DNA of 64,000 bases. Source: a virus. Lineage: Duplodnaviria > Caudoviricetes. The position numbers and the translations under genes are program-made. Where the stretch lies: IMG/VR virus record IMGVR_UViG_3300027747_002427; one strand, given 5' to 3'. Below the pieces are notes generated by a model that did no database searches, was not told the origin of the DNA, and saw only the letters and a list, made by a program, of their open reading frames with translations. Shown one piece after another: positions 1 through 64,000 of this stretch (position 1 is its first letter; the number at the start of each line of letters is the position of its first letter).

Positions 1-285
1 ATTCCCTTTACTAACATCATTTTCATCAATATTAGTAATAACATAGATATAGAAATCTGGATTATTTTGAAGTTGATTGTGACTAGCTTTCTCTAACCAT
101 CTACCTTCTAGTCTCTTCTTAGTGGTTGCTTTGACTTCAATATAACGGGTCTCCTTTGGGTTACCGGTACAAAGATCCCACCCACAACCTTTGCTCTTGG
201 GTCTAAAAATTAATCTCCCCTGTTCCTTTTCATAGGCAATAACTAAATCCGTGCCAATCTTTTCAATATCTAAGTTTTTAATCAT
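1..285 (-). CDS. DUF3883/PD-(D/E)xK-like nuclease (runs off the window start; not in ORF track)
   Basis: Manual translation MIKNLDIEKIGTDLVIAYEKEQGR...GCGWDL...RYIEVKATT; the G-x-D...IEVK pattern fits DUF3883. Confidence 0.6.
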   Translation of the reverse strand, partial: MIKNLDIEKIGTDLVIAYEKEQGRLIFRPKSKGCGWDLCTGNPKETRYIEVKATTKKRLEGRWLEKASHNQLQNNPDFYIYVITNIDENDVSKGN

Positions 286-334
286 ATAATATTATACTAT
301 AGAATATTAGGCATTACCAGCCTAAATATAGCAT

Positions 335-766
335 ATGTTATCATTTAAGGAGTATTTTGAAGAGGCGGAATTAACTCAAAGAACGGGTCATAAAGGGTTT
401 ACTGGAAGAGTGTTTGTTTACTTTAATATCAATCTTTCGGACAAATTAAAGACCCCCTATTTTTCTGTTAAGAATATGAGTACTGGAAGAGTCATTGGTC
501 ATGAGACTTCCTTTATGGTAAGAGATGCAACCTTTAAAGTTAGTGCAGCTGGTAATGAAAGAGTAAATCGAGAAGGTAAAAAGAATGTTCATGCTGGGGT
601 AGTGGGTTATTTGGTTCATGAAGAACCGCGTGCTCTTGACACCCCAGTTACCTATAATCCTTACAAATATAAAACTTTCGTTAAAGTGGCGGATGAAACT
701 CCAGTACATTCAGCGGATTTAGTTTCTTTTGCAAATAGAAGGCTTACAGCTGAAAATGTAAAATAG
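335..766 (+). CDS. Conserved phage hypothetical protein with CTS-like N-terminus
   Basis: 143 aa; FKVSAAGNERVNREGKKNVHAGVVG and TYNPYK motifs resemble a widespread phage family; starts MLSFKEYFEE; TAAATA 6 nt upstream. Confidence 0.6.
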   Translation: MLSFKEYFEEAELTQRTGHKGFTGRVFVYFNINLSDKLKTPYFSVKNMSTGRVIGHETSFMVRDATFKVSAAGNERVNREGKKNVHAGVVGYLVHEEPRALDTPVTYNPYKYKTFVKVADETPVHSADLVSFANRRLTAENVK

Positions 767-794
767 TGCACATTACAGACTAATTATTATACAA

Positions 795-1622
795 ATGAAT
801 AAAGATCAAATTAACTTACAAGAAGTTTATAGTAGAATCTACCTTAAGGAAGATGAAAATTTTAGTGATCAAATAAATCCTTCAGCTCAAGAGAGAGCAG
901 AATCTGTTTATGGCGAAGAGATTCCACCTGTAGAAGGTGAGAGTGAAGAACTAGGAGAAGATTCTAATAATTCTGTCAAAATGCCCAACAGAGTAGCTCA
1001 TATGGTCAAGGTAATGAAGAGTAAGGGAGAATCTTCAGACTACGTTACGGGTTATCTTATGAGTATGATTCAGAATACTATTGATGTTCCTAATATGCCT
1101 AGCCTTCAAGATCAGATTGATTGGGCAATAAATCATTACGAAAAAAAGACTCTTCCTGAGGAAGATGAAACCCAAGAAAAGATGAACGAGGATTCTAAAT
1201 CAGGTTCTTACACTCTTTATTATAAAGATTCTGAAGCAAAGAAGACAAGTGCTTGGTATACATCTGAGACTTTAGAAGATTTAGTCAATCAAGTCAACAA
1301 AGGTAATAAAGGAATGGATTATGATTTGCCAGTTGTTGATGAAGACCGAGTATTTAAAAACAAGGAAGAGCTTTTAGATTTTTGTTCTCATAGTGACTTC
1401 TTTATCAAAGGACCGGATGGTAATTTAGTATCAGGTTATCCAGTTAAGCCAGGAGATTGGGAAAATGATATTAACGAGAAGAAGGAAAAATTTACAATTA
1501 ATACACCAACTCAAGGTCAATTGATTTCTAAGACTAGAGCACCAGTTCACAAGCCTACAATGCAAATCAAACCCAAGAAGGGAATATATAATCGCCAACA
1601 ATTCAAAAAGGATTATGAGTAA
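795..1622 (+). CDS. Acidic hypothetical protein with basic C-terminal tail
   Basis: 275 aa ORF, E/D-rich. Confidence 0.55.
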   Translation: MNKDQINLQEVYSRIYLKEDENFSDQINPSAQERAESVYGEEIPPVEGESEELGEDSNNSVKMPNRVAHMVKVMKSKGESSDYVTGYLMSMIQNTIDVPNMPSLQDQIDWAINHYEKKTLPEEDETQEKMNEDSKSGSYTLYYKDSEAKKTSAWYTSETLEDLVNQVNKGNKGMDYDLPVVDEDRVFKNKEELLDFCSHSDFFIKGPDGNLVSGYPVKPGDWENDINEKKEKFTINTPTQGQLISKTRAPVHKPTMQIKPKKGIYNRQQFKKDYE

Positions 1623-2067
1623 ATTCCAAAATCTCTATGAGTCACTTCTCTTAGAGATGCCACATATTTCTTTTGAAAAGAATGGCAAACATTTTGATTT
1701 TGATTTAGAATTAGAAAAACATCAGAAGGACTGGTATGGATTAGTGCGTTTAATGCATAATATTCTAGGGTCCAATTCAGTTAAAGACAAGTATGGTAAT
1801 GTTTTAAGTCTACAAACTTCAGATGAAAAGGAAGCATTTGTAGAAGAGTTAAGAAACAATCCTATGTTTACTACTTTCATTAAAAGGTTTTATAATAAAG
1901 ATTTTAATGATCTTTTAGATTTAAGTCATTATACTCCTAAAATAAACGTAGCACATAAGAACAATACAACACCACAAGGGACAACCAATTATGGCAAAGG
2001 TGTTTCTGCCAATTTAAAATCTTCTATGGGAGATCAATTACCAACGGGCAATAGTGCCGCTATGTAA
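1615..2067 (+). CDS. Hypothetical protein
   Basis: 150 aa ORF overlapping the upstream stop. Confidence 0.55.
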   Translation: MSKFQNLYESLLLEMPHISFEKNGKHFDFDLELEKHQKDWYGLVRLMHNILGSNSVKDKYGNVLSLQTSDEKEAFVEELRNNPMFTTFIKRFYNKDFNDLLDLSHYTPKINVAHKNNTTPQGTTNYGKGVSANLKSSMGDQLPTGNSAAM

Positions 2068-2079
2068 GTAAATATAACA

Positions 2080-2511
2080 ATGCGTACCTTTGACACAATT
2101 ATTTTAGGAGAAGCTTATTCTAAAGTTCGTACTATAGAAGAAGCTAAGTTTCGTGATATAGCTGCCGCAGCGGCTTTAGGTCTTTCTGGTCTTACAGGTG
2201 CTCATGCTACTACAGCCGACGATCAAGCAGATACTCATGGACTTAATCCTCCGATTGTACAACAAGCAACAAAGGAAGAGCCAACTGAAACCAATTATCA
2301 TAAGGCTAAAGTAGCTTATGATAAGGCAGTCAAAGAAAAAAAGGCAGATATAGAGACTTTAAAAAATATATCCTTAGATACAGACTATGCAAAAAGATAT
2401 GCAGGTCATTTAGTTTTAATGGGCCATGATGTTCCTGATATCATCAGAGATGCAGCAAAGGGTTCAGCAGAAGAAACTGAAAAGGCTTTACAAAGCCAAG
2501 ATTTGAATTAA
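2080..2511 (+). CDS. Hypothetical protein (late-promoter motif upstream)
   Basis: 143 aa ORF; TAAATA at 2069-2074. Confidence 0.55.
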   Translation: MRTFDTIILGEAYSKVRTIEEAKFRDIAAAAALGLSGLTGAHATTADDQADTHGLNPPIVQQATKEEPTETNYHKAKVAYDKAVKEKKADIETLKNISLDTDYAKRYAGHLVLMGHDVPDIIRDAAKGSAEETEKALQSQDLN

Positions 2512-2828
2512 TTTTTAATTCGAGGTTTACGTTTTTTGGGACGAGTTTTTTCTTGATAATCTCTATTTAAATCTTGTTGTTCTTGTAACACAGAACCATC
2601 GATAAAGGCTCTCCAAGCAATTACGCCTTGTAATATAACATTTAAAAATATTATAGTAGCTCTTACTTCATTTATACCGTGAAACCCACCGTCTGCGGAA
2701 TCTGTGTGATGAGAAAGATCGGATATTAAAGATGTTATCATAGCAACACTAGCATAGAGACAAAGTTTGACTTTAACGCTACTAATAGAAACCACCGATC
2801 TAACTGGTTCTTTTCTTTTTATTGCCAT
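2508..2828 (-). CDS. Two-TM membrane protein with basic C-terminus (holin-like)
   Basis: Two hydrophobic segments; RPKKRKPRIKN tail; TAAGTA 5 nt upstream. Confidence 0.45.
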   Translation of the reverse strand: MAIKRKEPVRSVVSISSVKVKLCLYASVAMITSLISDLSHHTDSADGGFHGINEVRATIIFLNVILQGVIAWRAFIDGSVLQEQQDLNRDYQEKTRPKKRKPRIKN

Positions 2829-2885
2829 ATCAATACTTAGACTTTAATTTGGGACCAATTACGCGTAAATAATAGCAAATAAGTT

Positions 2886-3116
2886 ATGACACTTAAAGAT
2901 ATTCAAGATTTAATAGATTCAACAAACCTAGCGTTGCTAGAAGATTTTCGCATAGTACATCATCGCGATCCGAAAGATAAAGAGCTTTTATTACATTTAA
3001 AACACGTCCTTAAAGAAGGATATCAAGAAGACGTATTAGCTGAAGTTTTATCAGATGATGTAAATTGTCCACAAGACTATTACAAGCTCTTATTATTAGT
3101 TGCGGCTACCCAATAA
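2886..3116 (+). CDS. Hypothetical protein
   Basis: 76 aa ORF. Confidence 0.45.
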   Translation: MTLKDIQDLIDSTNLALLEDFRIVHHRDPKDKELLLHLKHVLKEGYQEDVLAEVLSDDVNCPQDYYKLLLLVAATQ

Positions 3117-3119
3117 ATT

Positions 3120-3206
3120 TTATTTCTCAATACTATTCAGAAATAAAGCCGTTAAAATAAGGCCTCCAAATACAAGTTTAAAGAAGAAATAAAGCTCTGG
3201 ACTCAT
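3120..3206 (-). CDS. 28-aa single-TM peptide
   Basis: MSPELYFFFKLVFGGLILTALFLNSIEK; CCCCTAAGTATT motif just upstream. Confidence 0.45.
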   Translation of the reverse strand: MSPELYFFFKLVFGGLILTALFLNSIEK

Positions 3207-3235
3207 ACTAATACTTAGGGGGTAAAAGGAGAGTA

Positions 3236-3943
3236 TTAGATGGATATTTCTGTTTCAAAAAACTTTTTAAAGGTTTCTAAGGATAATTCTTTATCAAATA
3301 AAGATTTGCGATAATCAGCTATTTTTTGTAAATGACCACTGTAGCGTAAAGTCTTGAAAACTAAGTTACCTATAGAATATTCTCCTCCCTCTGCTAAACT
3401 CGTAGTTCTCAATTGTTTTAATTCGTCTCTTAAAGCTTTAAACTCTTTTAAAGGAGCTTTTTGAACAACCATGTCATCTATTCTATTTTGAAATTCATGA
3501 GCTAGAGTTAAAACCTCTGGGTCATTTAAAGAGTTTGTAGGTTCTTGTGGTACTACTAACCACACATCTTTAATTAAATCATAGATTCCTTTACCTTGAT
3601 ATTCAGCTTCTAAATCTTTTAAATTTACTTCTACCTTATATCCTTTTATTGTTATATCATGTGAATCATTAAAATCCTTACTCTTTACTCTGAAATAATC
3701 TAAAACAGTTTCTTTACAGGTATCTTCTTTTGGGTCTGCAATAATATGAAGATCCCAATCACTTTCGGGTCTCCATTGATAGGTGCAAAGTGAACCAGTG
3801 AGAATAATGTGCTTTATAGTTATAGGAGCAACCACATCATCTAAGAATTCTTTTGATATGGATAACAAAGCTTTTTTAATGTCTGGATGTAGTTTTCTTT
3901 CACTATCCCAAACTCTTGGATTTAATTCTGAAGGCATTATCAA
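3236..3943 (-). CDS. Pol-beta superfamily nucleotidyltransferase
   Basis: ILTGSLCTYQWRPESDWDLHI = GS-x(8)-DxD motif; third acidic residue in KVEV. Confidence 0.8.
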   Translation of the reverse strand: MIMPSELNPRVWDSERKLHPDIKKALLSISKEFLDDVVAPITIKHIILTGSLCTYQWRPESDWDLHIIADPKEDTCKETVLDYFRVKSKDFNDSHDITIKGYKVEVNLKDLEAEYQGKGIYDLIKDVWLVVPQEPTNSLNDPEVLTLAHEFQNRIDDMVVQKAPLKEFKALRDELKQLRTTSLAEGGEYSIGNLVFKTLRYSGHLQKIADYRKSLFDKELSLETFKKFFETEISI

Positions 3944-4030
3944 ATTACTTATTGCATTCCCTCCAAAAATCTTTTATTTTAATTAAAGATGATTTTATCA
4001 AATACACCCTTTCAGTGGTAAATAGTAAAA

Positions 4031-4237
4031 ATGATTATTAAGGCAAAATATATCACAGCCCTAATTTTAATTGTTTTATTTTCCAGTGCTTTAATTTATG
4101 AAGTAACTGAAGGATCCAATAGTTTTGCTTTCATATTACTTGGTATATCATTAGGATCAGTTTTGGGTGTTACTTCTTATTGTGCATCAGTTCATTGGGG
4201 TTCAAGATTGTTATCTAAAATTTTTAAAGATTTTTAA
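4031..4237 (+). CDS. Small two-TM membrane protein
   Basis: Two hydrophobic stretches. Confidence 0.5.
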   Translation: MIIKAKYITALILIVLFSSALIYEVTEGSNSFAFILLGISLGSVLGVTSYCASVHWGSRLLSKIFKDF

Positions 4238-4239
4238 TC

Positions 4240-4452
4240 ATGTTTAAAGTGGATGATTATGTCACCAAAGAAGGTGATAGGTTTTATGTAGATACCGAGG
4301 AATGGAAAAAGGGTCCAGAGACGGGTATAGAAGAAGGGGATATTATTAAATTTAATTTTGATGGTAAAAGATATATTGCCAAGGTTGTAAAATTTGGTAA
4401 TGAACCTGGACTTTTTGAGTTGATAAATGTTAAAGAAGTAGTTAAGATTTAA
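4240..4452 (+). CDS. Small hypothetical protein (SH3/KOW-like beta pattern)
   Basis: 70 aa; GDIIKFNFDGKRYIAKVVKF. Confidence 0.45.
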   Translation: MFKVDDYVTKEGDRFYVDTEEWKKGPETGIEEGDIIKFNFDGKRYIAKVVKFGNEPGLFELINVKEVVKI

Positions 4453-4460
4453 TCTTAATT

Positions 4461-5402
4461 ATGAAAGACATATCTTTGTATTACGACGATATATATCTCG
4501 TTCCTCAATATTCTGAATTAAAAAGTAGAAGTGGAGCTGATACATCATTAACGTTTGGAAATCACAAATTCAAGCTTCCTATTGTTCCTTCTAATATGAA
4601 GGCAGTGATTAATGAAGAATGGTCAAAGTGGCTTTCTGAAAATGAATACTTTTATGTTATGCATCGTTTCAATAGTGCTACAGTGCCTTTTGTAAGAAAT
4701 GCTAATACAGAGAATTGGAAGACTATTAGTATTTCTACTGGAGTTAATGAAGAGAGTTTAGCCGAATTAGAAATTTTAAAAAATGATGGATGTAGAATTG
4801 ATTTTATAACAATTGATGTAGCTCATGGACATCATATTAAAGTGGCAGAACGTATTGAAGATGTTAAAACTTTATTCCCAAATACTTTTATTATTGCTGG
4901 TAATACATCATCTCCCGAAGCAACAGAAGAGTTAGAGCAATGGGGAGCAGATGCTACTAAATGTTTAATTGGTACTGGAAGTGCTTGTTCGACAAAATAT
5001 CAAACCGGATTTCATGTACCTTCATTTTCTTGTATTCAAGAATGTGCATCAGTAGCAAAGAAACCTATTGTTGCAGACGGCGGAGCCAAGTATTATGGGG
5101 ATATAGCTAAATCTTTAGTTGCCGGTGCTACTATGGTTATGAGTGGTGGAATGTTTGCCGCTTGTTCCGATTCACCAGCACCAGAGATTAATGGTAAGAA
5201 AAGATATTTTGGAAATGCTTCCGCTGTAGCAAAGGGTAAGAATCTTCATGTAGAAGGTTTTGATTTGCAAATTGAAGATGCGGGAATAAGTTTAGAAGAA
5301 AGATTAAACGAAATTCATCAAGCTTTACAAAGTTCTATTAGCTATGCTGGTGGATGGGATTTAAGATGTTTTCAACACGTAAAATATGTCAGACTCAAAT
5401 AA
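4461..5402 (+). CDS. guaC: GMP reductase
   Basis: YDDIYLVP, YFYVMHRF, ITIDVAHGH, IIAGN, GTGSACST (catalytic Cys), ADGG; 313 aa without CBS domains. Confidence 0.88.
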   Translation: MKDISLYYDDIYLVPQYSELKSRSGADTSLTFGNHKFKLPIVPSNMKAVINEEWSKWLSENEYFYVMHRFNSATVPFVRNANTENWKTISISTGVNEESLAELEILKNDGCRIDFITIDVAHGHHIKVAERIEDVKTLFPNTFIIAGNTSSPEATEELEQWGADATKCLIGTGSACSTKYQTGFHVPSFSCIQECASVAKKPIVADGGAKYYGDIAKSLVAGATMVMSGGMFAACSDSPAPEINGKKRYFGNASAVAKGKNLHVEGFDLQIEDAGISLEERLNEIHQALQSSISYAGGWDLRCFQHVKYVRLK

Positions 5403-5592
5403 TAATCCAGAATTAAAAGAAGAATATCTTTATCTAGTTACTGGTAAAGATAAAGATGATTTTGGCAATTCTCACAACGAAGTAGCACAATATCGCAAAG
5501 GTAAATTTTGGTTTTTTGGTTGGGAGATACCAGAACCTATAGAAAAATTTGCTTCTTGGAAAGAGTTAGTAGTAGCTCTTAAAAATGAATAA
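5386..5592 (+). CDS. Hypothetical protein
   Basis: 68 aa ORF in an overlapping gene run. Confidence 0.45.
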   Translation: MSDSNNNPELKEEYLYLVTGKDKDDFGNSHNEVAQYRKGKFWFFGWEIPEPIEKFASWKELVVALKNE

Positions 5593-5821
5593 AAGAGAAA
5601 AGTTACAATTGAGTAATGAAGTTATTGGTTGGTTGAGTAAAGAAGTAACAGAGATTAGACACATTATAAAAAGAATAAAAGCAACCTCTCATATTGAAGG
5701 TTATATGGTTGGAGAATATGATAAAGATGATTTGGATTATCTAGAAGAAAAAATAAAAGAATTAGAGTGCCGTTCCGCGTTTGAATCGCGTAATATTAAA
5801 AAAATAAGATATGAAGACTGA
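5585..5821 (+). CDS. Hypothetical protein
   Basis: 78 aa ORF in an overlapping gene run. Confidence 0.45.
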   Translation: MNKREKLQLSNEVIGWLSKEVTEIRHIIKRIKATSHIEGYMVGEYDKDDLDYLEEKIKELECRSAFESRNIKKIRYED

Positions 5822-6167
5822 ATTAAAAAATCTAACAGATCGTATTCACCAATTAGCTCAAAAGGTTAAAGCTACTAATATCCAAGAAGTAGTTGATGAC
5901 CCGGAATGGCAAGAACTTCGCCTTTGGCTTAAAGGTAAGTGGGCAGCTCATGGACCGGAGTGTGTTCGTCGCTTGAGAGAATATTTTGAAAAGGATAAGA
6001 CAAATCCTTGGAGGGTTCGTCGTGTATTAAATTATGTTACTTGTTCAGGATTTAGAACTGGTGCTATCAAAGAACCTTCTGTTGATGCTCTTAGAGAAGA
6101 TGTTCGTAACACCTGGCAGCAGCTTTTAGGTGATAAAGCTACGCATAAATCGGGCGGTAAGTTGTAA
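5811..6167 (+). CDS. Hypothetical protein, apparent paralog of 8764..8997
   Basis: Shared WQ..R..LKG...NY....G.(I/L)K pattern. Confidence 0.55.
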   Translation: MKTELKNLTDRIHQLAQKVKATNIQEVVDDPEWQELRLWLKGKWAAHGPECVRRLREYFEKDKTNPWRVRRVLNYVTCSGFRTGAIKEPSVDALREDVRNTWQQLLGDKATHKSGGKL

Positions 6168-6173
6168 GTAGAT

Positions 6174-6404
6174 TTGATGTCTAAACTTACAGATAGAAGT
6201 ACAGCACCTAAAAAGTTATCTAAAACAGATAAAAAAAACTTTTGGAGAGCTAAGAAAAAAATAGCTTATCAAGATCTTAAACAAGCCAAAAAAACTAATA
6301 ACATTGGTTGGGTTAAGATGCTTCATAAGCGTATTAACAAGTATAATAGTCATATAGGAGAGTCTTTTGATAGCAAGGTTAAAACCATATTAGAATCCCT
6401 TTAA
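6174..6404 (+). CDS. Small basic hypothetical protein
   Basis: K-rich 76 aa ORF. Confidence 0.45.
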   Translation: MMSKLTDRSTAPKKLSKTDKKNFWRAKKKIAYQDLKQAKKTNNIGWVKMLHKRINKYNSHIGESFDSKVKTILESL

Positions 6405-6420
6405 GAGTAAATATAGTTAG

Positions 6421-7068
6421 ATGTCTAATTCTAACTATATCTTTACTAATCAAGTATCCTCTGTTCCTGTAAACCCTAATGTAGGGTATAACAATTCTTG
6501 GGTCAAAGTTGATAGCAATGCTCGAAGAGAACTTTATGCACAGGCCTCTTACATTACTAATCTAGACGGATTAAGTGTTTCTTTGACTGCTGGTAACGTA
6601 AACATTGGTGATGTTCATATTGCAGATCCCGGTGGATTACATGCTAACGTGGCAGATGTAGGTGCAGGATTAGGGGCTTTGAGAGTTTTAACCCAAGACT
6701 TCGATTCGATACACGATAGTGTTTCCATAGGAGATAAGAAAGGTATTAACTTTGCTTCAATCCAACCTTCAACAAGTGCATTAAGAACTTATGATATTGG
6801 TAGTAGAGTTACAAATTGGGATGTATTGAGTGCTGCTGTTAATGGTTCCACATATACAACATTCCCATCAAATCCTGCTAATGAGATAACAATTTTAAAT
6901 AATACAGGTGGTATTATTTATATTAAAAATGCAGCTAAATCAATAGGCTTACCAATTGATAATAATACATCCGTTGATCTTAGATTAGTTGGTGATACTA
7001 ATGAAGTAGCAGTTCTAGCTAGTAGTAATAATAAAACAGTTTTTGGTACATTTATAGCTTATAACTAA
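6421..7068 (+). CDS. Probable virion structural/decoration protein
   Basis: N/S/V/G-rich beta composition; TAAATA 7 nt upstream; N-terminal module shared with 19649..20002. Confidence 0.5.
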   Translation: MSNSNYIFTNQVSSVPVNPNVGYNNSWVKVDSNARRELYAQASYITNLDGLSVSLTAGNVNIGDVHIADPGGLHANVADVGAGLGALRVLTQDFDSIHDSVSIGDKKGINFASIQPSTSALRTYDIGSRVTNWDVLSAAVNGSTYTTFPSNPANEITILNNTGGIIYIKNAAKSIGLPIDNNTSVDLRLVGDTNEVAVLASSNNKTVFGTFIAYN

Positions 7069-7069
7069 T

Positions 7070-7286
7070 ATGGGAAGAATATCTTTACTTGGAACTGGTA
7101 ATGTAGCTTTTAGTGGCTGATGTTAATGTAACAACAAGTTCTAAAGTCTTTGTTCAATCAATTGATGTGACAGATGATAAGAAAATACCATCAATTAGTG
7201 TTGTTACATCTACAGGAAGTCTTACTGCTTATAGTAGTATTAATAATATCACATCTAAGATCAATTACTTCTTTATAAATCCGTAA
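7070..7286 (+). pseudogene. Frameshifted small beta-rich virion-type gene
   Basis: ATG 7070 frame stops at TGA 7118-7120; the +1 frame is open 7110-7286; removing one T from GCTTTTAG gives one 71-aa reading. Confidence 0.5.
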
Positions 7287-7302
7287 AAGATAAGTATTCT
7301 AT

Positions 7303-8133
7303 ATGTTTACAGCGTTAGTTGGTATAGTAGCTTTAATAGTAGCAGGATGTGCTGCATTCTTTTCGGTTCAAGGATTAGCAACATTATATGCTGCTCGTTT
7401 TGTGGCAGTTTGTGTCATGGCAGGAAGTTTGGAAATTGGAAAGTTGGTTGCAGCTTCGTTTCTGCATAGATATTGGCACACTTGCGGAATACTCTTAAAA
7501 TTTTATTTAACTATAGCGGTTGTTGTTTTAATGGGTATAACATCATTAGGTATTTTTGGTTTCTTAACAGGAGCATATCAACAGAGCCATACCAAGGTAG
7601 AACTTACAGATGTTAAACAAGAATCTTTAAATTCTAAGAAAGAATTTTTAACTCTAGAAATAAGTCAATTAAATGATAGAATTAAAACATTAAATGAAGC
7701 AAGAAAAGCTCAAGAAAAACGATTACCAGATTTATCAAGTAGAGCAGCTAAACCAATTTACGAAGATATTAAAAAATCATCAGAAGAAATATCTGCAACG
7801 AGGAAAAGAGTTGATGAACTTACTACGCAACTCTTTGAAACAAGTCAAGATTCAATCAATCAAAAGATTGAAGGTTCCAAAGAAGTAGATATTGGAACAC
7901 TTAAGTATGTAGCAAAAACCTTTGGAGTAGATATGGACACTGTTGTAAAGTGGTTTACGCTAGCTATTGTATTGGTGTTTGACCCTCTTGCCGTAGCATT
8001 GGTTTTAGCTTATAATAGTCTTATAGAAACTATACCACCTAAAAAAGTAGAGCATATAGAATATGAAGAAGAGCCGGTTACAAGAAAGATAATTAAAAAA
8101 ATAACTGGGGCTCATTACAGAGATCAATTATGA
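7303..8133 (+). CDS. Multi-TM membrane protein with periplasmic coiled coil (DUF4407-like architecture)
   Basis: 3 N-terminal TMs (FFSVQGL...SLEIGKLVAASFL), coiled coil, C-terminal TM (FDPLAVAL). Confidence 0.6.
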   Translation: MFTALVGIVALIVAGCAAFFSVQGLATLYAARFVAVCVMAGSLEIGKLVAASFLHRYWHTCGILLKFYLTIAVVVLMGITSLGIFGFLTGAYQQSHTKVELTDVKQESLNSKKEFLTLEISQLNDRIKTLNEARKAQEKRLPDLSSRAAKPIYEDIKKSSEEISATRKRVDELTTQLFETSQDSINQKIEGSKEVDIGTLKYVAKTFGVDMDTVVKWFTLAIVLVFDPLAVALVLAYNSLIETIPPKKVEHIEYEEEPVTRKIIKKITGAHYRDQL

Positions 8134-8276
8134 AAGATATAAAATATACACATAAAAGAACTTATAGAGATTTTGGAGAAGAAGGTATTCCTCTTAAAAG
8201 ACCACTTATATTAAGAAAGAAAAAAAATATCTTTCAAAAAATAAAAGAAAAGGTTGTATCTTTGTTTAAAAGATAG
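8130..8276 (+). CDS. 48-aa basic peptide
   Basis: MKDIKYTHKRTYRDFGEEG...; ATGA overlap with upstream stop. Confidence 0.4.
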   Translation: MKDIKYTHKRTYRDFGEEGIPLKRPLILRKKKNIFQKIKEKVVSLFKR

Positions 8277-8309
8277 TATATTAATAATAGATCTTTGATA
8301 AATAATTTT

Positions 8310-8744
8310 GGGGGCGTACTGGTTTCGACTCATACTCGAAGTTTGTATTGCACGCAGTAGTTGATCTGTGGCTACTTTAAAACGGATTAAAAACTAAATG
8401 CAAAGGCAATAACCAATGCAGTTGTGTCAGTCAAGTCATTCGTGACAAATATGGCAGAGAGCCTCTTCAGTAATGAAGATGAGCTTTGCCTTATGGCTGC
8501 TTAACAATAAGAGAGGATCCTATTAAATCTTTTATTATAATAATAGGTATAGAAGTACTTGCGATTCTTATAAAATAAGTGCAAGGGGTGGTATGTGGTC
8601 CTTAATCACACATATAGGCAGACTCTAAAAGATAGGTCGGTAAACCATAGGAGCCTTTAGTCAATCAAATCCTAAATTTACCTAAGCGTGTAGAAGTATA
8701 AATAGAATAGTATGAACACAGGGGTTCGACTCCCCTCGCTTCCA
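8310..8744 (+). ncRNA. ssrA: tmRNA (transfer-messenger RNA)
   Basis: 5' GGGGGCGTACTGGTTTCGAC; 3' T-arm AGGGGTTCGACTCCCCT then CGCTTCCA; G3:U70; pk1 (AGTAG/CTACT); AAACTAAAT-GCA resume site; tag 8400-8504 ends ELCLMAA*. Confidence 0.93.
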
Positions 8745-8763
8745 TTCCCTCGCCTCTACCATT

Positions 8764-8997
8764 TTATTTTTCCGGTTTTAATTGCCCACCACGTCTTAAA
8801 GCTCCTCTATAATTAGAAGCTTGAAGTTTAGCTCTTTTAGAATTATGCTTTTTAACAACCCAATTACTTAATTTTTGTAATTTAGTAGAAGTTGATAACC
8901 CTTTTAAAGATACTCTAAATTTTTGCCAATCATCAGATGATACAGCTTTATCTATTTGCTGATGTGTTGCTTCATAAAAGAAGGTTTTGAAATTCAT
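8764..8997 (-). CDS. Small protein with CTS-like N-terminus; apparent paralog of 5811..6167
   Basis: MNFKTFFYEA...; TAAATA upstream. Confidence 0.55.
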   Translation of the reverse strand: MNFKTFFYEATHQQIDKAVSSDDWQKFRVSLKGLSTSTKLQKLSNWVVKKHNSKRAKLQASNYRGALRRGGQLKPEK

Positions 8998-9013
8998 TAT
9001 ATATTATTTACAG

Positions 9014-9042
9014 TTGATATTACCAGCATAACAATATAATAT
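9014..9042 (+). promoter_or_regulatory. sigma70-type early promoter
   Basis: TTGATA-N17-TAATAT, ATG 8 nt later. Confidence 0.6.
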
Positions 9043-9050
9043 ATAAACAA

Positions 9051-9686
9051 ATGGGAATGTTTGATACTATATATTGCGAAAGAAAACTACCTCTTACTAA
9101 AGAGATTAAGAAGGCCTTTCCAGACACTAATTGGTCTAAAGCAGACTTTCAAACTAAAGATTTGGATAATACAATGACTACCTATTCTATCAAAAAGAAT
9201 GGTACTCTTAATATTTTAAAGGTTGAAGGAGAAACTGTTCGAGTAATAACAGAAGAAGAAGAAAAGAAGATTCGCAAGCAAAAGAAATTTTGTTGGCCTT
9301 ATGAGTTTGTTGAGAAAAGTAGAACATACGAAAAGTATGAGTATACAGGTACAGTTAATTTTTATTATTATCGAGAAGACAATGACAATAATACATGGGA
9401 TCTAGAATTTACAGCAACATTTGTCAAAGGTAAGCTTACTGATCTTGTCCTTGATAGTGCTGAGATTATTCATACAGCTGAACAAAATGCAGCTAATGAA
9501 AAGGCTTGGAAGGATAGCTTAGCAGCTCATGAAAGACATCCTTGGACAAAGACGAAGAAATTTTTAAATAGTGTTACTTTTGGTTATTGGTCTATATTTT
9601 GGGGTAATAGAGTTTCCAGATCTCTTTATTGGATATCTCAAAATATACAAAAACTTCAACTCTGGATTGTTCGTAACCTTGCTTAA
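9051..9686 (+). CDS. Conserved phage hypothetical protein (MGMFD...FQTKD family)
   Basis: N-terminal MGMFDTIYC and FQTKDLDN motifs. Confidence 0.55.
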   Translation: MGMFDTIYCERKLPLTKEIKKAFPDTNWSKADFQTKDLDNTMTTYSIKKNGTLNILKVEGETVRVITEEEEKKIRKQKKFCWPYEFVEKSRTYEKYEYTGTVNFYYYREDNDNNTWDLEFTATFVKGKLTDLVLDSAEIIHTAEQNAANEKAWKDSLAAHERHPWTKTKKFLNSVTFGYWSIFWGNRVSRSLYWISQNIQKLQLWIVRNLA

Positions 9687-9687
9687 T

Positions 9688-9789
9688 ATGAAAGATCCTT
9701 TTGTACCAGCTCTTATTAGTTTAATGACTGTAGTCGCCTTTATTTGGTGGTTGACTATCAAGGGATATATTCTTATAATTTATCCATAA
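9688..9789 (+). CDS. 33-aa single-TM peptide
   Basis: MKDPFVPALISLMTVVAFIWWLTIKGYILIIYP. Confidence 0.4.
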   Translation: MKDPFVPALISLMTVVAFIWWLTIKGYILIIYP

Positions 9790-9897
9790 TATGAAATCAC
9801 TAGAAACAAAATTAGTCTGGTTAGGAGCAATTGTAATTTGTGCTACTTTCTGGTATGGCATATTCAAGATTATTAAATATTTTATTAATGAATATTT

Positions 9898-10755
9898 TTG
9901 AACATGAATAAGATTTTAGTTATAGGTGATATTCATAACCATTGGGTTAGAGCTGAAGCCATTGCATCAAAATACGATGATCATACTATTGTGTTTATCG
10001 GAGACTATTTTGATGACTTCGGTGATACTGCTATTGACGCTGATCAAACAGCTAGATGGCTTAAAGAGTCATTGACTAAGCCTAATCGAATCCATCTGAT
10101 GGGTAACCATGACATTAACTATTCCTACCTAAACTATAGGAAGGATAGTAAGGGTAATCTTCAGAACCTTTATCATTGCTCTGGGTACACTCTTCAGAAG
10201 GATGATGCTATTAATCGAGTTATGACCAATGAAGATTGGGATAAGATTAAGATGTATCATTACGAGAATGGCTGGTTCTTTACCCATGCTGGGCTTTCCC
10301 ATTATTGGTTTGAACACCCTGTTCTCGATACAACTCCTGAGATTATTACCAAGAAGCTTGATGAGGCTGTAGAGATGTATAAGAATCGGGAGTATACAGA
10401 TATTCTTGGAGCTGCTGGAAGGTGTAGAGGTGGTACTCACAAAGTAGGTGGCATTCTCTGGCATGATCACTTCAGAGAGTCTACTCCTCTTCCTTTTATT
10501 AAGCAGGTCTATGGTCATACTCCTAATACTACAACAGTAGGTCCTCTTATTGATATTGAAAAGGATGATGAATACTCAATCAATGTAAATGTTGATTGTG
10601 GTCTTCAAGAGGTCTTTAGAATTCATGAGGATGGTTCTGCAGGTCCCTTAAAAACAGATCTGCAGAACTTTTACTACGAAGCTAAAAAGAAAGACTTTGA
10701 TGCTATGATGAAGACTATTGACTCTCAGGCTTGGGGAGATTATAATAAGATATGA
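9898..10755 (+). CDS. Calcineurin-like metallophosphoesterase
   Basis: GDIH, GDYFD, GNHD, THAG and GHT motifs. Confidence 0.85.
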   Translation: MNMNKILVIGDIHNHWVRAEAIASKYDDHTIVFIGDYFDDFGDTAIDADQTARWLKESLTKPNRIHLMGNHDINYSYLNYRKDSKGNLQNLYHCSGYTLQKDDAINRVMTNEDWDKIKMYHYENGWFFTHAGLSHYWFEHPVLDTTPEIITKKLDEAVEMYKNREYTDILGAAGRCRGGTHKVGGILWHDHFRESTPLPFIKQVYGHTPNTTTVGPLIDIEKDDEYSINVNVDCGLQEVFRIHEDGSAGPLKTDLQNFYYEAKKKDFDAMMKTIDSQAWGDYNKI

Positions 10756-11108
10756 AGAAGATCCTAAAACCCAAACAGCACGAAGAAGCAAATTATTTTT
10801 CTGACTTTACTGGTCAACCTTTTGATAACTATTATGGTCCAGCAGTAGAATTAAAAGTTAATTTTAACTATGGGTCAAAGTATGATTGTTCTGAATTTAC
10901 TTTACATTTATCGGATAAAGATATTGAGCCAATTCTAGATCTCATTCAATCCAAGCTCAATTCAGACTTTAAAAAGGGGTTACATGATTTCTATTTAGGT
11001 GATGAGGAGCAATTACAGAATGCAATAGAAGCAAGAGATCATATGGAGTGTGAGTATAGGATATCCAACATGCGACTTATTAATAGACTTTTAGGGAATG
11101 AAGAATAA
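10752..11108 (+). CDS. Hypothetical protein
   Basis: 118 aa, overlapping neighbours. Confidence 0.5.
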   Translation: MKKILKPKQHEEANYFSDFTGQPFDNYYGPAVELKVNFNYGSKYDCSEFTLHLSDKDIEPILDLIQSKLNSDFKKGLHDFYLGDEEQLQNAIEARDHMECEYRISNMRLINRLLGNEE

Positions 11109-11472
11109 AAGTATGACAAACCATGAGAAAATTATAGCTCTGAATACAATCTGGTATGACCTGATTGGAGGAGAATATCATAAAGATCGAGATTGTCATT
11201 TTAGGATTTCTACTCATTATATGTATGGGGATAGAGTTGAATGGGAAGTTGAGCATCATGGATATATTCTACATGATAAAGAGGCTGAATTTAACACTTT
11301 AGAAGATGCTGAAACGTATCTTATTAATGATGTTCTTAAAAAAGGAATTTTAGAGGAAGTTGAATTTTATCTTGAACATTATGGAGACTCTAACTGGGAT
11401 CAGCATAACAGATACAATAAAGAGGGTTTACAAGAGATCATTACAAGAGTAATGTTAATAACAAAAGATTAA
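11098..11472 (+). CDS. Hypothetical protein
   Basis: 124 aa, overlapping neighbours. Confidence 0.5.
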   Translation: MKNKSMTNHEKIIALNTIWYDLIGGEYHKDRDCHFRISTHYMYGDRVEWEVEHHGYILHDKEAEFNTLEDAETYLINDVLKKGILEEVEFYLEHYGDSNWDQHNRYNKEGLQEIITRVMLITKD

Positions 11473-11480
11473 GTAATATT

Positions 11481-11648
11481 ATGAACCCATCATTGTTTAT
11501 ATTTCATATAGCAATGGTATTCTTGTTAATAGGTTTTGGTATATTTGGTTGGATGGTATATAAACCATTTAAGAAAGTTTATAAGAGAGGTAGGAAGGCT
11601 AAGAGAAGACTTAAAAAGTTTAATGAGTCTAAATCTCCTTCAAAGTAA
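11481..11648 (+). CDS. 55-aa single-TM peptide with basic tail
   Basis: MNPSLFIFHIAMVFLLIGFGIFGWMVYKPFKKVYKRGRKAKRR... Confidence 0.4.
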   Translation: MNPSLFIFHIAMVFLLIGFGIFGWMVYKPFKKVYKRGRKAKRRLKKFNESKSPSK

Positions 11649-12303
11649 CCTTACCTTCTTTGTCAATTATTAGATAGTGACAAGGTTCATCACAGAAAGA
11701 GCCTGAATTGTGATACTCTTTACCTGATTCTTCACACTTAAAGCTTTCGGCAAAATGGATATGCCCTCCAATAATGGCATCATAGTCTTTGTCCTTAATA
11801 TAGTCTAAGGCTTTATTCCTAATCTTTACCTTTACATTTAGGAATACTTTTGATGTTCTTTTTAACCATCTGGAGAACTTCTTTGATCTATCAATACTCT
11901 GGAAAAAATAATAAATGCTTTCAGCAATATGAGTTACAATAGGATATTTTTTAAGGAAAGAATCAAATTGATGAAAATGAATAAACAAGAACTTCTTATT
12001 ATTAATTGTTAATTCATACTTGTCAATAAACTCTAGTCCTAGAACCTTTATTAGGAATGTTGAATTAATGTCATGATTACCTTTAATGAGGGTAACTTCT
12101 TTCTTCTTGGCTATCTTTCTAATAAGAGCTAAAACTTTCCAGTGATGTTTCTTGTATCTTTCTATATGCTGATTATCAAATAGATCACCATTCACTATTA
12201 AATGATTATATTTTTCATTCTTTAGAACATTAACTACAGTTTTAACTTTAGAGACTGGGCTTCCTAAATGAATATCTGATATAACAAGAACATTGTCTTT
12301 CAT
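11629..12303 (-). CDS. LpxH/YbbF-like metallophosphoesterase
   Basis: ISDIHLG, NGDLFD, GNHD, IH.HQFD, GGHIH motifs. Confidence 0.75.
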   Translation of the reverse strand: MKDNVLVISDIHLGSPVSKVKTVVNVLKNEKYNHLIVNGDLFDNQHIERYKKHHWKVLALIRKIAKKKEVTLIKGNHDINSTFLIKVLGLEFIDKYELTINNKKFLFIHFHQFDSFLKKYPIVTHIAESIYYFFQSIDRSKKFSRWLKRTSKVFLNVKVKIRNKALDYIKDKDYDAIIGGHIHFAESFKCEESGKEYHNSGSFCDEPCHYLIIDKEGKVTLKEI

Positions 12304-12355
12304 TACATCTATTTATTTGACTTTCCATCCATTTGAGCTAATATTATATTAAAGT

Positions 12356-12532
12356 ATGAAACTACCTTTAGCATCAGTCTGGGTTGGAGATAAATGGATC
12401 TCTTTAAAGAATGTTGAGATTATCCAATACTATAAAGTAAGTGAAAAGACAGCTCTGCAGTTTAGATATGAAGGACAGGTCATGGAAAGTTATGTAGAAT
12501 TTCATGAGTTTGGAGTTGACACCTCCTCCTAA
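12356..12532 (+). CDS. 58-aa hypothetical protein
   Basis: MKLPLASVWVGDKWISL...; TTGACT promoter-like element upstream. Confidence 0.45.
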   Translation: MKLPLASVWVGDKWISLKNVEIIQYYKVSEKTALQFRYEGQVMESYVEFHEFGVDTSS

Positions 12533-12543
12533 AGCTATATAAT
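12516..12543 (+). promoter_or_regulatory. sigma70 consensus promoter
   Basis: TTGACA-N16-TATAAT, ATG 6 nt later. Confidence 0.75.
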
Positions 12544-12549
12544 AAGAAA

Positions 12550-13314
12550 ATGTTTAATTTATTCCCACAGAAGAAGTCAGTTGATGAGATACTAGAAGAC
12601 TCAAAGCCTAAGATTAATATAACTGCAGAATGGAATGAGCTTTTAAAGGAAGTTTTGCAGTTAAGACATTTGAAAGAAGAGAATGTTCAATTGATGGAGA
12701 GAATTAATGAGATTGATAGTGATGTAAATAGAGATTTACAAGATCAGCTTTTTACTCTTAAGAATGATTATGCTCTTCTTAGAGCTAAGAACAATACACT
12801 ACAAGAATTTATTGATACAAAAATAAAGGTAGACTGGAAGTCAGCAAGAATTGATATTCTTGAAAGAGATTTACAGAAATGTGCTGAACAAAGAGATGAA
12901 TATAAACATCAGCTCAATGCAGCTAATAAGGAGAATGAAAAGCTAAAGAAGGATATTGTAGACTATGTCTTTGACAAGGATGAAGAGATTGAAAAACTCA
13001 AAGCTCAAAAACATCCTATGTACCCTCTTTATTGGAGTGGACTTGATCCATTAATCCATGAACAAGTAAAGGATCTTACTATTGAAGAGACTATAGATAA
13101 GGTTAAAAAGAAAACACCTTGGGTTGAAGAGCCTGTTGATTGGAAAGGAGACACAACAGAAAAGTCTTGGAAGTGTCCTTGTAATAAATGCAAAGAGATT
13201 AAGAAAGGGACTTCTTGGGAAGAAGCAGCATCTGATTTGGCTTTGAGAGCTGTAAAGCTTGAAAAGCAAATAAAAGAGCTTACACTTATTAAACTATGCC
13301 AGAAGCCATCTTAA
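12550..13314 (+). CDS. Coiled-coil protein
   Basis: Heptad-rich E/K/L sequence; CPCNKC near C-terminus. Confidence 0.55.
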   Translation: MFNLFPQKKSVDEILEDSKPKINITAEWNELLKEVLQLRHLKEENVQLMERINEIDSDVNRDLQDQLFTLKNDYALLRAKNNTLQEFIDTKIKVDWKSARIDILERDLQKCAEQRDEYKHQLNAANKENEKLKKDIVDYVFDKDEEIEKLKAQKHPMYPLYWSGLDPLIHEQVKDLTIEETIDKVKKKTPWVEEPVDWKGDTTEKSWKCPCNKCKEIKKGTSWEEAASDLALRAVKLEKQIKELTLIKLCQKPS

Positions 13315-13526
13315 AGTTCAATCTTCCTGAGGAGCAAAGTGAATTTGATATAGCAAATAATGCTGGAAAATATTATTCTGTTCTTTGGGATTTAGATCAG
13401 TATCTTAGAAACTGTGTCAAGTATCCAACAGAAGGTGCTCCAAAGCTTCTTACAAATACTATGGATCAGGTAAGAGCTGAATTGCACAGCTTAATGAAAT
13501 CTTATCATATTGATTTTAATATATGA
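13296..13526 (+). CDS. Conserved phage hypothetical protein
   Basis: MPEAILKFNLPEEQ N-terminal pattern. Confidence 0.5.
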   Translation: MPEAILKFNLPEEQSEFDIANNAGKYYSVLWDLDQYLRNCVKYPTEGAPKLLTNTMDQVRAELHSLMKSYHIDFNI

Positions 13527-13640
13527 AATTTTATATAACAGAGTTTAAAGCAACGCCCGATTCCTATTGGATTATGGATATAGGGGGTAGAAAGGTTAGA
13601 AGGTTTATTGAATGGCTTTGGTTTAGAATTGAATATTAAT

Positions 13641-14168
13641 ATGAAGCCTACAGTTGTATGGATTACTGGATTATCGGGTGCTGGTAAGACAACTGTAGCC
13701 GAACTTTTAGAACAGTATTGTTTCTATAAAGGTCGTAAGGTAGGTTTATTAGATGGGGATGTTATTCGAGCAACATATGAAAAGCCAAAAGGCTTTGATA
13801 TGAAGAGTAGGGAGAGGATGGTTAATGAAATGGTCTATAGAGTTAGAAATATGGTGGAGTTTCAAAAAGTTGATGTCACTATTGTTGCTATGATATCACC
13901 TCTTCAGTCTATGAGAGATAACGCTCGTAAGCTCTTGACATCTTACTCTGGTGCTAAGTTTGTAGAGGTTTATTTAGATACACCATTAGAGATTTGTGAG
14001 CAAAGAGATCCAAAAGGTCTTTATAAAAAAGCTCGAGCTGGTGAGATCAAAAACTTTACAGGTATTGATTCAATCTATGAGCCAGCAACACACGCTGAAG
14101 TTATAATTCCCTTTAATTATACAGTTGAACAATCTATAGAACTAATATATAATTCAATAATAATATGA
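13641..14168 (+). CDS. cysC: Adenylyl-sulfate (APS) kinase
   Basis: WITGLSGAGKTT, LLDGD, ISP, EVYLDTPLEICEQRDPKGLYKKARAGEIKNFTGIDSIYE; start moved to MKPTVVW. Confidence 0.93.
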   Translation: MKPTVVWITGLSGAGKTTVAELLEQYCFYKGRKVGLLDGDVIRATYEKPKGFDMKSRERMVNEMVYRVRNMVEFQKVDVTIVAMISPLQSMRDNARKLLTSYSGAKFVEVYLDTPLEICEQRDPKGLYKKARAGEIKNFTGIDSIYEPATHAEVIIPFNYTVEQSIELIYNSIII

Positions 14169-14665
14169 CAACAAAAAAAGTATTACAACCAACTAATGAT
14201 GTTTATATTCAGTTTACTGAAGAAGAGTTAAGCTCTATTGGAGCAGGGCCCGGAACTAAATTTGAAACTAAACTTCATGATGACGGTTCTATTGAGCTTC
14301 GTCCTTATGTTGGTATTGAGCTTGATATAGCAGATTGGCCAAGAGAAGTTCTTGAAATGATTATTAAGGATTCTTGCGAGCAAGATATTTCAGTTAACGA
14401 TGTTATTAATAATTTATTAAAAGAATCTTTGGACAAATATCCAACTGATAAAGATCTAAAACAAGCCAAAGAAGAACTTCTTCTAGAAAGAGCTGTTATT
14501 GATCCAGATGTTATAAATAAAGATACTAGCATATGTGGTAATAATGAGATTGAAAAGGATATTCTTTATAAAGCACCAGAAAATCCTAATTGGTATAATA
14601 TAAAAGACTCGAGCAATCGCTCAAAAGAGTGGAATAGAGATTATTTAAACGAGATAGATAATTAA
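14165..14665 (+). CDS. Hypothetical protein (possible AbrB-like N-terminus)
   Basis: IQFTEEELSSIGAGPGTKFETKLHDDGSIELRP. Confidence 0.45.
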   Translation: MTTKKVLQPTNDVYIQFTEEELSSIGAGPGTKFETKLHDDGSIELRPYVGIELDIADWPREVLEMIIKDSCEQDISVNDVINNLLKESLDKYPTDKDLKQAKEELLLERAVIDPDVINKDTSICGNNEIEKDILYKAPENPNWYNIKDSSNRSKEWNRDYLNEIDN

Positions 14666-14669
14666 TGAT

Positions 14670-15251
14670 ATGAATAAAATATTATTACTATCTGCATTGC
14701 TTGTTGTGGGATGCACTTATTATACAGAAAAACAGTCTGAGGCTCTTAGTCAAAATGTTTATGCTACAAATGATTCTCTTAATAAAGCAAGAGTTGACTT
14801 AGCTTATTATTATTCAGACCAAACAACAAGACTTGTTAAACCTCCAAAGAAAAAGATTGATATTCAACCTATTTATCAAGCAGGAGAGGTAGTAAAAGAT
14901 GCTAAAGCCGGTGAAAAGACAAGAGTGGTTATTGTTCCTAGCCAATATAAAGGTGATAAAGTTGTAGTGGTTGATTCTGTTGAGTATCAAGATTTATTAA
15001 AGGTTAAGGCTATTGCCGAGCAATTAAAGAAAGATAACGCAAACCTTGCAAATGCCAAGGAGAATACAGATAAGGAATTAGCAAAGCAAGCAGAATACAC
15101 AAATAAGATGATTAAGGATTTAAATCATCTTCAAGCTGAGGTCTATAAGAAGGATTTAGCTATCTTATGGAGAAACATTATTATTGGAGTTTTATTGGCT
15201 TCAATTGGTGGTTATATCTACTTGAGAATGAACAGTTTCTTAATGTTTTAG
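14670..15251 (+). CDS. Lipoprotein with C-terminal TM (unimolecular spanin candidate)
   Basis: Lipobox LLVVG-C at residue 15; coiled coil; C-terminal TM NIIIGVLLASIGGYIYL; next to holin and endolysin candidates. Confidence 0.6.
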   Translation: MNKILLLSALLVVGCTYYTEKQSEALSQNVYATNDSLNKARVDLAYYYSDQTTRLVKPPKKKIDIQPIYQAGEVVKDAKAGEKTRVVIVPSQYKGDKVVVVDSVEYQDLLKVKAIAEQLKKDNANLANAKENTDKELAKQAEYTNKMIKDLNHLQAEVYKKDLAILWRNIIIGVLLASIGGYIYLRMNSFLMF

Positions 15252-15284
15252 TTGAAAATCCAGGTTTTATCCATAAATATTAAT

Positions 15285-15413
15285 ATGGATAAATTCATTA
15301 AAACAATTTCATCTGTAGTTAATTCAGTCATAGACTGGATTACTCGTAACCCAAAAACATCTCTAGCCATTCTTATTTTTGTAATTGGCTTCATTATCGG
15401 TACTCTTTTCTAA
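15285..15413 (+). CDS. 42-aa membrane peptide in lysis region
   Basis: MDKFIKTISSVVNSVIDWITRNPKTSLAILIFVIGFIIGTLF. Confidence 0.5.
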   Translation: MDKFIKTISSVVNSVIDWITRNPKTSLAILIFVIGFIIGTLF

Positions 15414-15539
15414 GAGCTAATAATATGTGTGAATATCATACCCCATACTATCGCTATGCCTTAATGTATACGTATTGTCTTTGTTTAGGATTTGGTTTGG
15501 CTCGTTCTTTAATTTATCATCTAGGGTAAATACCTATAG

Positions 15540-15968
15540 ATGTGGCAAAACATAGTTAATATAGTTCAATCTGCTGGTGCTTTTCTTAGTAATGACAAAG
15601 CACCCCCAAATACCCCTGCTCGTTTAGAACAACAATTAGAGGATACAAATCATTTAGCATCTAAAAAATTCTTTGTTATTTTTAGTGCTGCAATTGCTCT
15701 TATAACAATTTACTTTGCCAGTGTTGGTATTCTATTTTTTATACCCAGGACTCCTGAATTAATAGTATCATATACTACAATCTTCAGTAAGATGATGGAA
15801 ATATTTGCGGTTATTGTAGCAACATATCTCGGTGCTCAAGGTATAGTTGATTTAAAATATAATAGTTCATCCAATGTATCATTAGAAGGAGAGGTAGAAG
15901 TGTATGAGGAAATTTTAACTAATAATACAAAAGAAGATGACTATCACATATCGGAGGTTGAAGTATGA
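15540..15968 (+). CDS. Holin-like two-TM protein
   Basis: Two TMs, acidic C-terminus, overlaps the endolysin start. Confidence 0.55.
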   Translation: MWQNIVNIVQSAGAFLSNDKAPPNTPARLEQQLEDTNHLASKKFFVIFSAAIALITIYFASVGILFFIPRTPELIVSYTTIFSKMMEIFAVIVATYLGAQGIVDLKYNSSSNVSLEGEVEVYEEILTNNTKEDDYHISEVEV

Positions 15969-16576
15969 AAAATCCATCTACAAAAGCTTTAGCATTAATT
16001 TTAGAATATGAAGTAGGAGGTGGTAAATCTTATTATGATAAATATTTGTCTAAACCTACATGGCCAGGAGGAGCTAGTGGATTTACTTTAGGTATAGGTG
16101 TAGATTGTGGATATTATACACCTACAGAGCTAGAAAAGCTTTTTATTTTTTTACCGAAGAATCAATTAGAGATAGTCAAAGGAGCTTCTGGCAAGACTGG
16201 TCAAGCAGGAAAAGAATACACTCAGAAGTATAAAAATAGTGGTATAGTTGTGTCTTGGGATCAGGCTCTTAAAATATTCAATGAACTTATTTGGGGAAAA
16301 TTTGCTAGACTTGCAGAAAAGGCTTTTCCTGGATTAGATCAATTATGTGATGATGCCTATGGTGCTATTGTTTCTTTGGTGTTCAATAGAGGTTCTTCAT
16401 TATCTGGTGATAGTAGACTTGAAATGCGTAATATTCGTGATTTAGTTCCTAAAAAAGATTATAAAGGTATTGCAAATGAATTAAGAAAAATGAAGCGTAT
16501 ATGGCAGGGTAAAGGATTAGACGGATTAATTACTAGAAGAGAAGCTGAAGCCAAATTGGTAGAAACCTGCATATGA
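15965..16576 (+). CDS. Endolysin (pesticin/GH24-like muramidase)
   Basis: ILEYE catalytic Glu, SGFTLGIGVDCG, IVSLVFNRG, GLITRREAEA. Confidence 0.8.
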   Translation: MKNPSTKALALILEYEVGGGKSYYDKYLSKPTWPGGASGFTLGIGVDCGYYTPTELEKLFIFLPKNQLEIVKGASGKTGQAGKEYTQKYKNSGIVVSWDQALKIFNELIWGKFARLAEKAFPGLDQLCDDAYGAIVSLVFNRGSSLSGDSRLEMRNIRDLVPKKDYKGIANELRKMKRIWQGKGLDGLITRREAEAKLVETCI

Positions 16577-16818
16577 GTTTATCCCAAATATATACAACTC
16601 ACGTAAAACACAATCCTATTAATAATTTTATTTCTTCTATTGGAGGTATGCCTCAAATAGAAAAAGATCCTACAATTACTAAATTAGAAAGAGATGTTAT
16701 GCTTCAAATGCAGCATTTAATGCCTAAAGAAGAGATAATCCAGCAACCTCAAACATCGGTTAAAACATTATCCCCGGAAGAAGCTTTAAAAGAGTTGATT
16801 AACCTATCAAAATCTTAG
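16573..16818 (+). CDS. Hypothetical protein
   Basis: 81 aa ORF. Confidence 0.45.
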   Translation: MSLSQIYTTHVKHNPINNFISSIGGMPQIEKDPTITKLERDVMLQMQHLMPKEEIIQQPQTSVKTLSPEEALKELINLSKS

Positions 16819-16829
16819 AGAATATTTGA

Positions 16830-17144
16830 GTGAATTATTTTGATATAAATGAAAAATTAAAAGAAGAATTGGTTTTAAATTATCAAGCCATTTTTGCCAA
16901 AACAATTTTTTTATCAGCTGGTAATCTTTTATTACCAGAACCATTTTACGAAACCGCTGTATTATGGGAAAAAAATACAGATATAGAAATTTTACAAAAA
17001 GCTTATAAGCTAATAGTAAAACATCAAAAAAAATTAGGAGAACAAATGACAGATCCTATTTTTGAATATAGTTTACAAAAACCTTCAATGGTTTGGGCAA
17101 CATTCACACAACCCTTAAGTGATGCGAAATACATAGAAGATTAG
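16830..17144 (+). CDS. Hypothetical protein
   Basis: 104 aa ORF. Confidence 0.45.
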   Translation: MNYFDINEKLKEELVLNYQAIFAKTIFLSAGNLLLPEPFYETAVLWEKNTDIEILQKAYKLIVKHQKKLGEQMTDPIFEYSLQKPSMVWATFTQPLSDAKYIED

Positions 17145-17177
17145 GCCACTTTTAATATAAGTAAATATAATTCTCAT

Positions 17178-17591
17178 ATGAGTTATCAGCCAGACCCTAC
17201 GAGTGATAAGTTTATAGAAAAGCTAAACGTTTTTGAATCGAGACACAGGCCTTTTATTAATTTAATTATTAAGCCATTGCTTACAATGACTGTATTCTTA
17301 GCTGTGGGGTACTATACTATGTGGATGTCCACTACATATGTTAAGCAGGATAAATTTGTTGATTATATGAAACAACAAATTGAATTAGATAAAAAACAAG
17401 ATGAGATTCTTAAAACCCGTTTTGAAGTAACTCAAGGTAAATTAGAAATTATAATAAATAATCAAGTATCGTTTACAGAACAATTAAAAACCTATAATCA
17501 ATTATTAGGTGGATTCCAAAAACAATTAGACAATATTGATGGTAGAGTAACATATTTAGAAAGGCGTCCCGCTGCTATACCAGCAAATTAA
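17178..17591 (+). CDS. Single-TM coiled-coil protein
   Basis: TM IIKPLLTMTVFLAVGYYTMW then heptads. Confidence 0.55.
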   Translation: MSYQPDPTSDKFIEKLNVFESRHRPFINLIIKPLLTMTVFLAVGYYTMWMSTTYVKQDKFVDYMKQQIELDKKQDEILKTRFEVTQGKLEIIINNQVSFTEQLKTYNQLLGGFQKQLDNIDGRVTYLERRPAAIPAN

Positions 17592-17612
17592 GGTATAAAG
17601 ATAAATAATTTT

Positions 17613-17801
17613 ATGCCTTATAAAATTAAAAAGAAAAATGGCGGTTATAAAGTCTGTAAAGTAAGTGGCAAATGTTTTAGTAAAAAACCACTTACAAAGA
17701 AAAAAGCACAAGCTCAAAGAGCAGCAATTGCTATTAATTCATACGAATCTTTAAAACCTTCTTTAAATCAACTCATAGAAGACGTCTTGAAATTCCAATA
17801 A
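17613..17801 (+). CDS. Small basic conserved phage protein
   Basis: MPYKIKK...GKCFSKKPLTKKKAQAQRAAI pattern. Confidence 0.55.
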   Translation: MPYKIKKKNGGYKVCKVSGKCFSKKPLTKKKAQAQRAAIAINSYESLKPSLNQLIEDVLKFQ

Positions 17802-17819
17802 TACCCCCTAAGTATTATT

Positions 17820-17996
17820 GTGAAAAATAAGAGATTTTGTTATCGTCAAGGGGTTATATTAACAGAAGCACATCCTATTCTTTTAAAGGGTCAAGTAGTA
17901 GAAATTATAGAAGAAGCTGGGCCTCATTATGTTGTAAGAGTTAATATAAATAGTCCAGTTTTTATTTTAAACAGACAAGATGTTTTAGTAAATTAA
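17820..17996 (+). CDS. 58-aa SH3-like protein (GTG start)
   Basis: CCCCTAAGTATT upstream; KGQVVEIIEEAGPHYVVRV. Confidence 0.45.
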   Translation: MKNKRFCYRQGVILTEAHPILLKGQVVEIIEEAGPHYVVRVNINSPVFILNRQDVLVN

Positions 17997-17998
17997 TC

Positions 17999-18430
17999 TT
18001 GATTTTACCTAATAACATATCATATATTAATTGTATGATTCATGTAGCATTAGCAAATATAGAAAGCCAAGTAATTAAAGGCATGGTTTTAGAAGCTCCA
18101 GTTAATTCCATTGCATATGATGAGTCGGATAAACCAATTTTAATAGAAAAAGGTGCAATATTCAAGGTGACTCATAATAACCGCATTGGAATCAATAGAT
18201 ATCGCATTAATTTACAGGATATTAAGACAGGTGAGAAGCGATACCAGATGAATTATGGCATTGGTAAGAATAAAAATGGTAATCCGGTTTGGTCTCGCAG
18301 AAAGGATTTAGAAAACCCTGAAGACATTCCTCTTTGCTATTCTTTAAAAACAAAAAACCCTCTTTTCAGAAAAGTTCCTGGAGAAAAAAGATATATCTAT
18401 ACTAAATTAGATACACCAATAAGATTTTAA
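17999..18430 (+). CDS. Hypothetical protein
   Basis: ORF track; exact start uncertain. Confidence 0.45.
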   Translation: MILPNNISYINCMIHVALANIESQVIKGMVLEAPVNSIAYDESDKPILIEKGAIFKVTHNNRIGINRYRINLQDIKTGEKRYQMNYGIGKNKNGNPVWSRRKDLENPEDIPLCYSLKTKNPLFRKVPGEKRYIYTKLDTPIRF

Positions 18431-18432
18431 TT

Positions 18433-18506
18433 GCCTGGTTAGTTTAATGGTAAAACGGTTGATTTGTAATCATCAAACAAGAGTTCGATTCTCTTACTAG
18501 GCTCCA
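18433..18506 (+). tRNA. tRNA-Thr(UGU)
   Basis: Acceptor GCCTGGT/ACTAGGC; loop TT-TGT-AA; GTTCGATT T-loop; CCA encoded. Confidence 0.88.
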
Positions 18507-18533
18507 CCATCCTTGTAGGGGGTAAGTATTTAT

Positions 18534-18662
18534 GTGCTTACTGTATTTGAAGGCGCTATGACGGGGTTGATGCTTATTCCCTTTGTAATTGGTTATATAA
18601 CTTTTTTAATATTTAAATATACTTGTAAAATTCTTCTTGCAATTATACGTAAACTATCATAG
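18534..18662 (+). CDS. 42-aa membrane peptide between tRNAs (GTG start)
   Basis: AGGGGGTAAGTATTTAT immediately upstream; hydrophobic core. Confidence 0.4.
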   Translation: MLTVFEGAMTGLMLIPFVIGYITFLIFKYTCKILLAIIRKLS

Positions 18663-18674
18663 TATATAAACCAT

Positions 18675-18746
18675 GTCCTCATAGTGTAGCGGTTAGCACC
18701 AGCCCCTTTCACGGGCTTAGCAGGGGTTCAAATCCCCTTGAGGATG
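18675..18746 (+). tRNA. tRNA-Glu(UUC)
   Basis: AGCCC-CTTTCAC-GGGCT anticodon arm; no encoded CCA. Confidence 0.9.
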
Positions 18747-18762
18747 TTAAATAATTTTATAT

Positions 18763-18852
18763 GGAAGCTTACTCAAGCGGTTTACGAGAGCGGTTTACTA
18801 AACCGCCGAGCCTTCATCGGCTCCGTGGGTTCGAATCCCACAGCTTCCTCCA
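18763..18852 (+). tRNA. tRNA-Ser(ACU), type II, A34
   Basis: GGAAGCT/AGCTTCC acceptor; GCGGT-TTACTAA-ACCGC arm; long variable arm; CCA encoded. Confidence 0.85.
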
Positions 18853-18855
18853 TAT

Positions 18856-18933
18856 GCGTCAATGCCTGAGAAGCCCAAAGGAAAGGTCTGCAAAACCTTA
18901 AAGCCGTAGGTGCAAATCCTACTTGACGCTCCA
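18856..18933 (+). tRNA. tRNA-Cys(GCA)
   Basis: AAGGT-CTGCAAA-ACCTT; U73; CCA. Confidence 0.88.
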
Positions 18934-18940
18934 TTTTAAC

Positions 18941-19029
18941 GGAAGTGTGTCTGAGTGGTTTAAAGAGTCAGTCTTGAAAACTGAAGAGGTCTAAAGCCTC
19001 CGTGGGTTCGAATCCCACCGCTTCCTCCA
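18941..19029 (+). tRNA. tRNA-Ser(UGA)
   Basis: TCAGT-CTTGAAA-ACTGA; long variable arm; CCA. Confidence 0.92.
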
Positions 19030-19052
19030 TATAAAAGGGGGTAAGTATTTAT

Positions 19053-19406
19053 ATGTTTACAAGAATTAAAGATACTCTCCAAGGTAAAGCTCCTATAACA
19101 GCTTCTCGCTCTCCTAAATGGAATGGTGTGAGAGATGCACATTTAAAACAACAACCTAATTGTGCAGTTTGCGAAGGTAATGAAAATCTTAATGTTCATC
19201 ATATTAAACCCTTTCATTTACACCCAGATTTAGAATTAGAACCTACTAATCTTATTACTCTTTGTGAATGTGAGAAGCATGGTGTTAATTGTCATTTACT
19301 CATTGGGCATTTAGGTAATTTTAGAAATGTTAATCCACATGTGTTAGAAGATGTTCCACTTTGGAATGCTAGACTAAAAGAAAAAAACAATAATCCAGAC
19401 TTATAG
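19053..19406 (+). CDS. HNH endonuclease inside tRNA cluster
   Basis: CAVC...VHHIKP...NLITLC...CHLLIGH. Confidence 0.85.
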   Translation: MFTRIKDTLQGKAPITASRSPKWNGVRDAHLKQQPNCAVCEGNENLNVHHIKPFHLHPDLELEPTNLITLCECEKHGVNCHLLIGHLGNFRNVNPHVLEDVPLWNARLKEKNNNPDL

Positions 19407-19454
19407 TTATTGCCTTACTGATGAAGATGTATTAATATATACATCATAAGCATC

Positions 19455-19529
19455 CGGGATGTAGCTCAGCTTGGCTAGAGCGCTTGGTTTGGGACCAAGA
19501 TGTCGTAGGTTCGAATCCTATCATCCCGA
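19455..19529 (+). tRNA. tRNA-Pro(UGG)
   Basis: CTTGG-TTTGGGA-CCAAG; CGGGATG/CATCCCG; no CCA. Confidence 0.93.
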
Positions 19530-19536
19530 AATTTAA

Positions 19537-19611
19537 TGTCGAGTAGCTCAGTGGTAGAGCGGAGAGCTGTTAACTCTTTGGTCGTAGGTTCAAATCCTAC
19601 CTCGACAGCCA
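19537..19611 (+). tRNA. tRNA-Asn(GUU)
   Basis: GAGAG-CTGTTAA-CTCTT; G73; CCA. Confidence 0.93.
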
Positions 19612-19648
19612 ACTTTTTTTGAAACTCTTAGGGTAAGTAATATCATCT

Positions 19649-20002
19649 ATGACCCTTTCTCCAGTAGTTTCCTCTCTCCCAGCCACTCCAAATATAGGGT
19701 GGAATAATTCTTGGGTTTCCGTACCCAATGACCAAAGTAGATCTTTATTTGCTCAAGCAATGTATAAAGTTAATGAATTAGGTAGTAATGGAATTACAGT
19801 TATTGCTGGGACTAATCAAGTAGATGGTAAATTTGGGGGTCTTCAAACAATAACTTCAACGGTTTTTGCAGGATTGACTTCTTCCGGGACTACAGCAGTA
19901 AGTGCGATATCTATTCCTACATTCCCAGCTGGGTTCGTTTTAAACGGCAATTTTACATCTATAAAATTAACAAGTGGTCAAGTCATTGCTTATAACGCTT
20001 AA
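19649..20002 (+). CDS. Small beta-rich probable virion protein
   Basis: C-terminal PAGFVLNGNFTSIKLTSGQVIAY; N-terminal module shared with 6421..7068. Confidence 0.5.
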   Translation: MTLSPVVSSLPATPNIGWNNSWVSVPNDQSRSLFAQAMYKVNELGSNGITVIAGTNQVDGKFGGLQTITSTVFAGLTSSGTTAVSAISIPTFPAGFVLNGNFTSIKLTSGQVIAYNA

Positions 20003-20004
20003 AT

Positions 20005-20012
20005 TATAAATA
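20005..20012 (+). promoter_or_regulatory. T4-type late promoter TATAAATA
   Basis: Exact T4 gp55 consensus, 7 nt before ATG 20020. Confidence 0.55.
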
Positions 20013-20019
20013 TAATATC

Positions 20020-20259
20020 ATGAGTATAAAAATAGTAACAAAACCAGAAGAATCATTAACAATTGAATCCGTAGAAGTAATAGCTGTAAGAGATTTATTT
20101 GACGAAAAAAAGATTATAGCTCGTATAGCAGGTCTCCCTAGAGGCGTTATCCTTTGGGAAGGAGATACAGAATATACAGCAGCCGGTAATTGGACAAATG
20201 AAACAGCAATAGCTAAGGCAAACGAGGTTATTAATTCCGGTTCTATTAAGTGGGCTTAA
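20020..20259 (+). CDS. Hypothetical protein
   Basis: 79 aa ORF with late motif. Confidence 0.5.
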   Translation: MSIKIVTKPEESLTIESVEVIAVRDLFDEKKIIARIAGLPRGVILWEGDTEYTAAGNWTNETAIAKANEVINSGSIKWA

Positions 20260-20277
20260 TTTAGCTTAAAAAACTAA

Positions 20278-20305
20278 TTGCATTTATTAATCATTTCTTT
20301 ATAAT
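20278..20305 (+). promoter_or_regulatory. sigma70-type promoter for purA
   Basis: TTGCAT-N16-TATAAT, ATG 6 nt later. Confidence 0.65.
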
Positions 20306-20311
20306 AAGGGA

Positions 20312-21310
20312 ATGATTAATTTTGTTGATATCATAGTAGGTCTTGCTTGGGGGGATGAAGGCAAAGGTAAAGTCTCAAGCGCTTTAGCCAAAGATTATGA
20401 CATGGTATGTCGTTGGAATGGTGGTCCAAATGCTGGTCATACGGTTTATCTAAATGATAAGAAATATAAAACACATCTGATTCCTTCTGGAGTATTTCAC
20501 GGTAAGCCTTCTATTATAGGTCCTAATTGTGTTATTAATATCAGCAAGTTTTGGGAAGAGATGGAATATCTTAAAGAGAATGGGTTTGATACTTCTTTAG
20601 TAAAAATTCATCCTCATGCTCATGTGATTACTAAAGATCATATTAAATTTGATTTGGATTATCTCAAACCAAAATTAGGAACAACCGGTCAAGGCATTGC
20701 TCCTTGTTATGCGGCAAAAGCAAATAGAGTAGGAGTTCAAATTAAAGATTCTTCGATTGATCCGATATATCATTGGAATGGAAAATTACAAGGTAAAATT
20801 CTTTGCGAAGGAGCACAAAGTATTTGGTTGGATATCAATTACGGGGATTATCCTTATGTAACAAGTTCTGAAACGTTTCCTCATAATGCTTGTTCTCTTG
20901 GATTTTCTCCAAAAAAGATCAGAGACATTATTGGAGTAGCAAAGATCTATGATACAAAAAGTGGTGTAGATCCTTTATTTCCAGAAACACTTTGGGACGA
21001 TCCTATTCTTGATAAAGTCATTGAAATTGGAGGAGAAGTAGGAACGACAACTGGAAGAAAAAGAATTGTAAACTGGCTAAATGTTAGAAAGCTAGTTGAG
21101 GCTATTAATCTTTCAGGAGTAACAAAGCTTATTATTAATAAGTGTGATGTACTAGAAAAGGTTGGCGAATTTAGATATAATTTTGATAATAATGGATTTG
21201 TATCAATTGGTCTTAATCCATTTAAGAAAAGTTTAACAAAAGATATAATAGAAAACACAGAACTTAAAGAAGAAGATATTGTATTTTCCGGTGACACGAC
21301 TAAAATATAA
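20312..21310 (+). CDS. purA: Adenylosuccinate synthetase (short form)
   Basis: GDEGKGK, GGPNAGHT, EGAQ, PYVTSS, GTTTGRKR. Confidence 0.92.
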   Translation: MINFVDIIVGLAWGDEGKGKVSSALAKDYDMVCRWNGGPNAGHTVYLNDKKYKTHLIPSGVFHGKPSIIGPNCVINISKFWEEMEYLKENGFDTSLVKIHPHAHVITKDHIKFDLDYLKPKLGTTGQGIAPCYAAKANRVGVQIKDSSIDPIYHWNGKLQGKILCEGAQSIWLDINYGDYPYVTSSETFPHNACSLGFSPKKIRDIIGVAKIYDTKSGVDPLFPETLWDDPILDKVIEIGGEVGTTTGRKRIVNWLNVRKLVEAINLSGVTKLIINKCDVLEKVGEFRYNFDNNGFVSIGLNPFKKSLTKDIIENTELKEEDIVFSGDTTKI

Positions 21311-21312
21311 CC

Positions 21313-21627
21313 ATGAGTAATTCCACATCATCAGCCTTCAAAGGCATTCCCACTAAACTTACAAACAATCCAGAGGTTGTTGAAGAAATTCTTCTTACAG
21401 AAGTTCCTGTAATTGATGAGACTTTATTAGAAACACCATCTACTGAAACACCTATAGTTGAAGTACCAATTGCAGAAGGTTCATTATTAGAGAATCCTAT
21501 TATTGATGAAACTTTATTAGAAGAAGGTTCTTTAGAAGAACAACATAAAGATCTTTTGAAGAAAGAGGAAAGTGTTTTGGAAAGAAAGATTGAAGTTTTA
21601 GAAGAACTTAAAACTTTAATTTCTTAA
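21313..21627 (+). CDS. Highly acidic repeat protein
   Basis: Repeated PxIDETLLE / EGSLLE units. Confidence 0.5.
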   Translation: MSNSTSSAFKGIPTKLTNNPEVVEEILLTEVPVIDETLLETPSTETPIVEVPIAEGSLLENPIIDETLLEEGSLEEQHKDLLKKEESVLERKIEVLEELKTLIS

Positions 21628-21635
21628 AAATTTAT

Positions 21636-21706
21636 TTCCTGGTGGTGTAATGGTAGCACAAGAGTTTTTGGCACTCTTTGTCGAGGTTCGAGTCCTTGCC
21701 GGGAAG
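21636..21706 (+). tRNA. tRNA-Gln(UUG)
   Basis: AGAGT-TTTTGGC-ACTCT; TTCCTGG/CCGGGAA; no CCA. Confidence 0.9.
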
Positions 21707-21714
21707 CTTTTTAG

Positions 21715-21743
21715 TTGATATTCCTTTATAAAACATTTAATAT
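21715..21743 (+). promoter_or_regulatory. sigma70-type early promoter
   Basis: TTGATA-N17-TAATAT-ATAAACA-ATG, same layout as 9014. Confidence 0.65.
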
Positions 21744-21750
21744 ATAAACA

Positions 21751-22107
21751 ATGAGCGAAGAAAATACAAAGACAGTAAGACTAATGGAATCCTTTACCAC
21801 ATATGAGTGCCATGGAGACATTAAACTTAATCTTGATATTTTCCCGGAATTGAAAGATAAGACAAATCAAGAAATTCAAACTTGGTTAAATGAAAATTCT
21901 GGTAATCTTTATATTGATTGTTATAGCCAAGAACTTCGCAAAGATCAATATTATATATATTCCCAAGAAGAATTAGATGATATGTTGGTTAATGGAGAAG
22001 ATCCTGAAATAGATGATAGTGTAATAGAACTTTCAGAATATTGGTCAAATACGGAAGTGATTTGGGATAAAATCAAGTGTGAAGAAAAGACTTTGCATGT
22101 ACAATAA
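21751..22107 (+). CDS. Acidic hypothetical protein
   Basis: 118 aa ORF. Confidence 0.5.
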   Translation: MSEENTKTVRLMESFTTYECHGDIKLNLDIFPELKDKTNQEIQTWLNENSGNLYIDCYSQELRKDQYYIYSQEELDDMLVNGEDPEIDDSVIELSEYWSNTEVIWDKIKCEEKTLHVQ

Positions 22108-22114
22108 TTTAAAT

Positions 22115-22199
22115 GGGTAGATCGCATAGCGGCAATTGCCGGAGACTGTAAATCTCCTCTCCTCGGAGTTCGAAGGTTCGAGTCCTTCTCTGCCCACCA
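22115..22199 (+). tRNA. tRNA-Tyr(GUA)
   Basis: GGAGA-CTGTAAA-TCTCC; variable arm; CCA. Confidence 0.92.
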
Positions 22200-22203
22200 T
22201 TTT

Positions 22204-22872
22204 ATGAAAATTAAAACTAAACTTACAAAAATTTGTACAGGTGTTTATCTTTGCGAAATTGATAATGCTTATGATTTGGCAATGACTTTTTGTAGGGTTC
22301 AAGAATTTTATGAATCTTCTTTTGAGCAAATAAGAGGCAAAAATTTTAATATGATGGAATTTCAAAGAATTTATTCTTTGAAAAATGGAGGAACTTTTAC
22401 ATATCCTGAAGACTGGTCTGGTTTTAATATTCCTAGTGGTATTTTAGATAAATTTTATAAAGGTTCTTGGGTTCAGACAGATTGGAATATGTATGATTCA
22501 GTATTAAAAAAAGTGATCAATCAAATAAAAGAAAACAAACCTTATTATTTGATAGGGACACAGAAAAAGGATCAAGATACCATCAATCATGAATTATGTC
22601 ATGCGTTTTATAAATTAGATAAAAAATATAAAAAAAGTGTAACCAAACTTATTAATAGTATTCCAAGAAGACTTTTAGATAAAATGAAAAATGTTCTTCG
22701 TAAAACCGGATATTGCGATAATGTATTAAGAGATGAAATACAAGCATATCTTTCCTGTGACCAAGCCTTTTTAGGCGATGCAATAAGATCCGATTGGGAG
22801 AAAATAGAAAAGTGGGGTATTGTTTTTGAAAAACATTTTAATAAACATATTACCCTAAATATAAAGAAATGA
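22204..22872 (+). CDS. Zincin-like (HExxH) hypothetical protein
   Basis: INHELCHAFY motif; downstream DEIQAY. Confidence 0.55.
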   Translation: MKIKTKLTKICTGVYLCEIDNAYDLAMTFCRVQEFYESSFEQIRGKNFNMMEFQRIYSLKNGGTFTYPEDWSGFNIPSGILDKFYKGSWVQTDWNMYDSVLKKVINQIKENKPYYLIGTQKKDQDTINHELCHAFYKLDKKYKKSVTKLINSIPRRLLDKMKNVLRKTGYCDNVLRDEIQAYLSCDQAFLGDAIRSDWEKIEKWGIVFEKHFNKHITLNIKK

Positions 22873-24008
22873 ACTTTAAAGATTTCTATAACAACGAAGA
22901 AGGACACATGGTTCTTGTTAAAGACGTTGAGATTAGTGAGGCGTTATCATATCACCTGAAACATAAATTAACCTTAAGTGAAAATGCTTTTAGAATATAT
23001 TCAGATCAATACTTTGCTTTAATTCAAGAAGCTAGAGATCTTTATAATCAAGATGCCTTGGCTTTAAATGACGAAGATGTAGAATTAGTTGAATCTTCTT
23101 TAGGTGAAAAAGCAATTTACAACGGAAGAGAAGTTTATTTAGAAGCCCCTCTTTATCTAAGTGAGGATATTATATTAGAAGCAACATTGGAGCCTAATTC
23201 TATTGATACAACAATTTATGTTGATATGGATGGGGTTTTAGCTGATTTAAGAAAAGCAGTTTGTCAATATGTTGGTAAAGATCATGTTGAAGACGAAGAT
23301 TATGACAAATATTTCTTAGATCATAAAGACAATATAAAAGATTGTTTTAGAAATCTTACAAAATTCGATTCAACAGATTATTTAATTAAGCTTGTTTCGG
23401 ATGTTGCAGGGTCTTATAAAATTTGTTCATCGCCTTTAAGAAGTGATAGAGAAAATTCATCCATCGGAAAAAGTGAATGGTTAGAATCCAATTTAGAAAT
23501 TAAACCTTTAGAGAAAATTTTTACAGGCCGCAAAGAGTCCTATGCTACTACAAACGGCAAACCTAATATTTTAATAGATGATAAAGAAAAAAATATTAGA
23601 AGGTGGGAAGATAAAGGCGGAATAGGAATTCTTTATTCGGCAGAACATGATAGTCTAGACACAATTGTTCAAGGTTTAGAAAGAGCTAAAAAAATATTAA
23701 TGGGTGAAAGTACAATTACAGAAGCTATTAAAAATGGTAAAAAAGTAAAACTCGGCCATCCATTTAGAACCCCAGGAGGTCCTAAGAAATTTGCCGTTTA
23801 TGTTAAGACACCCAAAGGTTCTATCAAGAAAGTAACCTTTGGAGATCCTAATATGAAGGTTCGTAATAATAATAAAGCTAGAGCTAAATCATTTAGAGCA
23901 AGACATAAATGTTCTCAAAAGAAAGATAGAACAACGGCTGGTTATTGGAGCTGTAATGTTTCTCGATATCGTAAAGCTTTAGGTTTAAAATCTTCAAGAG
24001 TCTGGTAA
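22869..24008 (+). CDS. Multidomain protein: CTS-like N-domain + HAD 5'(3')-deoxyribonucleotidase-like + DUF6321-like basic C-domain
   Basis: MNFKDFY; IYVDMDGVLAD, ICSSP, K, ILIDD HAD motifs; KKFAVYVK...TFGDPNMK...RAKSFRARHKC...YWSC. Confidence 0.75.
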   Translation: MNFKDFYNNEEGHMVLVKDVEISEALSYHLKHKLTLSENAFRIYSDQYFALIQEARDLYNQDALALNDEDVELVESSLGEKAIYNGREVYLEAPLYLSEDIILEATLEPNSIDTTIYVDMDGVLADLRKAVCQYVGKDHVEDEDYDKYFLDHKDNIKDCFRNLTKFDSTDYLIKLVSDVAGSYKICSSPLRSDRENSSIGKSEWLESNLEIKPLEKIFTGRKESYATTNGKPNILIDDKEKNIRRWEDKGGIGILYSAEHDSLDTIVQGLERAKKILMGESTITEAIKNGKKVKLGHPFRTPGGPKKFAVYVKTPKGSIKKVTFGDPNMKVRNNNKARAKSFRARHKCSQKKDRTTAGYWSCNVSRYRKALGLKSSRVW

Positions 24009-24271
24009 TGAGCCTTCCGTTTCAGCAAGAAAGGATATCTGATAAAGAAGTTATCAGATCATTTTCAGAATTTATAGATGAAGAAGATTTAAAATGGCAT
24101 TTTGATAAAGAAGACAGAATAGTTGAAGCTTTAGAACCTACGGATTGGTTAATTCAATTTGATAACCAATTACCCCAATTAATAGAAGGCAAAATAGAAA
24201 TCCCTGCTGGAATATATCACAGAGTAATAAAAGGAAAAAAAGATTTTAAAATTAAAATTAAAATGTCTTGA
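24008..24271 (+). CDS. Cupin-like small protein
   Basis: WHFDKEDRIVE...IPAGIYHRVIKG pattern. Confidence 0.6.
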   Translation: MSLPFQQERISDKEVIRSFSEFIDEEDLKWHFDKEDRIVEALEPTDWLIQFDNQLPQLIEGKIEIPAGIYHRVIKGKKDFKIKIKMS

Positions 24272-24296
24272 TCTTTCTTATCAGGTGTATTAATAT
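24268..24296 (+). promoter_or_regulatory. sigma70-type promoter for tRNA-Val/Ala
   Basis: TTGATC-N17-TAATAT-AAAC. Confidence 0.6.
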
Positions 24297-24307
24297 AAAC
24301 ATGATAT

Positions 24308-24383
24308 GCACGAGTAGCTCAGTGGTAGTAGCGTTTCGCTTACACCGAAAATGTCGGGGGTTCGAATCCCTCCTCGTGTACCA
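24308..24383 (+). tRNA. tRNA-Val(UAC)
   Basis: TTTCG-CTTACAC-CGAAA; CCA. Confidence 0.92.
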
Positions 24384-24384
24384 T

Positions 24385-24457
<73 letters not shown>

Positions 24458-24467
24458 CTCCACTATT

Positions 24468-24800
24468 ATGAATTCTTTAATAACAAATTTTCTAATTTTA
24501 GTAGGGGTTTGTTATATTATAGCTTTTATAGCGTCTATAATTTATAGACTAAGACACCCAAGCAAAAAGAACTTGATAGAAGAAGGTTGTCGTTTGGTTA
24601 TCTATAAAATAGCTACAAAAAGAAAAGGAAAATATTTTACTACCTTTAATACTTTAAAACATGATTTAAGATTAAATGTAATTGGAATAAACAAAGAAAA
24701 TGCTTGCGAAATAACAAGGTGCGTTTTAGAAAAATTGATGGAAAATAAAATAATTGAATTAGATACACATTTGGAAATTGATGTTTATCATGAAATTTAA
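24468..24800 (+). CDS. Single-TM hypothetical protein
   Basis: Start moved to MNSLITNF because the longer ORF overlaps tRNAs. Confidence 0.45.
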   Translation: MNSLITNFLILVGVCYIIAFIASIIYRLRHPSKKNLIEEGCRLVIYKIATKRKGKYFTTFNTLKHDLRLNVIGINKENACEITRCVLEKLMENKIIELDTHLEIDVYHEI

Positions 24801-25023
24801 AATATTAATATTTTTTTTATACATCACATCAATATTTGCCAAAGATACTAACTCTAATAATGGCTCAATTGATTTAAACAAATTTTTATCAGATATGCAA
24901 GATCAATATTATCTTAAAATTATAGAAAAGAAAAAAATTGATATAATCTTGACAGGTCAAACCTTTTTCGATTATAATATTAATCGTAATTATACCTATA
25001 GTTGTTTTAAAATAAAATTTTAA
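24778..25023 (+). CDS. Small secreted-type hypothetical protein
   Basis: Signal-peptide-like N-terminus. Confidence 0.35.
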   Translation: MMFIMKFKILIFFLYITSIFAKDTNSNNGSIDLNKFLSDMQDQYYLKIIEKKKIDIILTGQTFFDYNINRNYTYSCFKIKF

Positions 25024-25027
25024 TAAA

Positions 25028-25549
25028 ATGCATAAAGATTTAGAAAATATATTATTCTCAAAAATTTCCCTTTCAGCAAAAATTAAATCTCTTGGAAGAA
25101 CTATTAGTAAAGATTACAAAGAAGAGCCTTTAACTATTATCAGTCTTATGGCTGGTAGTATTTTATTTACAGCTGATTTAATAAGGGAAATCAATATTCC
25201 AATTCAATTATACACTATAACAGTCTCAAGTTATAATGGAGAAAAAATAAGTTCAGGGACGCTCAATATTCAAGGGCATATACCAGATTGTAAAGATAAA
25301 AACGTTTTAATAGTAGATGATATTTTAGATTCCGGTTTAACTCTTTATACGTTAAAAAACCGATTAAATGAATTGAATCCCAAATCAGTTAAAACTTGTG
25401 TTTTATTAAATAAGAAAATTGAAAGACCATATACAATAGATCCTGATTATTATGGATTTGAAATAGGAGAAGAATTTGTTGTAGGTTATGGATTAGATTA
25501 TCAGGGACTATATAGAAATATCCCTTATATTGGTACTCTTAAGAATTAA
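25028..25549 (+). CDS. hpt: Hypoxanthine phosphoribosyltransferase
   Basis: VLIVDDILDSGLTL PRPP loop; FVVGYGLDY...YRNIPYI. Confidence 0.92.
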   Translation: MHKDLENILFSKISLSAKIKSLGRTISKDYKEEPLTIISLMAGSILFTADLIREINIPIQLYTITVSSYNGEKISSGTLNIQGHIPDCKDKNVLIVDDILDSGLTLYTLKNRLNELNPKSVKTCVLLNKKIERPYTIDPDYYGFEIGEEFVVGYGLDYQGLYRNIPYIGTLKN

Positions 25550-25550
25550 T

Positions 25551-26141
25551 ATGAATTGTGGATATTTAAAAAGAGAAACGGTTTTAGTTTTAAATCGTAA
25601 TTGGCAAGCTATACACGTTAAATCACCGGCTGAAGCATTGGCTGCAATGTTCAGTGATGATGCAACCGGCCTAGATGTTCAAGGAACAGATAATATGATT
25701 CCTTATAGATGGGATCAATGGATTAATTTGCCTTATGATGAAAATGCTTCTTACATTAAAACAGTAAGAGGAGATATAAAAATACCAAAGATTATTATCC
25801 TAGCAGAATTTGATAAAGTTCCACAAAAAAGACCAAAGTTTTCTTCTAAAGCTATTTGGAGAAGAGATGAAAGTATTTGCCAATATACAGGTCAAAAATT
25901 AACTCCTAATGAGGGTAATATTGATCATGTTATTCCAAGATCAAAAGGCGGCAAGACTAGTTGGACTAACTGTGTTTTAGTTCATAAAGAAGTAAATGCT
26001 AGGAAAGCGGATAAAATGCCACATGAAGCAGGTTTAAAATTAATCAGACAACCACAAATTCCTAAAGCATTACCTACTACATTTTACATTAAAAATAAAC
26101 ATAAAATCCAGGAATGGGAAATTTTCTTAAAATATGAATAG
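25551..26141 (+). CDS. HNH endonuclease (McrA-like)
   Basis: VLVLN, RRDESICQYTG, IDHVIPRSKGG.TSWTN, NARK. Confidence 0.88.
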   Translation: MNCGYLKRETVLVLNRNWQAIHVKSPAEALAAMFSDDATGLDVQGTDNMIPYRWDQWINLPYDENASYIKTVRGDIKIPKIIILAEFDKVPQKRPKFSSKAIWRRDESICQYTGQKLTPNEGNIDHVIPRSKGGKTSWTNCVLVHKEVNARKADKMPHEAGLKLIRQPQIPKALPTTFYIKNKHKIQEWEIFLKYE

Positions 26142-26538
26142 AATATCTTGGGAAGAATATGCTTTAAAAATAGCAGAAGTAGCTTCATTAAGAAGTGAGG
26201 ATCCTCGTACTAAAGTAGGTTGCTGTTTACTTCGCACAGATAATACCGTAGCTAGTTTAGGTTATAATGGAGCTCCAGCTGGAGTGGAAATAGAATGGAA
26301 TAACCGTGAAGAAAAACACAAAAGGGTTATTCACGCAGAGATTAATGCTCTTAGAATGGTTAAACCAGGAGAGTGTTATCTAGCAGCAGTAACTCATTCT
26401 TGTTGCAATGATTGTTTAAAATCTTTAGCAGCCTACGGAATCAAAAAAATAATTTATAAAACTCATTACGATACAGGCACCTCATATTCATTTACAGAGA
26501 TAGCCAAAGATTTCGGAATTGAAGTAGTAAATTTATGA
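26134..26538 (+). CDS. dCMP deaminase
   Basis: SEDPRTKVG, GYNG, HAEINAL, CNDC. Confidence 0.88.
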   Translation: MNRISWEEYALKIAEVASLRSEDPRTKVGCCLLRTDNTVASLGYNGAPAGVEIEWNNREEKHKRVIHAEINALRMVKPGECYLAAVTHSCCNDCLKSLAAYGIKKIIYKTHYDTGTSYSFTEIAKDFGIEVVNL

Positions 26539-26730
26539 TTTACGGTGGCTTTGTTTCCACCATTTACACCAACCATTTGGTTTAATATCACCAGCTACAG
26601 CTGAACACTTATTAGGCGAACGCCACATAGTACATTCATCACAGCGTTGACCCTTTACAGTGTGATCAACGTAACCTGCTTCTGATTTAGGATGTTTGGC
26701 TTTTTCTTCTATAAATGTTTTGAAATTCAT
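26533..26730 (-). CDS. High-potential iron-sulfur protein (HiPIP) with CTS-like N-terminus
   Basis: Y...GQRCDECTMW.SPNKCSAVAGDIKPNGWCKWW = C-x2-C-x8-C-x12-C with GWC. Confidence 0.8.
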   Translation of the reverse strand: MNFKTFIEEKAKHPKSEAGYVDHTVKGQRCDECTMWRSPNKCSAVAGDIKPNGWCKWWKQSHRKS

Positions 26731-26738
26731 AGAATTAT

Positions 26739-28412
26739 TTATGCCTCACAACTCTTACAAGTCATAATTGAACGAGCAAGTTCTTTTGCTGGGTTAGAAC
26801 TTCTCTGATAATAGAGACTTTTAATTCCATTTTCCCATGCAAAAATGATAAGCTCATTTACTGCTTTAGGCGGTGTTCCTGCTGGAATCATAAGATTCAA
26901 ACTTTGACCCTGATCAATATATTTTTGTCTAGCAGATGCTTGAATAACAATTTCTTTTTGAGAAGTTTCAGCAAAGGTTTTAAATACATCTTTTTCTTCT
27001 TGAGTAAGAAAATTAAGATGTTGAATTGATCCTCCATGAGTTAGAATATCTTTCCAGGTTTCTTCGTCATTCTTATCTTTGGATTTGAGTAATGCTTTAA
27101 GATAAGGATTTTTATAAGTGAATTTGCCCTTTGCTAAATCTTTAACAAAGTAATTTGATTCTAAAGGTTCAATACTTGGAGATACTTGACCAAGAATAAA
27201 TGAACTAGAGGTTGTAGGAGCTACCGCTAAAGTAGTCGTATTTCTACGATTGCAACCTTTTAGTAATTCTGGTTCTCCTATTAATTCGGAAAGATCTTTA
27301 GTTGCTTTGTCTGCTCTTTCTCTTATGGTTTTCCAAATAGTTGAATTAAGAAGCTTTGCTTCCATGGATTCAAATGCAATCATTTTAGATTGTAAAAGTG
27401 AATGCCAACCGAGAATACCAAGACCTAATGCTCTATGCCTTACTGCAAAATTTCTAGGCGCATCCATAAAAGGCATACCTTCGGTTTTATTAATAAATTC
27501 TGACATAACAGCATCCAAGAAATAAATCATCGTTTCTACTGCATCAGTATCTTTCCATTCTTCCCACTTTTCCAAATTCATAGAAGAAAGATCACAAACA
27601 AATGATTCTTCTTCATTATTAGGAAGCATAATTTCTGTACAAAGATTAGAATGATTAATCTTCATCTTTGCATCTTTATAAACTTGCGGAGCTTGATTGT
27701 TTACATTATCGGTAAAGAAAATATAAGGATAACCAGATTCAAAACGCTTCTTAAGAACAAGACCCCAAATTCTACGCTTTTCTTTATCTCCTTCAATCAT
27801 AGATTTCATCCATTCATCGGTAATGGTAACACCGATAGAAAGATTTTGAATACTGTTTCCTTCTGAGCGAATAGCTAAGAATTCTTCTATGTCCTTATGA
27901 TCAATAGGAAGATATGAAGCAAAAGACCCACGACGAACATTCCCTTGAGAAATGACACTCATGAGGCTTTCAAAGAGTTCCATGAAATGAACCGTACCTG
28001 TAGATTCACCACCTGATGAGATAGGTTCTCCTCTGCCTCTTAAGGAGCCGAAATAAGCTGAAGTACCTCCACCTCCTTTTGTCATCATTCCAACTTCTGA
28101 AACCTTTTCTAAGATACCTTCCATGGTATCTGGAATATGAGAACCGAAGCAAGAAATAGGAAGACCTCTTTTACGACCGAAATTAGACCAAATAGGAGAT
28201 GCTAAAGAATAAAATCCTCTATGCATGTAATCTTCAAACTTTTTTGCAAATTTTGTATCGCCTGTAAATTCTACTAAAATCTTTTGAGCAGCTTTTGCTA
28301 TATCATGAATTCTTTGTTCTGGTGTTTCGTCTTCTAAAAGATAACCTCTCTGGAGAAATTTTCTTGAATCCTTGTTTAGCCAATAAATGTTGCTTGTTGC
28401 CTCTGTAGTCAT
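26739..28412 (-). CDS. nrdA: Class I ribonucleotide reductase alpha subunit
   Basis: PISCF, GGGTS, SQGNVRRG, SNLCTEI, APTTSSS, SLYYQRS, C-terminal CKSCE. Confidence 0.95.
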   Translation of the reverse strand: MTTEATSNIYWLNKDSRKFLQRGYLLEDETPEQRIHDIAKAAQKILVEFTGDTKFAKKFEDYMHRGFYSLASPIWSNFGRKRGLPISCFGSHIPDTMEGILEKVSEVGMMTKGGGGTSAYFGSLRGRGEPISSGGESTGTVHFMELFESLMSVISQGNVRRGSFASYLPIDHKDIEEFLAIRSEGNSIQNLSIGVTITDEWMKSMIEGDKEKRRIWGLVLKKRFESGYPYIFFTDNVNNQAPQVYKDAKMKINHSNLCTEIMLPNNEEESFVCDLSSMNLEKWEEWKDTDAVETMIYFLDAVMSEFINKTEGMPFMDAPRNFAVRHRALGLGILGWHSLLQSKMIAFESMEAKLLNSTIWKTIRERADKATKDLSELIGEPELLKGCNRRNTTTLAVAPTTSSSFILGQVSPSIEPLESNYFVKDLAKGKFTYKNPYLKALLKSKDKNDEETWKDILTHGGSIQHLNFLTQEEKDVFKTFAETSQKEIVIQASARQKYIDQGQSLNLMIPAGTPPKAVNELIIFAWENGIKSLYYQRSSNPAKELARSIMTCKSCEA

Positions 28413-28443
28413 AACCTGTTTTATATTTTATCTCTTTTTAAGA

Positions 28444-29415
28444 TTAAAACAAGTCTGATTCGTCAAAAGATTGATTCTTTTTTGAGTACTCAACTGGACG
28501 AGAATGGAAAAAGTCGGTCATGTTATTTCCAAGAAGCTCTTCTTCAAACCATTTAGTTTTGCTTAATAATTCCTTATCAACTTCAAAAACCGGTTTGAAC
28601 TTAATTTGTTTGAGAGAATCATTAATACGATTCTTAATAAATTCTTTAAGAATAGGTGCAGTAAGATTTTCTTCTTTAATACCGTTAACCATCCAATCAA
28701 CAATTTCTGATTCGGATTCAAAAGCTTGCTTTGCTTCATGTGCAATCTTTGCTTCCAATTCTTCATCAAAAAGCTCTGGATACTCTTCTCTAATTGTATT
28801 AATGATTCTAGTACCAACAAGTCCATGAATCTGTTCTTCGTTACGAGTATACTTTACTTGTTGATCAGTATCCTTTAAGACATTCTTAAATCTCGCAAAC
28901 CAATTAATGACATAGAATTGTGAGAATAGAGAAACATTCTCAACGAACAATGTAAATAAGATTAAAGCATAAAGATATTGCTTCTTGGAATCCTTATAGA
29001 AGCGATGTGTATACTTTCTAAGATATTTTACACGACCTTCAATCCAATCTAACTTGAGGTTCTCTTCAAAAATATCTTCCAAGCCAAGAGCTGAAATTAA
29101 TCTTTCATATGCATTGTTATGAATAACTTCCACGTTAGCCATTACATATCCAAGATCAGAAAGTGATGGGTGAGGAAGATTCTCACCAAGTTTTGCCCAA
29201 AAGGTTTTGACTGCTATTTCAATTTGACCGATAGCTGAGAGAGTACGGATAACAATTTCTCTTTCCTGATCATTAAGATTTACTTTAAATTGTTGAATAT
29301 CAGATTTAAAATTGAATTCTTTGTCGGTCCAAAAGCCGTTGTGCATGGCTTCAATAAATTCTTCTGTCCAAGGATAAAGGTTAGGTTTGCGTGAAATTTG
29401 TTCATTGAATATCAT
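28444..29415 (-). CDS. nrdB: Class I ribonucleotide reductase beta subunit
   Basis: FWTDKE, EVIHNNAY, FVENVSLFSQF, NEEQIH, C-terminal DLF. Confidence 0.95.
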   Translation of the reverse strand: MIFNEQISRKPNLYPWTEEFIEAMHNGFWTDKEFNFKSDIQQFKVNLNDQEREIVIRTLSAIGQIEIAVKTFWAKLGENLPHPSLSDLGYVMANVEVIHNNAYERLISALGLEDIFEENLKLDWIEGRVKYLRKYTHRFYKDSKKQYLYALILFTLFVENVSLFSQFYVINWFARFKNVLKDTDQQVKYTRNEEQIHGLVGTRIINTIREEYPELFDEELEAKIAHEAKQAFESESEIVDWMVNGIKEENLTAPILKEFIKNRINDSLKQIKFKPVFEVDKELLSKTKWFEEELLGNNMTDFFHSRPVEYSKKNQSFDESDLF

Positions 29416-29464
29416 ATATTTGTCTTCTATTTAGTAAATGATTATCTATATTTTCAGATAATAA

Positions 29465-29890
29465 TCACTTAGTTTTTGAAGTATTTTTTTTATTCAATAA
29501 CCTTTTGTTTTTCAAGTATTTACGCTTTCTGTATTTGGATCTTTTTTCTATCTTCTCTAAAAAATTCTTTTGTATTTCAGATTTATAAATTTTAGATGAA
29601 ATGTGTTTCAGGAAAGCCGCGTTTTCTAATTGTGAAACACCATTAATGATTCTCTTTTCTGTATAAAGAACTTGTGTTTCACTCCATTCTGGGAACAAAT
29701 AATGTATACATTCATGGTAGGCTGTAGCTAATAATTCTCCGCTTGGATTAAACACTAAATCAGTCCAATTACATAAGCCATGTGTACCTCTCATCTTTTT
29801 TAATGAAAAGAACTCAGCTGGTTTACGTTTAACCAAACTTAAACACCTTTTATATATAATAGATATTTCATTTTTGGTTATCTTTTTCAT
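29465..29890 (-). CDS. Basic protein with HExxH motif
   Basis: AYHECIHY; TAAGTA 5 nt upstream. Confidence 0.45.
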   Translation of the reverse strand: MKKITKNEISIIYKRCLSLVKRKPAEFFSLKKMRGTHGLCNWTDLVFNPSGELLATAYHECIHYLFPEWSETQVLYTEKRIINGVSQLENAAFLKHISSKIYKSEIQKNFLEKIEKRSKYRKRKYLKNKRLLNKKNTSKTK

Positions 29891-29938
29891 TTCAATACTT
29901 AGATTATAAAAGCCTTTTAATTCATTTCAAGTTGATAG

Positions 29939-31180
29939 TTGTTTATATTGCTTTATATTAATAGAAGTATGTTCAATTTAAATAGCAAAAATATAATGAA
30001 ATTGTCTAAAGATAATGGTGAAATTTATTATAACCTTGTCAATGACAACGAGTTTCCTATAAGAAGATATATAGAAAACACTTACGGGGTAGCCCCTAGT
30101 TTTTGCTATCCTGATGAAGAATTTACTGGTGAAATATTATCGTTTCTTTTAAAAGGTGGTAAATTAATGAATTTTACTTCCACTGGAAAGATAGAATTAT
30201 TAGAAAAAGACAGTATCAAAGGAGTAAGAGGTGGTACTTTTTGGTTTCTGTATAAAAAGGTTTTTGTAAGATTATCCATTAAAAATCAAACCGATGAAAA
30301 AGAACATCTTTCTATTTCAGCCGGATTTAGCCCTCCATTAGAATGGTCTGAGGTAGAAAAAGATAAACAATATTCACCTTCACAAATTTTTAATTTAGGT
30401 TTCATATTTCCTTCTAATGTTCAAGATATTCCTTTTAAAGATTTTGTAGAATTTATTCATAAACCAGCTAAAGGTAGAGTTCATCTTTTTATTAAGACAC
30501 AATATGGTGAATATGATTTTGAGCCTATTTCAGTGGATATTCCAGATAATGTTGATTTAGCATTAAATTATGGAAAAGACTTCGTAGAAATAGATAAAAC
30601 TATTAAAGAAAGACTTTCAGAAAAATCTAGTGGTCTTTATATGTTCCATGGACCTCCAGGAACAGGTAAGACTACCTATATCAAGTATTTAGCAGGTCAA
30701 ATTGATAGAGATTTTATCTATATTCCTACAAGTATGTTAGAATTCTTTACTTCAGATCCAAATAGCTTATCAGTTCTGTTACAAAAACCTAATTCAATTC
30801 TTATTTTAGAAGACGCAGAAAAGGCTATTATTAAAAGAGAAGATAATGGCATGGCTTCTTCTGTATCATCACTTTTAAATCTGTCTGATGGTATTATGAG
30901 TGATATCTTAAAAACAGCAGTCGTATTAACTTATAATTGCTCTAGACAAGAAGTTGATGAAGCTTTAAAAAGAAAAGGTCGTCTTCGTGTTGATTATGAA
31001 TTTGATCTTCTAAAGATTGAAGATGCTAAAAATTTAGCAAAGTCCTTGAATTATTCTGATAAACTAATAGAATCAGAGATTAAAGAAAAGATGTCTATTG
31101 CTGATATTTATAACTTAAAAGATAAAGTTAATTTCTATGAAGAGAAGGAAGAAGACGTTCCGCGTATTGGATTTAGATAA
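29939..31180 (+). CDS. AAA+ ATPase
   Basis: GPPGTGKT, LILEDAE, LLNLSDG, LKRKGR; true start may be a little downstream. Confidence 0.88.
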   Translation: MFILLYINRSMFNLNSKNIMKLSKDNGEIYYNLVNDNEFPIRRYIENTYGVAPSFCYPDEEFTGEILSFLLKGGKLMNFTSTGKIELLEKDSIKGVRGGTFWFLYKKVFVRLSIKNQTDEKEHLSISAGFSPPLEWSEVEKDKQYSPSQIFNLGFIFPSNVQDIPFKDFVEFIHKPAKGRVHLFIKTQYGEYDFEPISVDIPDNVDLALNYGKDFVEIDKTIKERLSEKSSGLYMFHGPPGTGKTTYIKYLAGQIDRDFIYIPTSMLEFFTSDPNSLSVLLQKPNSILILEDAEKAIIKREDNGMASSVSSLLNLSDGIMSDILKTAVVLTYNCSRQEVDEALKRKGRLRVDYEFDLLKIEDAKNLAKSLNYSDKLIESEIKEKMSIADIYNLKDKVNFYEEKEEDVPRIGFR

Positions 31181-31965
31181 TGGATAATTTTGCTAAATTA
31201 GAAAAGACCTTTGATAATATTCTATTTGTAGATAAAGATCATAGTTATAGAATTAATGGTAAGATTGCCAAGTATTCTGTAACTAAGATTCTTAAAAAAT
31301 ATGAGAAGCCATTTCCGAGAGATGAGATGGCTAAACACGTTGCTAATAAGAAAGGAGTTCTTATTGAAGATATTCTTCAGGAATGGGATTATAAGAGAGA
31401 CTATTCTTCTCACAAGGGTTCAGAGTTCCATTTGTTTGCTGAAAATTATTTGCAGCGTAGACAAATACCTATTGATAGAAAAGCTATAGAGGTTTTTTTA
31501 AAAGAAAATCATAATATAGGAACTGTAGAAGAATATTATAAAGAACAAGCTCATCTTATTACTAACTTTTTAAATTTTTATAATTGGTGGAAAGAAGATC
31601 ATGTTTTAGTAAAGCCAGAATTTGTAGTAGGAGATGAAGAAGCTAGTGTTTGCGGTACTATAGACAATCTTTCATATAATACAAAGACTAAAAAATTAGT
31701 TATATTTGACTACAAGACTAATAAAGCAATTGAAAAGAAAAATTCTAGAGGAGATACTTTATTAGCTCCTTTCCAATATCTTCCTTCATGTGAATTTGTA
31801 AAATATAGTTTACAACTTTGTCTTTATCAGCACATTATAGAAAAGCATACTGGTATGGAAATTGAAAAGAATTATATAGTGTGGGTAAACGGCAAAGATG
31901 ATTATGAATTAATAGAATGTTTAGACCTAAGTAAAGAGGTAGAGCAAATATTAAAAGATGCTTGA
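31180..31965 (+). CDS. PD-(D/E)xK exonuclease (Cas4/RecB-like fold)
   Basis: GSEFH, PE, GTIDNL, FDYKT, YSLQL. Confidence 0.85.
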   Translation: MDNFAKLEKTFDNILFVDKDHSYRINGKIAKYSVTKILKKYEKPFPRDEMAKHVANKKGVLIEDILQEWDYKRDYSSHKGSEFHLFAENYLQRRQIPIDRKAIEVFLKENHNIGTVEEYYKEQAHLITNFLNFYNWWKEDHVLVKPEFVVGDEEASVCGTIDNLSYNTKTKKLVIFDYKTNKAIEKKNSRGDTLLAPFQYLPSCEFVKYSLQLCLYQHIIEKHTGMEIEKNYIVWVNGKDDYELIECLDLSKEVEQILKDA

Positions 31966-32018
31966 AGTAAAATTTTAATTGAAATGGACATCAATTGAGG
32001 TAAATATATTCACAACAT

Positions 32019-32786
32019 ATGTCACTCATTAAATCATACCTCTCCGTATTAAACGAAGACACCAAGAAGACCTCCAATGTAGTCGCTGATAACACTGGAG
32101 AACTTGAAGGTTCTGAAAAGGCCAAGAATTTCGTTAAGGATTCCGGACCTGATGCAAATTGCACAGTCGAAACTCCAGTTGAAGGCAAATCACAAGCAGA
32201 CGTAACACCAGAGGAGTCAGCTCCTAAGTCAGTTAAGTCTGAATCAACAAATCCTTTCGACGTTCTTTATAATAAGGTTTTAGCCCAAGAAAATTGGGAG
32301 CTTGAAGAAGCTGAAGAGGAAGAAGAAGCCGGTGATGATAAGCCATTAGAATTTGCTGGTTTAGGTGAGCCAGAAGGCACCGCAGCTCATGAGCATGGCG
32401 AAGAATTAGGTCTCGAAGCAGTATTAGCTCATCTTAAAGGTGCAGTAGAAGCTTTAGAGAAATTAGTTTCCAGTGCAGTAAGCGATGAAGAAGAAGTTAC
32501 TGTTGGTGAAGAAGGGTCAGAAGTTGCTGAGCCAGTTGTACCAGAAGCCGTTGAAGCAGAAGTACTTGGTCATGCACTTAAGGATTCAGAAAAACTCTCA
32601 GCCGGTTTAACAAAAGGACATGAAGTCAAAGGTGCAGTACCAGTTACTAAGAAAGCTGGTTCAGTTGTAAAGGGTCCTAAGGTAGACGGAGAGCCAGAAG
32701 AGCTCAAGGGTAACCCAGAAGAATTACACGATAAGAGCAAGCAAAATGTTGGTGGTGTAACCCCAGGTAAGTCACTTTTCGCATAA
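32019..32786 (+). CDS. Acidic probable prohead core/internal protein
   Basis: E-rich; many x-x-E/A sites; late motif upstream; strong terminator downstream. Confidence 0.45.
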   Translation: MSLIKSYLSVLNEDTKKTSNVVADNTGELEGSEKAKNFVKDSGPDANCTVETPVEGKSQADVTPEESAPKSVKSESTNPFDVLYNKVLAQENWELEEAEEEEEAGDDKPLEFAGLGEPEGTAAHEHGEELGLEAVLAHLKGAVEALEKLVSSAVSDEEEVTVGEEGSEVAEPVVPEAVEAEVLGHALKDSEKLSAGLTKGHEVKGAVPVTKKAGSVVKGPKVDGEPEELKGNPEELHDKSKQNVGGVTPGKSLFA

Positions 32787-32810
32787 GGTTAATATAATAA
32801 ATATATCAAT

Positions 32811-32843
32811 AAAAAACTCCGTCGCAAGACGGAGTTTTTTTTT
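32811..32843. terminator. Rho-independent terminator, probably bidirectional
   Basis: AAAAAACTCCGTC-GCAA-GACGGAGTTTTTTTTT (GNRA loop, A and U tracts). Confidence 0.85.
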
Positions 32844-32866
32844 ACCCAAATTCCCTAAGTATCTTT

Positions 32867-33205
32867 ATGCAAGAAAGCTTTTCTTCATTTTTTAAAAATT
32901 CTACACCTCATACTAGAGAACATCAACAGAACCCTATGAGGTCAATGAATAGAAAACACTTGAATCAAGTGCCTTATTCCAAGGGCCAACAAGCTAATGA
33001 TCCTTTAGTAGATAGAATTGTAAAAAATGACAAATACGGAAAGTGGCCAAATATTGGTTATGCAACAGGGAAGAGATTAGCTAAGACTTATCACATTAAT
33101 CATACAGAAGATAAAGCATATTCCAAATCTATTAATCGCACTGGCATAACTTTAAGTTATAACCCACAAACAAAGAAATTTGGTTTGGAAAGATTAAAAA
33201 AATAA
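32867..33205 (+). CDS. Hypothetical late protein
   Basis: CCCTAAGTA 5 nt upstream. Confidence 0.5.
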   Translation: MQESFSSFFKNSTPHTREHQQNPMRSMNRKHLNQVPYSKGQQANDPLVDRIVKNDKYGKWPNIGYATGKRLAKTYHINHTEDKAYSKSINRTGITLSYNPQTKKFGLERLKK

Positions 33206-33206
33206 T

Positions 33207-33845
33207 ATGGAATCTCTACGTTATTTAAATAAAGAATACAACCTTAATGAAAGGTCAAACTTTAATGGTTGGTGGAAAGAACAAATTAATATTAATGGAC
33301 AAGAAGTTCAATATTTTACAAATGCTACAGTTCTTTCTGGTTCTAATTTCTTATACGGAGAAGATCCTTCTGCTGGTTTTAATCCATCTCAGCCTTTAAT
33401 AGTTTTATTGAATATTAGTAATGATTCTATTTTATTATCTAAATTTGGTATTATTGCTGATAGTGATTTATCTGGAGTAATTCATTATGAAACATATACA
33501 GAAACTTTCGGAGCTTCAACAGAACCAAAAGCCGGAGACGTAATGACCTTGTCTGAATTTGGTTCTGATCGTTTAAATTATCCTAAGAGAGGACCTAACA
33601 CTTATCAATTGACAGAAGTCATAGATGAGTTTCAAGGTAATCCATTAGGAGGTCATTATGTTTGGTTTTTCAAAGCTAAGCGCTACGATTACAGTATGGA
33701 AGGAAATGGAGCTAATAATCCAGGTCCTGGTCAAGGCAATGTAGCGCTTGATGATAACAATGCAGCTAATGCAGCAGGGTTAGAAAACTTTGATTACGTA
33801 GAAGAAAATCCTTGTAGTAATACTGGTATATACGGCGGTTATTAA
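33207..33845 (+). CDS. gp14: Neck/head-completion protein, T4 gp14-like
   Basis: LYGED, SKFG, EPKAGD, KRYDYSME patterns. Confidence 0.65.
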   Translation: MESLRYLNKEYNLNERSNFNGWWKEQININGQEVQYFTNATVLSGSNFLYGEDPSAGFNPSQPLIVLLNISNDSILLSKFGIIADSDLSGVIHYETYTETFGASTEPKAGDVMTLSEFGSDRLNYPKRGPNTYQLTEVIDEFQGNPLGGHYVWFFKAKRYDYSMEGNGANNPGPGQGNVALDDNNAANAAGLENFDYVEENPCSNTGIYGGY

Positions 33846-34162
33846 TCTACGTATTCAGTTTCTAATTCTGGATGCTCTTCACTTTGAGGTTCTGAGTAAC
33901 AAATTTTAATTTTATACTGTTCCTCTAAAATCTTTTTGAAAATAATATTTTCTGTTGATTCCATGTATTTGTGAATAGCTAAAGGTTTAAATTCTACATC
34001 ATCTATTTTAATACCTTTTTCCTCCGCTTTATCAGCAATAATATTAACTGCTTCATAAAGAGCAATCCATCTTGAAAGAGTAGATGCTTCTTGTTTGGTT
34101 TTATCCCACCAAGGCAAAGGGTTTTGCATAGGGCCTAGTTCTGTGTCGTGTTTTGTGTTCAT
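33842..34162 (-). CDS. Hypothetical protein
   Basis: Start moved to MNTKHDTE. Confidence 0.5.
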   Translation of the reverse strand: MNTKHDTELGPMQNPLPWWDKTKQEASTLSRWIALYEAVNIIADKAEEKGIKIDDVEFKPLAIHKYMESTENIIFKKILEEQYKIKICYSEPQSEEHPELETEYVD

Positions 34163-34166
34163 ATTT

Positions 34167-34595
34167 TTATGCTTCGATAGGAGGAGGTGTAGGTAATGCT
34201 GGAGGAGCAATATCTACTGGTTCGGTTATTCTAGCTACTGTAAAATTAATAGTCACTACATTTTTACCAGAACATTTATCACAATGAAATTCAATCCTCT
34301 CATTTTGATCTGGAATAAAGGTAATGATATTAGGTGCTTTGCAATAAGCACATTCTAATAGACTAGATAATTGCTCTAATTTATCTAACTCTTTTAATCG
34401 AGTCTTTTGACTAAAATAATTGTTGACTATATTAGCTAAAAATGTAAACAATACATATTGTATACAAGTTGCTAAAATAAATGGAACCCAAAAATTTCCA
34501 TTAATTAATTTGACGGATAAACCCACCATAGTCGAAATGAATAAGACGACTCCAGTGGATTTGATGAATGCTATAATATTTTTGTTAATCTTCAT
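34167..34595 (-). CDS. Two-TM protein with C-terminal Zn ribbon
   Basis: Two TMs; CAYC...CDKC. Confidence 0.55.
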   Translation of the reverse strand: MKINKNIIAFIKSTGVVLFISTMVGLSVKLINGNFWVPFILATCIQYVLFTFLANIVNNYFSQKTRLKELDKLEQLSSLLECAYCKAPNIITFIPDQNERIEFHCDKCSGKNVVTINFTVARITEPVDIAPPALPTPPPIEA

Positions 34596-34640
34596 GACTA
34601 GAAGATTTTGTATCAAATTGACTGGAACGTCAACAAGATT

Positions 34641-35096
34641 CTACTGATGTCCGGGGGTTTGTGGAGGCAAAGGACCTGCTAATGGGGCTACTGTTAATAG
34701 TTCATCTCCTATTAACTTTATATTTTGTAATGTCTTTATAGCACCTTTGTGTAATTGTTCTAATTGTCTTTTTTGATTATCAGAAATTGCTGCGTTCTGG
34801 TCAAGGCATGTTTTTATTTTATTTGTAGCAGCTGTTAAATAAACAAAGCTGTCTGCTAAATCATCAGAAACTGTTTGAAGTGGCCATGGCAAACTTTGGG
34901 TTTGTTCTGGTTGAGGTTCTGTAGGAGGAAATACAGGAGGGGCATTATGTTGATATGGGAAATTATACCCATCCTGTGTACTGAATCCGACAAAGTCTTT
35001 ACGAGGCGCTTCACTGGCTGCTCCGTAGTGAGCATTATTCCAGAGAGTGCTTATATCTTCATTGATAGCCTCGTTTAAAACCTTGTCCAAATCCAT
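34641..35096 (-). CDS. Hypothetical protein
   Basis: 151 aa ORF. Confidence 0.5.
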   Translation of the reverse strand: MDLDKVLNEAINEDISTLWNNAHYGAASEAPRKDFVGFSTQDGYNFPYQHNAPPVFPPTEPQPEQTQSLPWPLQTVSDDLADSFVYLTAATNKIKTCLDQNAAISDNQKRQLEQLHKGAIKTLQNIKLIGDELLTVAPLAGPLPPQTPGHQ

Positions 35097-35097
35097 A

Positions 35098-35283
35098 TTA
35101 AGCTACTTTTCCCTGTCTTACAAGATTACCGCAGCGACCACATTGCCAGCGAATATTCTTTTCTACTTTCTTAGTTCTTTGATCTACAACACTCTCAACT
35201 ATTCTACCGTCAACATGAGCACCACAAAAGGTGCATGCTATAGGTCTATTAGCGAGACTTTGATATTCTGGTCTATTATTCAT
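35098..35283 (-). CDS. Small Zn-ribbon protein
   Basis: CTFC...CGRC; start MNNRPEY. Confidence 0.55.
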   Translation of the reverse strand: MNNRPEYQSLANRPIACTFCGAHVDGRIVESVVDQRTKKVEKNIRWQCGRCGNLVRQGKVA

Positions 35284-35293
35284 ATTGATATAT

Positions 35294-36190
35294 TTACTTG
35301 TTATCACTTGGTTTCCAAGTAGAAATAACTTCACCATGTTTATTTTCTTTATTATGCTGGTGTTTATTTGCTTCTTCTAATTGCTTAGCTACATGAAGTT
35401 CTTTAAATTTATGGGTGATAAATTTACATAATTCTGAACGAACAATATCTTCTTCACTTAATTCCATACAGTATATGCCTTGAGTTTTAGCCTCATCGTT
35501 ATTGAATAATTCATACACTTTATTGAAACCCGACTTTCCATACGGAAGATCACTTTGTTCTGGGTCACCACAGAGAAACACTTTGGAAAATTCACCTATA
35601 CGACTCATGAGTGTGTGTATTTCTCTAGTTGAAAAGTTTTGAACTTCATCAGCACAAATGAATTTTGCAGAGAAATGAAGACCTCTAGCAAAATTAATAG
35701 GACATATAGTTAATCTATTATCTTTTTGAAGCTTATCTAATTGTGCTTTACAAAGAAGCTCTTCAAATTTATCATGAAAGGGTGTAAGATATACAGCTAT
35801 CTTTTCATCCAAAGTTCCTGGTAAGAAACCAAGTTTAGAATCCGAAGACTCAACTGCAGAACGAACTAGAACCATATCGGATATTCTCTTCATATTAAGA
35901 AGAGTCAATCCGCAATACATGGCAAGAGTTGTTTTAGAAGTTCCAGCTGGACCCTTCAATAAAAGAACTTTAGTACCTTTATCTAAAAATCTAGAAATGA
36001 TTTCTTTCTGTTTATTAGTCCAAGGTAAATTCTTAATAGTTAAATCAAATGAGATTTTATCTCTTTGAAATACATAAGGAGAATTGTCTGAGGTTTTTCC
36101 AGGTTCAACGGTAACTGGAGCCGTTTCGTGGCGGATACGACCTGATTGCTTTCGGTCATTTCCCTTTTTTGAGTGGGGTTTTTTACCCAT
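35294..36190 (-). CDS. phoH: PhoH-family ATPase
   Basis: GPAGTSKT, LVRSAVES...LGFLPGT, RGLHF, DEVQN, GDPEQSD, IVRS. Confidence 0.9.
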   Translation of the reverse strand: MGKKPHSKKGNDRKQSGRIRHETAPVTVEPGKTSDNSPYVFQRDKISFDLTIKNLPWTNKQKEIISRFLDKGTKVLLLKGPAGTSKTTLAMYCGLTLLNMKRISDMVLVRSAVESSDSKLGFLPGTLDEKIAVYLTPFHDKFEELLCKAQLDKLQKDNRLTICPINFARGLHFSAKFICADEVQNFSTREIHTLMSRIGEFSKVFLCGDPEQSDLPYGKSGFNKVYELFNNDEAKTQGIYCMELSEEDIVRSELCKFITHKFKELHVAKQLEEANKHQHNKENKHGEVISTWKPSDNK

Positions 36191-36203
36191 ATATAAAATT
36201 GTA

Positions 36204-36611
36204 TTAAGCTACTGCTCCGGGTACTGTTGTTTGAATTGCGTTAGATGATGGAGAACTTGTTGCAGGAGTAGTTGGAGTTGCAGGAGTAGTTGGTGTTGTA
36301 GTCGAACTCGGTTGACTTCCTGCTATTTTAACATCTAATCCAGATTTTGTTAAAAGTTCTAAAGCGGTTTTTTGATCTTCTGGACTAAGACTAGAAAATT
36401 TAGTAGGTGTTTTATCGTTTAAAACATCAGCCATTTTTGTTAAGATGTCATGATTCTCACCACCTTGTGTACCTAATTTGTCAAAAGTAGCATTTACAAT
36501 CTTTTGTGTTTGAGATGGTAAATTCTTTATAGCATTACCTGCTTGATTTAATGTAGCGGATGTTACATTGGTTTCGGCTTCGTTTATTATTTGATCAAAT
36601 TTTGTCATCAT
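36204..36611 (-). CDS. Hypothetical late protein with T/P-rich tail
   Basis: MTKFDQIINEAE; TTPATP repeats. Confidence 0.5.
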   Translation of the reverse strand: MMTKFDQIINEAETNVTSATLNQAGNAIKNLPSQTQKIVNATFDKLGTQGGENHDILTKMADVLNDKTPTKFSSLSPEDQKTALELLTKSGLDVKIAGSQPSSTTTPTTPATPTTPATSSPSSNAIQTTVPGAVA

Positions 36612-36702
36612 TATTATTTACTCTCAAATATGCAATAAATTATTTTTTTAAAAAAAATATCAAAACGTGCCTTTTGTAGGATAAATAGTCTCATAAATTT
36701 AT

Positions 36703-39114
36703 ATGTCTACTCTAACCTTAGCATCACCTGGTGTACAAATCAATGAAGTCGATCTTAGTCTTTTGGCTAGAACTACTGGAGCAACAAACATCTTAGTCAC
36801 GGGATTTGCCGATAAGGGTCCTACCGATGAAGTTGTAAACGTAGGAAGCTTAACTGAATATGAAGAAGTATTCGGTTCTCCTACAACCGGTGCAGAAAGA
36901 TATCTTTATCAATCTGCAAAACAAATTTTAACACAATCTAATGGTAATCTTTTAGTTTCAAGAGTACCTTACGGATCAGGCACAGGAGCAGGATTTTCAA
37001 ATACATACAGTGCTTTAGTATATCCTATTACATCAAATAATAATTCTAGTTTTGCTACTTCAACAAGCTATACAATATTAGCTCCTAAGTCAGTTCTCTT
37101 GACCGAAGATCAATACAATTCTATATTAGCTGGTGATGTTACATGGAGTTCTTCTAATAGTTTCTTAACAAGTTCTACAAATGTCGTAGCGGCTAGTACA
37201 ACACCGTTTAGTACAATTTCCAGTGTCTATTTTAGTGATGACATTAATGTAAGTCCGTTCAATGGTGTACGCCCACAAGATATTATTCAATACCCTTGGA
37301 GTAGTGGTGCTTATCGTGTATCATTCTATACAAGAAGTTACAATTCATCTTTAAGTGCATTCGGAGCTTATAATCCTAGAGAAGTAACAGATTTTTCAAC
37401 CATTGGCAATGCCGGATTGGTTGTATTAAACCCTTCTAAGCTTTCAGTTAATAATCTTTTTGAAGGTTATTATATAGGTATCGCTGATAATTCCAATAAT
37501 AACCCAGCTTCAGATTTCACATCTATCACTGGTATCAGAGCAGCTCAGTCTGTTAATGGTACATATCAATCATTTGTGACTGTTCCAAATTCAAGATTGA
37601 ATTTCAATCTTCAAACTCCATTTACTTCAACAGAAACTAGTATTTCTGAAATTGTAGAGAAGTTCCCAGTTGGTTACGATTTCAGTTCACAATCATTTAA
37701 TGATTGCTTAACTTTGGTGGTGTTTAAGATTCGTTCTTCTATATATTCTCAAGACACTGTATCATTGGATTATGTAACTCAAGAAGGTTACACAGGTTCA
37801 TTATATGGAGACAGAACACAAAATAATGCCAACGGTGGATCACCAGTTACTTTTGCATTAGAAAATGTTGCAAATCAACGTTCCAATAACATCAAAGTAT
37901 TGGTAAACCCAAATATTTCAAGAGCACCAGAATGGATTGGTGATGATGGTATACCACAAAAGTCTGTAAGAGTAGCAGATGCCGCTAAGAATTTATATTC
38001 AGAGGGTGTTTATATTTCAAACACAAATTCAGTATCTAAAGACGTAGGAAATATACCTTTAAAGCTACAACGTATCTTAAACAATGTTGATACATTAGAC
38101 ATTCCTTTAGACGTAACAGCAGAAGCTGGATTAGGAACCATATGGGCAAGTGCCAAGGCTCGTCACGCTGATGTGAATTATGGTAACAATTTAGATTCTA
38201 ACCCTTATCTCTATGATGAATATTATAACTTAAACATCTCAGATCTTAAGAAACAAACAGATGGTTATACATCACAAGTTGCATTAGATTATAATACTGT
38301 AGCATCTCAGTTTGTAAGTTTTGCAGAAAACACTCGTAAAGATCATGTGTTTATTGCAGATCCTTTAAAGGCTATCTTCATTTCAGGAAATGATATCAAG
38401 ACTTCCAAGCTCAAAGGTTATGTATTCTCATCTGATGTGTATTGGGCTATCAAGAATCTTTATGCTTCTTCAGTTTCTAGTTACACTGCAGTTTATGGTA
38501 ACTGGGTCAAGGTTAATGACGTAGCAGCCGACAAGCAAGTGTGGGTACCAGCTTCTGGTTATGCCGCGACAGTATTTGCTCAAAGCGCAGCAACATCATT
38601 CCCATGGTCCGCTCCTGCTGGATTCAATCGTGGTGCATTAACAAATGTACTTGATTTAGCAATCAATCCTACACAGAAGCATCGAGATCTTCTCTATAGA
38701 ATCAACATTAACCCTATTGCCTACTTCCCTGGTGATGGTTATGTGATCTATGGACAAAAGACACTCTTCACAAAGCCATCTGCTTTTGATAGAATCAATG
38801 TTCGTAGATTGTTCTTGACTTTAGAAAAATCAACACAACAGGTTCTTAAGTACTTCGTATTTGAACCAAATACATTTACAACAAGAACACGTCTTGTAAA
38901 CACACTCAACCCAATCTTCAATCAAGCCAAGAACAACAATGGCTTATATGATTTCAAGATTGTTTGTGACGAGCGTAACAATACACCTGACGTAATTGAT
39001 CAAAATCAATTGAAGGTTTCAATTTATATCCAACCAGTAAGAACCGCTGAATTCATCTTAGCAGACTTCATTGCAACACAAACTGGAGTCAACTTTAATG
39101 AATTAATTGGTTAA
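36703..39114 (+). CDS. gp18: Contractile tail sheath protein
   Basis: SPGVQINEVDLS; WSAPAGFNRG; YGQKT; FDRINVRRLF; FEPN; CDERNNT; IQPVRTAEFI. Confidence 0.95.
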   Translation: MSTLTLASPGVQINEVDLSLLARTTGATNILVTGFADKGPTDEVVNVGSLTEYEEVFGSPTTGAERYLYQSAKQILTQSNGNLLVSRVPYGSGTGAGFSNTYSALVYPITSNNNSSFATSTSYTILAPKSVLLTEDQYNSILAGDVTWSSSNSFLTSSTNVVAASTTPFSTISSVYFSDDINVSPFNGVRPQDIIQYPWSSGAYRVSFYTRSYNSSLSAFGAYNPREVTDFSTIGNAGLVVLNPSKLSVNNLFEGYYIGIADNSNNNPASDFTSITGIRAAQSVNGTYQSFVTVPNSRLNFNLQTPFTSTETSISEIVEKFPVGYDFSSQSFNDCLTLVVFKIRSSIYSQDTVSLDYVTQEGYTGSLYGDRTQNNANGGSPVTFALENVANQRSNNIKVLVNPNISRAPEWIGDDGIPQKSVRVADAAKNLYSEGVYISNTNSVSKDVGNIPLKLQRILNNVDTLDIPLDVTAEAGLGTIWASAKARHADVNYGNNLDSNPYLYDEYYNLNISDLKKQTDGYTSQVALDYNTVASQFVSFAENTRKDHVFIADPLKAIFISGNDIKTSKLKGYVFSSDVYWAIKNLYASSVSSYTAVYGNWVKVNDVAADKQVWVPASGYAATVFAQSAATSFPWSAPAGFNRGALTNVLDLAINPTQKHRDLLYRININPIAYFPGDGYVIYGQKTLFTKPSAFDRINVRRLFLTLEKSTQQVLKYFVFEPNTFTTRTRLVNTLNPIFNQAKNNNGLYDFKIVCDERNNTPDVIDQNQLKVSIYIQPVRTAEFILADFIATQTGVNFNELIG

Positions 39115-39134
39115 TATAAGGATAAATATATCAT

Positions 39135-39695
39135 ATGCCTAATCTATTCGAAAACCAAGCAATTAATAATTTCTATGATGTAGCGTTGCAAAGAGATTTT
39201 GCACGTACAAACCTTTTCAGAGTTTTAAACATTAACTCAGGAGCAACCAACGTTAACTTTGGTCCCGAGGATTTGGTTTATGTTACTACTACAACATTAC
39301 CTCAACGTTCCATCAACAACGTTCCAGTTCCTTTCATGGGATTAAATTTCAATGTTCCTGGAACTGTAAAGTATCCAAACAGTGAAGCATGGAATGTAAC
39401 ATTCAGAATGCCACAAGATCTTGGAATAAGACAAAAATTAGAACAATGGTCAAGAGGTACATTCGATGAACAAGGTATTACAGGTAGTTCTGGAGCTTAT
39501 AATTTAGGTGACACTGGTTCTGTAGAATTAGCTCTTATGGGTAAAGGTGGTCAACCAATTGCTAATTATACTCTATACGGTGCTTATTGTGCTACTATCG
39601 GAGAATATGCTTTAGACATTCAAGCTTCCGGAGAAATAGTAACTCAAGCAGCTACTATTGCTTACAGTTACTGGTCTAGCAGTTTAGCTATCTAA
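39135..39695 (+). CDS. gp19: Tail tube protein
   Basis: ARTNLFRV, TTLPQRSI..VPVPFMG, WNVTF, YTLYGAY; follows sheath. Confidence 0.85.
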   Translation: MPNLFENQAINNFYDVALQRDFARTNLFRVLNINSGATNVNFGPEDLVYVTTTTLPQRSINNVPVPFMGLNFNVPGTVKYPNSEAWNVTFRMPQDLGIRQKLEQWSRGTFDEQGITGSSGAYNLGDTGSVELALMGKGGQPIANYTLYGAYCATIGEYALDIQASGEIVTQAATIAYSYWSSSLAI

Positions 39696-39723
39696 TTAAA
39701 ATATATCTGGATAAGTATTCTAT

Positions 39724-40590
39724 ATGGCCAGTAGTGCTTATGAATCCTTTTTCCAGATTTTAGGTGACTGGGGTTCCAGTATACCATTAGAAAGTCAATG
39801 GTTTGTTCATTTTGATTTACAAGGTGTACCAGCTTTAAAGGGTAATGTAGGAGCTGCAATTAAGGTTTTTGATTCAGCTCCGGATTGGAATATTACTTCT
39901 AATATTACATCTCAGTTAAAAAAAGATCTATATAATCCTCCAAAAGAAAAATTAATGGGTTGCGTTTTTGCTAGACAAGTCTCTTTACCCGGAGAAACTA
40001 TCAATACAAGTAATAACGATCTTAAATATGGAGGATATTTAGGACCAGTCACTTCTTCTAATAGAGAAAGTTATAATAAATTAAGTATAACTTTTAATGA
40101 AACTAATGCATCTTTTGTAGATTTCATTATGAGACCCTGGCTTATATTAGTGGGTTATAATGGGTTGATTGCAAGAGCAACTGGTTCTGCTAAAAATGTG
40201 AAATGCCCAGCAGTTGATGTTGTGTACCTAGGCAAAACTGGAGCAAAAAAACCTATGACTATGCGTAAAATAATAACATTTTATAATGTTGCACCGGTTA
40301 GTATAGAAGATTCACAGAACACTTATGCAGCTGATGGATTATCTTATAATAAAGTCGATTTTGTTTTTGACTATTACAGTGTCAGTGAAGGAAAATCTGG
40401 TGATTTTTTCTCAAATAATGTAGCTCAACCAGCAGTTGCTTCTACGACTCCTAATACCACAAGATCCCTTAATAATGGAACAAATGGAAATTCTGATAAC
40501 GGTACTTCTGGATCTATACCTGGGTCTTCAATACCCACTATAACGGTGAAAACACCTAGCTATAAAACAGATAACCCCACTCCACAATAG
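39724..40590 (+). CDS. Tube-fold baseplate/tube initiator (gp54-like)
   Basis: FARQVSLPGE, LSITF.ET, ITFYNVAPVSI. Confidence 0.6.
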   Translation: MASSAYESFFQILGDWGSSIPLESQWFVHFDLQGVPALKGNVGAAIKVFDSAPDWNITSNITSQLKKDLYNPPKEKLMGCVFARQVSLPGETINTSNNDLKYGGYLGPVTSSNRESYNKLSITFNETNASFVDFIMRPWLILVGYNGLIARATGSAKNVKCPAVDVVYLGKTGAKKPMTMRKIITFYNVAPVSIEDSQNTYAADGLSYNKVDFVFDYYSVSEGKSGDFFSNNVAQPAVASTTPNTTRSLNNGTNGNSDNGTSGSIPGSSIPTITVKTPSYKTDNPTPQ

Positions 40591-40624
40591 TGGATATATA
40601 GAAGAATATTAATAAATTATATTA

Positions 40625-41593
40625 ATGTCTTATTATCTACACAATGTAGAAATGCCTTTTTGTGGTAAAAATATTTCTTTTAGAGAAATAAAAAGTATTG
40701 AACAATTAGCTATATCAAAAGCTAATTTAGCAATGCCTTCTGGTAATAATGAACCTGTATTATACAATGATTTTTTAAAAAATATAATTTTTCAATGTGT
40801 AGAAAATCAAGAAGTATTGAAAGAATTAAACATTATTGAATATATTCTTTTTGCTACGAAATTAAGAATGGTTTGTTTTGGTTCTAGTTTAGAACTTCAA
40901 CAAAATTTAGAAGAGTCTGAACAAAAAGACGTTAAAAAAATTAAAATAAATGTAGATTTACAAACATTTATAAAAAATTTATATGAAGCGTCCAAACATA
41001 TAAGTTCAATTTCTATTAATATTCAAAACATAGAAGTATTTTTAAATTGGCCTAATCATAAAGACCAAAATTATTTTTTTAAAATAGATAATTCAGAAAT
41101 AAATTCTACATTGTCTTCTTTATGTCTTTTTATTAAAAAAATAAAAATCATAGATCAAATTATTAATATGTGGGATTTCTCATTAGAAGAAAGGGAGAAT
41201 ATTTTTAATAATCTTCCTCTTTCTATTAGAACAAAAATTCAAAATGAAATAATTAAAGTATTACGCAATCAAACTTCTTCGGATTTATTTGGTATAAAAC
41301 AATTAAATGATTACAAATTTAGTTTTTATAGTACAACATATTTAGAACTTTTAAAATTGTTTTATTCCTTTGATTTAAAAGAAATATACAAAGAATATTA
41401 TGTATTAGCCCAAAGACATATACAACCTTCGTATATAAATGAAATTACTACTATAGAGCGCAAGCTTTATTTGTCTATAATACAAGAAGAAAAAGTGAGT
41501 AGAAGTTCTCCCGGTGATACAGGAGGTGTTACCCCACCAGAAACTACATTAGAAGATTTGGCTCGTGAATTTGGGGATCATTTGCCTAATTAA
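40625..41593 (+). CDS. Baseplate hub assembly chaperone (gp26/gp51-like)
   Basis: ISFREIKSIEQ, IERKLYL; position. Confidence 0.5.
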   Translation: MSYYLHNVEMPFCGKNISFREIKSIEQLAISKANLAMPSGNNEPVLYNDFLKNIIFQCVENQEVLKELNIIEYILFATKLRMVCFGSSLELQQNLEESEQKDVKKIKINVDLQTFIKNLYEASKHISSISINIQNIEVFLNWPNHKDQNYFFKIDNSEINSTLSSLCLFIKKIKIIDQIINMWDFSLEERENIFNNLPLSIRTKIQNEIIKVLRNQTSSDLFGIKQLNDYKFSFYSTTYLELLKLFYSFDLKEIYKEYYVLAQRHIQPSYINEITTIERKLYLSIIQEEKVSRSSPGDTGGVTPPETTLEDLAREFGDHLPN

Positions 41594-41598
41594 ATTAT

Positions 41599-42423
41599 AT
41601 GTCAGAAGATATAGTAGAATCAGCTCCAGTTACTTTGTCGTTTAAAGATGCTCTCAATGCATTAGAAACTCTTACAAAAGATACTTTTATAAGTGAAGTA
41701 TGGGTACCTTCTTTAAAAAGAAATATTACTATTAAAGAAATTAATGCAAAGCAGCAAAAGGAATTATTAGAATCAGCTATAGATTCTTCAGTTTATAAAT
41801 CATCGTTTTCCAAGACATTTTATGACATTTTGATATCTAATGCTTCAGAGCCTAAAGAGACTTTGGACGCACTTAATTTAGCGGATAAAATAGCGATATC
41901 ACTGGCTTTAAGAAGCCAAATATCTCCTACAGTAAAGGTAGAATTTACCGAAACTTTAAGCGAAGATGTTTCTTTAAAAACTATTTCAGATAAAATACAA
42001 AAGTATTCTATCCCTGATCCAGTTTCTTTTGAAATAGTCAAAAACGGGATATCTATATCTGTAACAGCAGCTTTGCCTAGTATTGTTTCTGATGTACAAT
42101 TCGATGCTTTTTTATTAAAAAATAAACGAAAGACAGATAATATAGAAGAAGTAAAATCAATTATAACAGAAGCTTTCCTAACAGAGGTTTCAAAATATAT
42201 TAAGTCTCTTTCTATAGATTCACAAGATTTAAATTATTCATCTTTTTCAGTTCATCAAAAGATTCAATTTGTAGAAAAATTACCAGCCACAATAATTCAA
42301 CAAATATTGGATATTGTTACAAAATGGAAAAAAGAACTAGAGAGTCTGTTAGAAACAACATCTTCAAACGGTGAAAATACAAAAATATTAGACATTGATA
42401 GTATTTTATTTTTAACCAATTAA
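41599..42423 (+). CDS. Second gp26-like baseplate chaperone
   Basis: VWVPSLKRNITIKEINAKQQKELL, DKIAI.LALR. Confidence 0.55.
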   Translation: MSEDIVESAPVTLSFKDALNALETLTKDTFISEVWVPSLKRNITIKEINAKQQKELLESAIDSSVYKSSFSKTFYDILISNASEPKETLDALNLADKIAISLALRSQISPTVKVEFTETLSEDVSLKTISDKIQKYSIPDPVSFEIVKNGISISVTAALPSIVSDVQFDAFLLKNKRKTDNIEEVKSIITEAFLTEVSKYIKSLSIDSQDLNYSSFSVHQKIQFVEKLPATIIQQILDIVTKWKKELESLLETTSSNGENTKILDIDSILFLTN

Positions 42424-42460
42424 GCTTTGTCAATTAGGGTATATAGTCTAAGTATTCTAT

Positions 42461-44743
42461 ATGCCCCCAGAGGTCTTAGAAAAAATATTAGCTAAATTAG
42501 ACCAAGTAGATCCCATATCTAAGGAAGATCTGCTTAATGCCCTTTTGGGTAAAGAAAATTCTTCTTTAGATATAAGCAGAGAAATAAAAAAAGTTATTTC
42601 TAATATAGATGCTTTAGCTGAATTAGAAATAGAAAGAACCTTTCAAAAAGTTAATGGAAAATTGCCAGGTGATTTAGCAAAAATTTTATCCAAATTAGAT
42701 CAATCTTTAGATTCTCAATCTAAAAAAATTATAGAAGATTTAGTTAATAAAGAAACGCCAAAAACAGAATCTACTTTACCAAAAGAAGAAATCAAGCCAA
42801 GAGAAGTAGAACCAATTTTACCAAGAGAAGAAGTTAGACCAACGGAAATTAGACCACAAGAATTTGAAATAACTTTATCTAAACGTTCTGTTAACGATCT
42901 TAAAAAGTTATTTGGAGGAATGTTAAATGATTCTTTTAAAAATTTAGAAAAGGTTACTGTAGATGAAAACAAAAAATTAAAAGACGGTTTCTCTGGTATA
43001 TCCAAATCAATTAGTGACAGAGGTCCTATGTTTGATTTATTTGGCTTAGGTACATTAGGTAGAATGTTAAAACCAATTGGAATGGGTATATTGGCAGCTG
43101 TTACAAGTCTTTCTCTTTTAATGGGAGCCTTTGGGAAAGATTTAACATCTGTAATAGATAGAATATTTGGTACCAATCTTTCCCTAATTACAAGAGTAGT
43201 TGAAAAACTAACACCTGGAATACCTTCTCAGGCTTATGATTTTCTTACAAAATGGTCATCAAGATTTTTTGCTTCTAGAGCATTTGGTGAGACAACAATA
43301 TCTAAAGCCGGTGAAAATTTAAAAAGAGTACCTGCATTGGGAGGTTTATTAAGTAGCACTATAGGACCTTTATGGAGAGGTACTATGAGTGCTCTTACTG
43401 GAAAAAATTATGTAGCTCCTGAAAGTAAAACCGGTATTAAGGCCATGGAAGGAGCTGCAAAATTAGCAGAAGAACAAAAAGTGGCTAATGCTGCTCAAAA
43501 GGCAATTTATGATAAAGAAAAAGCTGCATTAATGAGAGGTCAAGGGTTTAGACAAGGTCTTACAGAAGCTCAAGCTATTGAAAAATTGGCAGCAGAAGGC
43601 ATAAGTGAAACTGCTCCTACCATTGCAAAAGGAGCTGGGAAGGCTAGTGGATGGTTGGCTAAAATATTAACAAAATTTGGTATTGGTGCATCTGAAAGAC
43701 TTTTGACCAAAATACCATTTGGTGTTGGTGCTTTGTTTGGTTTAGGATTTGGTGCTGAAAGAATAATGAGAGGTGATTATGTAAGTGGTATACTACAAAT
43801 TGCATCAGGAATTGCTTCTATTTTTCCTTTTGCCGGAACAGCTATAAGTTTAGCTTTAGACGTTTTAGATATTGGTCTAGCGGTAGCTGCACCGGAATTT
43901 AAAAAGAGTGCCAATAAATTTTTATGGCAAAATGGTCTTAAATATTTTCCATTATTTAACTTTTTCAGGTATTTAGGATATCATATAGATAGTGGTAGAC
44001 CTTGGTTAGCGGTATTTGATTTTTTAAGATTAGTACCTGGAACCGCAAGTATAGCAAATACATTTGAAACCTTTTTGACATCTGATATAGAAAAACAAAC
44101 AGATGCTGGGAAACCTATTAGTTTTTCAAAACTAGGTCAAATGGTACGCAAAAATCTTTGGAAATCTATATCCCCTTATATACCTGAAATGTGGGGGTTA
44201 AAAAAATGGTTTGCCGAAGCAACGGGATTATCTGATGAGACTATTTCAGAAGGAGAACCATCTACTTTAACAAAACCAGAAGGTTCTCCTTACAAACCTT
44301 TTCCAACCCCTTCAAAAAATACATACCAAAAAAGTCCAAAAGATGAAGTATCTTGGAGTGAATTACATAAAGGAGAACATTTTATATCTGAAGGAAGAGG
44401 TAAAGGAAAATGGGTAAAAGACCTTCAATATAGTTTACAAGAAGGACCAAAAGGATTTTCTGCTGACGAAGAATTTAACAAAGTTAAACTCCCTTCTGCT
44501 TTAGAAGATTCCTCTGATATGAAAAATTATATGACAACTCTTAATACAACTTTATTTAATTTAACTAATAGTTTTAAAGATTTTAGTCAAAATTATAAAG
44601 GATCAGAAGAGTCTCCTTCAATAGTAAGTATAAACAGTTCTACCCAGAACAATGGAGGTGGTTTAAATTATTTAATGGGTGGAAGGGATCCTACATTTGA
44701 ATATAGAACTTTGGTTGGTATTGCTTTAAATCGAGGAGATTAA
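42461..44743 (+). CDS. Tape-measure/baseplate hub-like protein
   Basis: 760 aa; G/A-rich hydrophobic helices (GDYVSGILQIASGIASIFPFAGTAISLALD). Confidence 0.55.
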   Translation: MPPEVLEKILAKLDQVDPISKEDLLNALLGKENSSLDISREIKKVISNIDALAELEIERTFQKVNGKLPGDLAKILSKLDQSLDSQSKKIIEDLVNKETPKTESTLPKEEIKPREVEPILPREEVRPTEIRPQEFEITLSKRSVNDLKKLFGGMLNDSFKNLEKVTVDENKKLKDGFSGISKSISDRGPMFDLFGLGTLGRMLKPIGMGILAAVTSLSLLMGAFGKDLTSVIDRIFGTNLSLITRVVEKLTPGIPSQAYDFLTKWSSRFFASRAFGETTISKAGENLKRVPALGGLLSSTIGPLWRGTMSALTGKNYVAPESKTGIKAMEGAAKLAEEQKVANAAQKAIYDKEKAALMRGQGFRQGLTEAQAIEKLAAEGISETAPTIAKGAGKASGWLAKILTKFGIGASERLLTKIPFGVGALFGLGFGAERIMRGDYVSGILQIASGIASIFPFAGTAISLALDVLDIGLAVAAPEFKKSANKFLWQNGLKYFPLFNFFRYLGYHIDSGRPWLAVFDFLRLVPGTASIANTFETFLTSDIEKQTDAGKPISFSKLGQMVRKNLWKSISPYIPEMWGLKKWFAEATGLSDETISEGEPSTLTKPEGSPYKPFPTPSKNTYQKSPKDEVSWSELHKGEHFISEGRGKGKWVKDLQYSLQEGPKGFSADEEFNKVKLPSALEDSSDMKNYMTTLNTTLFNLTNSFKDFSQNYKGSEESPSIVSINSSTQNNGGGLNYLMGGRDPTFEYRTLVGIALNRGD

Positions 44744-44746
44744 TAT

Positions 44747-45757
44747 ATGGCAAATTTTAATTTTTTTACAATATCTGAAGTCAATACTCAATATGGAAAA
44801 ATAGCAGTTTCATATCCAGTTGCTAGCAAATCTGGAGAAGGGAATGGTATAATAGATGTTCATGGTTTATTAAGATGGTCTAATAGGGGTAATATTGATG
44901 AAGTACCAGCTTTATTATTGACAGAATATAGTTTAGACTTTAGTAGATGGGCGTCCAATATAGCAGCTATAACAGCAGCTTTAGAACAAGCAGATAAAGA
45001 AGGCAAAGCTGATCCATATTTAAAATTATATAAAGGTAAAGAAACTGATTTTAAATATATTCTACCTTATCTAATTAAACCCGGTGATCCAATTAGAGGT
45101 ACTATAACTAATGATTGGACAGATTTAGACACAGCTGGTGCTGTGAGTAGTCTTTTAGGCGGAACTGCTGGGGATATATTGAAGAAAATGGGAACAGCAT
45201 TAATTGCTGGAGGCGGACAATTTTCAGCTGGATTCGGAACAGAACCTTTAAAGACTTTTAAAAGTACTGGAGATAATAAAATTGTTATATCATTTCCTCT
45301 TTATAATACATATTCAATTAAGGAAGCTAGGGATAATTTTAGTTTTGTAAATTTATTAGCTTTTCAAAATTTAAAAACCAGAACTAGTTTTGTATCTTAT
45401 CTTCCACCAAAAATTTATAAAGTAGAAGGTACTGGAGTTGGTAGTGTTTATATGGCTGCTGCTTATATAAGTGAATTAAGAATAGATTCTATAGGAACTA
45501 CAAGAACTATTACAGATATTGGGGCATCTAATTCAACTGTTTTAATACCAGAAGCTTATAAAATAACTATAACTCTTACAGATCTTTTGACCCAATCTTC
45601 AAATGTAATGTGGAGTGCCTTAGAAGGAAATTCTGTGCAAGTTATAGAACCGGCCAATAATAATGCTCAAAACGGTGGCGGTCAAAACGGTGGCGGTCAA
45701 AACGGTGGCGGTCAAAACGGCAAACCACCAGTAACTGTACCAGAAGATCATAATTAA
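44747..45757 (+). CDS. Baseplate tube-cap/initiator (gp48-like)
   Basis: ISFPLYNT, YLPPKIY, AAYISELRI, YKITITLTDL. Confidence 0.55.
   Translation: MANFNFFTISEVNTQYGKIAVSYPVASKSGEGNGIIDVHGLLRWSNRGNIDEVPALLLTEYSLDFSRWASNIAAITAALEQADKEGKADPYLKLYKGKETDFKYILPYLIKPGDPIRGTITNDWTDLDTAGAVSSLLGGTAGDILKKMGTALIAGGGQFSAGFGTEPLKTFKSTGDNKIVISFPLYNTYSIKEARDNFSFVNLLAFQNLKTRTSFVSYLPPKIYKVEGTGVGSVYMAAAYISELRIDSIGTTRTITDIGASNSTVLIPEAYKITITLTDLLTQSSNVMWSALEGNSVQVIEPANNNAQNGGGQNGGGQNGGGQNGKPPVTVPEDHN
45668..45720 (+). repeat. Perfect 15-nt tandem repeat, about 3.5 copies
   Basis: (CAAAACGGTGGCGGT)3 + CAAAACGG, encoding (QNGGG)3. Confidence 0.95.
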
Positions 45758-45764
45758 ATAACCC

Positions 45765-46124
45765 ATGAACAGAAGTGAAATAATAAATTTACCAAAAATT
45801 TCTTTATATAGTTTTGAGAATTTACTCAATGTATATACAGATATGGATACAAATTATAATTTTTATAATTTATTAAGAGCTATTAATGTAGTCCCTACTA
45901 ATAGTAGTTTAGCAGAGGATCAATATATAACTACTTTTACAGATACTTGGGTTTCTATTTCTTATAAACATTACAATACTATGGATTTATGGTGGTTAGT
46001 TTGTGCTTATAATCAAATATCTAATGCAGCAAAAAAACCAGAACCTGGAACCATTTTAAAATTATTAAAATCAGAATATGTGGGTGTTGTTCTAGCCGAA
46101 TTAAAAAAACAAATTAGTAAATAA
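45765..46124 (+). CDS. Baseplate wedge gp53/LysM-like protein
   Basis: DTWVSISYKHYNTMDLWWLVCAYNQI...PEPG. Confidence 0.7.
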   Translation: MNRSEIINLPKISLYSFENLLNVYTDMDTNYNFYNLLRAINVVPTNSSLAEDQYITTFTDTWVSISYKHYNTMDLWWLVCAYNQISNAAKKPEPGTILKLLKSEYVGVVLAELKKQISK

Positions 46125-46524
46125 ATTCTTTAATATCAAAAAAGAATCTAACAATTATAAAATTTTCAGCCATCTCATGAAGACAATAACAATACATTTT
46201 ATTGTTAATTAAAAAATAATAAGAATCAAATAATACGTCATCAAATACACTTAATTCAAAATCAATATCTGGATTATCACCCAAAAATTTTTCTACTTCT
46301 CCTTCTTTTATATTTTGAGTAGCATCACTATTTTCTAATTTTTCAATGTTTCTTTTTACAACCATCCAAGTTCCTTTTTCATAAGAACAATTTAATAAGA
46401 AAATTGGATATTTGCTTTGAAGGTTAAAAACTTTACCAGCGGATAAAAAAGAAAATTTTGAGGGGGTCTCTTCCAAGACAGAGAGATAATCACTCGGGTT
46501 ATACCCTTTCTTTTTAGATTTCAC
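46114..46524 (-). CDS. Hypothetical protein (GTG start)
   Basis: TATAAATA 7 nt upstream on the minus strand; the longer ORF-track start overlaps terminase. Confidence 0.45.
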   Translation of the reverse strand: MKSKKKGYNPSDYLSVLEETPSKFSFLSAGKVFNLQSKYPIFLLNCSYEKGTWMVVKRNIEKLENSDATQNIKEGEVEKFLGDNPDIDFELSVFDDVLFDSYYFLINNKMYCYCLHEMAENFIIVRFFFDIKEFIY

Positions 46525-46527
46525 CTC

Positions 46528-46537
46528 TAAATATTTA
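46528..46537. promoter_or_regulatory. Palindromic TAAATATTTA, candidate divergent late promoter
   Basis: Self-complementary 10-mer between terminase ATG 46544 and minus-strand GTG 46524. Confidence 0.45.
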
Positions 46538-46543
46538 TAATAA

Positions 46544-48427
46544 ATGCCAAGAAAATCAAAAGACGAAGAAGACGAAGAAGATGAGGTAGATCTTAATTCT
46601 ATACCTTTAGAGGAGATAGAAAACGCTGATATATTAGCTGACGGCAAATATTTTCAAGGTAATGAAAATATTTTAAGACAAAATGCTACTTTCAAATGGA
46701 CTGAAGAGATGCAATCGGAGCTTAAGCTCTGTATTAAAAGTATCTTACATTTTGCAGAACATCATTTTTATATATCCACCCTTGATGATGGAAAGAAAAG
46801 AATTGAACTTCATAAATTCCAGAAAAGATTATTAAAAGCTTTCAAAGCTAATAGATTTAATATCGTATTAGCCTCGCGTCAGGTGGGTAAAACCACTTGT
46901 ATTACAATTTATGCTCTTTGGTTAGTTTGTTTTCAATCTGATAAAAGAGTTACTATCATTGCTAACAAAGAATCAACTGCAAAAGAAATTTTTAGCAGAA
47001 TTCGTATGGCCTTTGAACAATTACCAATTTATCTCAAGCCTAGTATGAAGTCTTGGAGAAAAGATGGGTTCTTGTTATCTAACGATTCAGCTATTACCAT
47101 TAGTACAACCTCAGCAGCAGGTCCTCGTGGTAGTACAAGTAATCTTCTTATTATTGATGAGATGGCTCACTGTCCAACAGAACTCATGAAAGAACTTTGG
47201 AAATCTGCTATTCCTATTATATCTTCTTCTAAGAAATCTCAAATTGTTGCTATTAGTACACCCAATGGAACTGATAATAAATTTTATGAACTTTATGAAG
47301 AATCCCAAAAGAAAGGAAGTGAATGGCACTTAGAAAGAGTTGATTGGTGGGATGTTCCTGAAAGAGACGAAGAATGGAAAAGAGGAGCTATAGCGGCTTT
47401 GGGTTCGGAAGAAGACTTTGAACAAGAATATGGCAATGCTTTTATTCTCCCGGGTAAGAGTGTTGTAGATACAACCTATCTAGATGAGTTAAAAGCTCAA
47501 GCTAAAGAACCAGTTCTTATTAATGATAATGGTTTTTATAAAATATTTGAATTACCTAAACCAGGTAATCTTTATATCATAGGTGTCGACGTAGGAGAGG
47601 GTATAGGAAGATCAAATACAGTAGCTCAGATTTTGGATGTTACTAATTTACAAGATATTAGACAGGTAGCTATATATGCTACCAATACTATGAGTCCTTT
47701 TCATTTTGGAACAAAGTTGATGAGTGTTTTAACCGATTGGGGAAGACCTCCTATTCTTATTGAAAATAATAACAATGGTCAACAAGTATTAGATGTTCTA
47801 CATCAAACCCATCAATATGAAAATATTGTATCTTATCAATTTGAAGGTAATAGCAAACATTATGATACCGGAAAAAGACTAGGAGTTCATAATCATACTA
47901 ATACAAGATATAAAGGTATTATTAATTTTAGATATTGGTCTAATGGATTAAAAGTGGTAAAATTAAATGATTTAGACACTATATTAGAACTTTATAATTT
48001 TGTTCGTTTGCCTAATTTTACATTTAGTAAAAGAAGTGATAAAGATTTAGATGATAGAGTATTTGGTTTAATTTGGGGGCTCTTTATTTTAGATCCTTCT
48101 TTGGTTTCTAAATATTTTTTATTATCGGAATTGGATGATCAGGGAAGACCTAGTAGAATACAAGCTCTTGTAGATAATTCAGATCTTATATCAAAAAGTC
48201 CTTTACTCATAGGTGGTGGATATACTTTAGAAAAAAAGAGTGCTCCTGTATTGCCTAGTTATGTGCCGGTTAAAGGGCAAGAAGGCAATGCAGTGCTAGC
48301 TGATGAAGCTAAAAATTTATGGATGTGGCTACATACAAATGGTGGTACCGAAAAAGATACGTTCAAAACTCCTCTTCAAGAGGATAAGTCTTCTATAGAA
48401 GAATATAGACCTATTATATTATTTTAA
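46544..48427 (+). CDS. gp17: Terminase large subunit
   Basis: ASRQVGKTT Walker A; LIIDE Walker B; STPNG; FEQEY; IGVDVGEG; DDRV nuclease. Confidence 0.95.
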   Translation: MPRKSKDEEDEEDEVDLNSIPLEEIENADILADGKYFQGNENILRQNATFKWTEEMQSELKLCIKSILHFAEHHFYISTLDDGKKRIELHKFQKRLLKAFKANRFNIVLASRQVGKTTCITIYALWLVCFQSDKRVTIIANKESTAKEIFSRIRMAFEQLPIYLKPSMKSWRKDGFLLSNDSAITISTTSAAGPRGSTSNLLIIDEMAHCPTELMKELWKSAIPIISSSKKSQIVAISTPNGTDNKFYELYEESQKKGSEWHLERVDWWDVPERDEEWKRGAIAALGSEEDFEQEYGNAFILPGKSVVDTTYLDELKAQAKEPVLINDNGFYKIFELPKPGNLYIIGVDVGEGIGRSNTVAQILDVTNLQDIRQVAIYATNTMSPFHFGTKLMSVLTDWGRPPILIENNNNGQQVLDVLHQTHQYENIVSYQFEGNSKHYDTGKRLGVHNHTNTRYKGIINFRYWSNGLKVVKLNDLDTILELYNFVRLPNFTFSKRSDKDLDDRVFGLIWGLFILDPSLVSKYFLLSELDDQGRPSRIQALVDNSDLISKSPLLIGGGYTLEKKSAPVLPSYVPVKGQEGNAVLADEAKNLWMWLHTNGGTEKDTFKTPLQEDKSSIEEYRPIILF

Positions 48428-48430
48428 TTT

Positions 48431-49030
48431 ATGAATCAAGCTACTTTAAATAGATCACGCAGCGACAAGTTCCTTTTGGTACTTGACTTACCTATTGCTT
48501 TAAAAAGTTCTCAGGATACTGTAATACAAGACAAATATTCAGCCGATCAAATACAGTTTACCATTTACGGATCCCCAGTTCCTAAAATTTCAATTCCAGA
48601 AATAAATTTACCATTTGGAGGTCAAGTCTTGAAAGTTTCTAGCATGTCTCGTCCAGCATATCCATCTTTAGATGTAAAATTTCTAGTAGGTAATGGATAT
48701 CAAAATTATTGGATTTTATGGAAATGGTTGAATTTGTTTAATGATTCTCAAAATAGCACTTCAGATTTAAATATGCAGTCTAGTTTTGTAGGAGAAGATA
48801 TTAGATTAACAAATTCTTTGAGACGTTATATTTCTGATTTTACTCTTTTTGCTTTGGATGAATTTGACAATAGGATTATTTCTTTCAAATATACTAATGC
48901 ATTTGTTACTTCTCTAGGTCAAATAAATTATTCTTATCAAGACCCAGCGGAAATAACTTGTGATGTTTCTTTTGCTTATAATCAATTAGAAGTGAAACTT
49001 TTAAAAGATATTAATATATCTTCTTGCTAA
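48431..49030 (+). CDS. Tail tube terminator (gp3-like, tube fold)
   Basis: DKFLLVL, VPKISIP, LDVKFLV..GYQNYWILWKWLN, FKYTNAF. Confidence 0.65.
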   Translation: MNQATLNRSRSDKFLLVLDLPIALKSSQDTVIQDKYSADQIQFTIYGSPVPKISIPEINLPFGGQVLKVSSMSRPAYPSLDVKFLVGNGYQNYWILWKWLNLFNDSQNSTSDLNMQSSFVGEDIRLTNSLRRYISDFTLFALDEFDNRIISFKYTNAFVTSLGQINYSYQDPAEITCDVSFAYNQLEVKLLKDINISSC

Positions 49031-49033
49031 CGT

Positions 49034-50701
49034 ATGGCTAACATTACAATTGCATCTGTAAATCCAGAATCTGGTTCTATTCATATTGCCGGTGCTGAAG
49101 CATCAACAACTCCAGGCAATAATAATGATTTAAAATATGTTTACCAGATAAGAGATCAATTTTATCATTTAGAAACTTGGATGTATAATCAATTTGATGA
49201 TTATAAACCCTTTCAAGTATCTTTCTTTTCTATAGAAGCATTAGCTTTAGAAGAAACATTATTTAATTGGCCTACTAATGGTTGGATGGTTTTAAAAAAT
49301 GATTTTGAATTATTTGAAAGAGGTTCTTTACCAGTCGATAATATAGCTGGTATACCAGCACCTTATATTTTTAGAAGTGATGGTCGTAATAGAATTAATA
49401 TTAAAATATATCCGATACCAAATCCAGCTGGTATAGTAGGAGAATCTATTGATAATCAAGAATTGCCTAGAGATTTGTGGGAAATGAATTTTGATTTTGT
49501 TATATATGATATAGAAGATTTACCAACAGATAATAATCAAAATAAATTACGTAAATTGTATTTTCATGATGAAAGGCTACAAATATTAAAAGAAAGAAAT
49601 ATACAATGGTCTACAGCTAAATACGGACCAAATCAAGGACAATTAGGTACTACAGATAAAGCTAGGGCAATGCCTGTAAGTGATGCTATGAAATCTATAA
49701 TACAAACAGCTGGTTCTAGTAAAAGTGATCCTTTATTTTCTGATTTAAATGTGGGTTATAATGAAAGTCTAGGTTCTATAAGTGATCCTAAAATTCCTTT
49801 AGCTAGTTTCGGAGATTGGGATGAAGGACATGCTCCAAATGGAGAACCAGTCAATATACTTTATACTTCCCCAGCAGGGTCAAATGCTTTAGAAGATTTA
49901 AGTTATTTGTATCAAAATGCAGTTAGTTCTGATGGTACTCCATTAATTTTAGATTTTGGTAGAACTACAGATGATAAAAAATTTCATTTAAGACCTCTTT
50001 CATATTTTTTCAAAAATGCCGAAAAAAATCAAATAGAAAAATTAATATTGGTAGATGGAATATCGCCAGATAAAGCTCTCCCTTATATTCCTAGAGCTCC
50101 TAATATGGCTGGAACCGCTATTCAAAATTTTACATCTGGCATAGCTTCTCTAATTAAAAGTTATAATTTTGCACCTATGGTCGCAACAGATGACGCAAAA
50201 ATAACTAATAAACCTCTTCATAATTTTAATTTTGCTAATTCTGAATTTAATATATATTACGAAGATAACACAGCTGAAAAAATTTCTAAGAATATGGAGG
50301 ATATGGCAAAACAAGGTTTATATGGTCTTAATAATGGAGGTCAATTGTTAATGAATATAAACAAAACCAAGCAAACTGGTTTAATGAATACACCTTATTT
50401 TGAATCTCAGACATTTTTCCCAAAAAATAAACCTGCTATGTTGATGATGAAACAAGCATTATTTTTGAATCAAGCTTTATATTTTCAGGTTCCTGGATTA
50501 ACTTTTAGAACTCCAGGTAAATTTATATTTGTTGACAGAACTTCTTCTAGTGATAACAATCCTTTTGATGATAGATTTTTAGGTCAATGGATGATAATTA
50601 AAGTTGTTCATTTATTTACAAAAGACAATTATGTCAATGATGTAGTTGCTACAAAAATAGATACTTTCAAAAAAATGTGGCCAATTTTAGATAAAAAATA
50701 A
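49034..50701 (+). CDS. Baseplate hub protein (gp27/VgrG-N-like)
   Basis: C-terminal VPGLTFRTPGKFI...GQWMIIKVVHLF; precedes spike genes. Confidence 0.6.
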   Translation: MANITIASVNPESGSIHIAGAEASTTPGNNNDLKYVYQIRDQFYHLETWMYNQFDDYKPFQVSFFSIEALALEETLFNWPTNGWMVLKNDFELFERGSLPVDNIAGIPAPYIFRSDGRNRINIKIYPIPNPAGIVGESIDNQELPRDLWEMNFDFVIYDIEDLPTDNNQNKLRKLYFHDERLQILKERNIQWSTAKYGPNQGQLGTTDKARAMPVSDAMKSIIQTAGSSKSDPLFSDLNVGYNESLGSISDPKIPLASFGDWDEGHAPNGEPVNILYTSPAGSNALEDLSYLYQNAVSSDGTPLILDFGRTTDDKKFHLRPLSYFFKNAEKNQIEKLILVDGISPDKALPYIPRAPNMAGTAIQNFTSGIASLIKSYNFAPMVATDDAKITNKPLHNFNFANSEFNIYYEDNTAEKISKNMEDMAKQGLYGLNNGGQLLMNINKTKQTGLMNTPYFESQTFFPKNKPAMLMMKQALFLNQALYFQVPGLTFRTPGKFIFVDRTSSSDNNPFDDRFLGQWMIIKVVHLFTKDNYVNDVVATKIDTFKKMWPILDKK

Positions 50702-50702
50702 T

Positions 50703-51014
50703 ATGAATAGAGATGAACTCAAAGCTAAATTACAAGAAGCTCACATTCAACGCTTGGCTTCTTCTAATAAAACCCAATATCCTTCTGCTATGCAAATGGC
50801 TAGGAATTTAGGTAGTAGTGTTATTAATAATGCAATGAGTGTTGCTGCTGGAAATAGTCTAAGAGTAGATAATAGTGTTGCTGAAACTAGATTAAATGTT
50901 TGTAAAGGTTGTGAATTTTTTAATCAACTACAAGAAAGATGTGGTAAGTGTGGATGTAATATGGCTGTTAAGACTTACTTGAGAGCGGAGAAATGTCCGG
51001 TAGGAAAGTGGTAA
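50703..51014 (+). CDS. Cys-rich small protein (DUF6171-like)
   Basis: RLNVCKGC...RCGKCGC.M.VK...CPVGKW. Confidence 0.6.
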   Translation: MNRDELKAKLQEAHIQRLASSNKTQYPSAMQMARNLGSSVINNAMSVAAGNSLRVDNSVAETRLNVCKGCEFFNQLQERCGKCGCNMAVKTYLRAEKCPVGKW

Positions 51015-51597
51015 CATAAAAGTCTGCTAAATTTAAAGCTATTTTCTTAATTTCTTTTTTATAAACCTTTAAGTCTTTATATTCTAGTGTAAGAATTATT
51101 TGTTCTGCTAAAGATCTAATAATTTTATTATTAGTAAATTCAAAATTATTGGCTGGTTCTAATCCTTCTCTTTCTATATAAAAAAGAGTTCCTTTAACTT
51201 CATCCTTTAACCACCAAATTTCGTCTTTGGGGTATTCTATGTATCTTATATCTGTTATTATAGATATATTATTCTTTGCAAAGGTTTTATCTGCGCTTAA
51301 TTTCTCTATAAAATAGCGTCCTTTCGTAGTGTTCCTCATTAGTCTGCCATATTCAACAAACATAGGCCTGAGCAAAGTTTTTTCTTTATCACTATTAGTA
51401 TAAACTGATAAATTTGTTTTATCTGATATTAATTTATCTAAATCTTTTCTTATACAATCACCTGCTATAGAAAATCTCTTAGCTTCTAAATTATATTTTT
51501 CTTTAAATGCTTCTATTAAAGCAACACACAAAGAATCTTTGCCTGCTCTTGCGTACCCCGACAAACCAATCGGAGGGTAAAATAAGCTATTTGCCAT
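50968..51597 (-). CDS. Deoxynucleoside monophosphate kinase (T4 gp1-like)
   Basis: IGLSGYARAGKDS P-loop; IITDIRY. Confidence 0.75.
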   Translation of the reverse strand: MANSLFYPPIGLSGYARAGKDSLCVALIEAFKEKYNLEAKRFSIAGDCIRKDLDKLISDKTNLSVYTNSDKEKTLLRPMFVEYGRLMRNTTKGRYFIEKLSADKTFAKNNISIITDIRYIEYPKDEIWWLKDEVKGTLFYIEREGLEPANNFEFTNNKIIRSLAEQIILTLEYKDLKVYKKEIKKIALNLADFYVTTFLPDISPLSSKS

Positions 51598-51621
51598 AAG
51601 TTTTTATATAATATATTAATT

Positions 51622-53064
51622 ATGGCCACTAGTCAATCTACTATTGTAAACAAAGACTCTTTAAAACAATTGGAAGCCTCTTCTGGAATAAAAGCTTCTG
51701 GTACTGGACTTACTTTAGATACCTTTAAAGCTAATGGAGACGGTAATCAGTATGCTGCTAGATTAGATATGCTAGTGAATGGTAAAAAATCTATAGGTCA
51801 TGTTTGGGCTATAGATCAAGGTGATCCATATCCTATAACTGGAGGTACAAGAGGAACATATGTTAATTTTGTAAAATGGTGTAAAGAAAATCATTTATTA
51901 GAAGCATTACAGAAACAAACTCCAGCAGGAACTGCAGGAGAATTAGTTACTGGCGGAATGTTAGGAATTGATACTTTATTGACTTCACAAATGTTCCAAA
52001 ATCCTATTACAGGACCAGCACAAAATGCTCCTTGTTTGGGTGCAGATCTTTTAAATAGTATACACCCTCACATGGTAGAAGGTATAGAAAATTTTTGTAA
52101 TATTATTCGCACAAGATCATATCTATCTTTACCACCAGGGGCTTTTGGAGGATTGAGTTCTTTTCTTTATAAAGTACAGGGAGCTATAAGTGGTTTTATT
52201 CAAGCATTATATAATGTTTATCACGGGGTTTTATTAATGATGCAAAGATTTGCTAATATGATTAACGGACTTTTGCAATCTTTAAATCAATTTATCTATG
52301 ATTTTATTAGTTACTTTATACCATTAGATTTAATTTGTGCTATATTAGGTGCTTTCCAAAGTTTGTTAGATGACGTAGCATTTTTTGCACAACTTTTCGG
52401 AGGAGGTGATGGAATTTTTAATGCAATCAATTCAATTCAAACCGTTATAAATTTTGCTGCTCAAGGTTTAAATTATGCATACAATCCAATATCTTTAGCT
52501 GGTTTGATTCCGGGTGTTAATGATGTATTTAAAGCTTTAAATCAATTATCATCAGATCCAGAAGCTTTCATGGGTCAATTAATTTCTCATTTTGGATTTT
52601 CTGCTGGGGCTGGAAACAAAGCTGTACAAATTGCAAATGCTATTCTTTTACATTATGGGTTAGAAAGTCAATTAGGTCCATTAGGTTCTGTATTGTTGTC
52701 TCAAGGTGTTGCTGGAAATAGCAGTCAATGGTATAGATCTGGTGATACTGGAACCGGTAATTTTGGTAATCTTGCTTATGGTAATGTTATACCAAACCCA
52801 GGTTATATAGATCCAGATAATCCTTTTAGTTTCTTGGACGTAAATTCTAATCCATATTTTAATAAAGCTAAAGCAAACATAGAAGATTTTAAAACTAATG
52901 CGCGCGCTATACCAGCTGCAGCTGGTGCAGCGGCAGCTGAAGTGGGAGCTATACCGGGTAATATTGCAACTTCTGTTGGTAATTTCTTTAATCCTAATGC
53001 AGCTCCTCAACAAGTTGCACCAGTGACTCCAACACCAGTGGTTGCAAATCCAAATAATCCTTAA
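51622..53064 (+). CDS. Unknown probable baseplate/virion protein
   Basis: 480 aa; amphipathic/hydrophobic central helices; sits between hub and spike genes. Confidence 0.45.
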   Translation: MATSQSTIVNKDSLKQLEASSGIKASGTGLTLDTFKANGDGNQYAARLDMLVNGKKSIGHVWAIDQGDPYPITGGTRGTYVNFVKWCKENHLLEALQKQTPAGTAGELVTGGMLGIDTLLTSQMFQNPITGPAQNAPCLGADLLNSIHPHMVEGIENFCNIIRTRSYLSLPPGAFGGLSSFLYKVQGAISGFIQALYNVYHGVLLMMQRFANMINGLLQSLNQFIYDFISYFIPLDLICAILGAFQSLLDDVAFFAQLFGGGDGIFNAINSIQTVINFAAQGLNYAYNPISLAGLIPGVNDVFKALNQLSSDPEAFMGQLISHFGFSAGAGNKAVQIANAILLHYGLESQLGPLGSVLLSQGVAGNSSQWYRSGDTGTGNFGNLAYGNVIPNPGYIDPDNPFSFLDVNSNPYFNKAKANIEDFKTNARAIPAAAGAAAAEVGAIPGNIATSVGNFFNPNAAPQQVAPVTPTPVVANPNNP

Positions 53065-53076
53065 TAATAAAATAAA

Positions 53077-54177
53077 ATGGAGCCAATCAAGGGTATACAT
53101 TTAGGATTAGTAGTTAGTAGTTCTCCGGATCCAGAAGGAAGAAATAGAGTTCAAGTATGGGTACCACATTTATCCAATACACTTTATGGACCTTTAAATC
53201 AAAAATTAAAAGATGTAAAATTTAAAGGCCCAGAAGATTTAAATACTATAGACAAAGACATTTTAATTACTTTACAAACCACATTGCCTTGGGCAGAATA
53301 TGGAGCACCTTTATTTGGAGGTTCTAGCGGAGCTTTTAACACTGCTACCGGACAAACAGCAGTCAATAGTGGTTCTACTTTTCAAGGCAGTGGTAATGCT
53401 GCTCCTTTTTTGCCTACAGCTTCTGCAAATATGAAGACAGATGGTACTAAACCAGCTACGCCTTCTGCTGGAGTTATTACAGCATCAAGAACCCAACCCA
53501 CTCTCACCCAAAGAGGTATTAGTTTTGCCTCTGGAATTATAAATTTGGCTTTACCAGATGGTACAACGAAACAATATCCTTTTAATAATGGCGGTGGTGG
53601 AGCGGGTGCAATACCTGCTGGGAATTACACAATTTCAAATCCTCAAATAAGAAATACACCAGGGATGGTTGTAGATGGAGTAGGTTATTCTTTTAATTTA
53701 AGTGATATTTATGATCCAGCAGCCGGTCGTAATAGAACTGAACTTCGTATACATCCAGATGGAGGGGCTACAGGAACCGCTGGATGTATTGGTATTGTAG
53801 GTGATGGTAATACTCAATCTCAATTTTATAAAGATTTAAATTCCGTTTTAGCAGCTAATGGTGGTGTTTATAATTTAAACATAGTAAATGATCTTCCGGG
53901 AGATGGAACTGGTAAAATTAATGATCCGGATCCTACAAAACCAAGTGTTTCTACTGGTAGTACATCTGGAGCAAAAGGTGTAGTATATCCAGATAGATCT
54001 GCTGCTGTAGGTTGTGTTCCAAGTAATGTAGGTACACCGGGATCTCCTGTAGGAACTTTTTCTACTCCTAATGGTGGAACAAAAGTTTGGGTGTTCTTCA
54101 TGGGCGGCGATGCTCAGAGACCAGTTTATTTTGCTCAGTCCCCTAATCCAGGAGATGTAAATGCTTTACGCGGTTAA
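53077..54177 (+). CDS. gp5-type OB-fold protein with inserted Tlde1/L,D-transpeptidase-like domain
   Basis: GLVV...DPEGRNRVQVW...LPWAE and PNGGTKVWVFFMGGD..PVYF OB halves; insert IPAGNY...RIHPDGGATGTAGCIG. Confidence 0.8.
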   Translation: MEPIKGIHLGLVVSSSPDPEGRNRVQVWVPHLSNTLYGPLNQKLKDVKFKGPEDLNTIDKDILITLQTTLPWAEYGAPLFGGSSGAFNTATGQTAVNSGSTFQGSGNAAPFLPTASANMKTDGTKPATPSAGVITASRTQPTLTQRGISFASGIINLALPDGTTKQYPFNNGGGGAGAIPAGNYTISNPQIRNTPGMVVDGVGYSFNLSDIYDPAAGRNRTELRIHPDGGATGTAGCIGIVGDGNTQSQFYKDLNSVLAANGGVYNLNIVNDLPGDGTGKINDPDPTKPSVSTGSTSGAKGVVYPDRSAAVGCVPSNVGTPGSPVGTFSTPNGGTKVWVFFMGGDAQRPVYFAQSPNPGDVNALRG

Positions 54178-54179
54178 AA

Positions 54180-55430
54180 ATGGAACCTGATTACGACATA
54201 CATTTAGGTTTAGTAGTTAGTAGTTCTCCAGATCCTGAAGGAAGAAATAGAGTTCAAGTTTGGATTCCTTATTTGTCTAACACGCTTTATGGACCTTTAA
54301 ATCAAAAATTAAAAGACGTGCATTTTAAAGGACCAGAAGATTTAAATAATATAGATAAAGATATTTTAACTATATTACAAACCACATTACCTTGGGCAGA
54401 ATGCGCCGCTCCTTTGTTCGGTGGTTCTAGTGGAGCTTTTAACACTGCTACCGGGCAAACAGCAGTCAATAGTGGTTCAACAGTTCAAGGTAGTGGTAAT
54501 GCTGTTCCGTCTTTACCTACTGCAACACCAAATATGAATGTCACCGGGATCAAACCAGATAATATTAATGGTTCTTACGGAAATGCTAGTAGTCTTGGTC
54601 TTCCTTCTGGTTGGAATAAAGAATCTGCTTATGATAAACAAGGTAGACTTGCTACAAAAGGTAATACATTACAATTTATATCAGCTCAAGAGTTGCACAA
54701 TATAAATTTAAATGCAGCACAAAATGGAGGTCTAGCAGGTTTAGCTGCTCCGAAAGATTCTAGTTATTTTACACCAGGTACAACAACAACTGCTGCTCAA
54801 TGGGCAAATTATATGGATGCTATAGCTTTGCATGAAAACGTCGGTCTTGGAGGAGGTAAGGGAGGAGGTACATACTCTTCAGTAAATGGTTATATACCAA
54901 TTAATGTAACATATAATGAAGGTTATAAAAACAATGGACCGATACATTGGTCTGAAGGTATATATCAAATGACTGTAGGGGAAAATGGATTGAATAGTGA
55001 TAACATTTATGATCCAAATGCTCAGGCAGCAGCTTTTACACAAAGAGCACGAGATTTTGCAGTTATAGCAGGTGCTAAAAAAGGAGATTGGTCAATAGGT
55101 GATAGTGGTATTGCTGCTTATGGATGGAACAGGGCTGCAAATGATGTAGCAGCAGCAAATGGTAATAATTCTAATGATTTATTAAATAATGTTTCTTTGC
55201 CTCAAGGTGCACAAAGTAATGGAACCCGACCAATAACTTATACGGATAAATCAGCAGCAGTAGGTTGTCAACCCAGCAATGTAGGTGCACCTGGTGCTCC
55301 TGTAGGAACCTTTTCTATCCCAAATGGTGGAACAAAAGTTTGGGTATTCTTTATGGGTGGAGATATACAAAAGCCGGTTTATTTTGCTCAAGCCCCAAAT
55401 CCCGGGGATATAAATGCCCTACGAGGTTAA
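54180..55430 (+). CDS. gp5-type OB-fold paralog with inserted lysozyme/SLT-like domain
   Basis: Same OB halves; insert AIALHEN...SEGIYQM...IYDPNAQAAA. Confidence 0.72.
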   Translation: MEPDYDIHLGLVVSSSPDPEGRNRVQVWIPYLSNTLYGPLNQKLKDVHFKGPEDLNNIDKDILTILQTTLPWAECAAPLFGGSSGAFNTATGQTAVNSGSTVQGSGNAVPSLPTATPNMNVTGIKPDNINGSYGNASSLGLPSGWNKESAYDKQGRLATKGNTLQFISAQELHNINLNAAQNGGLAGLAAPKDSSYFTPGTTTTAAQWANYMDAIALHENVGLGGGKGGGTYSSVNGYIPINVTYNEGYKNNGPIHWSEGIYQMTVGENGLNSDNIYDPNAQAAAFTQRARDFAVIAGAKKGDWSIGDSGIAAYGWNRAANDVAAANGNNSNDLLNNVSLPQGAQSNGTRPITYTDKSAAVGCQPSNVGAPGAPVGTFSIPNGGTKVWVFFMGGDIQKPVYFAQAPNPGDINALRG

Positions 55431-55444
55431 TTATAATTAAATAT

Positions 55445-57481
55445 ATGCCAAAACCAATAGATTATACAAAAAATAAAGAATCTCAAGTACACCATACATC
55501 TGGAAGATATAGTGGTATACAATTTGTAGATAATAAACAGGTAGATCCTAATGGTTCTCAAAGTCCTAAAGATAAATCATTTTCTTATTGGGGTAATTCT
55601 TGGAACACTTTTACTAAAATATTTACAGGCAATATTTTTTCTAATGCTCCCGGAAATATTAGTTTAAATGCCGGGGAAGAAGTGCATATTACTGCTCATA
55701 ATAAACAAGAAACTACTTCTGGTGGTAGTGCAGTTTATAATAAAGGCGAAACAGTTCATAATCATGGAGAGATGACTGATGAAGATAAAGCCAAGATGAA
55801 AGAATATCAAGGTTATCTAGATCAGATAACTCAAAAAGCACAAGATGCAATAAAAAATACTGCTGCAGAAAAAGTAACTTGTCCTAATTGTGCTCAAATG
55901 CATCTAATAGATGATAAAAGCGATCAATGGGTTATTATTTTAGATTATATAAGAAGAATAGTAGATAACTTTCCTTATCTTACTTTTCCTTTTGCGGTTT
56001 TAAGAACTTTAATTATGAAAGTTTATGTTCCTCTTTTAGGACAAAAAACTAATTTAGGCCTTAATGGAGGGGAAGGGTGTGGACCAGGATGTAAAAGTGG
56101 AGAAAAGGATGGGATGTCTTTAAAAATGCAGGCCGGTGAAAAAGCTGTAAAAGATGAAATGGAAAAATTATCTGATAAGATGAACAAATTAACAATAGCT
56201 ATGAAAAATTCTTCAGCTACTGCTAAAGTTCATAAAGATAGTGAAATACATATATATGGTGATCCTACAGCTGGTCCTCCTAAAACAAAACCTTATGTGA
56301 CCCCAGGACCACATCATTCTTTGCCTATGAATTTGAGAGTATCAGATTCTTGGAGAAATAAATTAAGAGTATCAACAGAAGGTAATTGTAAAGTAGTAGT
56401 TTATCAACCACCATTACATTCTCCATTTGGTAATCTAATGATGCAAGTTCAAAATAATTTAAAAATTACTACAGGTAATGCTGGCATGGATCTTATGTCT
56501 ACCGGGGAAATAGCTGTAAAGGGTGGATCTGTGCACGTCAATGCATCAGAAGGAGAACTTTCTATTACATCTAAAAACCTTACAACTATAGGTGGTGGTA
56601 ATGTTTTAATAGCTGCAGATAATAAATCTGGTGATACAGGAGTATGTATAGATGCTAAACACACATATGTGAGAGGTGCTTTTAATGTTAATGGTGATGC
56701 AGCTGTGCTCGGTGCTCTTACATTAGACGGGCCTCTATCAGTTCCTTATATTAATTGTCCTACTATGGCAGCTCCTACTACTTTAAACGGATCTTCTAAA
56801 TACGCAAATCATCATGCAAATTGGGAAGAATTTGGGGCAGCTTTAAATGCTCTCAATTTTGAAACAGATTTAATAACAAAATTTTTATTCCAACCTAGTT
56901 TACTATTAACTGGATCTGGATTAACTGAAATTATTATGGAAGCTTATAATTTAATTATGATGGCTATATTTATAGAAATACTTCCTACTGGAATATTCAT
57001 AGGAGCCGGAGTAGGGCTTGGTGCTTGTGCTGTTGCTGGATTAGTTTGGAATTTTACTCATAACCATACCCAGGCTCCTCAAGATCATACTCATGAAGTT
57101 GCCGTTCCTAAGGGAGGATCTTGGAAAACATTAGCTGGTGCCGGTCAACAAAGAGCTGCTGGTAATCCAGCCCCAACAGTTGCTCCTACAAGTGGTACGT
57201 GGCCTTCTCCGGGACCTAGAGCACTGGGTGGTGGTTGTGGTGGTGGTGGATTGTTTAAAAAGGCTCGCAATCAAAATTATGGTATTGATAGTGAAGACGC
57301 TTTCAATGGTGGTAACTATGTCAATACAACTGTTGTGAGAAATCCAGACGGGTCTATATACCCTCCACCAGATTTAACCTATCGTGTTGTTAATGACACG
57401 GGACCAGCTCCAAAGATTGATCCGGTTACTGGTAAGGTTATTATTCCAGATACTACACCTGTAAATGTAGCTTGTGATTAA
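55445..57481 (+). CDS. Central spike beta-helix protein (gp5C-like) with insertions
   Basis: 8-residue beta-helix-like repeats; CPNC...GCGPGC insert; hydrophobic stretch; HNH/HTH; start moved to MPKPIDY. Confidence 0.65.
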   Translation: MPKPIDYTKNKESQVHHTSGRYSGIQFVDNKQVDPNGSQSPKDKSFSYWGNSWNTFTKIFTGNIFSNAPGNISLNAGEEVHITAHNKQETTSGGSAVYNKGETVHNHGEMTDEDKAKMKEYQGYLDQITQKAQDAIKNTAAEKVTCPNCAQMHLIDDKSDQWVIILDYIRRIVDNFPYLTFPFAVLRTLIMKVYVPLLGQKTNLGLNGGEGCGPGCKSGEKDGMSLKMQAGEKAVKDEMEKLSDKMNKLTIAMKNSSATAKVHKDSEIHIYGDPTAGPPKTKPYVTPGPHHSLPMNLRVSDSWRNKLRVSTEGNCKVVVYQPPLHSPFGNLMMQVQNNLKITTGNAGMDLMSTGEIAVKGGSVHVNASEGELSITSKNLTTIGGGNVLIAADNKSGDTGVCIDAKHTYVRGAFNVNGDAAVLGALTLDGPLSVPYINCPTMAAPTTLNGSSKYANHHANWEEFGAALNALNFETDLITKFLFQPSLLLTGSGLTEIIMEAYNLIMMAIFIEILPTGIFIGAGVGLGACAVAGLVWNFTHNHTQAPQDHTHEVAVPKGGSWKTLAGAGQQRAAGNPAPTVAPTSGTWPSPGPRALGGGCGGGGLFKKARNQNYGIDSEDAFNGGNYVNTTVVRNPDGSIYPPPDLTYRVVNDTGPAPKIDPVTGKVIIPDTTPVNVACD

Positions 57482-58314
57482 GCATTAAATACTGGAGGTC
57501 CGTCTTTTAATGCTTGAATAAACGGAGGCAAATCATCTCCTACTTCTATCTCTGCTGTTGTCTTTTTAATTACAAGAGGATACTTCAAAGTTTTTGATAC
57601 GTAATCTTTTTGATCATAAAAATATTTTTTGAATATATTTTTCTGTCCACTTTTAGATATTTTTATATAAAAAGTATAAACATCGGGTATATCATACATT
57701 ACCATAGTCCAACCTTTATTTAAATAATTGTCTTTTAAATATTTTATAAAACTATCAGATTCTGCTTTAGTTGCATTGTTAAAACTATTTTTTACAAAGT
57801 CTACAACTTCTTGAGGTTTCAACATTTCTAAATTAATTGAATTGCCTGGATCGCATGTAAATGTAGCTTTGACAATAGGATTCCCATCCGTGTCACATAT
57901 ATAATCGTTTATAACCTGGCATCCACCTGCATTAACTACTTCTGTATAAGCATTTATACGTGGTATAAAGGTATCATATGCATCTTTTAAAACTTTTCCT
58001 AAAGTTAATCTTTTGTCTCCTTGTTTTGCAAAGGTTTGAGGATCTACTGGATATATAAAAGAATTATCCGCACTTGCTTTATATTCTGGAAAATCTATAG
58101 GATGATTTCTTACAAAGCCTCCCCAATTATCATTTCCAGCCATATTAGCTAAATCAGCTAAAAATTGTTTGGCATTAAATTTTAATGAATCTCCTGTAAC
58201 ACTAGGCCAACTAGAAGTTAAACTATTAGGAAATTCTTGATCTAATATTATATTAATATCTACACCATCAACTGTTTTAATAGATCCATCTGGATTTCTT
58301 GTAATGATTGCCAT
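57478..58314 (-). CDS. Hypothetical protein
   Basis: 278 aa ORF. Confidence 0.5.
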   Translation of the reverse strand: MAIITRNPDGSIKTVDGVDINIILDQEFPNSLTSSWPSVTGDSLKFNAKQFLADLANMAGNDNWGGFVRNHPIDFPEYKASADNSFIYPVDPQTFAKQGDKRLTLGKVLKDAYDTFIPRINAYTEVVNAGGCQVINDYICDTDGNPIVKATFTCDPGNSINLEMLKPQEVVDFVKNSFNNATKAESDSFIKYLKDNYLNKGWTMVMYDIPDVYTFYIKISKSGQKNIFKKYFYDQKDYVSKTLKYPLVIKKTTAEIEVGDDLPPFIQALKDGPPVFNA

Positions 58315-58323
58315 ATATCTTAA

Positions 58324-58725
58324 TTAGTCTAAAAAGTTATTTTGCTGCTGTTGAATGAAGAGGTTTTTCAAAAATTCCATAATAGCGTCTCTGTCCCTAT
58401 GACTATTAAAATGTTGTATAACAACTCTTTCTCCGTCTACATTATACCCCATTATCATAAAGGTATCTAAATACTCTGTAATAATACCCTTTAAAACTGT
58501 TAAGTCTCTAATAGAAACTTTAGTTTCAAAATCTTTTTCTTTAGACCATTTATCTAAACCTTTTTCTAATTCTGCATTATTAATTGCAGCAAAAAGATTA
58601 TTTTTAATCTCTTCTAAAGATTTAGGTTCTCTAACTTGTACTGAAACAGAAGAAAGAGAAGGAACTATCTCTAAAGACAGTTCCTTCTTTTTGATCTTTT
58701 TGCCTTTCTTATTAGGCTCCTGCAT
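58324..58725 (-). CDS. Hypothetical protein
   Basis: Start moved to MQEPNKK. Confidence 0.5.
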   Translation of the reverse strand: MQEPNKKGKKIKKKELSLEIVPSLSSVSVQVREPKSLEEIKNNLFAAINNAELEKGLDKWSKEKDFETKVSIRDLTVLKGIITEYLDTFMIMGYNVDGERVVIQHFNSHRDRDAIMEFLKNLFIQQQQNNFLD

Positions 58726-59035
58726 AAGTCGAGGACTTATTAGTAATACCAAACTTATTCAGGTACTCAATAATGACCTCGATAGAGCTAGTCTTAATCT
58801 TGAAACGCTCTGGAATGAATTGTCCTCCATCATGCATTTCAAAATACTCTTCTCCCATATCATTATGGTTATTGTAACACGTAATGAAGATGGATGCTAC
58901 TTGCGGATCTACAATAACAGTCCAAGAGCGAGGATCTTGAAAACCAAATTCGCTAAAAAGCTTATCGGCTACATATCCACTATCTCTCAGTCTCTTAATG
59001 AAGTAACTGCATGTTGTTATTTTATTCTTTGCCAT
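58712..59035 (-). CDS. Hypothetical protein
   Basis: 107 aa ORF. Confidence 0.5.
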   Translation of the reverse strand: MAKNKITTCSYFIKRLRDSGYVADKLFSEFGFQDPRSWTVIVDPQVASIFITCYNNHNDMGEEYFEMHDGGQFIPERFKIKTSSIEVIIEYLNKFGITNKSSTYAGA

Positions 59036-59064
59036 ATGTTTTATTTTTACTTAATATGTTGTGT

Positions 59065-59820
59065 TTATTTTACTAGAGCTGAAACAATGTATTTCAATTC
59101 TACATCATCATCTTCCTTATTTTGAAAGATGAAAACTTTATACTGATTATTAATCTTTACTTTAATGTCAGTCTTGCAAGAAGCTAAATTCTTAAATACT
59201 TCTGTATTCACTGGAAGAGCTTCCGTAATGGCTTCTCCTTCCAAAGAGTTGGCTACAAGCAAAGTCATATTGTCTACGTTCTGTAACGTGCGATCATTAA
59301 TTTCAGCGTATATCTTACCGTCCTTCGAGTAAAAATAGATCTTGGTAAGATCTGAGGCAAAGGCATAACCAGCCATAATTTGTCTTATTTTACTAGTGGT
59401 TAAAATAAACTCTGTATCAAATTTAAGTTGTACAATCTTTTCTAGATTAACTGGTGTCTCTCTAATAACACTATCATCAACTAAATGGTATTTGAAAAAG
59501 GTCTTTTCATTATCCGAAGACTTAATTTCACATTTAATATTATTGATATTATATTCAATAGAAAACTCTCCATCATCTCCAAGACATTCTAGCCCTGATA
59601 ATAATTTTTTAATGCTAATAAGGTTTAATCTTACCGACTCTTTTAATTCAAATGGTAAAGTAGCCTTAGCATAAAGAATAACTGTCTTATCTGCCGAAGA
59701 GCAAATAGAGTATAGATTACTCTTATCTGCCTTAAGGACACAGCTTTCTGTGAGTCTATTAACTGGTTTAAGTATCTTCTCTAAGAAACTCTTAGGAAGA
59801 GGGATATGAATATCTGACAC
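59065..59820 (-). CDS. gp45: DNA polymerase sliding clamp, T4 gp45-like
   Basis: 251 aa; VILYAKA, IKKLLS, FKYHLVD, FDTEFILT, YIVSAL; replication context. Confidence 0.7.
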   Translation of the reverse strand: MSDIHIPLPKSFLEKILKPVNRLTESCVLKADKSNLYSICSSADKTVILYAKATLPFELKESVRLNLISIKKLLSGLECLGDDGEFSIEYNINNIKCEIKSSDNEKTFFKYHLVDDSVIRETPVNLEKIVQLKFDTEFILTTSKIRQIMAGYAFASDLTKIYFYSKDGKIYAEINDRTLQNVDNMTLLVANSLEGEAITEALPVNTEVFKNLASCKTDIKVKINNQYKVFIFQNKEDDDVELKYIVSALVK

Positions 59821-59833
59821 TTAATTAGTCTTG

Positions 59834-60295
59834 TTAATTGTTTCTATTCTTTTCATTGAAGGTATTGAATACCTTCCCTAACATACCAGACATCTTAGTA
59901 AGAGTAGCATTAACTCTTTCTAACTGAGATCTGATAGCTACCATATCTTCATTAGAAAATTTAACTGGTTCTTGTTGTACAACATTTACTGATCCTACTA
60001 CTGGAGTAGCATTTAAAGGAGGTATAAATTGTCCTTGATCCGATGAATCTGGAACCTCTGATAATGCTTGTCTTTCTGCATCTTGAATAGCCCTCATCAT
60101 GGCCGGGGACACTGGCGTCCCCGGCCCGGAAGAAGCTACCTGCTTACCTACAATAGGAGCAACAAACTTTTGCATATCAATTTTATTAGCTTGATTAATA
60201 CTTTTTTCAACAGTCATACTATCAACACCATGAAGGTGTGAGCCAACCATTCTAGCTAACATTGCTGCTTCTAAAGCTTGTTGCTGTGGATTCAT
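59834..60295 (-). CDS. Hypothetical protein
   Basis: 153 aa ORF. Confidence 0.5.
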   Translation of the reverse strand: MNPQQQALEAAMLARMVGSHLHGVDSMTVEKSINQANKIDMQKFVAPIVGKQVASSGPGTPVSPAMMRAIQDAERQALSEVPDSSDQGQFIPPLNATPVVGSVNVVQQEPVKFSNEDMVAIRSQLERVNATLTKMSGMLGKVFNTFNEKNRNN

Positions 60296-60296
60296 A

Positions 60297-61142
60297 TTAC
60301 TTTAAATCCCTACCTGCGTGAGTAACTGAGACTGCAATTGAAGAGTGAATAGACTCAAGGTGATTAACGATTACAAGGTAATCCTTAATACGACCATCTA
60401 AGTCCTTATCCAACTCAACTGCAACCTTACGAACCATATCTTCAACGAAGACTGGATTCTCATACATAAGCTCTGTCTGATAAGCCTCATCGACTCTCTT
60501 GAGAGCATTAACAATAGGTGCTGAACAGCTACGCTCAACTGCTGCTACAAGCTCTTCAAACCAATAAACGTCTTTACCTTCTGTACCAGTATGACTAAGC
60601 TCAACTGTTACATCTGCATAAGACTGCTGGTTATGAGCTCCATAATCACTGATCTCCTTAGAGCAAGGGCAGAGAGAAGCGTAAAGAACATTGGCATGAA
60701 GATAAAACTTCTTCTCACCATTGATAAGACGACCCTCAAAAGAACCCTGATAGTCCATGTGAGACTTGACCTTAGAGACTGGAGCCTCCTTCATCATGAA
60801 GTAATCAAACTTGATCTTGATGTAAGCGTTCTGTGATTTCAGACGATTCTTACACTCATCAAGAAGGATATCCATAACCTCATCAATACGATGAGTCTTA
60901 TTAGCGAGAACCTCCTCAACTAAGATACGATAGCGACTCATATTTGTACCCTTAACCTCTGGAGTGAGATCTGTGTACATACTAATGATTGCCTTAGTAG
61001 GGTTAATGGTTCCGTCTTGTCTAATGATCTCCATTGGAACTACAATATTCCTAGAACCAACTTTAGGAATATACTTCTTAGGGAAACCATCCAGAGTATT
61101 TTGAATATCTGGAATGTCGTCGTTTGTCTTTATTCTTGGCAT
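60297..61142 (-). CDS. folE2: GTP cyclohydrolase IB
   Basis: IPDIQN, KGTNMSR, SLCPCSKEIS.YGAHNQ, LKRVDE, YENPVFVED, ESIH; start moved to MPRIKT. Confidence 0.92.
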   Translation of the reverse strand: MPRIKTNDDIPDIQNTLDGFPKKYIPKVGSRNIVVPMEIIRQDGTINPTKAIISMYTDLTPEVKGTNMSRYRILVEEVLANKTHRIDEVMDILLDECKNRLKSQNAYIKIKFDYFMMKEAPVSKVKSHMDYQGSFEGRLINGEKKFYLHANVLYASLCPCSKEISDYGAHNQQSYADVTVELSHTGTEGKDVYWFEELVAAVERSCSAPIVNALKRVDEAYQTELMYENPVFVEDMVRKVAVELDKDLDGRIKDYLVIVNHLESIHSSIAVSVTHAGRDLK

Positions 61143-61170
61143 AATTTTATTTGTTTGTTGTTTAATTGAA

Positions 61171-62034
61171 TTACAGATCTTTGAGAATATCTTGGATACG
61201 ATCATTTTGATCTGATAGGACTTCGTTATTATCCTCTACAACCGAAGAAGATGCAACTGACTTTGTTGTCGTAGGAACAACATAACTCTCTTCTTCTTCA
61301 ACTGTGTTGGAAACTGGTGATACAATCTCTTCCTCACCAAGGAAGTGAGTCTTGAGGAGCTTGTTGATATCTTCAACACTCTTATGCTCCATGATGGAAT
61401 CAAGAGGTTTGAAAGACTTATAAATCTCTTCGATGTCTGAAGCACCCTCTAAAGGAGCTGGAGATGTAAACTTAGAACTTACATAGGTAGGATAACCACC
61501 TTCATTCTGCTCAACCTTAATACGAAGATTGCATCCCTTCTCTGAAAGATCAAAGATTCTTGATCCGAGATCCTCTGCATCATCACCACTGATAGCATCT
61601 GTGATGATCTTAGCAAGCTGCTTGCCATAACGGAGAATCTTAACTTGACCCTGATTCTCTGGATTAGTTGGATCTTTAATAACGTAAACATTGGCGAGCC
61701 AATTCTCATTACGCTTGATTGGAGCAATGCGCTTGATCTCAGCTTCATTGTTGGTGCGATAGATCTTAGAGCGATACTCATCGATTGGGCAACGCTCTCC
61801 GTATGTCGTAGGACAAAGAGTTGAGACGAGTTGGTTAGTAACCACACTCTTCCAGAGATGATGGTAGTAGTGATAAAGCGTACGCTCTGGTGCTTCGATG
61901 TTAGGAATAAGGCGAACCAAATAGGTATTGCCAATTTCCAATTTCATAAAGTCTCTGAAACCACTTTCTGCGGTTGAAGACTTCTTGTTAAGAGCCTCTT
62001 TGATAGACTCGAATAGGTTTGTGTTGTATTTCAT
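61171..62034 (-). CDS. gp32: Single-stranded DNA-binding protein
   Basis: VRLIP, LCPTTYGERCPI, WLANVYVIKDPTNPENQGQVKI.RYGK, acidic C-tail. Confidence 0.92.
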   Translation of the reverse strand: MKYNTNLFESIKEALNKKSSTAESGFRDFMKLEIGNTYLVRLIPNIEAPERTLYHYYHHLWKSVVTNQLVSTLCPTTYGERCPIDEYRSKIYRTNNEAEIKRIAPIKRNENWLANVYVIKDPTNPENQGQVKILRYGKQLAKIITDAISGDDAEDLGSRIFDLSEKGCNLRIKVEQNEGGYPTYVSSKFTSPAPLEGASDIEEIYKSFKPLDSIMEHKSVEDINKLLKTHFLGEEEIVSPVSNTVEEEESYVVPTTTKSVASSSVVEDNNEVLSDQNDRIQDILKDL

Positions 62035-62046
62035 ATGTTTGTTTGT

Positions 62047-62733
62047 TTAGTTTGTATTTGTTTGTTTAATATTATATTGAGTCGAATGATTTTTCAACTC
62101 TTCTATAATAAAATTTTTGATTTTTTTTGTAGCTTCTTTTACAAAGCTTTTAGTTTTAGGAGAATTATGATATCTGGTTCTTATAGCATTTAAATTATTA
62201 AAAATGTTAGGCGCCCAAATAGCTTGTTCATCCTCGCTCATATTAGAAAGAGAAGATGTATTTCCTAGTTCCATTATACTATAAGGATTAATATTATGCT
62301 CCCTATAATGTTGTGTCCAGGCTGGCATTCTTCCAATTTTATATGTCAAGTATTGATCCAAGTTGATATTATTTGCAAGGCAGAATACAGCAATAAATCG
62401 AAGACTTTCTTTAATTTTATCAAATTGTTTTTCTGGTGACTGATCTTCTAATTGTTGATGATAGAGGCTATAAGCTCTAATAGCAGCTCTTGTTGTAAAG
62501 AATTTAAGAGGAGGACATTTCTCTTCTGGGTGTAATCCGCGAGGTGCACCAAAGAATTCATCCCATTTAATATGAGGAAATTTAGAGAAGAAGTTATACA
62601 TTCTTCTTAATAAGACAATATTTTCAGAAGTTATATCTGAAAAGTCTTTTCTCGGTTGATACGGCAAACCATTACGAAAATGTTTAAGAAAACAATTGTA
62701 AATGTCTTGCTCTACTTTATTCAGTTGGTTCAA
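62047..62733 (-). CDS. Hypothetical protein in the gp59 (helicase loader) position
   Basis: Synteny upstream of gp32 only; helical. Confidence 0.35.
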   Translation of the reverse strand: MNQLNKVEQDIYNCFLKHFRNGLPYQPRKDFSDITSENIVLLRRMYNFFSKFPHIKWDEFFGAPRGLHPEEKCPPLKFFTTRAAIRAYSLYHQQLEDQSPEKQFDKIKESLRFIAVFCLANNINLDQYLTYKIGRMPAWTQHYREHNINPYSIMELGNTSSLSNMSEDEQAIWAPNIFNNLNAIRTRYHNSPKTKSFVKEATKKIKNFIIEELKNHSTQYNIKQTNTN

Positions 62734-63034
62734 TGTCTTTCTTTTTTTTGTTGAGTTTGGATCGGAAAATCTTTTTATAGATATTAGGCGTACTTCCTAA
62801 ATAGGCACGCATAATATTTTGGAGACTATAATCACCTAATATTGCGAAGTATAATTTTTGTGTCTTTTTATCTTCTATTAAGAATTTAAGGAAATTCAAG
62901 TAATTAAATTTCTTGCCCCTAGCTATACAAACGAAAGAAGCAAATTTCATAGTAATATCTTCAAATTCAGAAAGGTCAAACACATCCGAAGGATTGCTTG
63001 TTTCTTCAATTTGTTGTGAAGAGGTTATAATCAT
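62717..63034 (-). CDS. Hypothetical protein
   Basis: 105 aa ORF. Confidence 0.5.
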   Translation of the reverse strand: MIITSSQQIEETSNPSDVFDLSEFEDITMKFASFVCIARGKKFNYLNFLKFLIEDKKTQKLYFAILGDYSLQNIMRAYLGSTPNIYKKIFRSKLNKKKKDIEPTE

Positions 63035-63927
63035 AATGGTTTTAAATTTTTAGTAACTTCCATAAAGAGGGGAGTTATTTTACCACCAGCAGCATATTCA
63101 TGCCCTCCACCTTCACAAATTTTCTCAGCGAAAGCTCCTACATCAATAGGATCTTCTTTAGAACATTGTCTTATAGAAACTTTTTCAGTTTTAGTATTTA
63201 CAAAGAAAAATATATCTGGGGCATATTTTTGAATAAGAAGATCCATAACTTGTGGAACTATTCTTTCAACTAAACCGGCACATACTTTCTTTTTCTTATT
63301 ACCTATATTTATATCTCCCATGAAAATAGGAACCTTGTCTGCTTCTTGAGAAGCTTCTCTCTTTATAAAATCTACAGCTCTTTTTTGATCTAGAGTAATT
63401 TTTTTAAATCCATTACTATAATCTTTAATAAATTCAGAAAATTTATTGCGATATTGAGACCAGAAAAGAATATTTAAATCATAAGAATCTGGTATTTGAA
63501 GCTTATAAGAATCAAAATCATCTGCTAATGCTATAAGCATCTTTTGATCTTGAGTTAATTCTGGAGAAGATTCCATGAATAATTTTCTCATTAATAAAGC
63601 ATTAGACGAATATTCTTTATATAATACTTTAGCTTTTTTAAATTTGTTTACAAATCTTTCTGAAGACTTATGGTGATCTATAAAAGTAACATTTTCTTTA
63701 TCTAAAAAAGGTAAAAATTCATCTCTTAAAGCTAAATCTAAAACAAAAGTAGTAGGGTTATTGTGAGTATTAGCAAAATGTTCTTTAATTTTAGTTTCTA
63801 TTTCTAAGTTATTTAAAGGAAAATAATGAAATGTGGCATCTGGTCTAGCCCACATTAATGTTAGAAGACTTACAGCGCCGTCTAAATCATTGTGTGTAAA
63901 CACATGGTAACATTTTGACATATTCAT
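63031..63927 (-). CDS. DHH/DHHA1 phosphoesterase
   Basis: HNDLDG, FIDHH, GGGHEYAAG. Confidence 0.88.
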   Translation of the reverse strand: MNMSKCYHVFTHNDLDGAVSLLTLMWARPDATFHYFPLNNLEIETKIKEHFANTHNNPTTFVLDLALRDEFLPFLDKENVTFIDHHKSSERFVNKFKKAKVLYKEYSSNALLMRKLFMESSPELTQDQKMLIALADDFDSYKLQIPDSYDLNILFWSQYRNKFSEFIKDYSNGFKKITLDQKRAVDFIKREASQEADKVPIFMGDINIGNKKKKVCAGLVERIVPQVMDLLIQKYAPDIFFFVNTKTEKVSIRQCSKEDPIDVGAFAEKICEGGGHEYAAGGKITPLFMEVTKNLKPL

Positions 63928-63951
63928 TATTTAATACCATGTTACTAACTA

Positions 63952-64000
63952 TCACCCCTCATCATCTAAATTCTCTATAAGATTGAGCGTATCAGCTATA
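63952..64000 (-). CDS. 3' end of an upstream gene (truncated by window)
   Basis: ...IADTLNLIENLDDEG* in one open frame. Confidence 0.35.
   Translation of the reverse strand, partial: IADTLNLIENLDDEG

Follow-up and report, generated by a model that had tools for sequence, protein, structure and literature searches.

Why should proteins that have nothing else in common begin with the same few residues? The question is raised by a stretch of 64,000 nucleotides (the window), part of an uncultivated T4-like myophage with a G+C content of 32%. A first-pass annotation had noticed eight such N-termini, treated them as one family with looser versions, and likened them to the capsid-targeting sequence (CTS) found on T4's internal proteins. 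We compared the window with five relatives (G001 to G005, 177–226 kb, three of the five complete) that share about 75% nucleotide identity with it. In about 8% of the genes of this phage and its relatives, the protein starts with a short N-terminal tag of one of three interchangeable kinds. As these tags carry the cutting motif of a T4-type head protease, the tagged proteins are probably loaded into the capsid in the way that T4 loads its internal proteins.

When the sequence was re-read, all eight N-termini were found where they had been placed, and the result is stronger than had been stated. However, they belong to three separate classes: class A, M[KR]xKDQILLExAYxx[IV] (genes 795 and 2080, 30 bits each); class B, M(x)KFDxL[IV]xx[IL]LxE (genes 1615 and 36608, 25–27 bits); and class C, MxFKx[FY]FxE (genes 335, 8997-, 22869 and 26730-, 24–32 bits). 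One listed gene, 32019, is only marginal, and a class A gene, 795, had been overlooked, so that eight mutually non-homologous window proteins carry conserved leaders. The genes are as follows, a slash marking the candidate cut.

335..766 (+): gene 335, class C leader MLSFKEYFEE/AEL..., 24.1 bits; TAAATA 6 nt before the ATG.
795..1622 (+): gene 795, class A leader MNKDQINLQEVYSRIYLKE..., 30.1 bits; 275-aa protein.
1615..2067 (+): gene 1615, class B leader MSKFQNLYESLLLE/M..., 26.5 bits; 150-aa protein.
2080..2511 (+): gene 2080, class A leader MRTFDTIILGE/AYSKV..., 30.3 bits; 143-aa protein; TAAATA 5 nt before the ATG.
8764..8997 (-): gene 8997-, class C leader MNFKTFFYE/AT..., 32.0 bits; 77-aa basic protein, pI 11.2 without the leader.
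22869..24008 (+): gene 22869, class C leader MNFKDFYNNEE/G..., 30.5 bits; three-part protein.
26533..26730 (-): gene 26730-, class C leader MNFKTFIEE/K..., 28.1 bits; 65-aa protein with a HiPIP-like domain.
36204..36611 (-): gene 36608, class B leader (M)MTKFDQIINE/AE..., 25.2 bits; 134/135-aa protein, divergent from the tail sheath gene.
32019..32786 (+): gene 32019, MSLIKSYLSVLNE/D..., class B 8.9 bits; marginal and excluded from the members; late motif 12 nt upstream.
32867..33205 (+): gene 32867, MQESFSSFFKN..., class C-like 10.4 bits; marginal, conserved among the relatives (orthologues G001_30419 and G005_54966).

The start of the gene at 36204..36611 is likely 36608: from 36611 it reads MMTKF, whereas the second ATG gives the leader that had been reported, MTKFDQIINEA, with a 6-nt spacer after TAAATA. 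Its G001 orthologue begins MMKFDQIINEAE.

Genes used to train the class profiles score well by construction; independent support therefore comes from an unsupervised pair test and from position specificity. The pair test covered 1,116 genes with an ATG start, in the window and the five relatives, and compared their N-terminal 9-mers under BLOSUM62 with a score threshold of at least 28. Similar N-termini occurred in 144 pairs of non-homologous families, against 17 with column-shuffled sequences and 6 with peptides following an internal Met, an 8- to 24-fold excess. The bodies of the eight proteins first listed fall into eight different BLAST families, and across the six sequences the classes cover 53 body families (A 24, B 18, C 11). 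Moreover, the leaders sit almost only at starts. At 12 bits or more, class A was found at 36 called starts and 4 near-starts; among 3,698 internal in-frame ATGs the count was 1, and among 4,329 other ATGs it was 2. A class A profile search of 1.84 billion representatives returned at least 240 clusters at E ≤ 0.001; of the 150 matches listed, about 143 align from residue 1. The strict class A DNA pattern occurs in 108 IMG/VR stretches, where 103 complete proteins make up 59 body families; the class A leader was absent among the 50,697 phage records searched.

The leaders are modular and can be swapped. The cargo of gene 335 is PF25735 (phage L5 gp82-like), with the Pfam domain starting at residue 24, and proteins of this family have either no leader or one of class C or A. 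Most PF25735 homologues lack a leader and start straight at the domain (M[KR]VFVYFNLH), whereas in members of this clade the domain is preceded, at one and the same junction, by class C (MLSFKEYFEEAEL.QRTGHKGF) or by class A (P0014, MRNRDQILLEEAYGVICENELVARTGHKGF). We propose that the three classes replace one another on the same cargo and do the same job. Among 134 class A representatives the commonest recognisable Pfam domain was ART-PolyVal (3 members), along with 1 PARP; P0148 consists of a leader and an ART domain (residues 57–206, 53.6 bits). The Pfam domains of genes 335 and 26730 and of P0148 start at residues 16 to 57. The majority of cargo bodies are orphans; the recognisable ones are enzymes (nucleotidase, kinase-like P-loop protein, ADP-ribosyltransferase, GNAT and metallopeptidase-like). 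For the gene 795 product, Pfam and PHROG searches gave no match and the Atlas gave no usable one.

Two proposed cargoes in the window fared unevenly. Gene 22869, which had been called a HAD polyprotein, gained some support: it consists of an N-domain, an NT5C 5'-nucleotidase domain (116–260) and a very basic C-terminal domain (about 290–379) preceded by STITE/A, and this last domain is homologous to stand-alone 91–92-aa proteins with class B leaders in G002, G004 and G005. The HiPIP match of gene 26730- lies above the cut-off but is weak (PF01355 from residue 16, 23.8 bits against 22), and the gene has no counterpart at the syntenic place in G001.

Leader genes are enriched behind a late-type promoter motif. 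TAA[AG]TA lies 3–12 nt before the ATG in 63% of leader genes; the figure is 24% for other genes and 1% for ATGs that are not starts. In the window, where most of the genes had been said to have it, it precedes seven of the eight. The exception is gene 1615, which begins before the stop of gene 795 and lacks its own promoter; its orthologue, G002_137300, adjoins the capsid gene. As the motif also lies upstream of the sheath, tube and terminase genes, and gp55 homologues are present in G001–G005, TAA[AG]TA presumably acts as the late promoter of leader genes. Each complete or near-complete genome (G002–G005) has 13–20 of these genes, which cluster in variable regions such as 335–2511 of the window.

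How close is this to T4? The CTS of IPI, IPII, IPIII and Alt is removed by the prohead protease gp21, according to the accounts that cite Mullaney & Black 1996 (PMC3012670, PMC5694885). T-even internal proteins are a diverse set with only the CTS in common (PMC3012670), and Alt, an ADP-ribosyltransferase, loses an N-terminal propeptide by cleavage (PMC5694885). The leaders described here are alike in several ways: they are segments of 10–20 residues with which proteins begin that are otherwise unrelated; they have a hydrophobic or aromatic pair and then a Glu near residue 10 (MKTYQEFIAE/A in T4; MTKFDQIINE/A, MLSFKEYFEE/A and MRNKDQILLE/E here); their genes are grouped in variable regions, mostly behind a late-type promoter; and an ADP-ribosyltransferase is among the clade's cargo. 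The T4 leaders quoted in the first-pass annotation, MKTYQEFIAE and MKTFKEF...TITE, are correct as read from NC_000866. Also in keeping with its reading, the leaders are modular additions to unrelated proteins and most of them follow a late-type promoter; the phage lineage has T4-type head morphogenesis.

The T4 protease prefers I/LxE (PMC12991175), and T4 propeptides are 10–20 residues long (PMC5694885). A [LIVF]xE motif with its Glu at residues 7–14 is present in 78% of leader proteins, a figure partly built into the profiles; other N-termini show it in 19% of cases and internal windows in 14%. Protease, scaffold and capsid genes were assessed in G001–G005, G007 and G008. An S77 (gp21-type) prohead protease with conserved catalytic His and Ser was found in all seven of these near-complete or complete genomes, and the head genes run in the order protease, 87-aa protein, gp22-like scaffold and gp23-like capsid protein. 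Per 100 residues, the scaffold has 6.4–8.4 [LIVF]xE and the proteome 1.83.

Several observations speak against a CTS. The likeness to T4 leaders is one of pattern only, with a local FKE[FY] in gene 335: the T4 leaders of IPI, IPII, IPIII, gp24, gp22, gp67 and gp68 score about 4 bits or less, i.e. at background level, with the three profiles, so that the claimed resemblance does not extend to profile similarity. Class C often has FxE or NxE instead of I/LxE. Conservation of class A extends over some 20 residues, and a cut at Glu10 would leave AY..[IV] on the product, unlike T4. Only one of five scaffold orthologues groups with class B, and that one is a training sequence. Cargo isoelectric points show no significant shift (p=0.07). 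The window itself has no head genes, the machinery being seen in the relatives only, and the capsid protein of the clade is at most 36% identical to that of any GenBank phage, leaving it with no cultured relative. Finally, T4 has one leader class and four or five such proteins, whereas here there are three interchangeable classes, 13–20 genes per genome and at least 240 cargo clusters.

Giant phages offer a second comparison. In phiKZ, 201phi2-1 and SPN3US, a T4-related prohead protease cuts after Glu in many different head-internal proteins, among them ejection and inner-body proteins; the N-terminal propeptides are thought to send proteins to the prohead, and paralogues have identical N-termini (PMC5694885, PMC7411985). 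These traits parallel those proposed here. However, those propeptides are mostly longer than 100 residues with an A/S-x-E motif and are not a short portable tag on dozens of families, whereas conservation of the class A leader stops at about residues 19–21, often with [IV]L[LK]E.

We give an even chance to the reading that the leaders are capsid-targeting propeptides. With a gp55-type late promoter almost touching the ATG, leader proteins would be made while proheads assemble. The 10–20-residue N-terminal segment, with its helix-face hydrophobic spacing, would dock the protein into the scaffolding core, and the gp21-type protease would cut after the Glu of [LIVF]xE at or near the leader end. 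The trimmed cargo would be retained in the head with the DNA and then enter the next host cell, where it might serve host takeover or anti-defence.

We consider it unlikely, although it deserves a hearing, that the leaders are a common tag for docking to, or assembly with, a different partner (for example the virion outside, a tail or neck hub, a phage chaperone or a host structure), with no packaging and no ejection. Modularity, position specificity and late expression would suit any shared partner, and class A, which resembles a helix of about 20 residues with hydrophobic positions 8/9, 12/13 and 16/17, could be a generic binding helix. However, enzyme cargo makes little sense displayed on a particle, and the T4-like placing of [LIVF]xE would be left unexplained.

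It is quite improbable that the leaders mark proteins for a purpose outside the virion; for instance, the phage protease might time their breakdown or activation in the cytoplasm, or a modifying enzyme might recognise them as it would RiPP-like tags. A protease motif shared by so many late proteins might be regulatory, but T4-type prohead proteases act inside proheads and rapidly self-inactivate (PMC12991175). As to modification by a radical-SAM/SPASM leader-tag system, Radical_SAM (PF04055) was absent from all five relatives (three of them complete) and present in 14 of 14 control genomes, and no candidate modifying enzyme is linked to leader genes.

A nucleic-acid feature, either the ends of a mobile cassette used in recombination or a need of near-leaderless late mRNAs in their initial region, is very improbable. 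The ATG lies 5–7 nt past the promoter motif and Shine-Dalgarno sequences are not enriched, so the first codons are the sole 5' sequence of the mRNA; the grouping of leader genes in variable regions would also fit. In T4-type genomes, Arbiol et al. are said to have described, in 2010, promoter-stem-loop elements, mobile regulatory cassettes that mediate gene shuffling. However, the synonymous-codon entropy of the leaders equals the genomic expectation, which largely refutes such a feature, and the G001 orthologue of gene 8997- keeps its leader despite synonymous changes. In addition, unrelated N-termini follow the same promoter spacing in 244 other genes, and the three peptide classes show conservative amino-acid replacements. 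Conservation of the leaders is at the protein level and not at the DNA level.

Chance in an AT-rich genome, or fast-evolving paralogues recognisable at the N-terminus only, deserves next to no credence. In its favour, a G+C content of 32% makes N, F, K, I and Y codons the most frequent, and most cargo bodies are orphans. However, the internal-Met and column-shuffle controls argue against chance, and leaders are fused to well-defined, unrelated Pfam domains that are leaderless elsewhere (PF25735, NT5C, HiPIP, Zeta_toxin, DUF2201_N and ART-PolyVal). Where the cargo has recognisable domains, this reading is refuted.

Returning to capsid-targeting propeptides, we suggest, tentatively and with more doubt than confidence, a natural plug-and-play delivery system in a widespread, uncultivated clade of freshwater T4-like phages, probably of Bacteroidota. 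Three tags would direct cargo to the prohead, and some 20 proteins per phage, hundreds across the clade, would be packed, trimmed and injected as a fast-evolving arsenal (ADP-ribosyltransferases, kinases, a nucleotidase fused to a basic domain of DNA-binding-like character, and many orphans). If the leaders do direct proteins to the capsid, the internal-protein mechanism of T4, known from a handful of T-even phage proteins, would turn out to be general and much expanded among T4-like phages of the environment. Leader swapping within a single cargo family would then be a natural experiment on what the signal requires, and short portable tags that contain a known protease site would help to load foreign proteins into phage heads. 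The leader would also provide a sequence handle for injected proteins in metagenomes, and these proteins, mostly orphans today, would be prime candidates for anti-defence and host takeover.

All N-termini quoted in the first-pass annotation, which had proposed dispersed late genes with leaders resembling T4 capsid-targeting sequences (CTS), were found at their positions, and the late-type motif TAA[AG]TA stands 3-12 nt before the ATG in seven of the eight. Whether such similarity could arise by chance was examined without a preselected motif. A total of 1,454 genes, called heuristically, came from six sequences (the window and five large relatives, G001-G005). BLAST of the bodies, trimmed of residues 1-20, sorted them into 728 families. 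Pairs from different families with similar first residues (score of at least 28) numbered 144, versus 17 with column-shuffled residues and 6 for peptides following an internal Met. The similar N-termini cluster into three large components:

Leader classes in the window and five relatives (pattern; body families; window genes, with a trailing "-" for the minus strand)
Class A: M[KR]xKDQILLExAYxKV; 24 families; genes 2080 and 795
Class B: M(x)KFDxL[IV]xx[IL]LxE; 18 families; genes 1615 and 36608/36611-
Class C: MxFKx[FY]FxE; 11 families; genes 335, 8997-, 22869 and 26730-

The similarity is therefore real, but what had been described as one family with looser versions merged three classes and overlooked gene 795; gene 32019 is marginal (8.9 bits). 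The window has eight leader proteins and each relative 9-20, or about 4-8% of genes. Class C predominates in the lineage of the window and G001, and class A in G002-G005. Chance and decayed paralogy are excluded by the controls, together with the fusion of leaders to unrelated Pfam domains that lack them elsewhere. The observation is thus confirmed and enlarged.

The three class profiles match almost exclusively gene starts. At 12 bits or more, class A hit 36 starts and 4 near-starts versus 1 of 3,698 internal in-frame ATGs; training genes score high by construction, and internal and off-frame ATGs are the fair control. At class A positions not forced by the search pattern, conservation is high (K/R2, 98%; L/A/I12, 90%; Y13, 95%; I/V16, 81%) and fades at residues 19-21, often as [IV]L[LK]E; in this class the predicted cut would follow the Glu of ILLE or of [IV]L[LK]E. 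Synonymous codons within the leaders are as variable as genomic codon usage predicts (Asp GAT/GAC, 35/14; Leu, six codons; Ala, four codons). This indicates selection on the peptide rather than on DNA or RNA, and rules out a DNA cassette or an mRNA signal.

Gene 335 illustrates how leaders and bodies combine. Its body is a PF25735 domain (phage L5 gp82-like) starting at residue 24. Of the 120 homologues listed, those more distant (113-125 residues) begin at the domain itself (M[KR]VFVYFNLH) without a leader, while near homologues bear a class C leader. In five further PF25735 homologues (library proteins P0011, P0014 and P0017-19), the leader joined at this shared ...RTGHKGF junction is of class A instead, and so two leader classes interchange on one cargo. 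In IMG/VR, 108 stretches contain the strict class A DNA pattern (about 2 expected, by a rough estimate), in runs of up to eight consecutive genes, and the 103 complete proteins bearing it represent 59 body families. Searching 1.84 billion representatives with the class A profile gave 240 clusters at E<=0.001; among the matches listed, about 143 of 150 align from residue 1. Some library proteins (P0122, P0156 and P0249) have two class A copies, in tandem or internal. In P0156 the second half is homologous to the protein of window gene 795, and its leader now lies internally, behind a lysine-rich linker. The class A query had no match in 50,697 GenBank phage records, and we found no paper describing such leader sets in environmental T4-like phages.

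Of the leader genes, 63% have TAA[AG]TA 3-12 nt (mode 5-7) upstream of the ATG, a share that falls to 24% in the remaining genes and to 1% for ATGs that are not starts; at 5-7 nt the motif precedes about a quarter of all genes (e.g., 322-334, 2068-2079, 39121-39134 and 42447-42460). As it also lies upstream of sheath, tube, baseplate and terminase genes, and all five relatives encode gp55 homologues, it is most likely a late promoter, which implies that late mRNAs would be nearly leaderless and driven by a gp55-type sigma factor. Shine-Dalgarno-like sequences show no enrichment, being as frequent at starts (7%) as at other ATGs (7%). Another 244 genes with equal motif spacing have unrelated N-termini, and hence the leaders are not required for translation.

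The window (32-33% G+C) looks like a fragment of a distant T4-like myophage and contains:

36703-39114, tail sheath gene (about 38% identity to cyanophage and flavobacterial-phage sheaths in its C-terminal part)
39135-39695 and 48431-49030, two tail-tube paralogues, both phrog_45
46544-48427, large terminase gene

Baseplate-hub-like genes and the terminase gene lie between the two tail-tube paralogues, an order that differs from that of T4. The window also encodes PhoH, a gp32-like SSB and nucleotide-metabolism functions. Its 11 tRNA genes are mixed with small ORFs at 18433-24458; the one called as tRNA-Ser (18763-18852) has an unusual ACT anticodon, possibly through a miscall. Auxiliary metabolic genes (IMPDH/GMP-reductase family, APS kinase, adenylosuccinate synthetase and PhoH; 4461-5402, 13608-14168, 20312-21310 and 35294-36190) and two calcineurin-like phosphoesterases (9898-10755 and, on the minus strand, 11629-12303) were also seen. 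When the window was compared with the phage collection at the nucleotide level, only tRNAs matched, and no cultured phage is close. IMG/VR holds many relatives, of which five large ones were taken in full: G001 (177 kb) is syntenic with 7290-64000 at about 75% nucleotide identity, and G002 to G005 measure 195-226 kb, two of the four with terminal repeats. A T9SS sorting domain on one cargo, starts lacking Shine-Dalgarno sequences, low G+C and flavobacterial-phage affinities point to a host in the Bacteroidota, as we infer.

The head genes lie outside the window, and the head module was instead read in the relatives. An S77 (gp21) protease is encoded by each of the seven genomes tested, which are near-complete or complete; its ELNHP and GVSSR motifs are kept and align with T4 His85 and Ser140 (numbering of PMC12991175). 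The G001 head module runs from a head-completion gene through the protease (114777-115451), an 87-aa protein and a gp22-like scaffold to a gp23-like capsid protein. The T4 protease shreds its scaffold, and the scaffolds here contain 6.4-8.4 [LIVF]xE per 100 residues versus 1.83 in the proteome, as expected if the protease shreds them at such sites. Of the five scaffold N-termini, only one clusters with class B. The capsid protein (at most 36% identity to cyanophage gp23) aligns with T4 gp23, with WC[LI]EE immediately before the T4 cut position. The protease ORF of G005 (146877-148655, minus strand) has 592 aa versus 222-224 aa in other relatives; its insert begins with Cys right behind the catalytic ELNHPS and looks like an intein interrupting the gene. 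A conserved class B leader protein of 81-87 aa (G001, 88075-88320; orthologues in G002, G004 and G005) is paralogous to the part of the capsid protein that follows the predicted propeptide cut (GGS.G...IYNPP...D.YA).

The window cargo comprises the PF25735 domain, an NT5C nucleotidase, a weak HiPIP, a very basic 77-aa protein and four orphans. Taken as a whole, leader-bearing cargo has isoelectric points that are not significantly basic. An Atlas look-up of the gene 795 protein gave no usable match, and a single-sequence AlphaFold2 model of the gene 2080 protein was uninformative (pLDDT 46). Gene 22869, suggested earlier to encode a polyprotein, ends in a very basic domain preceded by STITE/A (slash, predicted cut). 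This domain stands alone in G002, G004 and G005 (91-92 aa) behind a class B leader (MKFDLLVESLLNE/AARC...), and a G003 counterpart was recognised by its N-terminus, which lends the suggestion some support. The domain also occurs in hypothetical proteins of Pelagibacter, Flavobacterium and Roseobacter podophages, which offer no functional clue. Cargo in the relatives includes a Zeta-toxin-like P-loop protein and DUF2201_N metallopeptidase-like proteins, the rest being orphans of up to 815 residues. Only nine Pfam families occur among 134 class A representatives, most commonly ART-PolyVal (three, plus one PARP). In P0148 a class A leader precedes an ART domain at residues 57-206, a combination that recalls T4 Alt; this protein was found on contigs of at most 1.5 kb only, and so has no gene context. 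An ART-PolyVal search of G001-G005 gave no match, with control genomes silent too, and is hence not evidence of absence.

In T4, gp21 prefers I/LxE (PMC12991175) and takes 10-20-residue propeptides off gp24, Alt and internal proteins (PMC5694885). An [LIVF]xE with Glu at residues 7-14 is found in 78% of leader proteins versus 19% of other N-termini, a comparison that is partly circular because the Glu belongs to the leader profiles. In T4 (NC_000866), IPII and IPIII start MKTYQEFIAE/A, IPI starts MKTFKEFTSTTTPVSTITE/A, gp24 starts MAKINELLRE/S and gp22 starts MLKEQLIAEA; a 54-aa ORF (19110-19130, minus strand) starts MKTFKEFIKE..., its first seven residues being those of the IPI leader. These resemble MTKFDQIINE/A, MLSFKEYFEE/A and MRNKDQILLE/E of this clade in pattern and position only, and T4 N-termini gave background scores against the three class profiles. 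The leaders might instead be a docking tag for another partner, or serve protease-dependent regulation outside the head, readings to which we together assign about a third of the probability. A tag recognised by a radical-SAM enzyme is excluded, as none of the five relatives encodes one. The annotation's interpretation, T4-like capsid targeting of a head-loaded, injected payload, is supported in part. We put at about even the chance that the leaders are capsid-targeting propeptides, which would be like the T4 CTS in function while not being detectably related to it.

Follow-up and report, generated by a model that had tools for sequence, protein, structure and literature searches.

The window analysed here is the whole 64,000-nt stretch of DNA of the IMG/VR record IMGVR_UViG_3300027747_002427 (Caudoviricetes), and all positions are numbered within it. 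It carries a cluster of 11 tRNA genes (Table 1) in the order Thr TGT, Glu TTC, Ser ACT, Cys GCA, Ser TGA, Pro TGG, Asn GTT, Gln TTG, Tyr GTA, Val TAC and Ala TGC. The third gene, a tRNA-Ser with the anticodon ACU, is the subject of this study; no Ser(GCT) gene was found in the cluster by ARAGORN or Rfam. The window, with a GC content of 30-36%, belongs to a large phage with a contractile tail. When the tRNA cluster was searched against cultured phages for near-identity, the match was confined to the conserved tRNA-Pro, and no close cultured relative was found. The closest relative (locus L141) has 92% protein identity and the same tRNA order.

Table 1. Features of the window (64,000 nt) referred to in the text.
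Feature	Positions	Strand	Basis or remark
APS kinase (CysC-like)	13608-14168	+	
11-tRNA cluster	18433..24458	+	ARAGORN, Rfam; same gene order in L141
tRNA-Ser(ACU) gene, class II, encoded CCA, U73	18763..18852	+	ARAGORN; Rfam RF00005; sequence; compensatory changes in 25 relatives
Anticodon arm, stem GCGGT/ACCGC around 7-nt loop	18790..18806	+	sequence; 9 different paired stems in relatives
Anticodon ACT (A34 C35 U36) in loop TTACTAA (18795-18801)	18797..18799	+	sequence, ARAGORN
Sister tRNA-Ser(UGA)	18941..19029	+	GGAAG acceptor start, U73 and encoded CCA common with the ACU tRNA
PurA-like (adenylosuccinate-synthase-like) gene, 332 aa, inside the tRNA cluster	20312-21310	+	
Phosphoribosyltransferase	25028-25549	+	
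HNH endonuclease	25530-26141	+	directly upstream of dCMP deaminase
dCMP-deaminase-type protein	26134..26538	+	NCBIfam ComEB; PDB matches; PF00383 homologue in L141
Ribonucleotide reductase	26739-28412		
Tail sheath gene	36703-39114		
Large terminase	46544-48427		

The original prediction of a tRNA-Ser with an ACU anticodon is borne out in position and anatomy, on which ARAGORN (Ser, act, plus strand), Rfam and our own reading of the sequence agree. The Rfam tRNA model RF00005 recognises the gene with 48.4 bits (E 2.9e-8) against a gathering score of 29, and this, together with the complete cloverleaf, places it among the tRNAs. Its acceptor stem GGAAGCT/AGCTTCC consists of seven perfect pairs, the D stem of three (CTC/GAG), the long variable arm has a 5-bp stem (GAGCC/GGCTC) and the T arm is canonical (GTGGG-TTCGAAT-CCCAC). 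The long variable arm with its own stem and the 3-bp D stem, both of which covary, are those of a class II tRNA-Ser. In E. coli the identity set for the seryl-tRNA synthetase (SerRS) comprises the pairs G1-C72, G2-C71 and A3-U70 with the discriminator G73, which is the usual discriminator of bacterial tRNA-Ser. All three pairs are present in the gene and base 73 is U and not G, as also in the sister tRNA-Ser(UGA); the discriminator is followed by an encoded CCA (18850-18852). The description of the gene as intact rather than decayed, with its own CCA, stands as well. It is not a tRNA-Ser(GCU) isoacceptor, which would have G34, the base at 18797 being A.

The folding energy of the gene is low relative to shuffled sequences (z = -4.2), and the minimum-energy fold of the lone strand favours an alternative, non-cloverleaf pairing because GCGGTTTA is repeated in the D loop. 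Of the two copies of the 10-nt direct repeat AGCGGTTTAC, one (18776-18785) lies in the D loop and the other (18790-18799) in the 5' half of the anticodon arm; the repeat was considered as a sign of duplication or misfolding and dropped, since the identity is not kept in L141 and the repeat is probably due to chance. The CCA is encoded directly after the discriminator in seven of the 11 tRNAs of the window, and most Ser(ACT) genes of other viral contigs are without it. Promoter and terminator scans around the cluster gave counts no higher than in shuffled sequences and are uninformative on expression. The PurA-like gene is kept in 67 viral contigs, and its product scores 258 bits with PurA (below the curated cut-off) versus 93 bits with PurZ, scores that do not support a role in 2-aminoadenine DNA. 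The pairing of the HNH endonuclease with the dCMP deaminase is also kept in the closest relative.

Assembled contigs from other sequencing runs, all of them freshwater metagenomes, were compared with the window. Contigs of two DNA runs from 2017 (X3 and X5, possibly collected in one campaign with the source sample) have A at position 18797, without any listed difference. The same base stands in a DNA run from a separate 2022 study (X6), whose tRNA deviates from that of the window only by C18778T in the D loop, and in two contigs of a lake metatranscriptome (RNA-library run X11). The A is supported as the real base at this position by the contigs of three DNA runs and one RNA-library run rather than by raw reads, which had been envisaged originally. 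The contigs of X11 may stem from DNA carry-over or from precursor transcripts; they show neither transcription nor editing state and were not taken as evidence of expression.

IMG/VR was scanned with the anticodon-arm sequence, any base being allowed at position 34. Among the 51 matching contigs base 34 was A in 43 and G in 8, and the arm was set in several quite different tRNA bodies. All 43 contigs with A34 were called Ser(act) and none of them has a Ser(gct) in the fetched stretch; the neighbouring genes are mostly tRNAs with U34 and, in the Asn and Tyr boxes, tRNAs with G34. Because this search fixed the sequence of the arm, a second, independent sample was drawn, in which 67 viral loci were fetched through the PurA-like protein. 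Ser(act) is the commonest tRNA of this protein-anchored sample (27 of 67 loci), Ser(gct) and broken copies occur in none of the 67 loci, and all 22 distinct Ser(act) sequences have anticodon stems unlike the one first searched. A search of phage tRNA sets for Ser-ACT had been suggested in the original prediction; in total, 62 distinct sequences were found in 90 loci of phages and of tiny bacteria (CPR). Against cultured phages a BLAST search with the 33-nt anticodon-arm sequence gave no match, the exact arm being found among viruses in uncultivated contigs only.

These sequences show how strongly the structure is maintained. The loop YTACTAA (YUACUAA in the RNA) is invariant in the 62 distinct sequences (TTACTAA in 58, CTACTAA in 4) and is carried by nine different, fully paired anticodon stems. 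In an alignment of 25 Ser(act) sequences, 99.5% of the cloverleaf cells are paired and 18 of the 24 pairs show a compensatory change, values matched by none of 500 shuffles. In the serine tRNA of L141 both the acceptor stem and the anticodon stem differ from those of the window by double changes that preserve the pairing, the anticodon stem becoming GCTGT/ACAGC, and the anticodon is the same. The whole L141 record (177 kb, 82% complete) has 10 tRNAs, with no Ser(GCU) among them. In a 136-kb relative, whose record is 87% complete, Ser(ACU) is the only tRNA, and in three other records it is one of just three. The Ser(ACU) gene is intact and recurrent, selection acts on its structure, and it goes together with low GC and AGU-rich coding, as the following comparisons show.

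AGU had been described as frequent in these AT-rich genes, and the count agrees: the long ORFs of the window contain 310 AGT versus 62 AGC codons (5:1), AGT making up 24% of all serine codons. Viral Ser(ACT) loci have a GC content of 0.35 and a ratio AGT/(AGT+AGC) of 0.67, as against 0.52 and 0.41 for viral Ser(GCT) loci; the corresponding cellular values are 0.39 and 0.64 with Ser(ACT) and 0.71 and 0.09 with Ser(GCT) only, the samples compared not being phylogenetically independent. All carriers of Ser(ACT) are AT-rich. The cellular sample was obtained with the same arm pattern in prokaryote contigs, one genome per species, where G34 was found in 63 high-GC genomes (Chloroflexia, Sphingomonas) and A34 in 17 low-GC contigs, mostly of CPR/Patescibacteria. 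The CPR gene resembles that of the window in its low-GC setting, in an identical anticodon arm (AGCGGTTTACTAAACCGCCGAG) and in the variable and T arms, which at the loci L058 and L100 are similar to the window copy. It differs in being cellular and in its company, since a normal Ser(gct) lies within the same 8 kb in 8 of the 17 loci, whereas in the phage loci the ACU gene has no GCU companion.

The standard reader of AGY codons, tRNA-Ser(GCU), such as the GCT gene of cyanophage S-PM2, shares with the ACU gene the class II body, the long variable arm and the Ser-type acceptor stem, and some GCU arms are identical except for base 34. The ACU gene has A34 in place of G34 and is expected to read AGU by Watson-Crick pairing and AGC little or not at all; where the same arm is found with GCU it is in high-GC genomes, whereas the ACU form is in low-GC genomes. 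A cultured example exists in coliphage 121Q, whose GenBank record KM507819 annotates a tRNA-Ser(act) (PBI_121Q_131) without comment. This is likewise a phage-encoded class II serine tRNA with the ACU anticodon in an AT-rich jumbo myovirus, but it has the stem CTCGC/GCGAG, the loop CTACTAA and another variable arm and, coming from a cultured coliphage, it can be tested at the bench.

A 2021 review holds that A34 is found nowhere in the Ser-Arg split box and that the genes missing from cells are missing from phages as well (PMC8007984). Two E. coli studies treat natural ACU genes as absent and built ACU tRNAs artificially (PMC11066159; bioRxiv 10.64898/2026.05.15.725136). Our literature search on Ser-ACT or the anticodon ACU in phages found no description of natural Ser(ACU) tRNAs, and a 2026 survey of phage tRNAs makes no mention of Ser(ACU). 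The earlier statement that A34 is essentially limited to tRNA-Arg(ACG) thus matches the reviews and is incomplete for phages, where Ser(ACU) recurs. In all but its anticodon, held to be absent from nature, the tRNA described here is an ordinary serine tRNA.

Taken together, these data are in good agreement with a role already put forward in the original prediction, that of an unedited Watson-Crick decoder dedicated to AGU, which we regard as the most likely function and as probable. The unedited A34 would pair with the U of AGU, and the phage tRNA would supplement the host tRNA-Ser(GCU), which would read AGU only through a G:U wobble; as a result, the genes of this AT-rich phage, in which AGU is abundant, would be translated faster. 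Charging would presumably be carried out by the host SerRS, with the Ser-type acceptor stem and the long variable arm as recognition elements. The charging with serine, the unedited state of A34 in the natural host and the benefit through faster AGU decoding are our inferences from the gene and its context. A37 next to U36, as in this loop, is the usual context of t6A. The excess of AGT over AGC, the AT-rich carriers, a loop without the TadA determinants and a window without a TadA-type enzyme (see below), and published E. coli data all fit this function.

Among the latter, an orthogonal tRNA with the ACU anticodon read AGU with 9.4% and AGG with 0.36%, AGC and AGA being below detection, and contained no inosine (PMC11066159). 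Overexpression of Ser-tRNA(ACU) improved the growth of E. coli, whereas ANN tRNAs for Phe, Cys and Asn impaired it (bioRxiv 10.64898/2026.05.15.725136). The natural gene has in common with these constructs the anticodon, which in E. coli was specific for AGU, free of inosine and non-toxic or beneficial, and differs from them in that they are artificial, built on Tyr or E. coli Ser bodies. The benign character of ACU in E. coli may explain why it is this "prohibited" anticodon that is found in nature. The AGU-decoder explanation leaves the G34 of the Cys (GCA) tRNA in the same cluster unaccounted for, and the U73 in place of the bacterial G73 speaks against it.

Other explanations could be issued. 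The first supposes that the host, or its defence system, cleaves or depletes tRNA-Ser(GCU) upon infection and that the A34 form escapes and keeps AGY decoding going; we hold this evasion, also offered in the original prediction, to be unlikely. In a stronger version, an AT-rich phage that retains a single tRNA would retain Ser(ACU), as the AGY decoding by the host Ser(GCU) is attacked by an unknown defence or by phage shut-off, and the A34 tRNA would then be a resistant replacement and not merely a faster decoder; this too we give a small chance. Phage tRNAs with changes in the anticodon loop that escape anticodon nucleases are documented (PMC10264068; PMC11555353). Moreover, the retention of Ser(ACU) as the sole tRNA of the 136-kb relative would fit a specific bottleneck, and in viral loci ACT replaces GCT instead of joining it. 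However, no nuclease that targets Ser(GCU) is known to us. In mycobacteria, Ser(gct) is the serine tRNA that is not targeted (PMC10264068). Furthermore, the same ACU tRNA adjoins a normal GCU tRNA in the cellular CPR genomes, where evasion makes little sense, and Ser(ACU) occurs along with low GC and a preference for AGU, a pattern not predicted by evasion.

The second alternative, which we consider quite improbable, is that a deaminase of the host or the phage converts A34 into inosine, so that AGU and AGC would both be read and AGA (Arg) misread as Ser, either as a tolerated cost or as a deliberate device. The ACU anticodon differs from ACG, the substrate of TadA, only at position 36. One split-box ANN tRNA engineered in E. 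coli, Phe AAA, which was the only one sequenced, was edited from A to I (bioRxiv 10.64898/2026.05.15.725136), so that editing of ACU in some hosts is possible. Against this, AGA is the main arginine codon of the window (377 of 589 Arg codons, 20.9 per 1000 codons) and its misreading would damage nearly every protein, which makes the deliberate mistranslation device of the original prediction unlikely. The E. coli ACU tRNA described above neither contained inosine nor read AGA, and the contigs of the RNA library, although weak evidence, read A and not G at position 34.

The loop of the gene points in the same direction. The TadA substrate loop is C32-U33-A34-C35-G36-A37-A38, with the core UACG, whereas the Ser(ACU) loop reads U32-U33-A34-C35-U36-A37-A38 and thus departs from tRNA-Arg2 at both positions 32 and 36. 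Changes at position 32 alone blocked TadA (PMC11066159). The edited tRNA-Arg(ACG) resembles Ser(ACU) in its gene-encoded A34 and in an anticodon beginning with AC; it differs in C32 and G36, which are TadA determinants, and in serving a four-codon box, where inosine is harmless, whereas Ser(ACU) serves a split box. As to the enzyme, no TadA-type gene was found in the window or in the 177-kb record of L141, and the only deaminase-fold gene near the cluster is of the dCMP type. The best PDB matches of its product (26134-26538) are all deoxycytidylate deaminases (2w4l, 2hvv, 4p9c, 1vq2), it belongs to NCBIfam ComEB, it has the zinc motif SCC..C in place of PC..C, and its L141 homologue was found with PF00383. 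Judged by these similarities it is a dCMP deaminase and not a TadA. Given the two differences in the loop and only a dCMP-type deaminase nearby, editing of A34 is unlikely.

The least probable explanation, a neutral G34-to-A change under AT mutation pressure that did no harm in a dispensable phage gene for Ser(GCU), the decoder being provided by the host, is favoured by the single transition that links the GCU and ACU forms, by identical anticodon arms existing with G or A and by the AT-richness of every carrier, but it predicts a mixture of GCT, ACT and decayed genes where the protein-anchored sample has 27 ACT, no GCT and no broken copies, and it fits neither the maintenance of the stems by compensatory changes nor the keeping of Ser(ACU) as the sole tRNA of one large genome.

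The avoidance of A34 anticodons is an old puzzle. A natural ACU tRNA that is intact, under selection and widespread in AT-rich phages means that the rule of the missing A34 is not absolute, and the natural exception is the very anticodon that the engineering studies found to be the most benign. Since 121Q carries Ser(act), three questions can be answered at the bench: (i) whether A34 remains unedited; (ii) which codons are read; and (iii) what the phage gains. The practical consequence for annotation pipelines and tRNA databases is that a Ser(ACT) call should not be dismissed as a pseudogene.

Some further observations were made on the tRNAs of these contigs. ARAGORN gave tmRNA-like calls, which may be false positives, in two viral contigs with Ser(ACT), L222 (2598-2985, +) and L011 (4-455, -). 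The window makes heavy use of ATA (26 per 1000 codons) and has no Ile tRNA within its 64 kb. The AT-rich phage clusters studied here often contain a tRNA-Ile(TAT) (L002, L004, L006-L008, L016, L020, L028, L034, L037, L038, L046, L050, L144-L152 and L205), UAU being listed as lost in prokaryotes (PMC8007984). Two other viral tRNAs with A34 were seen, a tRNA-Ser(AGA) at L034 (5034-5119, -), two genes from Ser(ACT), and a tRNA-Thr(AGT) at L051 (9466-9538, +) in a cyanophage-like cluster.

Follow-up and report, generated by a model that had tools for sequence, protein, structure and literature searches.

In phototrophs and iron oxidisers, HiPIPs are known to shuttle electrons in the periplasm. Among solved structures, the closest to the protein described here is PioC of Rhodopseudomonas palustris TIE-1 (PDB 6xyv), a 54-residue electron carrier of photoferrotrophy. 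Small redox proteins are also found beside the ribonucleotide reductase genes nrdAB, namely the 2Fe-2S ferredoxin YfaE and the flavodoxin NrdI. The internal proteins IPI, IPII and IPIII of phage T4 are small basic proteins without a metal cofactor; they carry an N-terminal leader of about 10 residues, their packaging and processing are proven, and they enter the host cell at infection. Mutagenesis of the T4 leader assigned targeting to residues 4 and 7 and processing to residues 8 and 10 (PMC9026906). Head cargo of another kind is provided by the multidomain polyvalent and MuF-type proteins, whose description mentions no HiPIP and no Fe-S domain (Iyer et al. 2017, PMC5512222). Our literature searches for HiPIPs in a phage, virion, MuF or portal context returned nothing relevant, and no paper on phage HiPIPs was found.

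Here, we analyse a HiPIP-like gene in a 64-kb stretch of viral DNA (64,000 nucleotides, hereafter the window). The gene lies on the minus strand at 26533–26730 (65 codons; stop codon 26533–26535) and its product begins MNFKTFIEEK. In this protein, a leader resembling the one that T4 uses for head loading replaces the Tat signal, and the HiPIP probably travels inside the virion, to be injected together with the DNA. Its most likely identity is a late, head-loaded internal protein, a reading to which the sequence evidence gives about an even chance. The window is AT-rich (30–36% G+C) and encodes a tail sheath, a gp19-like tail tube, T4-type baseplate proteins, a large terminase, PhoH, 11 tRNAs and nucleotide-metabolism genes. 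The virus is a large T4-like freshwater phage; no close relative of it was found among deposited phages.

Is the protein a HiPIP? The original prediction described a 65-residue product with the spacing of short HiPIPs and a GWC..W ending, and every element of that description proved correct. The translation reads Y20-x9-C30-x2-C33-x8-C42-x12-C55 and ends G53-W54-C55-K-W-W58 (Y20, 26671–26673; C30, 26641–26643; C33, 26632–26634; C42, 26605–26607; C55, 26566–26568). It thereby contains the HiPIP signature, C-x2-C-x8-16-C-x10-13-C with a G-[WY]-C-x2-aromatic end. A search with the Pfam HIPIP model (PF01355) aligned residues 16–58 to profile positions 25–65 with 23.8 bits (E 5.6e-5), a marginal pass of the 22-bit gathering cut-off. 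This marginal pass is backed by a profile built from an alignment of 89 diverse family members, which matches PioC with an E of 5e-18 and also matches three other solved HiPIPs. The NCBIfam Iro model (NF041615, HiPIP-type iron oxidase) gave 34.5 bits, far below its cut-off of 100. A word-indexed search recovered 16 close homologs at 69–86% identity, the gene was located at 67 viral-contig loci in IMG/VR, and an exhaustive profile search yielded 1576 cluster representatives at E≤1e-3. Together with the Pfam score, these homologs indicate that 26533–26730 is not a chance ORF.

In the 89-member alignment, Y20, C30, C33 and C42 are invariant and C55 is nearly so. Y20 is invariant in both family alignments and corresponds to the cluster-packing Tyr19 of Chromatium HiPIP. 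The AlphaFold (AF2) model has a mean pLDDT of 85, rising above 90 for residues 11–60 and falling to 56 for residues 1–10, so that the leader is its sole low-confidence part. When this model was compared with the PDB using Foldseek, the best 18 matches were all HiPIPs, with 1isu at the top (TM 0.68/0.71, rmsd 1.1, 55 columns); PioC superimposed with a TM of 0.66–0.78 and an rmsd of 1.8 over 50 columns. The core of the window protein has the length of PioC, its Tyr and four-Cys pattern and its GWC end. We are thus highly confident that the window protein belongs to the HiPIP family, as the original prediction had proposed. Its most likely cofactor is a single oxygen-tolerant [4Fe-4S] cluster bound by Cys30, Cys33, Cys42 and Cys55.

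In metagenome atlases, 45 purely viral clusters are already annotated automatically as HiPIP-domain proteins; PHROGs returned no family for the protein. When 50,697 deposited phage records were searched by tblastn with three different family members, the sole match was the cultured Synechococcus phage S-SRM01 (QPX48026). In one clade of relatives (L013 5977–6345, L014 2926–3288, L024 5992–6360), the HiPIP domain is followed by a very basic C-terminal stretch of about 55 residues, with a conserved RYLNYHC at its end.

How does the phage protein differ from its bacterial relatives? Classical Tat signals (SRRSVLQG, TRRGLFG) are found on bacterial members of the 89-sequence alignment, and PioC-type bacterial relatives such as P0064 and P0080 carry a Tat signal and are periplasmic. 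As predicted from the first reading, the window protein has neither a twin arginine nor a hydrophobic stretch at its N-terminus. Instead, it is more basic and starts with a 9-residue leader, MNFKTFIEE (codons 1–9, 26704–26730, minus strand), a candidate capsid-targeting propeptide with a predicted cleavage after I7-E8-E9. The HiPIP core follows (codons 10–65, 26536–26703).

The likeness of this N-terminus to a capsid-targeting sequence, also part of the original prediction, was borne out by the T4 record, in which MKTYQEFIAE opens both IPII and IPIII and MKTFKEF opens IPI. In both phages two aromatics stand three apart and are followed by I or L, any residue and E; beyond the leader, the T4 internal proteins have no sequence similarity to the HiPIP. 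The window version, aromatic-x-x-aromatic-I-x-E, is one residue shorter, so that F3, F6, I7 and E9 correspond with an offset of one to Y4, F7, I8 and E10 of IPII/IPIII. The S-SRM01 homolog (MKSFQEFLFEEE / MKSFQEFLFE) matches T4 in register, with F4, F7, L8 and E10. The head-loading idea is directly testable, since the leader of the homolog in this cultured phage follows the T4 type almost exactly. Other homologs start with MKTFKEFYES, MVKTFKQFLAES, MKTFNQILSE or MKSFRDFLTE. Residue 9 of the window protein, where the leader ends, is equivalent to the first residue of the solved PioC chain. An [LI]-x-E motif lies N-terminal to the domain in 38 of 39 distinct viral-contig proteins that hold a HiPIP domain, a count that says little for the long multidomain forms because their N-terminal stretch spans hundreds of residues.

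The leader motif is not restricted to the HiPIP gene. A strict version of it was matched 5 times at N-termini in the window, against 0.17 expected from internal protein positions. In the complete 217-kb IMG/VR contig G002, the strict motif was matched just 2 times, by the pair of genes lying immediately upstream of HiPIP. Unrelated neighbouring genes of one genome tend to have alike leaders, FKEF in G002, FKQF in L024 and MRLxELFE in L052, which is the pattern that a shared recognition signal would give. As with the T4 internal-protein genes, leader-bearing genes are clustered in some HiPIP relatives. Related phages have small-gene arrays with common N-termini of a second type, M..KD..LLAEAY, besides the MSFKQF type (L030 4154–7649, L002 4867–8994); these arrays look like hyperplastic loci of leader-tagged small proteins. 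Within the window, leader-like starts (MLSFKEYFEE, MNFKTFFYE, MNFKDFYNNEE, MMTKFDQIINE, MSKFQNLYES) were seen on five unrelated ORFs, located at 335–766 (+), 8764–8997 (−), 22869–24008 (+), 36204–36611 (−) and 1615–2067 (+); the first-listed leader-like ORF matches Pfam Phage_L5_gp82. The 22869–24008 product (379 aa) joins its leader to a 5'-deoxyribonucleotidase domain and a basic phrog_7595 domain, and the latter domain also constitutes the leader-bearing 88-aa protein beside the HiPIP gene in G002.

Several observations weigh against reading the leader as a packaging label. A scan of about 40% of the T4 genome with the strict motif returned genes 61.1 and 61.4 in addition to ipII and ipIII. 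Gene 61.1 (54 aa; L100 18966–19130) starts MKTFKEFIKED and is not a known head protein. Because the motif heads this T4 product and the 379-aa nucleotidase fusion of the window, proteins that need not be packaged, it is not proof of packaging. Leaders rich in K, F and E are moreover favoured by AT-rich codon usage. Finally, charge does not clearly set the mature core apart from periplasmic relatives, since leader-bearing, bare and Tat-type cores have median pI values of 9.1, 8.9 and 8.8.

Does the phage possess the machinery that such a leader would address? The window and G002 have 25 orthologs in common, including baseplate genes, with conserved order and identities of 52% (TerL), 41% (sheath) and 45% (tube). 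G002 and three other large HiPIP-bearing contigs (4 of 4) all encode a Peptidase_S77 protein of the gp21 type (101–118 bits), a Gp23 protein (231–312 bits) and a gp55 homolog. Homologs of gp21, gp23 and gp55 were not found within the 64-kb window, so that we infer the T4-type head of this phage, with its gp21-type protease, from these relatives. T4 cleavage sites read LIE9 in gp21, IAE9 in gp22, LRE10 in gp24 and LTE65 in gp23; the G002 counterparts are LVE8 in the protease, LKE10 in the scaffold and LRE, followed by AG, in the capsid protein. These L-x-E sites suggest that the specificity of the prohead protease is probably kept in the relatives as in T4.

A late-promoter-like motif of the T4 type, CATAAATA, lies at 26736–26743 on the minus strand, 13 nt upstream of the HiPIP ATG and overlapping the nrdA stop codon; its first base is C, versus T in T4. 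ATAAATA is depleted in the window (23 copies versus 49±6.7 expected), and six window ORFs, among them tail sheath, tail tube and the HiPIP gene, have NATAAATA 13–23 nt before their ATG. The same motif stands 12–14 nt upstream in 8 of 27 distinct HiPIP homologs, and in several further homologs it precedes the overlapping upstream gene instead. In G002, an exact TATAAATA precedes the sheath and prohead protease genes; directly upstream of the HiPIP cluster the exact motif was not found, and only AATAAATA occurs there, before the preceding 88-aa gene. Late promoters drive non-structural genes too. As a motif argument, a copy at a spacing similar to that before the sheath and tube genes points to late transcription of the HiPIP gene, apart from the nrdBA unit.

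Head loading would then proceed as follows. The HiPIP gene would be transcribed late from its own NATAAATA promoter, and the leader, taking the place of the Tat signal, would dock the protein onto the scaffolding core of a T4-type prohead. A gp21-type protease would cut the leader off after I-E-E9, leaving a basic 56-residue mature HiPIP in the head with the DNA. Like the T4 internal proteins, it would enter the host cell at infection. Once delivered, the protein could be a one-electron redox effector or, equally a guess, could act early in infection as a small module that is stabilised by its cluster and binds DNA or protein. Nothing in the present data favours the other role raised by the original prediction, protection of the particle from oxidation.

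HiPIP domains in other phages bear on this proposal. Among the best 150 of the 1576 family representatives, fused HiPIP domains keep the Tyr and the four Cys. Their partners are portal and/or MuF domains (P0062, P0075, P0081, P0089, P0092, P0113), XkdF-type prohead proteases (P0058, P0082), DUF2213 (P0122), GH19 with or without LysM (P0033, P0034, P0050), Acb1 (P0060), polymorphic-toxin-type pyrophosphatases (InPase; P0091, P0108) and ParB-like domains. P0062 lies between terminase and protease plus capsid genes on two independent contigs. These partners (MuF, portal, ParB-like, pyrophosphatase, 2H/Acb1 and lysozyme-type domains) are hub domains of packaged polyvalent proteins (Iyer et al. 2017, PMC5512222). 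Very long multidomain viral-contig proteins also embed a HiPIP domain. Six such ORFs in IMG/VR (L047, L051, L059, L063, L067, L069; 974–2115 aa), each with one embedded HiPIP-like domain, have a cytidyltransferase-like N-terminus and ParB-like DGHHR motifs and are candidate polyvalent proteins.

The fusions give independent support for head packaging of the HiPIP domain. They occur in distant phages with other head types, whereas the window protein is a solo domain, and they could mean that the HiPIP domain serves phages more generally and is not specific to heads. Extending the proposal beyond the window, we suggest tentatively, and at rather less than an even chance, that the PioC-type HiPIP domain belongs, so far unrecognised, among the head-carried, injected proteins of tailed phages, loaded by a leader in T4-like phages and by fusion to portal, MuF or protease in HK97-type phages. 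An air-stable Fe-S redox centre would thereby reach the cell envelope or the cytoplasm as soon as infection begins. If so, a host target, for example a component of defence or respiration, could be oxidised or reduced by the delivered HiPIP, or the HiPIP could act as a redox sensor. A phage-borne, signal-less HiPIP built for capsid loading would give the family a new setting and the injected phage proteins their first metal-cluster redox member; it would add one more domain to the catalogue of early-delivered phage effectors and bear on the iron content of aquatic virus particles.

Alternatively, and this is the main rival to head loading, the HiPIP may be a cytoplasmic, non-packaged redox helper that passes single electrons to phage or host enzymes, the leader being merely a structural or translation-friendly extension. 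Such a helper would need no export signal, and the window HiPIP has none; many homologs have neither leader nor signal (for three signal-less short homologs, the short contigs around them gave an uninformative context), and the leader motif of the window also heads an enzyme fusion. A candidate partner exists in the neighbourhood: the commonest gene order in relatives is a 215-aa gene, an 80-aa gene, HiPIP, a 5'-nucleotidase-like gene and, two genes downstream of HiPIP in most relatives, a 2OG-Fe(II) oxygenase. In most other relatives, the 80-aa gene overlaps the HiPIP start by ATGA. Pfam searches gave a weak 2OG-Fe(II) oxygenase match for the downstream flanking gene and no match for the HiPIP-flanking 80-aa, 215-aa, 88-aa and 195-aa products. 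The window lineage, however, has lost the oxygenase neighbourhood and yet keeps the HiPIP gene. A cytoplasmic role would also leave unexplained a T4 targeting and cleavage pattern that ends exactly where mature PioC begins, the leader common to neighbouring unrelated genes of one genome, and the repeated fusion of the domain to portal, MuF and prohead protease. We therefore regard this alternative as unlikely, if well short of negligible.

Could the domain act in the head without any redox role? A metal held by the cysteines, Fe-S or zinc, might simply stabilise a very small basic domain that binds DNA, portal or scaffold as an anchor or plug inside the capsid. In keeping with this, in fusions with portal, MuF and protease the HiPIP domain can be N-terminal, C-terminal or internal, the mature window protein has a net charge of about +7 by direct count on the translation, and some relatives have long, very basic C-terminal tails. 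Against it, the window protein retains the cluster-shielding residues typical of redox-active HiPIPs (Tyr20, W36, W54, W57/W58), and its nearest solved relative, PioC, is a working electron carrier. A purely structural module thus appears improbable.

The original prediction also placed the gene directly behind nrdB-nrdA and suggested that its product might serve the NrdB cofactor. The arrangement was confirmed by coordinates and Pfam: nrdB (28444–29415, minus strand, 323 aa; Ribonuc_red_sm, E 3e-45) is followed by nrdA (26739–28412, minus strand, 557 aa, stop 26739–26741; Ribonuc_red_lgC, E 1e-96), and the HiPIP start codon lies 8 nt (26731–26738) past the nrdA stop on the same strand. The service to NrdB fared less well. 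A survey of relatives found HiPIP adjacent to nrdA/nrdB at only 2 of 77 loci (L011 and L012), both from the lineage of the window and with nrdA 96–100% identical to its own. In G002, about 170 kb separate the HiPIP gene from an nrdA of another type (22% identity). When the window was compared with L011, 41 of 93 differences fell in the 5' half of the HiPIP gene while nrdA was nearly identical. L011, a metagenome contig, has 3 differences in nrdA over 1.9 kb, whereas the region at window positions 26600–26740 diverges, with a different, longer leader in L011 (MKFDSLINFLLEE). The nrdA-HiPIP junction marks a recombination edge, or a cassette exchange at the leader. With a linkage limited to one lineage and such an edge, the nrdA adjacency is a recent, lineage-specific feature; the position of the HiPIP gene behind the RNR genes looks accidental, and nrdA is probably not functionally tied to it.

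Thus, despite the 8-nt, same-strand spacing found in the window, L011 and L012, it is very improbable that the HiPIP is a dedicated class I RNR partner, co-transcribed with nrdB-nrdA and acting as a YfaE- or NrdI-like electron helper at NrdB, given the rarity of the linkage, the recombination edge, the distance in G002, the late-promoter-like motif in the junction, a fold and cofactor other than those of YfaE and NrdI, and HiPIP potentials far too high for YfaE-like reduction of diferric NrdB. Conversely, we hold with considerable confidence that the HiPIP is not an RNR accessory.

Two further features of the window were noted outside the HiPIP locus. The 11 tRNA genes are interspersed over 18433–24458 with an adenylosuccinate-synthase-like gene (20312–21310), and a hypoxanthine phosphoribosyltransferase-like gene (25028–25549) lies near this cluster. 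On the plus strand, 53077–54177 and 54180–55430 are adjacent paralogs with nearly the same N-termini, both ending in a Phage_base_V (VgrG/gp5 OB) domain; the pair is a duplicated baseplate spike or hub gene.

Follow-up and report, generated by a model that had tools for sequence, protein, structure and literature searches.

Tandem spike OB-adaptor genes with different predicted cell-wall enzyme cassettes in an uncultured freshwater myovirus

Tail-tip enzymes decide whether the tube of a contractile phage crosses a given cell wall, and to our knowledge the lysozyme of T4 gp5 is the only well-studied spike enzyme. In evolved VgrG proteins of type VI secretion systems (T6SS), variable effector domains occur as C-terminal extensions, and these come with immunity genes. 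In the gp27-gp5 cell-puncturing complex of T4, an OB adaptor is combined with a trimeric beta-helical needle and with a wall enzyme that is held by two long linkers; the genes lie beside hub and baseplate genes, and the presumed role of the enzyme is local digestion of peptidoglycan after puncture of the outer membrane (PMC3004832). Tlde1 L,D-transpeptidases are characterized by the motif His ... (Ser/Thr)-x-Gly-Cys (PMC9638812).

Here we describe two adjacent gp5-type genes that carry different predicted wall enzymes. They are found in a stretch of 64,000 nucleotides of viral DNA (IMGVR_UViG_3300027747_002427), referred to below as the window, and their source is a freshwater myovirus that has not been cultured and has a T4-type terminase. 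All features discussed lie on the plus strand.

Tandem adaptor genes and a separate needle gene

Two ORFs separated by only 2 nt, at 53077..54177 (gene 1; 366 aa, P0001) and 54180..55430 (gene 2; 416 aa, P0002), encode spike OB-adaptor paralogues, the first with a YkuD/Tlde1-like peptidase cassette and the second with a lysozyme/lytic-transglycosylase-like cassette. The tandem duplication of adjacent spike genes described in a first-pass annotation of this DNA was thereby confirmed, and its counts of differences were reproduced exactly: the proteins are identical at 103 of 119 residues in an N-terminal block (16 differences) and at 53 of 63 residues in a C-terminal block (10 differences). BLASTP aligns them with 84% identity over residues 1-126 (E 6e-71) and in a further high-identity block of about the last 65 residues, with no credible match between the middle parts. 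At the DNA level the N-terminal flanks are 84% identical, and 39 of the 56 differences are at third codon positions, a bias which indicates that both copies are under purifying selection. Gene 2 has a full-length orthologue in L001 (P0009, 82% identity). One run of 32 nt, to which attention had been drawn earlier, is indeed exactly identical in the two genes (53182-53213 and 54285-54316), but its value as evidence did not stand: when the mismatches of the 84%-identical flank were shuffled among sites of the same codon position, a run of at least 32 nt arose in 14% of 20,000 trials (P about 0.14), and the run was rejected as a sign of recent conversion, being at chance level.

The N-terminal flank of gene 1 (codons 1-119; 53077..53433) holds the first OB strands, a helical excursion that is conserved, the LPWAE strand and the beginning of a low-complexity linker, and it can be aligned to enzyme-free relatives and to T4 gp5. 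The C-terminal flanks of gene 1 (53986..54177) and gene 2 (55239..55430) each contain the last OB strands (GTFSTPNGGTKVWVFFMGGD..PVYF in gene 1) plus the stop codon, and are respectively 86-95% and 89-94% identical in DNA to those of their orthologues. Both proteins exceed the cut-off of 23.8 bits for Pfam family Phage_base_V (PF04717), P0001 with 25.9 bits and P0002 with 29.2 bits, matching only profile positions 41-70, which fall in the C-terminal block. When used alone, the N-terminal flank of P0002 shows a weak match to profile positions 3-25 (E 0.14) and that of P0001 none. Enzyme-free relatives that align to the N-terminal block (39-43% identical) match Phage_base_V as two stretches, including positions 1-32/36 (E 2e-11). 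These matches support the earlier proposal that the shared ends together make up a gp5/gpV-type OB domain, one half each.

The loop at the insertion site has about 60 residues in the enzyme-free relatives and about 13 in T4 gp5 (alignments A3, A7), and in the OB family to which the window proteins belong the domain includes a conserved helical excursion of about 35 residues as well as a long loop or an enzyme. From these alignments, the enzyme appears to sit within the OB barrel, in the loop that joins the LPWAE strand to the G-T-F-S-x-P strand. An alignment-based AlphaFold2 model of P0002, with pLDDT values below 50 in the OB flanks, did not confirm this nested topology; a single-sequence AlphaFold2 model of P0001 was unusable (mean pLDDT 36). 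No family was found for either protein in PHROGs, and sequence searches of the PDB with P0001 and P0002 gave nothing. Searches of a phage genome collection at DNA and protein level gave no cultured relative for the pair or for one enzyme-free relative; the sole match was a stretch of 37 residues in a small OB protein that two Alishewanella phages encode.

Directly downstream of the OB genes, in the window and in all close relatives, lies a separate spike/needle gene (55445..57481, 678 aa), the counterpart of the C-terminal part of gp5, with a weak DUF2345 match and with 26% identity over about 500 residues (E 6e-42) to residues 708-1180 of a fused OB-insert-spike ORF of 1241 residues in L014. 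By this homology, the gp5 equivalent is split into an OB adaptor gene and a separate, predicted beta-helical needle gene, which are fused in more distant relatives (L014). The needle frame is open from position 55265, in the -1 frame relative to gene 2, and no canonical slippery heptamer for a programmed frameshift from gene 2 into the needle gene was seen in 55321-55445. The surroundings include a putative baseplate hub (49034..50701, 555 aa; PHROG 350 'tail protein', E 1e-5) and a putative tape-measure-like protein (51622..53064, 480 aa; PHROG 305 'tail length tape measure', E 6e-6). The OB genes thus belong to the tail-tip module that also contains the hub, tape-measure and needle genes, in a conserved order of TerL, tube-like, hub, DUF6171, kinase, tape measure, OB gene(s) and spike.

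Predicted folds of the two inserts

The catalytic core of insert 1 (residues 167-269; 53575..53883) is YkuD/Tlde1-like. The motifs quoted in the first-pass annotation are present, with His226 (53752-53754) and Cys237 (53785-53787) in RIHPDGGATGTAGC of P0001, and Glu219 in ALHEN of P0002. The pattern LRIHPDGG..GT.GCIGI is invariant across 25 insert 1 sequences, as is the catalytic motif His226-x7-Thr234-Ala-Gly-Cys237 in the 25 homologues, which fits the Tlde1 motif (PMC9638812). The Tlde1_dom profile (PF10908) is matched with 22.2 bits by the whole of P0001 (E 2e-4) and with 25.4 bits by the domain alone (E 2e-5), missing the Pfam gathering score of 30.1; insert 1 is therefore to be seen as a superfamily relative rather than a demonstrated Tlde1 member. 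Among its homologues, 22 of 25 match Tlde1_dom and 6 of 25 match YkuD. An Atlas model of residues 150-273 gave TM-scores of 0.64-0.81 to YkuD, Tlde1_dom, DUF5675 and Csd6 clusters, with predicted models on both sides of the comparison. The core is 50-58% identical to the C-terminal domain of bacterial proteins with PG_binding_1/3 domains, and domains of this type are also present in further large phage proteins, while L074 is a second OB scaffold with such a domain. The only PDB matches of the insert 1 profile, designed beta-trefoils, were rejected as due to a chance LRI.PDG motif. Taken together, the profile matches, the motif and the models support the earlier placement of insert 1 in the YkuD/Tlde1 superfamily, as a predicted Cys-His L,D-peptidase domain.

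The second insert has a lysozyme-superfamily core (about residues 160-336; 54657..55187), in which the invariant Glu219 (54834-54836) is positioned at the end of helix 205-221. Its AlphaFold2 model has pLDDT values of about 80-95 across most of residues 160-300. The best VIA-align match of the confident part of this model is the lysozyme DslA (Z 8.6, 143 aa, rmsd 4.1), a moderate score given the tool's background of 7-8, followed by MltF (7.3), phiKZ gp144 (6.8), MltE (6.7) and Slt70 (5.9), and also the phi6 lysin; nearly all of the top 30 matches are lysozymes or transglycosylases, and 16 more matches with Z of at least 5 are all lysozyme-type wall or glycan hydrolases or alpha-lactalbumin. 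An Atlas model gave TM-scores of 0.40-0.44 to SLT clusters, while Foldseek against PDB and BFVD gave no match at E 0.001 or better, the best for insert 2 being E 0.11. At the sequence level, the Pfam SLT profile (PF01464) has no match in P0002, nor has any other Pfam family in insert 2; a homologue, P0020, matches SLT with E 0.009. The Glu219 position is invariant across 8 insert 2 homologues, in which it is part of E-S, the catalytic motif of SLT, whereas the window has E-N, with a Gly-rich loop after the Glu. Motifs of the HES and GLLQ type align with an SLT-like insert, and hhalign found no relation of the insert 2 family to the inserts of P0008 and P0006. Only about six sequence homologues of insert 2 were found in 1.84 billion representatives, all inside OB scaffolds; a word-indexed search with the insert 2 alignment gave no match, in part owing to its length filter. 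The insert thus models as a lysozyme/SLT-type fold, in line with the lysozyme/SLT-like character first suggested for it.

Cassette exchange among related phages

Comparison with positional orthologues delimits the segments that have been exchanged. In gene 1 the alignments with L071, L069 and L003 end at 53384 and restart at 53964-53968, defining a segment of cassette and linkers at 53385..53963; at these breakpoints the identity in sliding windows drops from some 97% to some 50% (30-nt resolution), and contigs of runs X4 and X7 diverge from gene 1 at 53381 and 53964/53968. In gene 2 the alignments with L071 and L003 end at 54481 and restart at 55239 (exchanged segment 54482..55238). The insert coordinates given in the first-pass annotation, 53434-53985 and 54537-55238, match codons 120-303 and 120-353, but the exchanged segments begin about 17 codons earlier, at about 53385 and 54482. 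The orthologues of gene 1 in L069 and L071 have a CHAP-like insert instead of the YkuD/Tlde1-like one, and those of gene 2 in the same relatives have other inserts between flanks of 88-91% identity; three gene 2 orthologues carry three different inserts, the one in L001 being that of the window. The first 300 nt of gene 1 are 97.7% identical to L069 and 96.3% to L071, against an upstream background of 86-90% and 74-79% in the needle gene. Other cassettes joined to the same flanks occur in metagenomes from the same lake.

The same picture emerges from the wider family. Single-linkage clustering divides the inserts of 70 family proteins into 20 clusters, including Glucosaminidase, Phage_lysozyme, Amidase_2, CHAP and SLT-like domains, clearly bearing out the suggestion that flanks stay constant while inserts vary; a fixed pair of enzymes shared by all relatives was looked for in the related loci and not found. 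The classes are scattered over the flank tree, along which 26 changes of insert class were counted (possible minimum 14; the five shuffles listed 30-31), a number which is approximate because of the single-linkage clusters and 11 weak forks in the tree. Near-identical flanks may carry different enzymes, as in P0032 and P0033, and in some cases distant flanks share one insert family. Sequence searches of the PDB with the inserts of four relatives gave nothing meaningful. In three of four genomes the two copies resemble each other at linker codons 100-108. The inserts have a GC3 of 0.11-0.13, similar to that of the other phage genes measured, and are therefore likely to be long-resident in this gene pool; a recent capture of insert 1 (GC3 0.11) from high-GC bacteria was rejected on the same basis.

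The positional orthologues, with flanks that are 88-98% identical in DNA and a sharp drop to random identity around a different enzyme, make cassette exchange well supported, while the flank identity could partly reflect constraint. Carried to its end, the latter argument would dispense with exchange altogether, the flanks having been kept by structural constraint and the middles having diverged in place beyond recognition. The OB halves are indeed constrained, as they must fit both hub and needle, and many inserts belong to no recognisable family, about 12 classes, those of P0004/5, P0006, P0007, P0008, P0012, P0025, P0060 and others, being unclassified. Yet the classed inserts are unrelated folds (all-beta YkuD, helical lysozyme, papain-like CHAP, Amidase_2, Glucosaminidase), a DNA identity of 96-98%, synonymous sites included, stands beside about 50% at sharp breakpoints, and one insert family is found on distant flanks and different inserts on near-identical ones. 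Divergence in place is contradicted by the present data, and we regard it as highly improbable. Even less probability, next to none, is left for the tandem arrangement being an assembly or binning artefact that merged alleles of two strains. Because the flanks are repeated, graphs built from short reads are interrupted at the shared 32-mer, which in a public run, perhaps that of the source sample, forms a contig of its own; this contig has about double depth, however, and a contig of 1131 nt from the same run bridges gene 1 to gene 2 (53184-54314). Moreover, the two-gene layout with spacers of 2-5 nt recurs in four independent assemblies from different projects, and the paralogues are 15% diverged, each with its own orthologues. 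An artefact had already been judged unlikely in the first-pass annotation, with which the assemblies and the bridging contig agree.

Proposed mechanism and comparison with known systems

We propose as the probable overall explanation that the locus is a duplicated split-gp5 adaptor, of which each copy bears a looped-out wall enzyme, and that the cassettes are swapped through the OB arms. In each adaptor copy, two long low-complexity linkers would hold out a complete peptidoglycan-cleaving domain as a loop. The predicted L,D-peptidase of copy 1 would act on peptide stems or 3-3 cross-links, and copy 2 would be a glycan cutter of the SLT/goose-lysozyme type. Upon sheath contraction the needle would pierce the outer membrane, after which the adaptor-borne enzymes may open the sacculus locally for passage of the tube, as does the T4 gp5 lysozyme. 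The conserved OB halves would serve as homology arms, recombination in which replaces a whole cassette between phages and, within one genome, may also homogenise the linkers of both copies locally. By such swapping a lineage would sample many wall-cutting chemistries on one scaffold.

How the paralogues share the spike can be read in two ways, to each of which we give only tentative credence. Close relatives have one or two adaptor copies, both being kept in four genomes with positional orthology, and a single one being present in L070, L072/L073, a 15.9-kb contig and a 39-kb contig. In all four two-copy genomes the cassette at position 1 is Cys-peptidase-like and that at position 2, where a class could be assigned, is a glycosidase, partly on weak matches. 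This could point to a division of labour, in which position 1 always provides a Cys peptidase or amidase for stems or cross-links and position 2 a glycan cutter, the combination being kept by selection through the swaps, and in which a single spike might contain both paralogues, either in a mixed trimer or in stacked rings. Alternatively, but just as doubtfully, each virion spike might contain one paralogue as a homotrimer, giving mixed progeny with alternative tips, or the spare copy might mainly be a recombination donor. The three-fold symmetry of the spike, with three OB positions in the fused relatives, would suit homotrimers; close relatives manage with a single copy, and the homogenised linkers show that the copies exchange sequence. 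The retention of both copies in four genomes under purifying selection speaks against this, and the peptidase/glycosidase order, partly based on weak matches, looks like complementation rather than redundancy. A complex prediction for P0001 and P0002 (score 0.02, with uncertain folds) is evidence neither for nor against binding. A further question is whether insert 1 cuts holes at all. It might instead remodel peptidoglycan like the T6SS toxin Tlde1, by L,D-carboxypeptidase activity or D-amino-acid exchange, or free lipoprotein anchors; possible purposes would be a global weakening of the sacculus, a change of the envelope after entry, or the exclusion of later phages. The closest named families are L,D-carboxypeptidases and transpeptidases rather than endopeptidases (PMC9638812), and trimming of terminal D-Ala alone would leave the mesh unopened. 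In relatives, however, the same slot is filled with classical lytic domains (lysozymes, glucosaminidase, amidase, CHAP), bacterial homologues of insert 1 are fused to peptidoglycan-binding domains, and the domain recurs in other large phage proteins and in the OB scaffold L074. We consider such a remodelling role unlikely.

If the cassette-swapping mechanism applies, this family represents a different solution to wall passage, with a whole enzyme in a loop of the OB adaptor, adaptor halves that act as recombination arms, and about 20 enzyme classes, and it offers a natural data set on which wall chemistries phages need against which hosts. Should the division of labour be true as well, a matched two-enzyme tool would be delivered of which the halves are independently replaceable via OB homology arms, and the adaptor would be a natural plug-in scaffold for display of enzymes at the phage tail tip. 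The insertion site seems tolerant and is framed by the motifs G-x-K-P on its upstream side and S-G-x-K/R-x-V-x-Y on its downstream side; other enzymes could be placed there for display on the spikes of phages or tailocins. In the literature searched we found no description of the YkuD/Tlde1 L,D-peptidase fold as virion-borne, so that virion-borne lytic activities would be extended to this fold if, as we infer, the adaptor is part of the virion. The rare insert 2 family and several unclassified inserts are candidate new lytic enzymes.

Compared with described systems, the scaffold shares its sequence family with the OB domains of P2 gpV, Mu gp45 and VgrG (PF04717), both window proteins being above the Pfam cut-off, but a continuous match is limited to the last 30 profile positions. 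Insert 1 resembles Tlde1/YkuD enzymes (Tlde1a of Salmonella, Csd6, LdtMt2) in its Cys-His motif and predicted fold. It differs from them in being a compact core of about 105 residues below the Pfam cut-offs, with no evident capping subdomain, and in being located inside a phage spike protein, its nearest relatives being C-terminal domains of bacterial peptidoglycan-binding-domain proteins. The predicted fold of insert 2 is that of family 1 lytic transglycosylases and goose/DslA-type lysozymes (SLT, MltE, MltF, phiKZ gp144, Bd0314 DslA), with which it may also share an invariant Glu at a helix end followed by a G-x-x-Q/S motif; it departs from SLT-type enzymes by the lack of a Pfam SLT match, by E-N in place of E-S and by its Gly-rich loop after the Glu. 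The likeness to evolved T6SS VgrG proteins and polymorphic toxins would be one of logic, i.e. a conserved spike scaffold with enzymatic 'warheads', including peptidoglycan hydrolases, that are exchanged by recombination. Here the variable domain appears to lie inside the OB fold, an immunity gene is not to be expected, and the setting would be a virion.

The closest counterpart is T4 gp5, which has in common with the locus an OB adaptor, a wall enzyme on two long linkers, a trimeric beta-helical needle, gene neighbours of the hub and baseplate type, and the presumed role in local peptidoglycan digestion (PMC3004832). In T4 the lysozyme follows a complete OB barrel, whereas the enzymes of the window seem to be nested in the loop after the LPW strand. 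The three parts of gp5 are made as one polypeptide that is later cleaved, while in the window the adaptor ends at the OB domain and the needle is separate; the order OB-enzyme-beta-helix in a single polypeptide is absent from the window, fused versions being found in distant relatives such as L014. Finally, T4 gp5 has one lysozyme, whereas the window has two paralogues with different enzymes, one of which is a predicted peptidase.

Tandem adaptor genes and their OB scaffold

Two adjacent plus-strand genes, with a spacer of only 2 nt between them, encode the paralogues P0001 (gene 1, 53077–54177, 366 aa) and P0002 (gene 2, 54180–55430, 416 aa). Their N-terminal parts agree at 103 of 119 residues and their C-terminal ends at 53 of 63; in BLASTP, residues 1–126 align at 84% identity and the last ~65 residues form a second high-identity block, but the middles show no credible match to each other. 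The coordinates, counts and motifs of the first-pass annotation were all confirmed for these genes. The identical 32-nt run that it reported also exists, but is uninformative, since an equally long run was found in 14% of permutations with mismatch counts per codon position held fixed. The DNA identity of the paralogues is 84% in the N flanks and 80% in the C flanks, and most differences are at third codon positions (39/56 and 26/39, respectively), which shows purifying selection on both copies.

The pair is located in a tail-tip module which also encodes a tail-tube-like protein, a putative hub (555 aa), a tape-measure-like protein (51622–53064) and a 678-aa needle protein (55445–57481, plus strand) with a weak DUF2345 match; a T4-type large terminase is encoded at 46544–48427. 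The hub and tape measure genes are split by a small Cys-rich DUF6171 gene and an opposite-strand dNMP kinase gene (50703–51597), an odd interruption that is kept in all close relatives. Just upstream of the terminase region, a 760-aa protein (42461–44743, plus strand) has PHROG 'peptidase'/'endolysin' matches at residues 385–487 and may be another structural lytic enzyme. The window is AT-rich (GC ~33%) and contains eleven tRNA genes (Thr, Glu, Ser x2, Cys, Pro, Asn, Gln, Tyr, Val and Ala) at 18433–24458, with small ORFs between them. Its terminase has less than 35% identity to every phage in the isolate collection, and no relatives of P0001 and P0002 were found among those phages. The public sequencing runs containing the OB-gene stretch are freshwater metagenomes, and the whole OB-adaptor family is uncultured.

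Both proteins score above the cut-off for Phage_base_V, the Pfam family of the OB domain of P2 gpV, Mu gp45 and VgrG, with the match restricted to the last block (profile positions 41–70). Viral contigs were scanned with the family alignment, yielding 68 loci, in which N- and C-block HMMs were then searched. Three architectures could be distinguished. Many relatives have a single ORF of 700–1000 aa, with the N block at about 1–100, the C block at about 180–220 and a long C-terminal region. In some relatives (1130–1250 aa) the blocks are separated by 250–460 aa and followed by the same long tail, while in the window's branch the proteins stand alone, at 340–450 aa, and terminate at the C block. 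Enzyme-free relatives match Phage_base_V in two stretches (positions 1–32/36 plus the C part, E 2e-11), and P0001 and P0002 are colinear with them except for a loop of ~60 aa, bounded by '...LPWAE..APLFGG.SG..N' and 'G.F..P..G..VW.FF.GG...PVYFA', which is enlarged by 170–230 aa. This colinearity and the two-stretch profile matches indicate that the enzyme is nested inside the OB domain. In the only alignment-based model, that of P0002, the OB halves have pLDDT <50. For T4 gp5 (sequence from the T4 record) the alignment covers the initial strands plus the LPW strand, and the loop has only ~13 residues. The OB domain of T4 gp5 is complete before the lysozyme starts (reviewed in PMC3004832), whereas in the window's adaptors the enzyme would lie within the OB domain.

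Predicted enzymes of the two cassettes

The core of insert 1 (residues 167–269 of P0001) shares 50–58% identity with a C-terminal domain found in many bacterial proteins (mostly from Myxococcota), which additionally bear PG_binding_1 and PG_binding_3 domains. The motif 'LRIHPDGG..GT.GCIGI' is invariant in an alignment of 25 domains of this type, among which Pfam matches, all below gathering scores, are to Tlde1_dom (22), DUF5675 (12) and YkuD (6); the window's own domain matches Tlde1_dom with E 2e-5 and 25.4 bits (cut-off 30.1). His226-x7-Thr-x-Gly-Cys237 is consistent with the L,D-transpeptidase motif described for the L,D-carboxypeptidase/transpeptidase Tlde1a (PMC9638812). An ESM Atlas model of P0001 (residues 150–273) gives TM scores of 0.64–0.81 to clusters with YkuD, Tlde1_dom, DUF5675 and the L,D-carboxypeptidase Csd6. 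We concluded that insert 1 is a predicted Cys-His peptidase of the YkuD/Tlde1 superfamily, membership of the Tlde1 family itself not being demonstrated. Among ~70 OB-scaffold relatives the cassette was found in the window alone. A domain scan identified a domain of this type, with 63% identity, within a more distant OB scaffold, a 697-aa ORF of contig L074 (L074:1909–3999, plus strand; N block 11–94, YkuD-like domain 369–474, C block 509–549). The L074 loop has ~270 additional, unassigned residues beside this domain, and its cassette may be two-domain. Other phage proteins, 129–2037 aa long, contain the YkuD-like domain too.

Insert 2 has no Pfam match and no PDB sequence match. An exhaustive search with the insert alone against 1.84 billion representatives returned only about six credible homologues, all within OB scaffolds. 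One Glu is invariant in eight aligned homologues (Glu219 in 'ALHEN'; 'HES', 'LES' or 'NES' in others), and the motifs 'SEG(I/L)(Y/F)(Q/S)' and 'N.Y(D/N)P.AQ.AA' are also common to them. The P0002 model, built from an alignment combining full-length insert homologues with fragments of other family members that comprise only the flanks, has pLDDT ~80–95 across most of 160–300 and places Glu219 at the end of helix 205–221. In a structural search of all against representatives, its best match is the Bdellovibrio lysozyme DslA (Z 8.6, 143 residues), followed by MltF (7.3), phiKZ gp144, phi6 lysin and c-type lysozyme (6.8), MltE (6.7) and Slt70 (5.9), although best Z values of 7–8 are common even for unmatched models. 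Given this background and a best Foldseek E-value of 0.11, weight falls on the uniformity of the match list (lysozymes and lytic transglycosylases make up nearly all of the best 30), the invariant Glu, and two weaker findings: TM scores of 0.40–0.44 between an Atlas model and SLT clusters, and a profile alignment (E 1e-3) placing HES/SEGLFS of the insert 2 family over SES/SNGLLQ of an SLT-like insert. Together these make it quite probable that insert 2 is a glycosidase of the lysozyme superfamily.

Cassette exchange and gene fission

Six syntenic close relatives were identified (L001, L069, L070, L071 and L072/L073), plus two further contigs. Two adaptor genes are present in four genomes (the window, L001, L069 and L071) and a single one in two lineages. 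In a flank-only tree the adaptor genes of the close relatives form one clade (97/97), within which the window, L071 and L069 genes cluster by position (first-position genes 95/95, second-position genes 92/75); the duplication is therefore older than these phages. Linker codons ~100–108 (window 53377–53400 and 54480–54503) are alike between the copies within the window, L071 and L001 (e.g. QGSGNA, LQTNNN and FQSNGNA, respectively, in both copies), and differ between genomes, which suggests local conversion between paralogues in short tracts.

The first 300 nt of gene 1 are 97.7% identical in DNA to gene 1 of L069 and 96.3% to that of L071, against a background of 85.6% for the 7.2 kb upstream and 74% for the needle gene. 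From nt ~300 to nt 900–960 identity is ~50%, and blastn alignments stop at window position 53384 and restart at 53964–53968. Instead of the YkuD-like domain, the L069 and L071 inserts have weak CHAP/NlpC-P60 matches (E 0.008, 0.022), and a cluster mate has a precomputed CHAP match. The gene 2 orthologues in L069 and L071 each carry another insert between flanks that are 88–94% identical; that of L001 has the same insert as the window (82% protein identity). Contigs with the gene 1 flank from lake metagenome runs that are not the likely source depart at 53381 into other sequence, and at 53964/53968 the C flank is attached to either of two different sequences.

About 20 insert clusters were found among 70 family proteins. 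They include the Pfam domains Glucosaminidase, T4-type Phage_lysozyme, Amidase_2 and CHAP, with weak matches to SLT, Phage_lysozyme2 and Hedgehog/LAS-type peptidase. Near-identical flanks can carry different enzymes: P0032 and P0033 are 94–95% identical in their flanks, and one has a glucosaminidase. On a 44-row flank tree insert class changes 26 times, the minimum for 15 classes being 14 and five listed label shuffles giving 30–31. Junctions cluster right after 'G-x-K-P' and right before 'S-G-x-(K/R)-x-V-x-Y-x-D'. Insert GC3 (0.11–0.13) equals that of neighbouring phage genes, so the cassettes circulate in a pool of AT-rich phage genes rather than being recent imports. The commonest unclassified inserts (cluster 2, 11 members, e.g. 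P0007 and P0011) show by eye the motif 'GPGAAASN.YP.GT.LLN..TGEK..V.DR', which may hint at RlpA/3D-type double-psi beta-barrel transglycosylases; the P0007 and P0011 inserts had no Pfam match.

The needle is homologous to residues 708–1180 of a 1241-aa fused ORF in L014 (26% identity over ~500 residues, E 6e-42), so a gp5-like gene has been divided in the window's lineage, one part now encoding adaptor plus enzyme and the other the needle. Duplication of the adaptor may have become possible through this fission. In distant relatives the needle counterpart is the C-terminal two-fifths of fused ORFs of 1100–1250 aa. Fused OB-insert-needle ORFs of ~1200–1250 aa (L014:5983–9723, L015, L017 and L023, plus strand) have OB halves that are 400–460 residues apart; the L014 insert had no Pfam match. 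In the needle-L014 alignment, Cys motifs (CP.C, GCGPGC/P.CK) are conserved, and a Gly/Ala-rich hydrophobic stretch lies near residues 500–530. The needle frame is open for 180 nt 5' of its ATG (55265–55444), running in the -1 frame across the final 55 codons of gene 2. No canonical slippery heptamer was seen in 55321–55445, and a frameshift fusion of gene 2 to the needle is therefore unsupported.

Proposed working and comparison with known spikes

T4 gp5 provides a model for the working of the puncture complex (PMC3004832). By analogy, the hub trimer would receive the OB domain and the outer membrane would be pierced by the needle, after which the linker-tethered enzymes would digest peptidoglycan locally; the glycan would be the target of one paralogue and the peptide part that of the other. 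Each of the four genomes with two adaptor genes has a Cys-peptidase-like cassette at position 1. That of the window is YkuD-like, those of L069 and L071 are CHAP-like, and that of L001 is a Cys...His insert which matches NlpC/P60 very weakly. The second-position cassettes are lysozyme-like in the window and L001 and unclassified in L071; the one in L069 contains 'ARES' and gives weak leads to SLT. We hypothesize a division of labour with a peptide cutter at position 1 and a glycan cutter at position 2. Two paralogues could be accommodated over three OB positions as a mixed trimer, as alternative homotrimers or as stacked rings.

Already known are a lysozyme carried on the spike (T4 gp5), phage lysins that exchange lytic domains as modules, and variable effector domains on VgrG spikes. 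In the paper library searched we found no account of OB barrel halves as recombination arms for ~20 enzyme classes, of a tandem adaptor pair with different enzymes, of a YkuD/Tlde1-fold peptidase as presumptive virion enzyme, or of enzyme nesting inside the OB barrel, and the list of solved structures has no counterpart of these features either. Among these structures, phage A-1(L) bears its enzymes on the hub, whereas here they would be borne on the OB adaptor.
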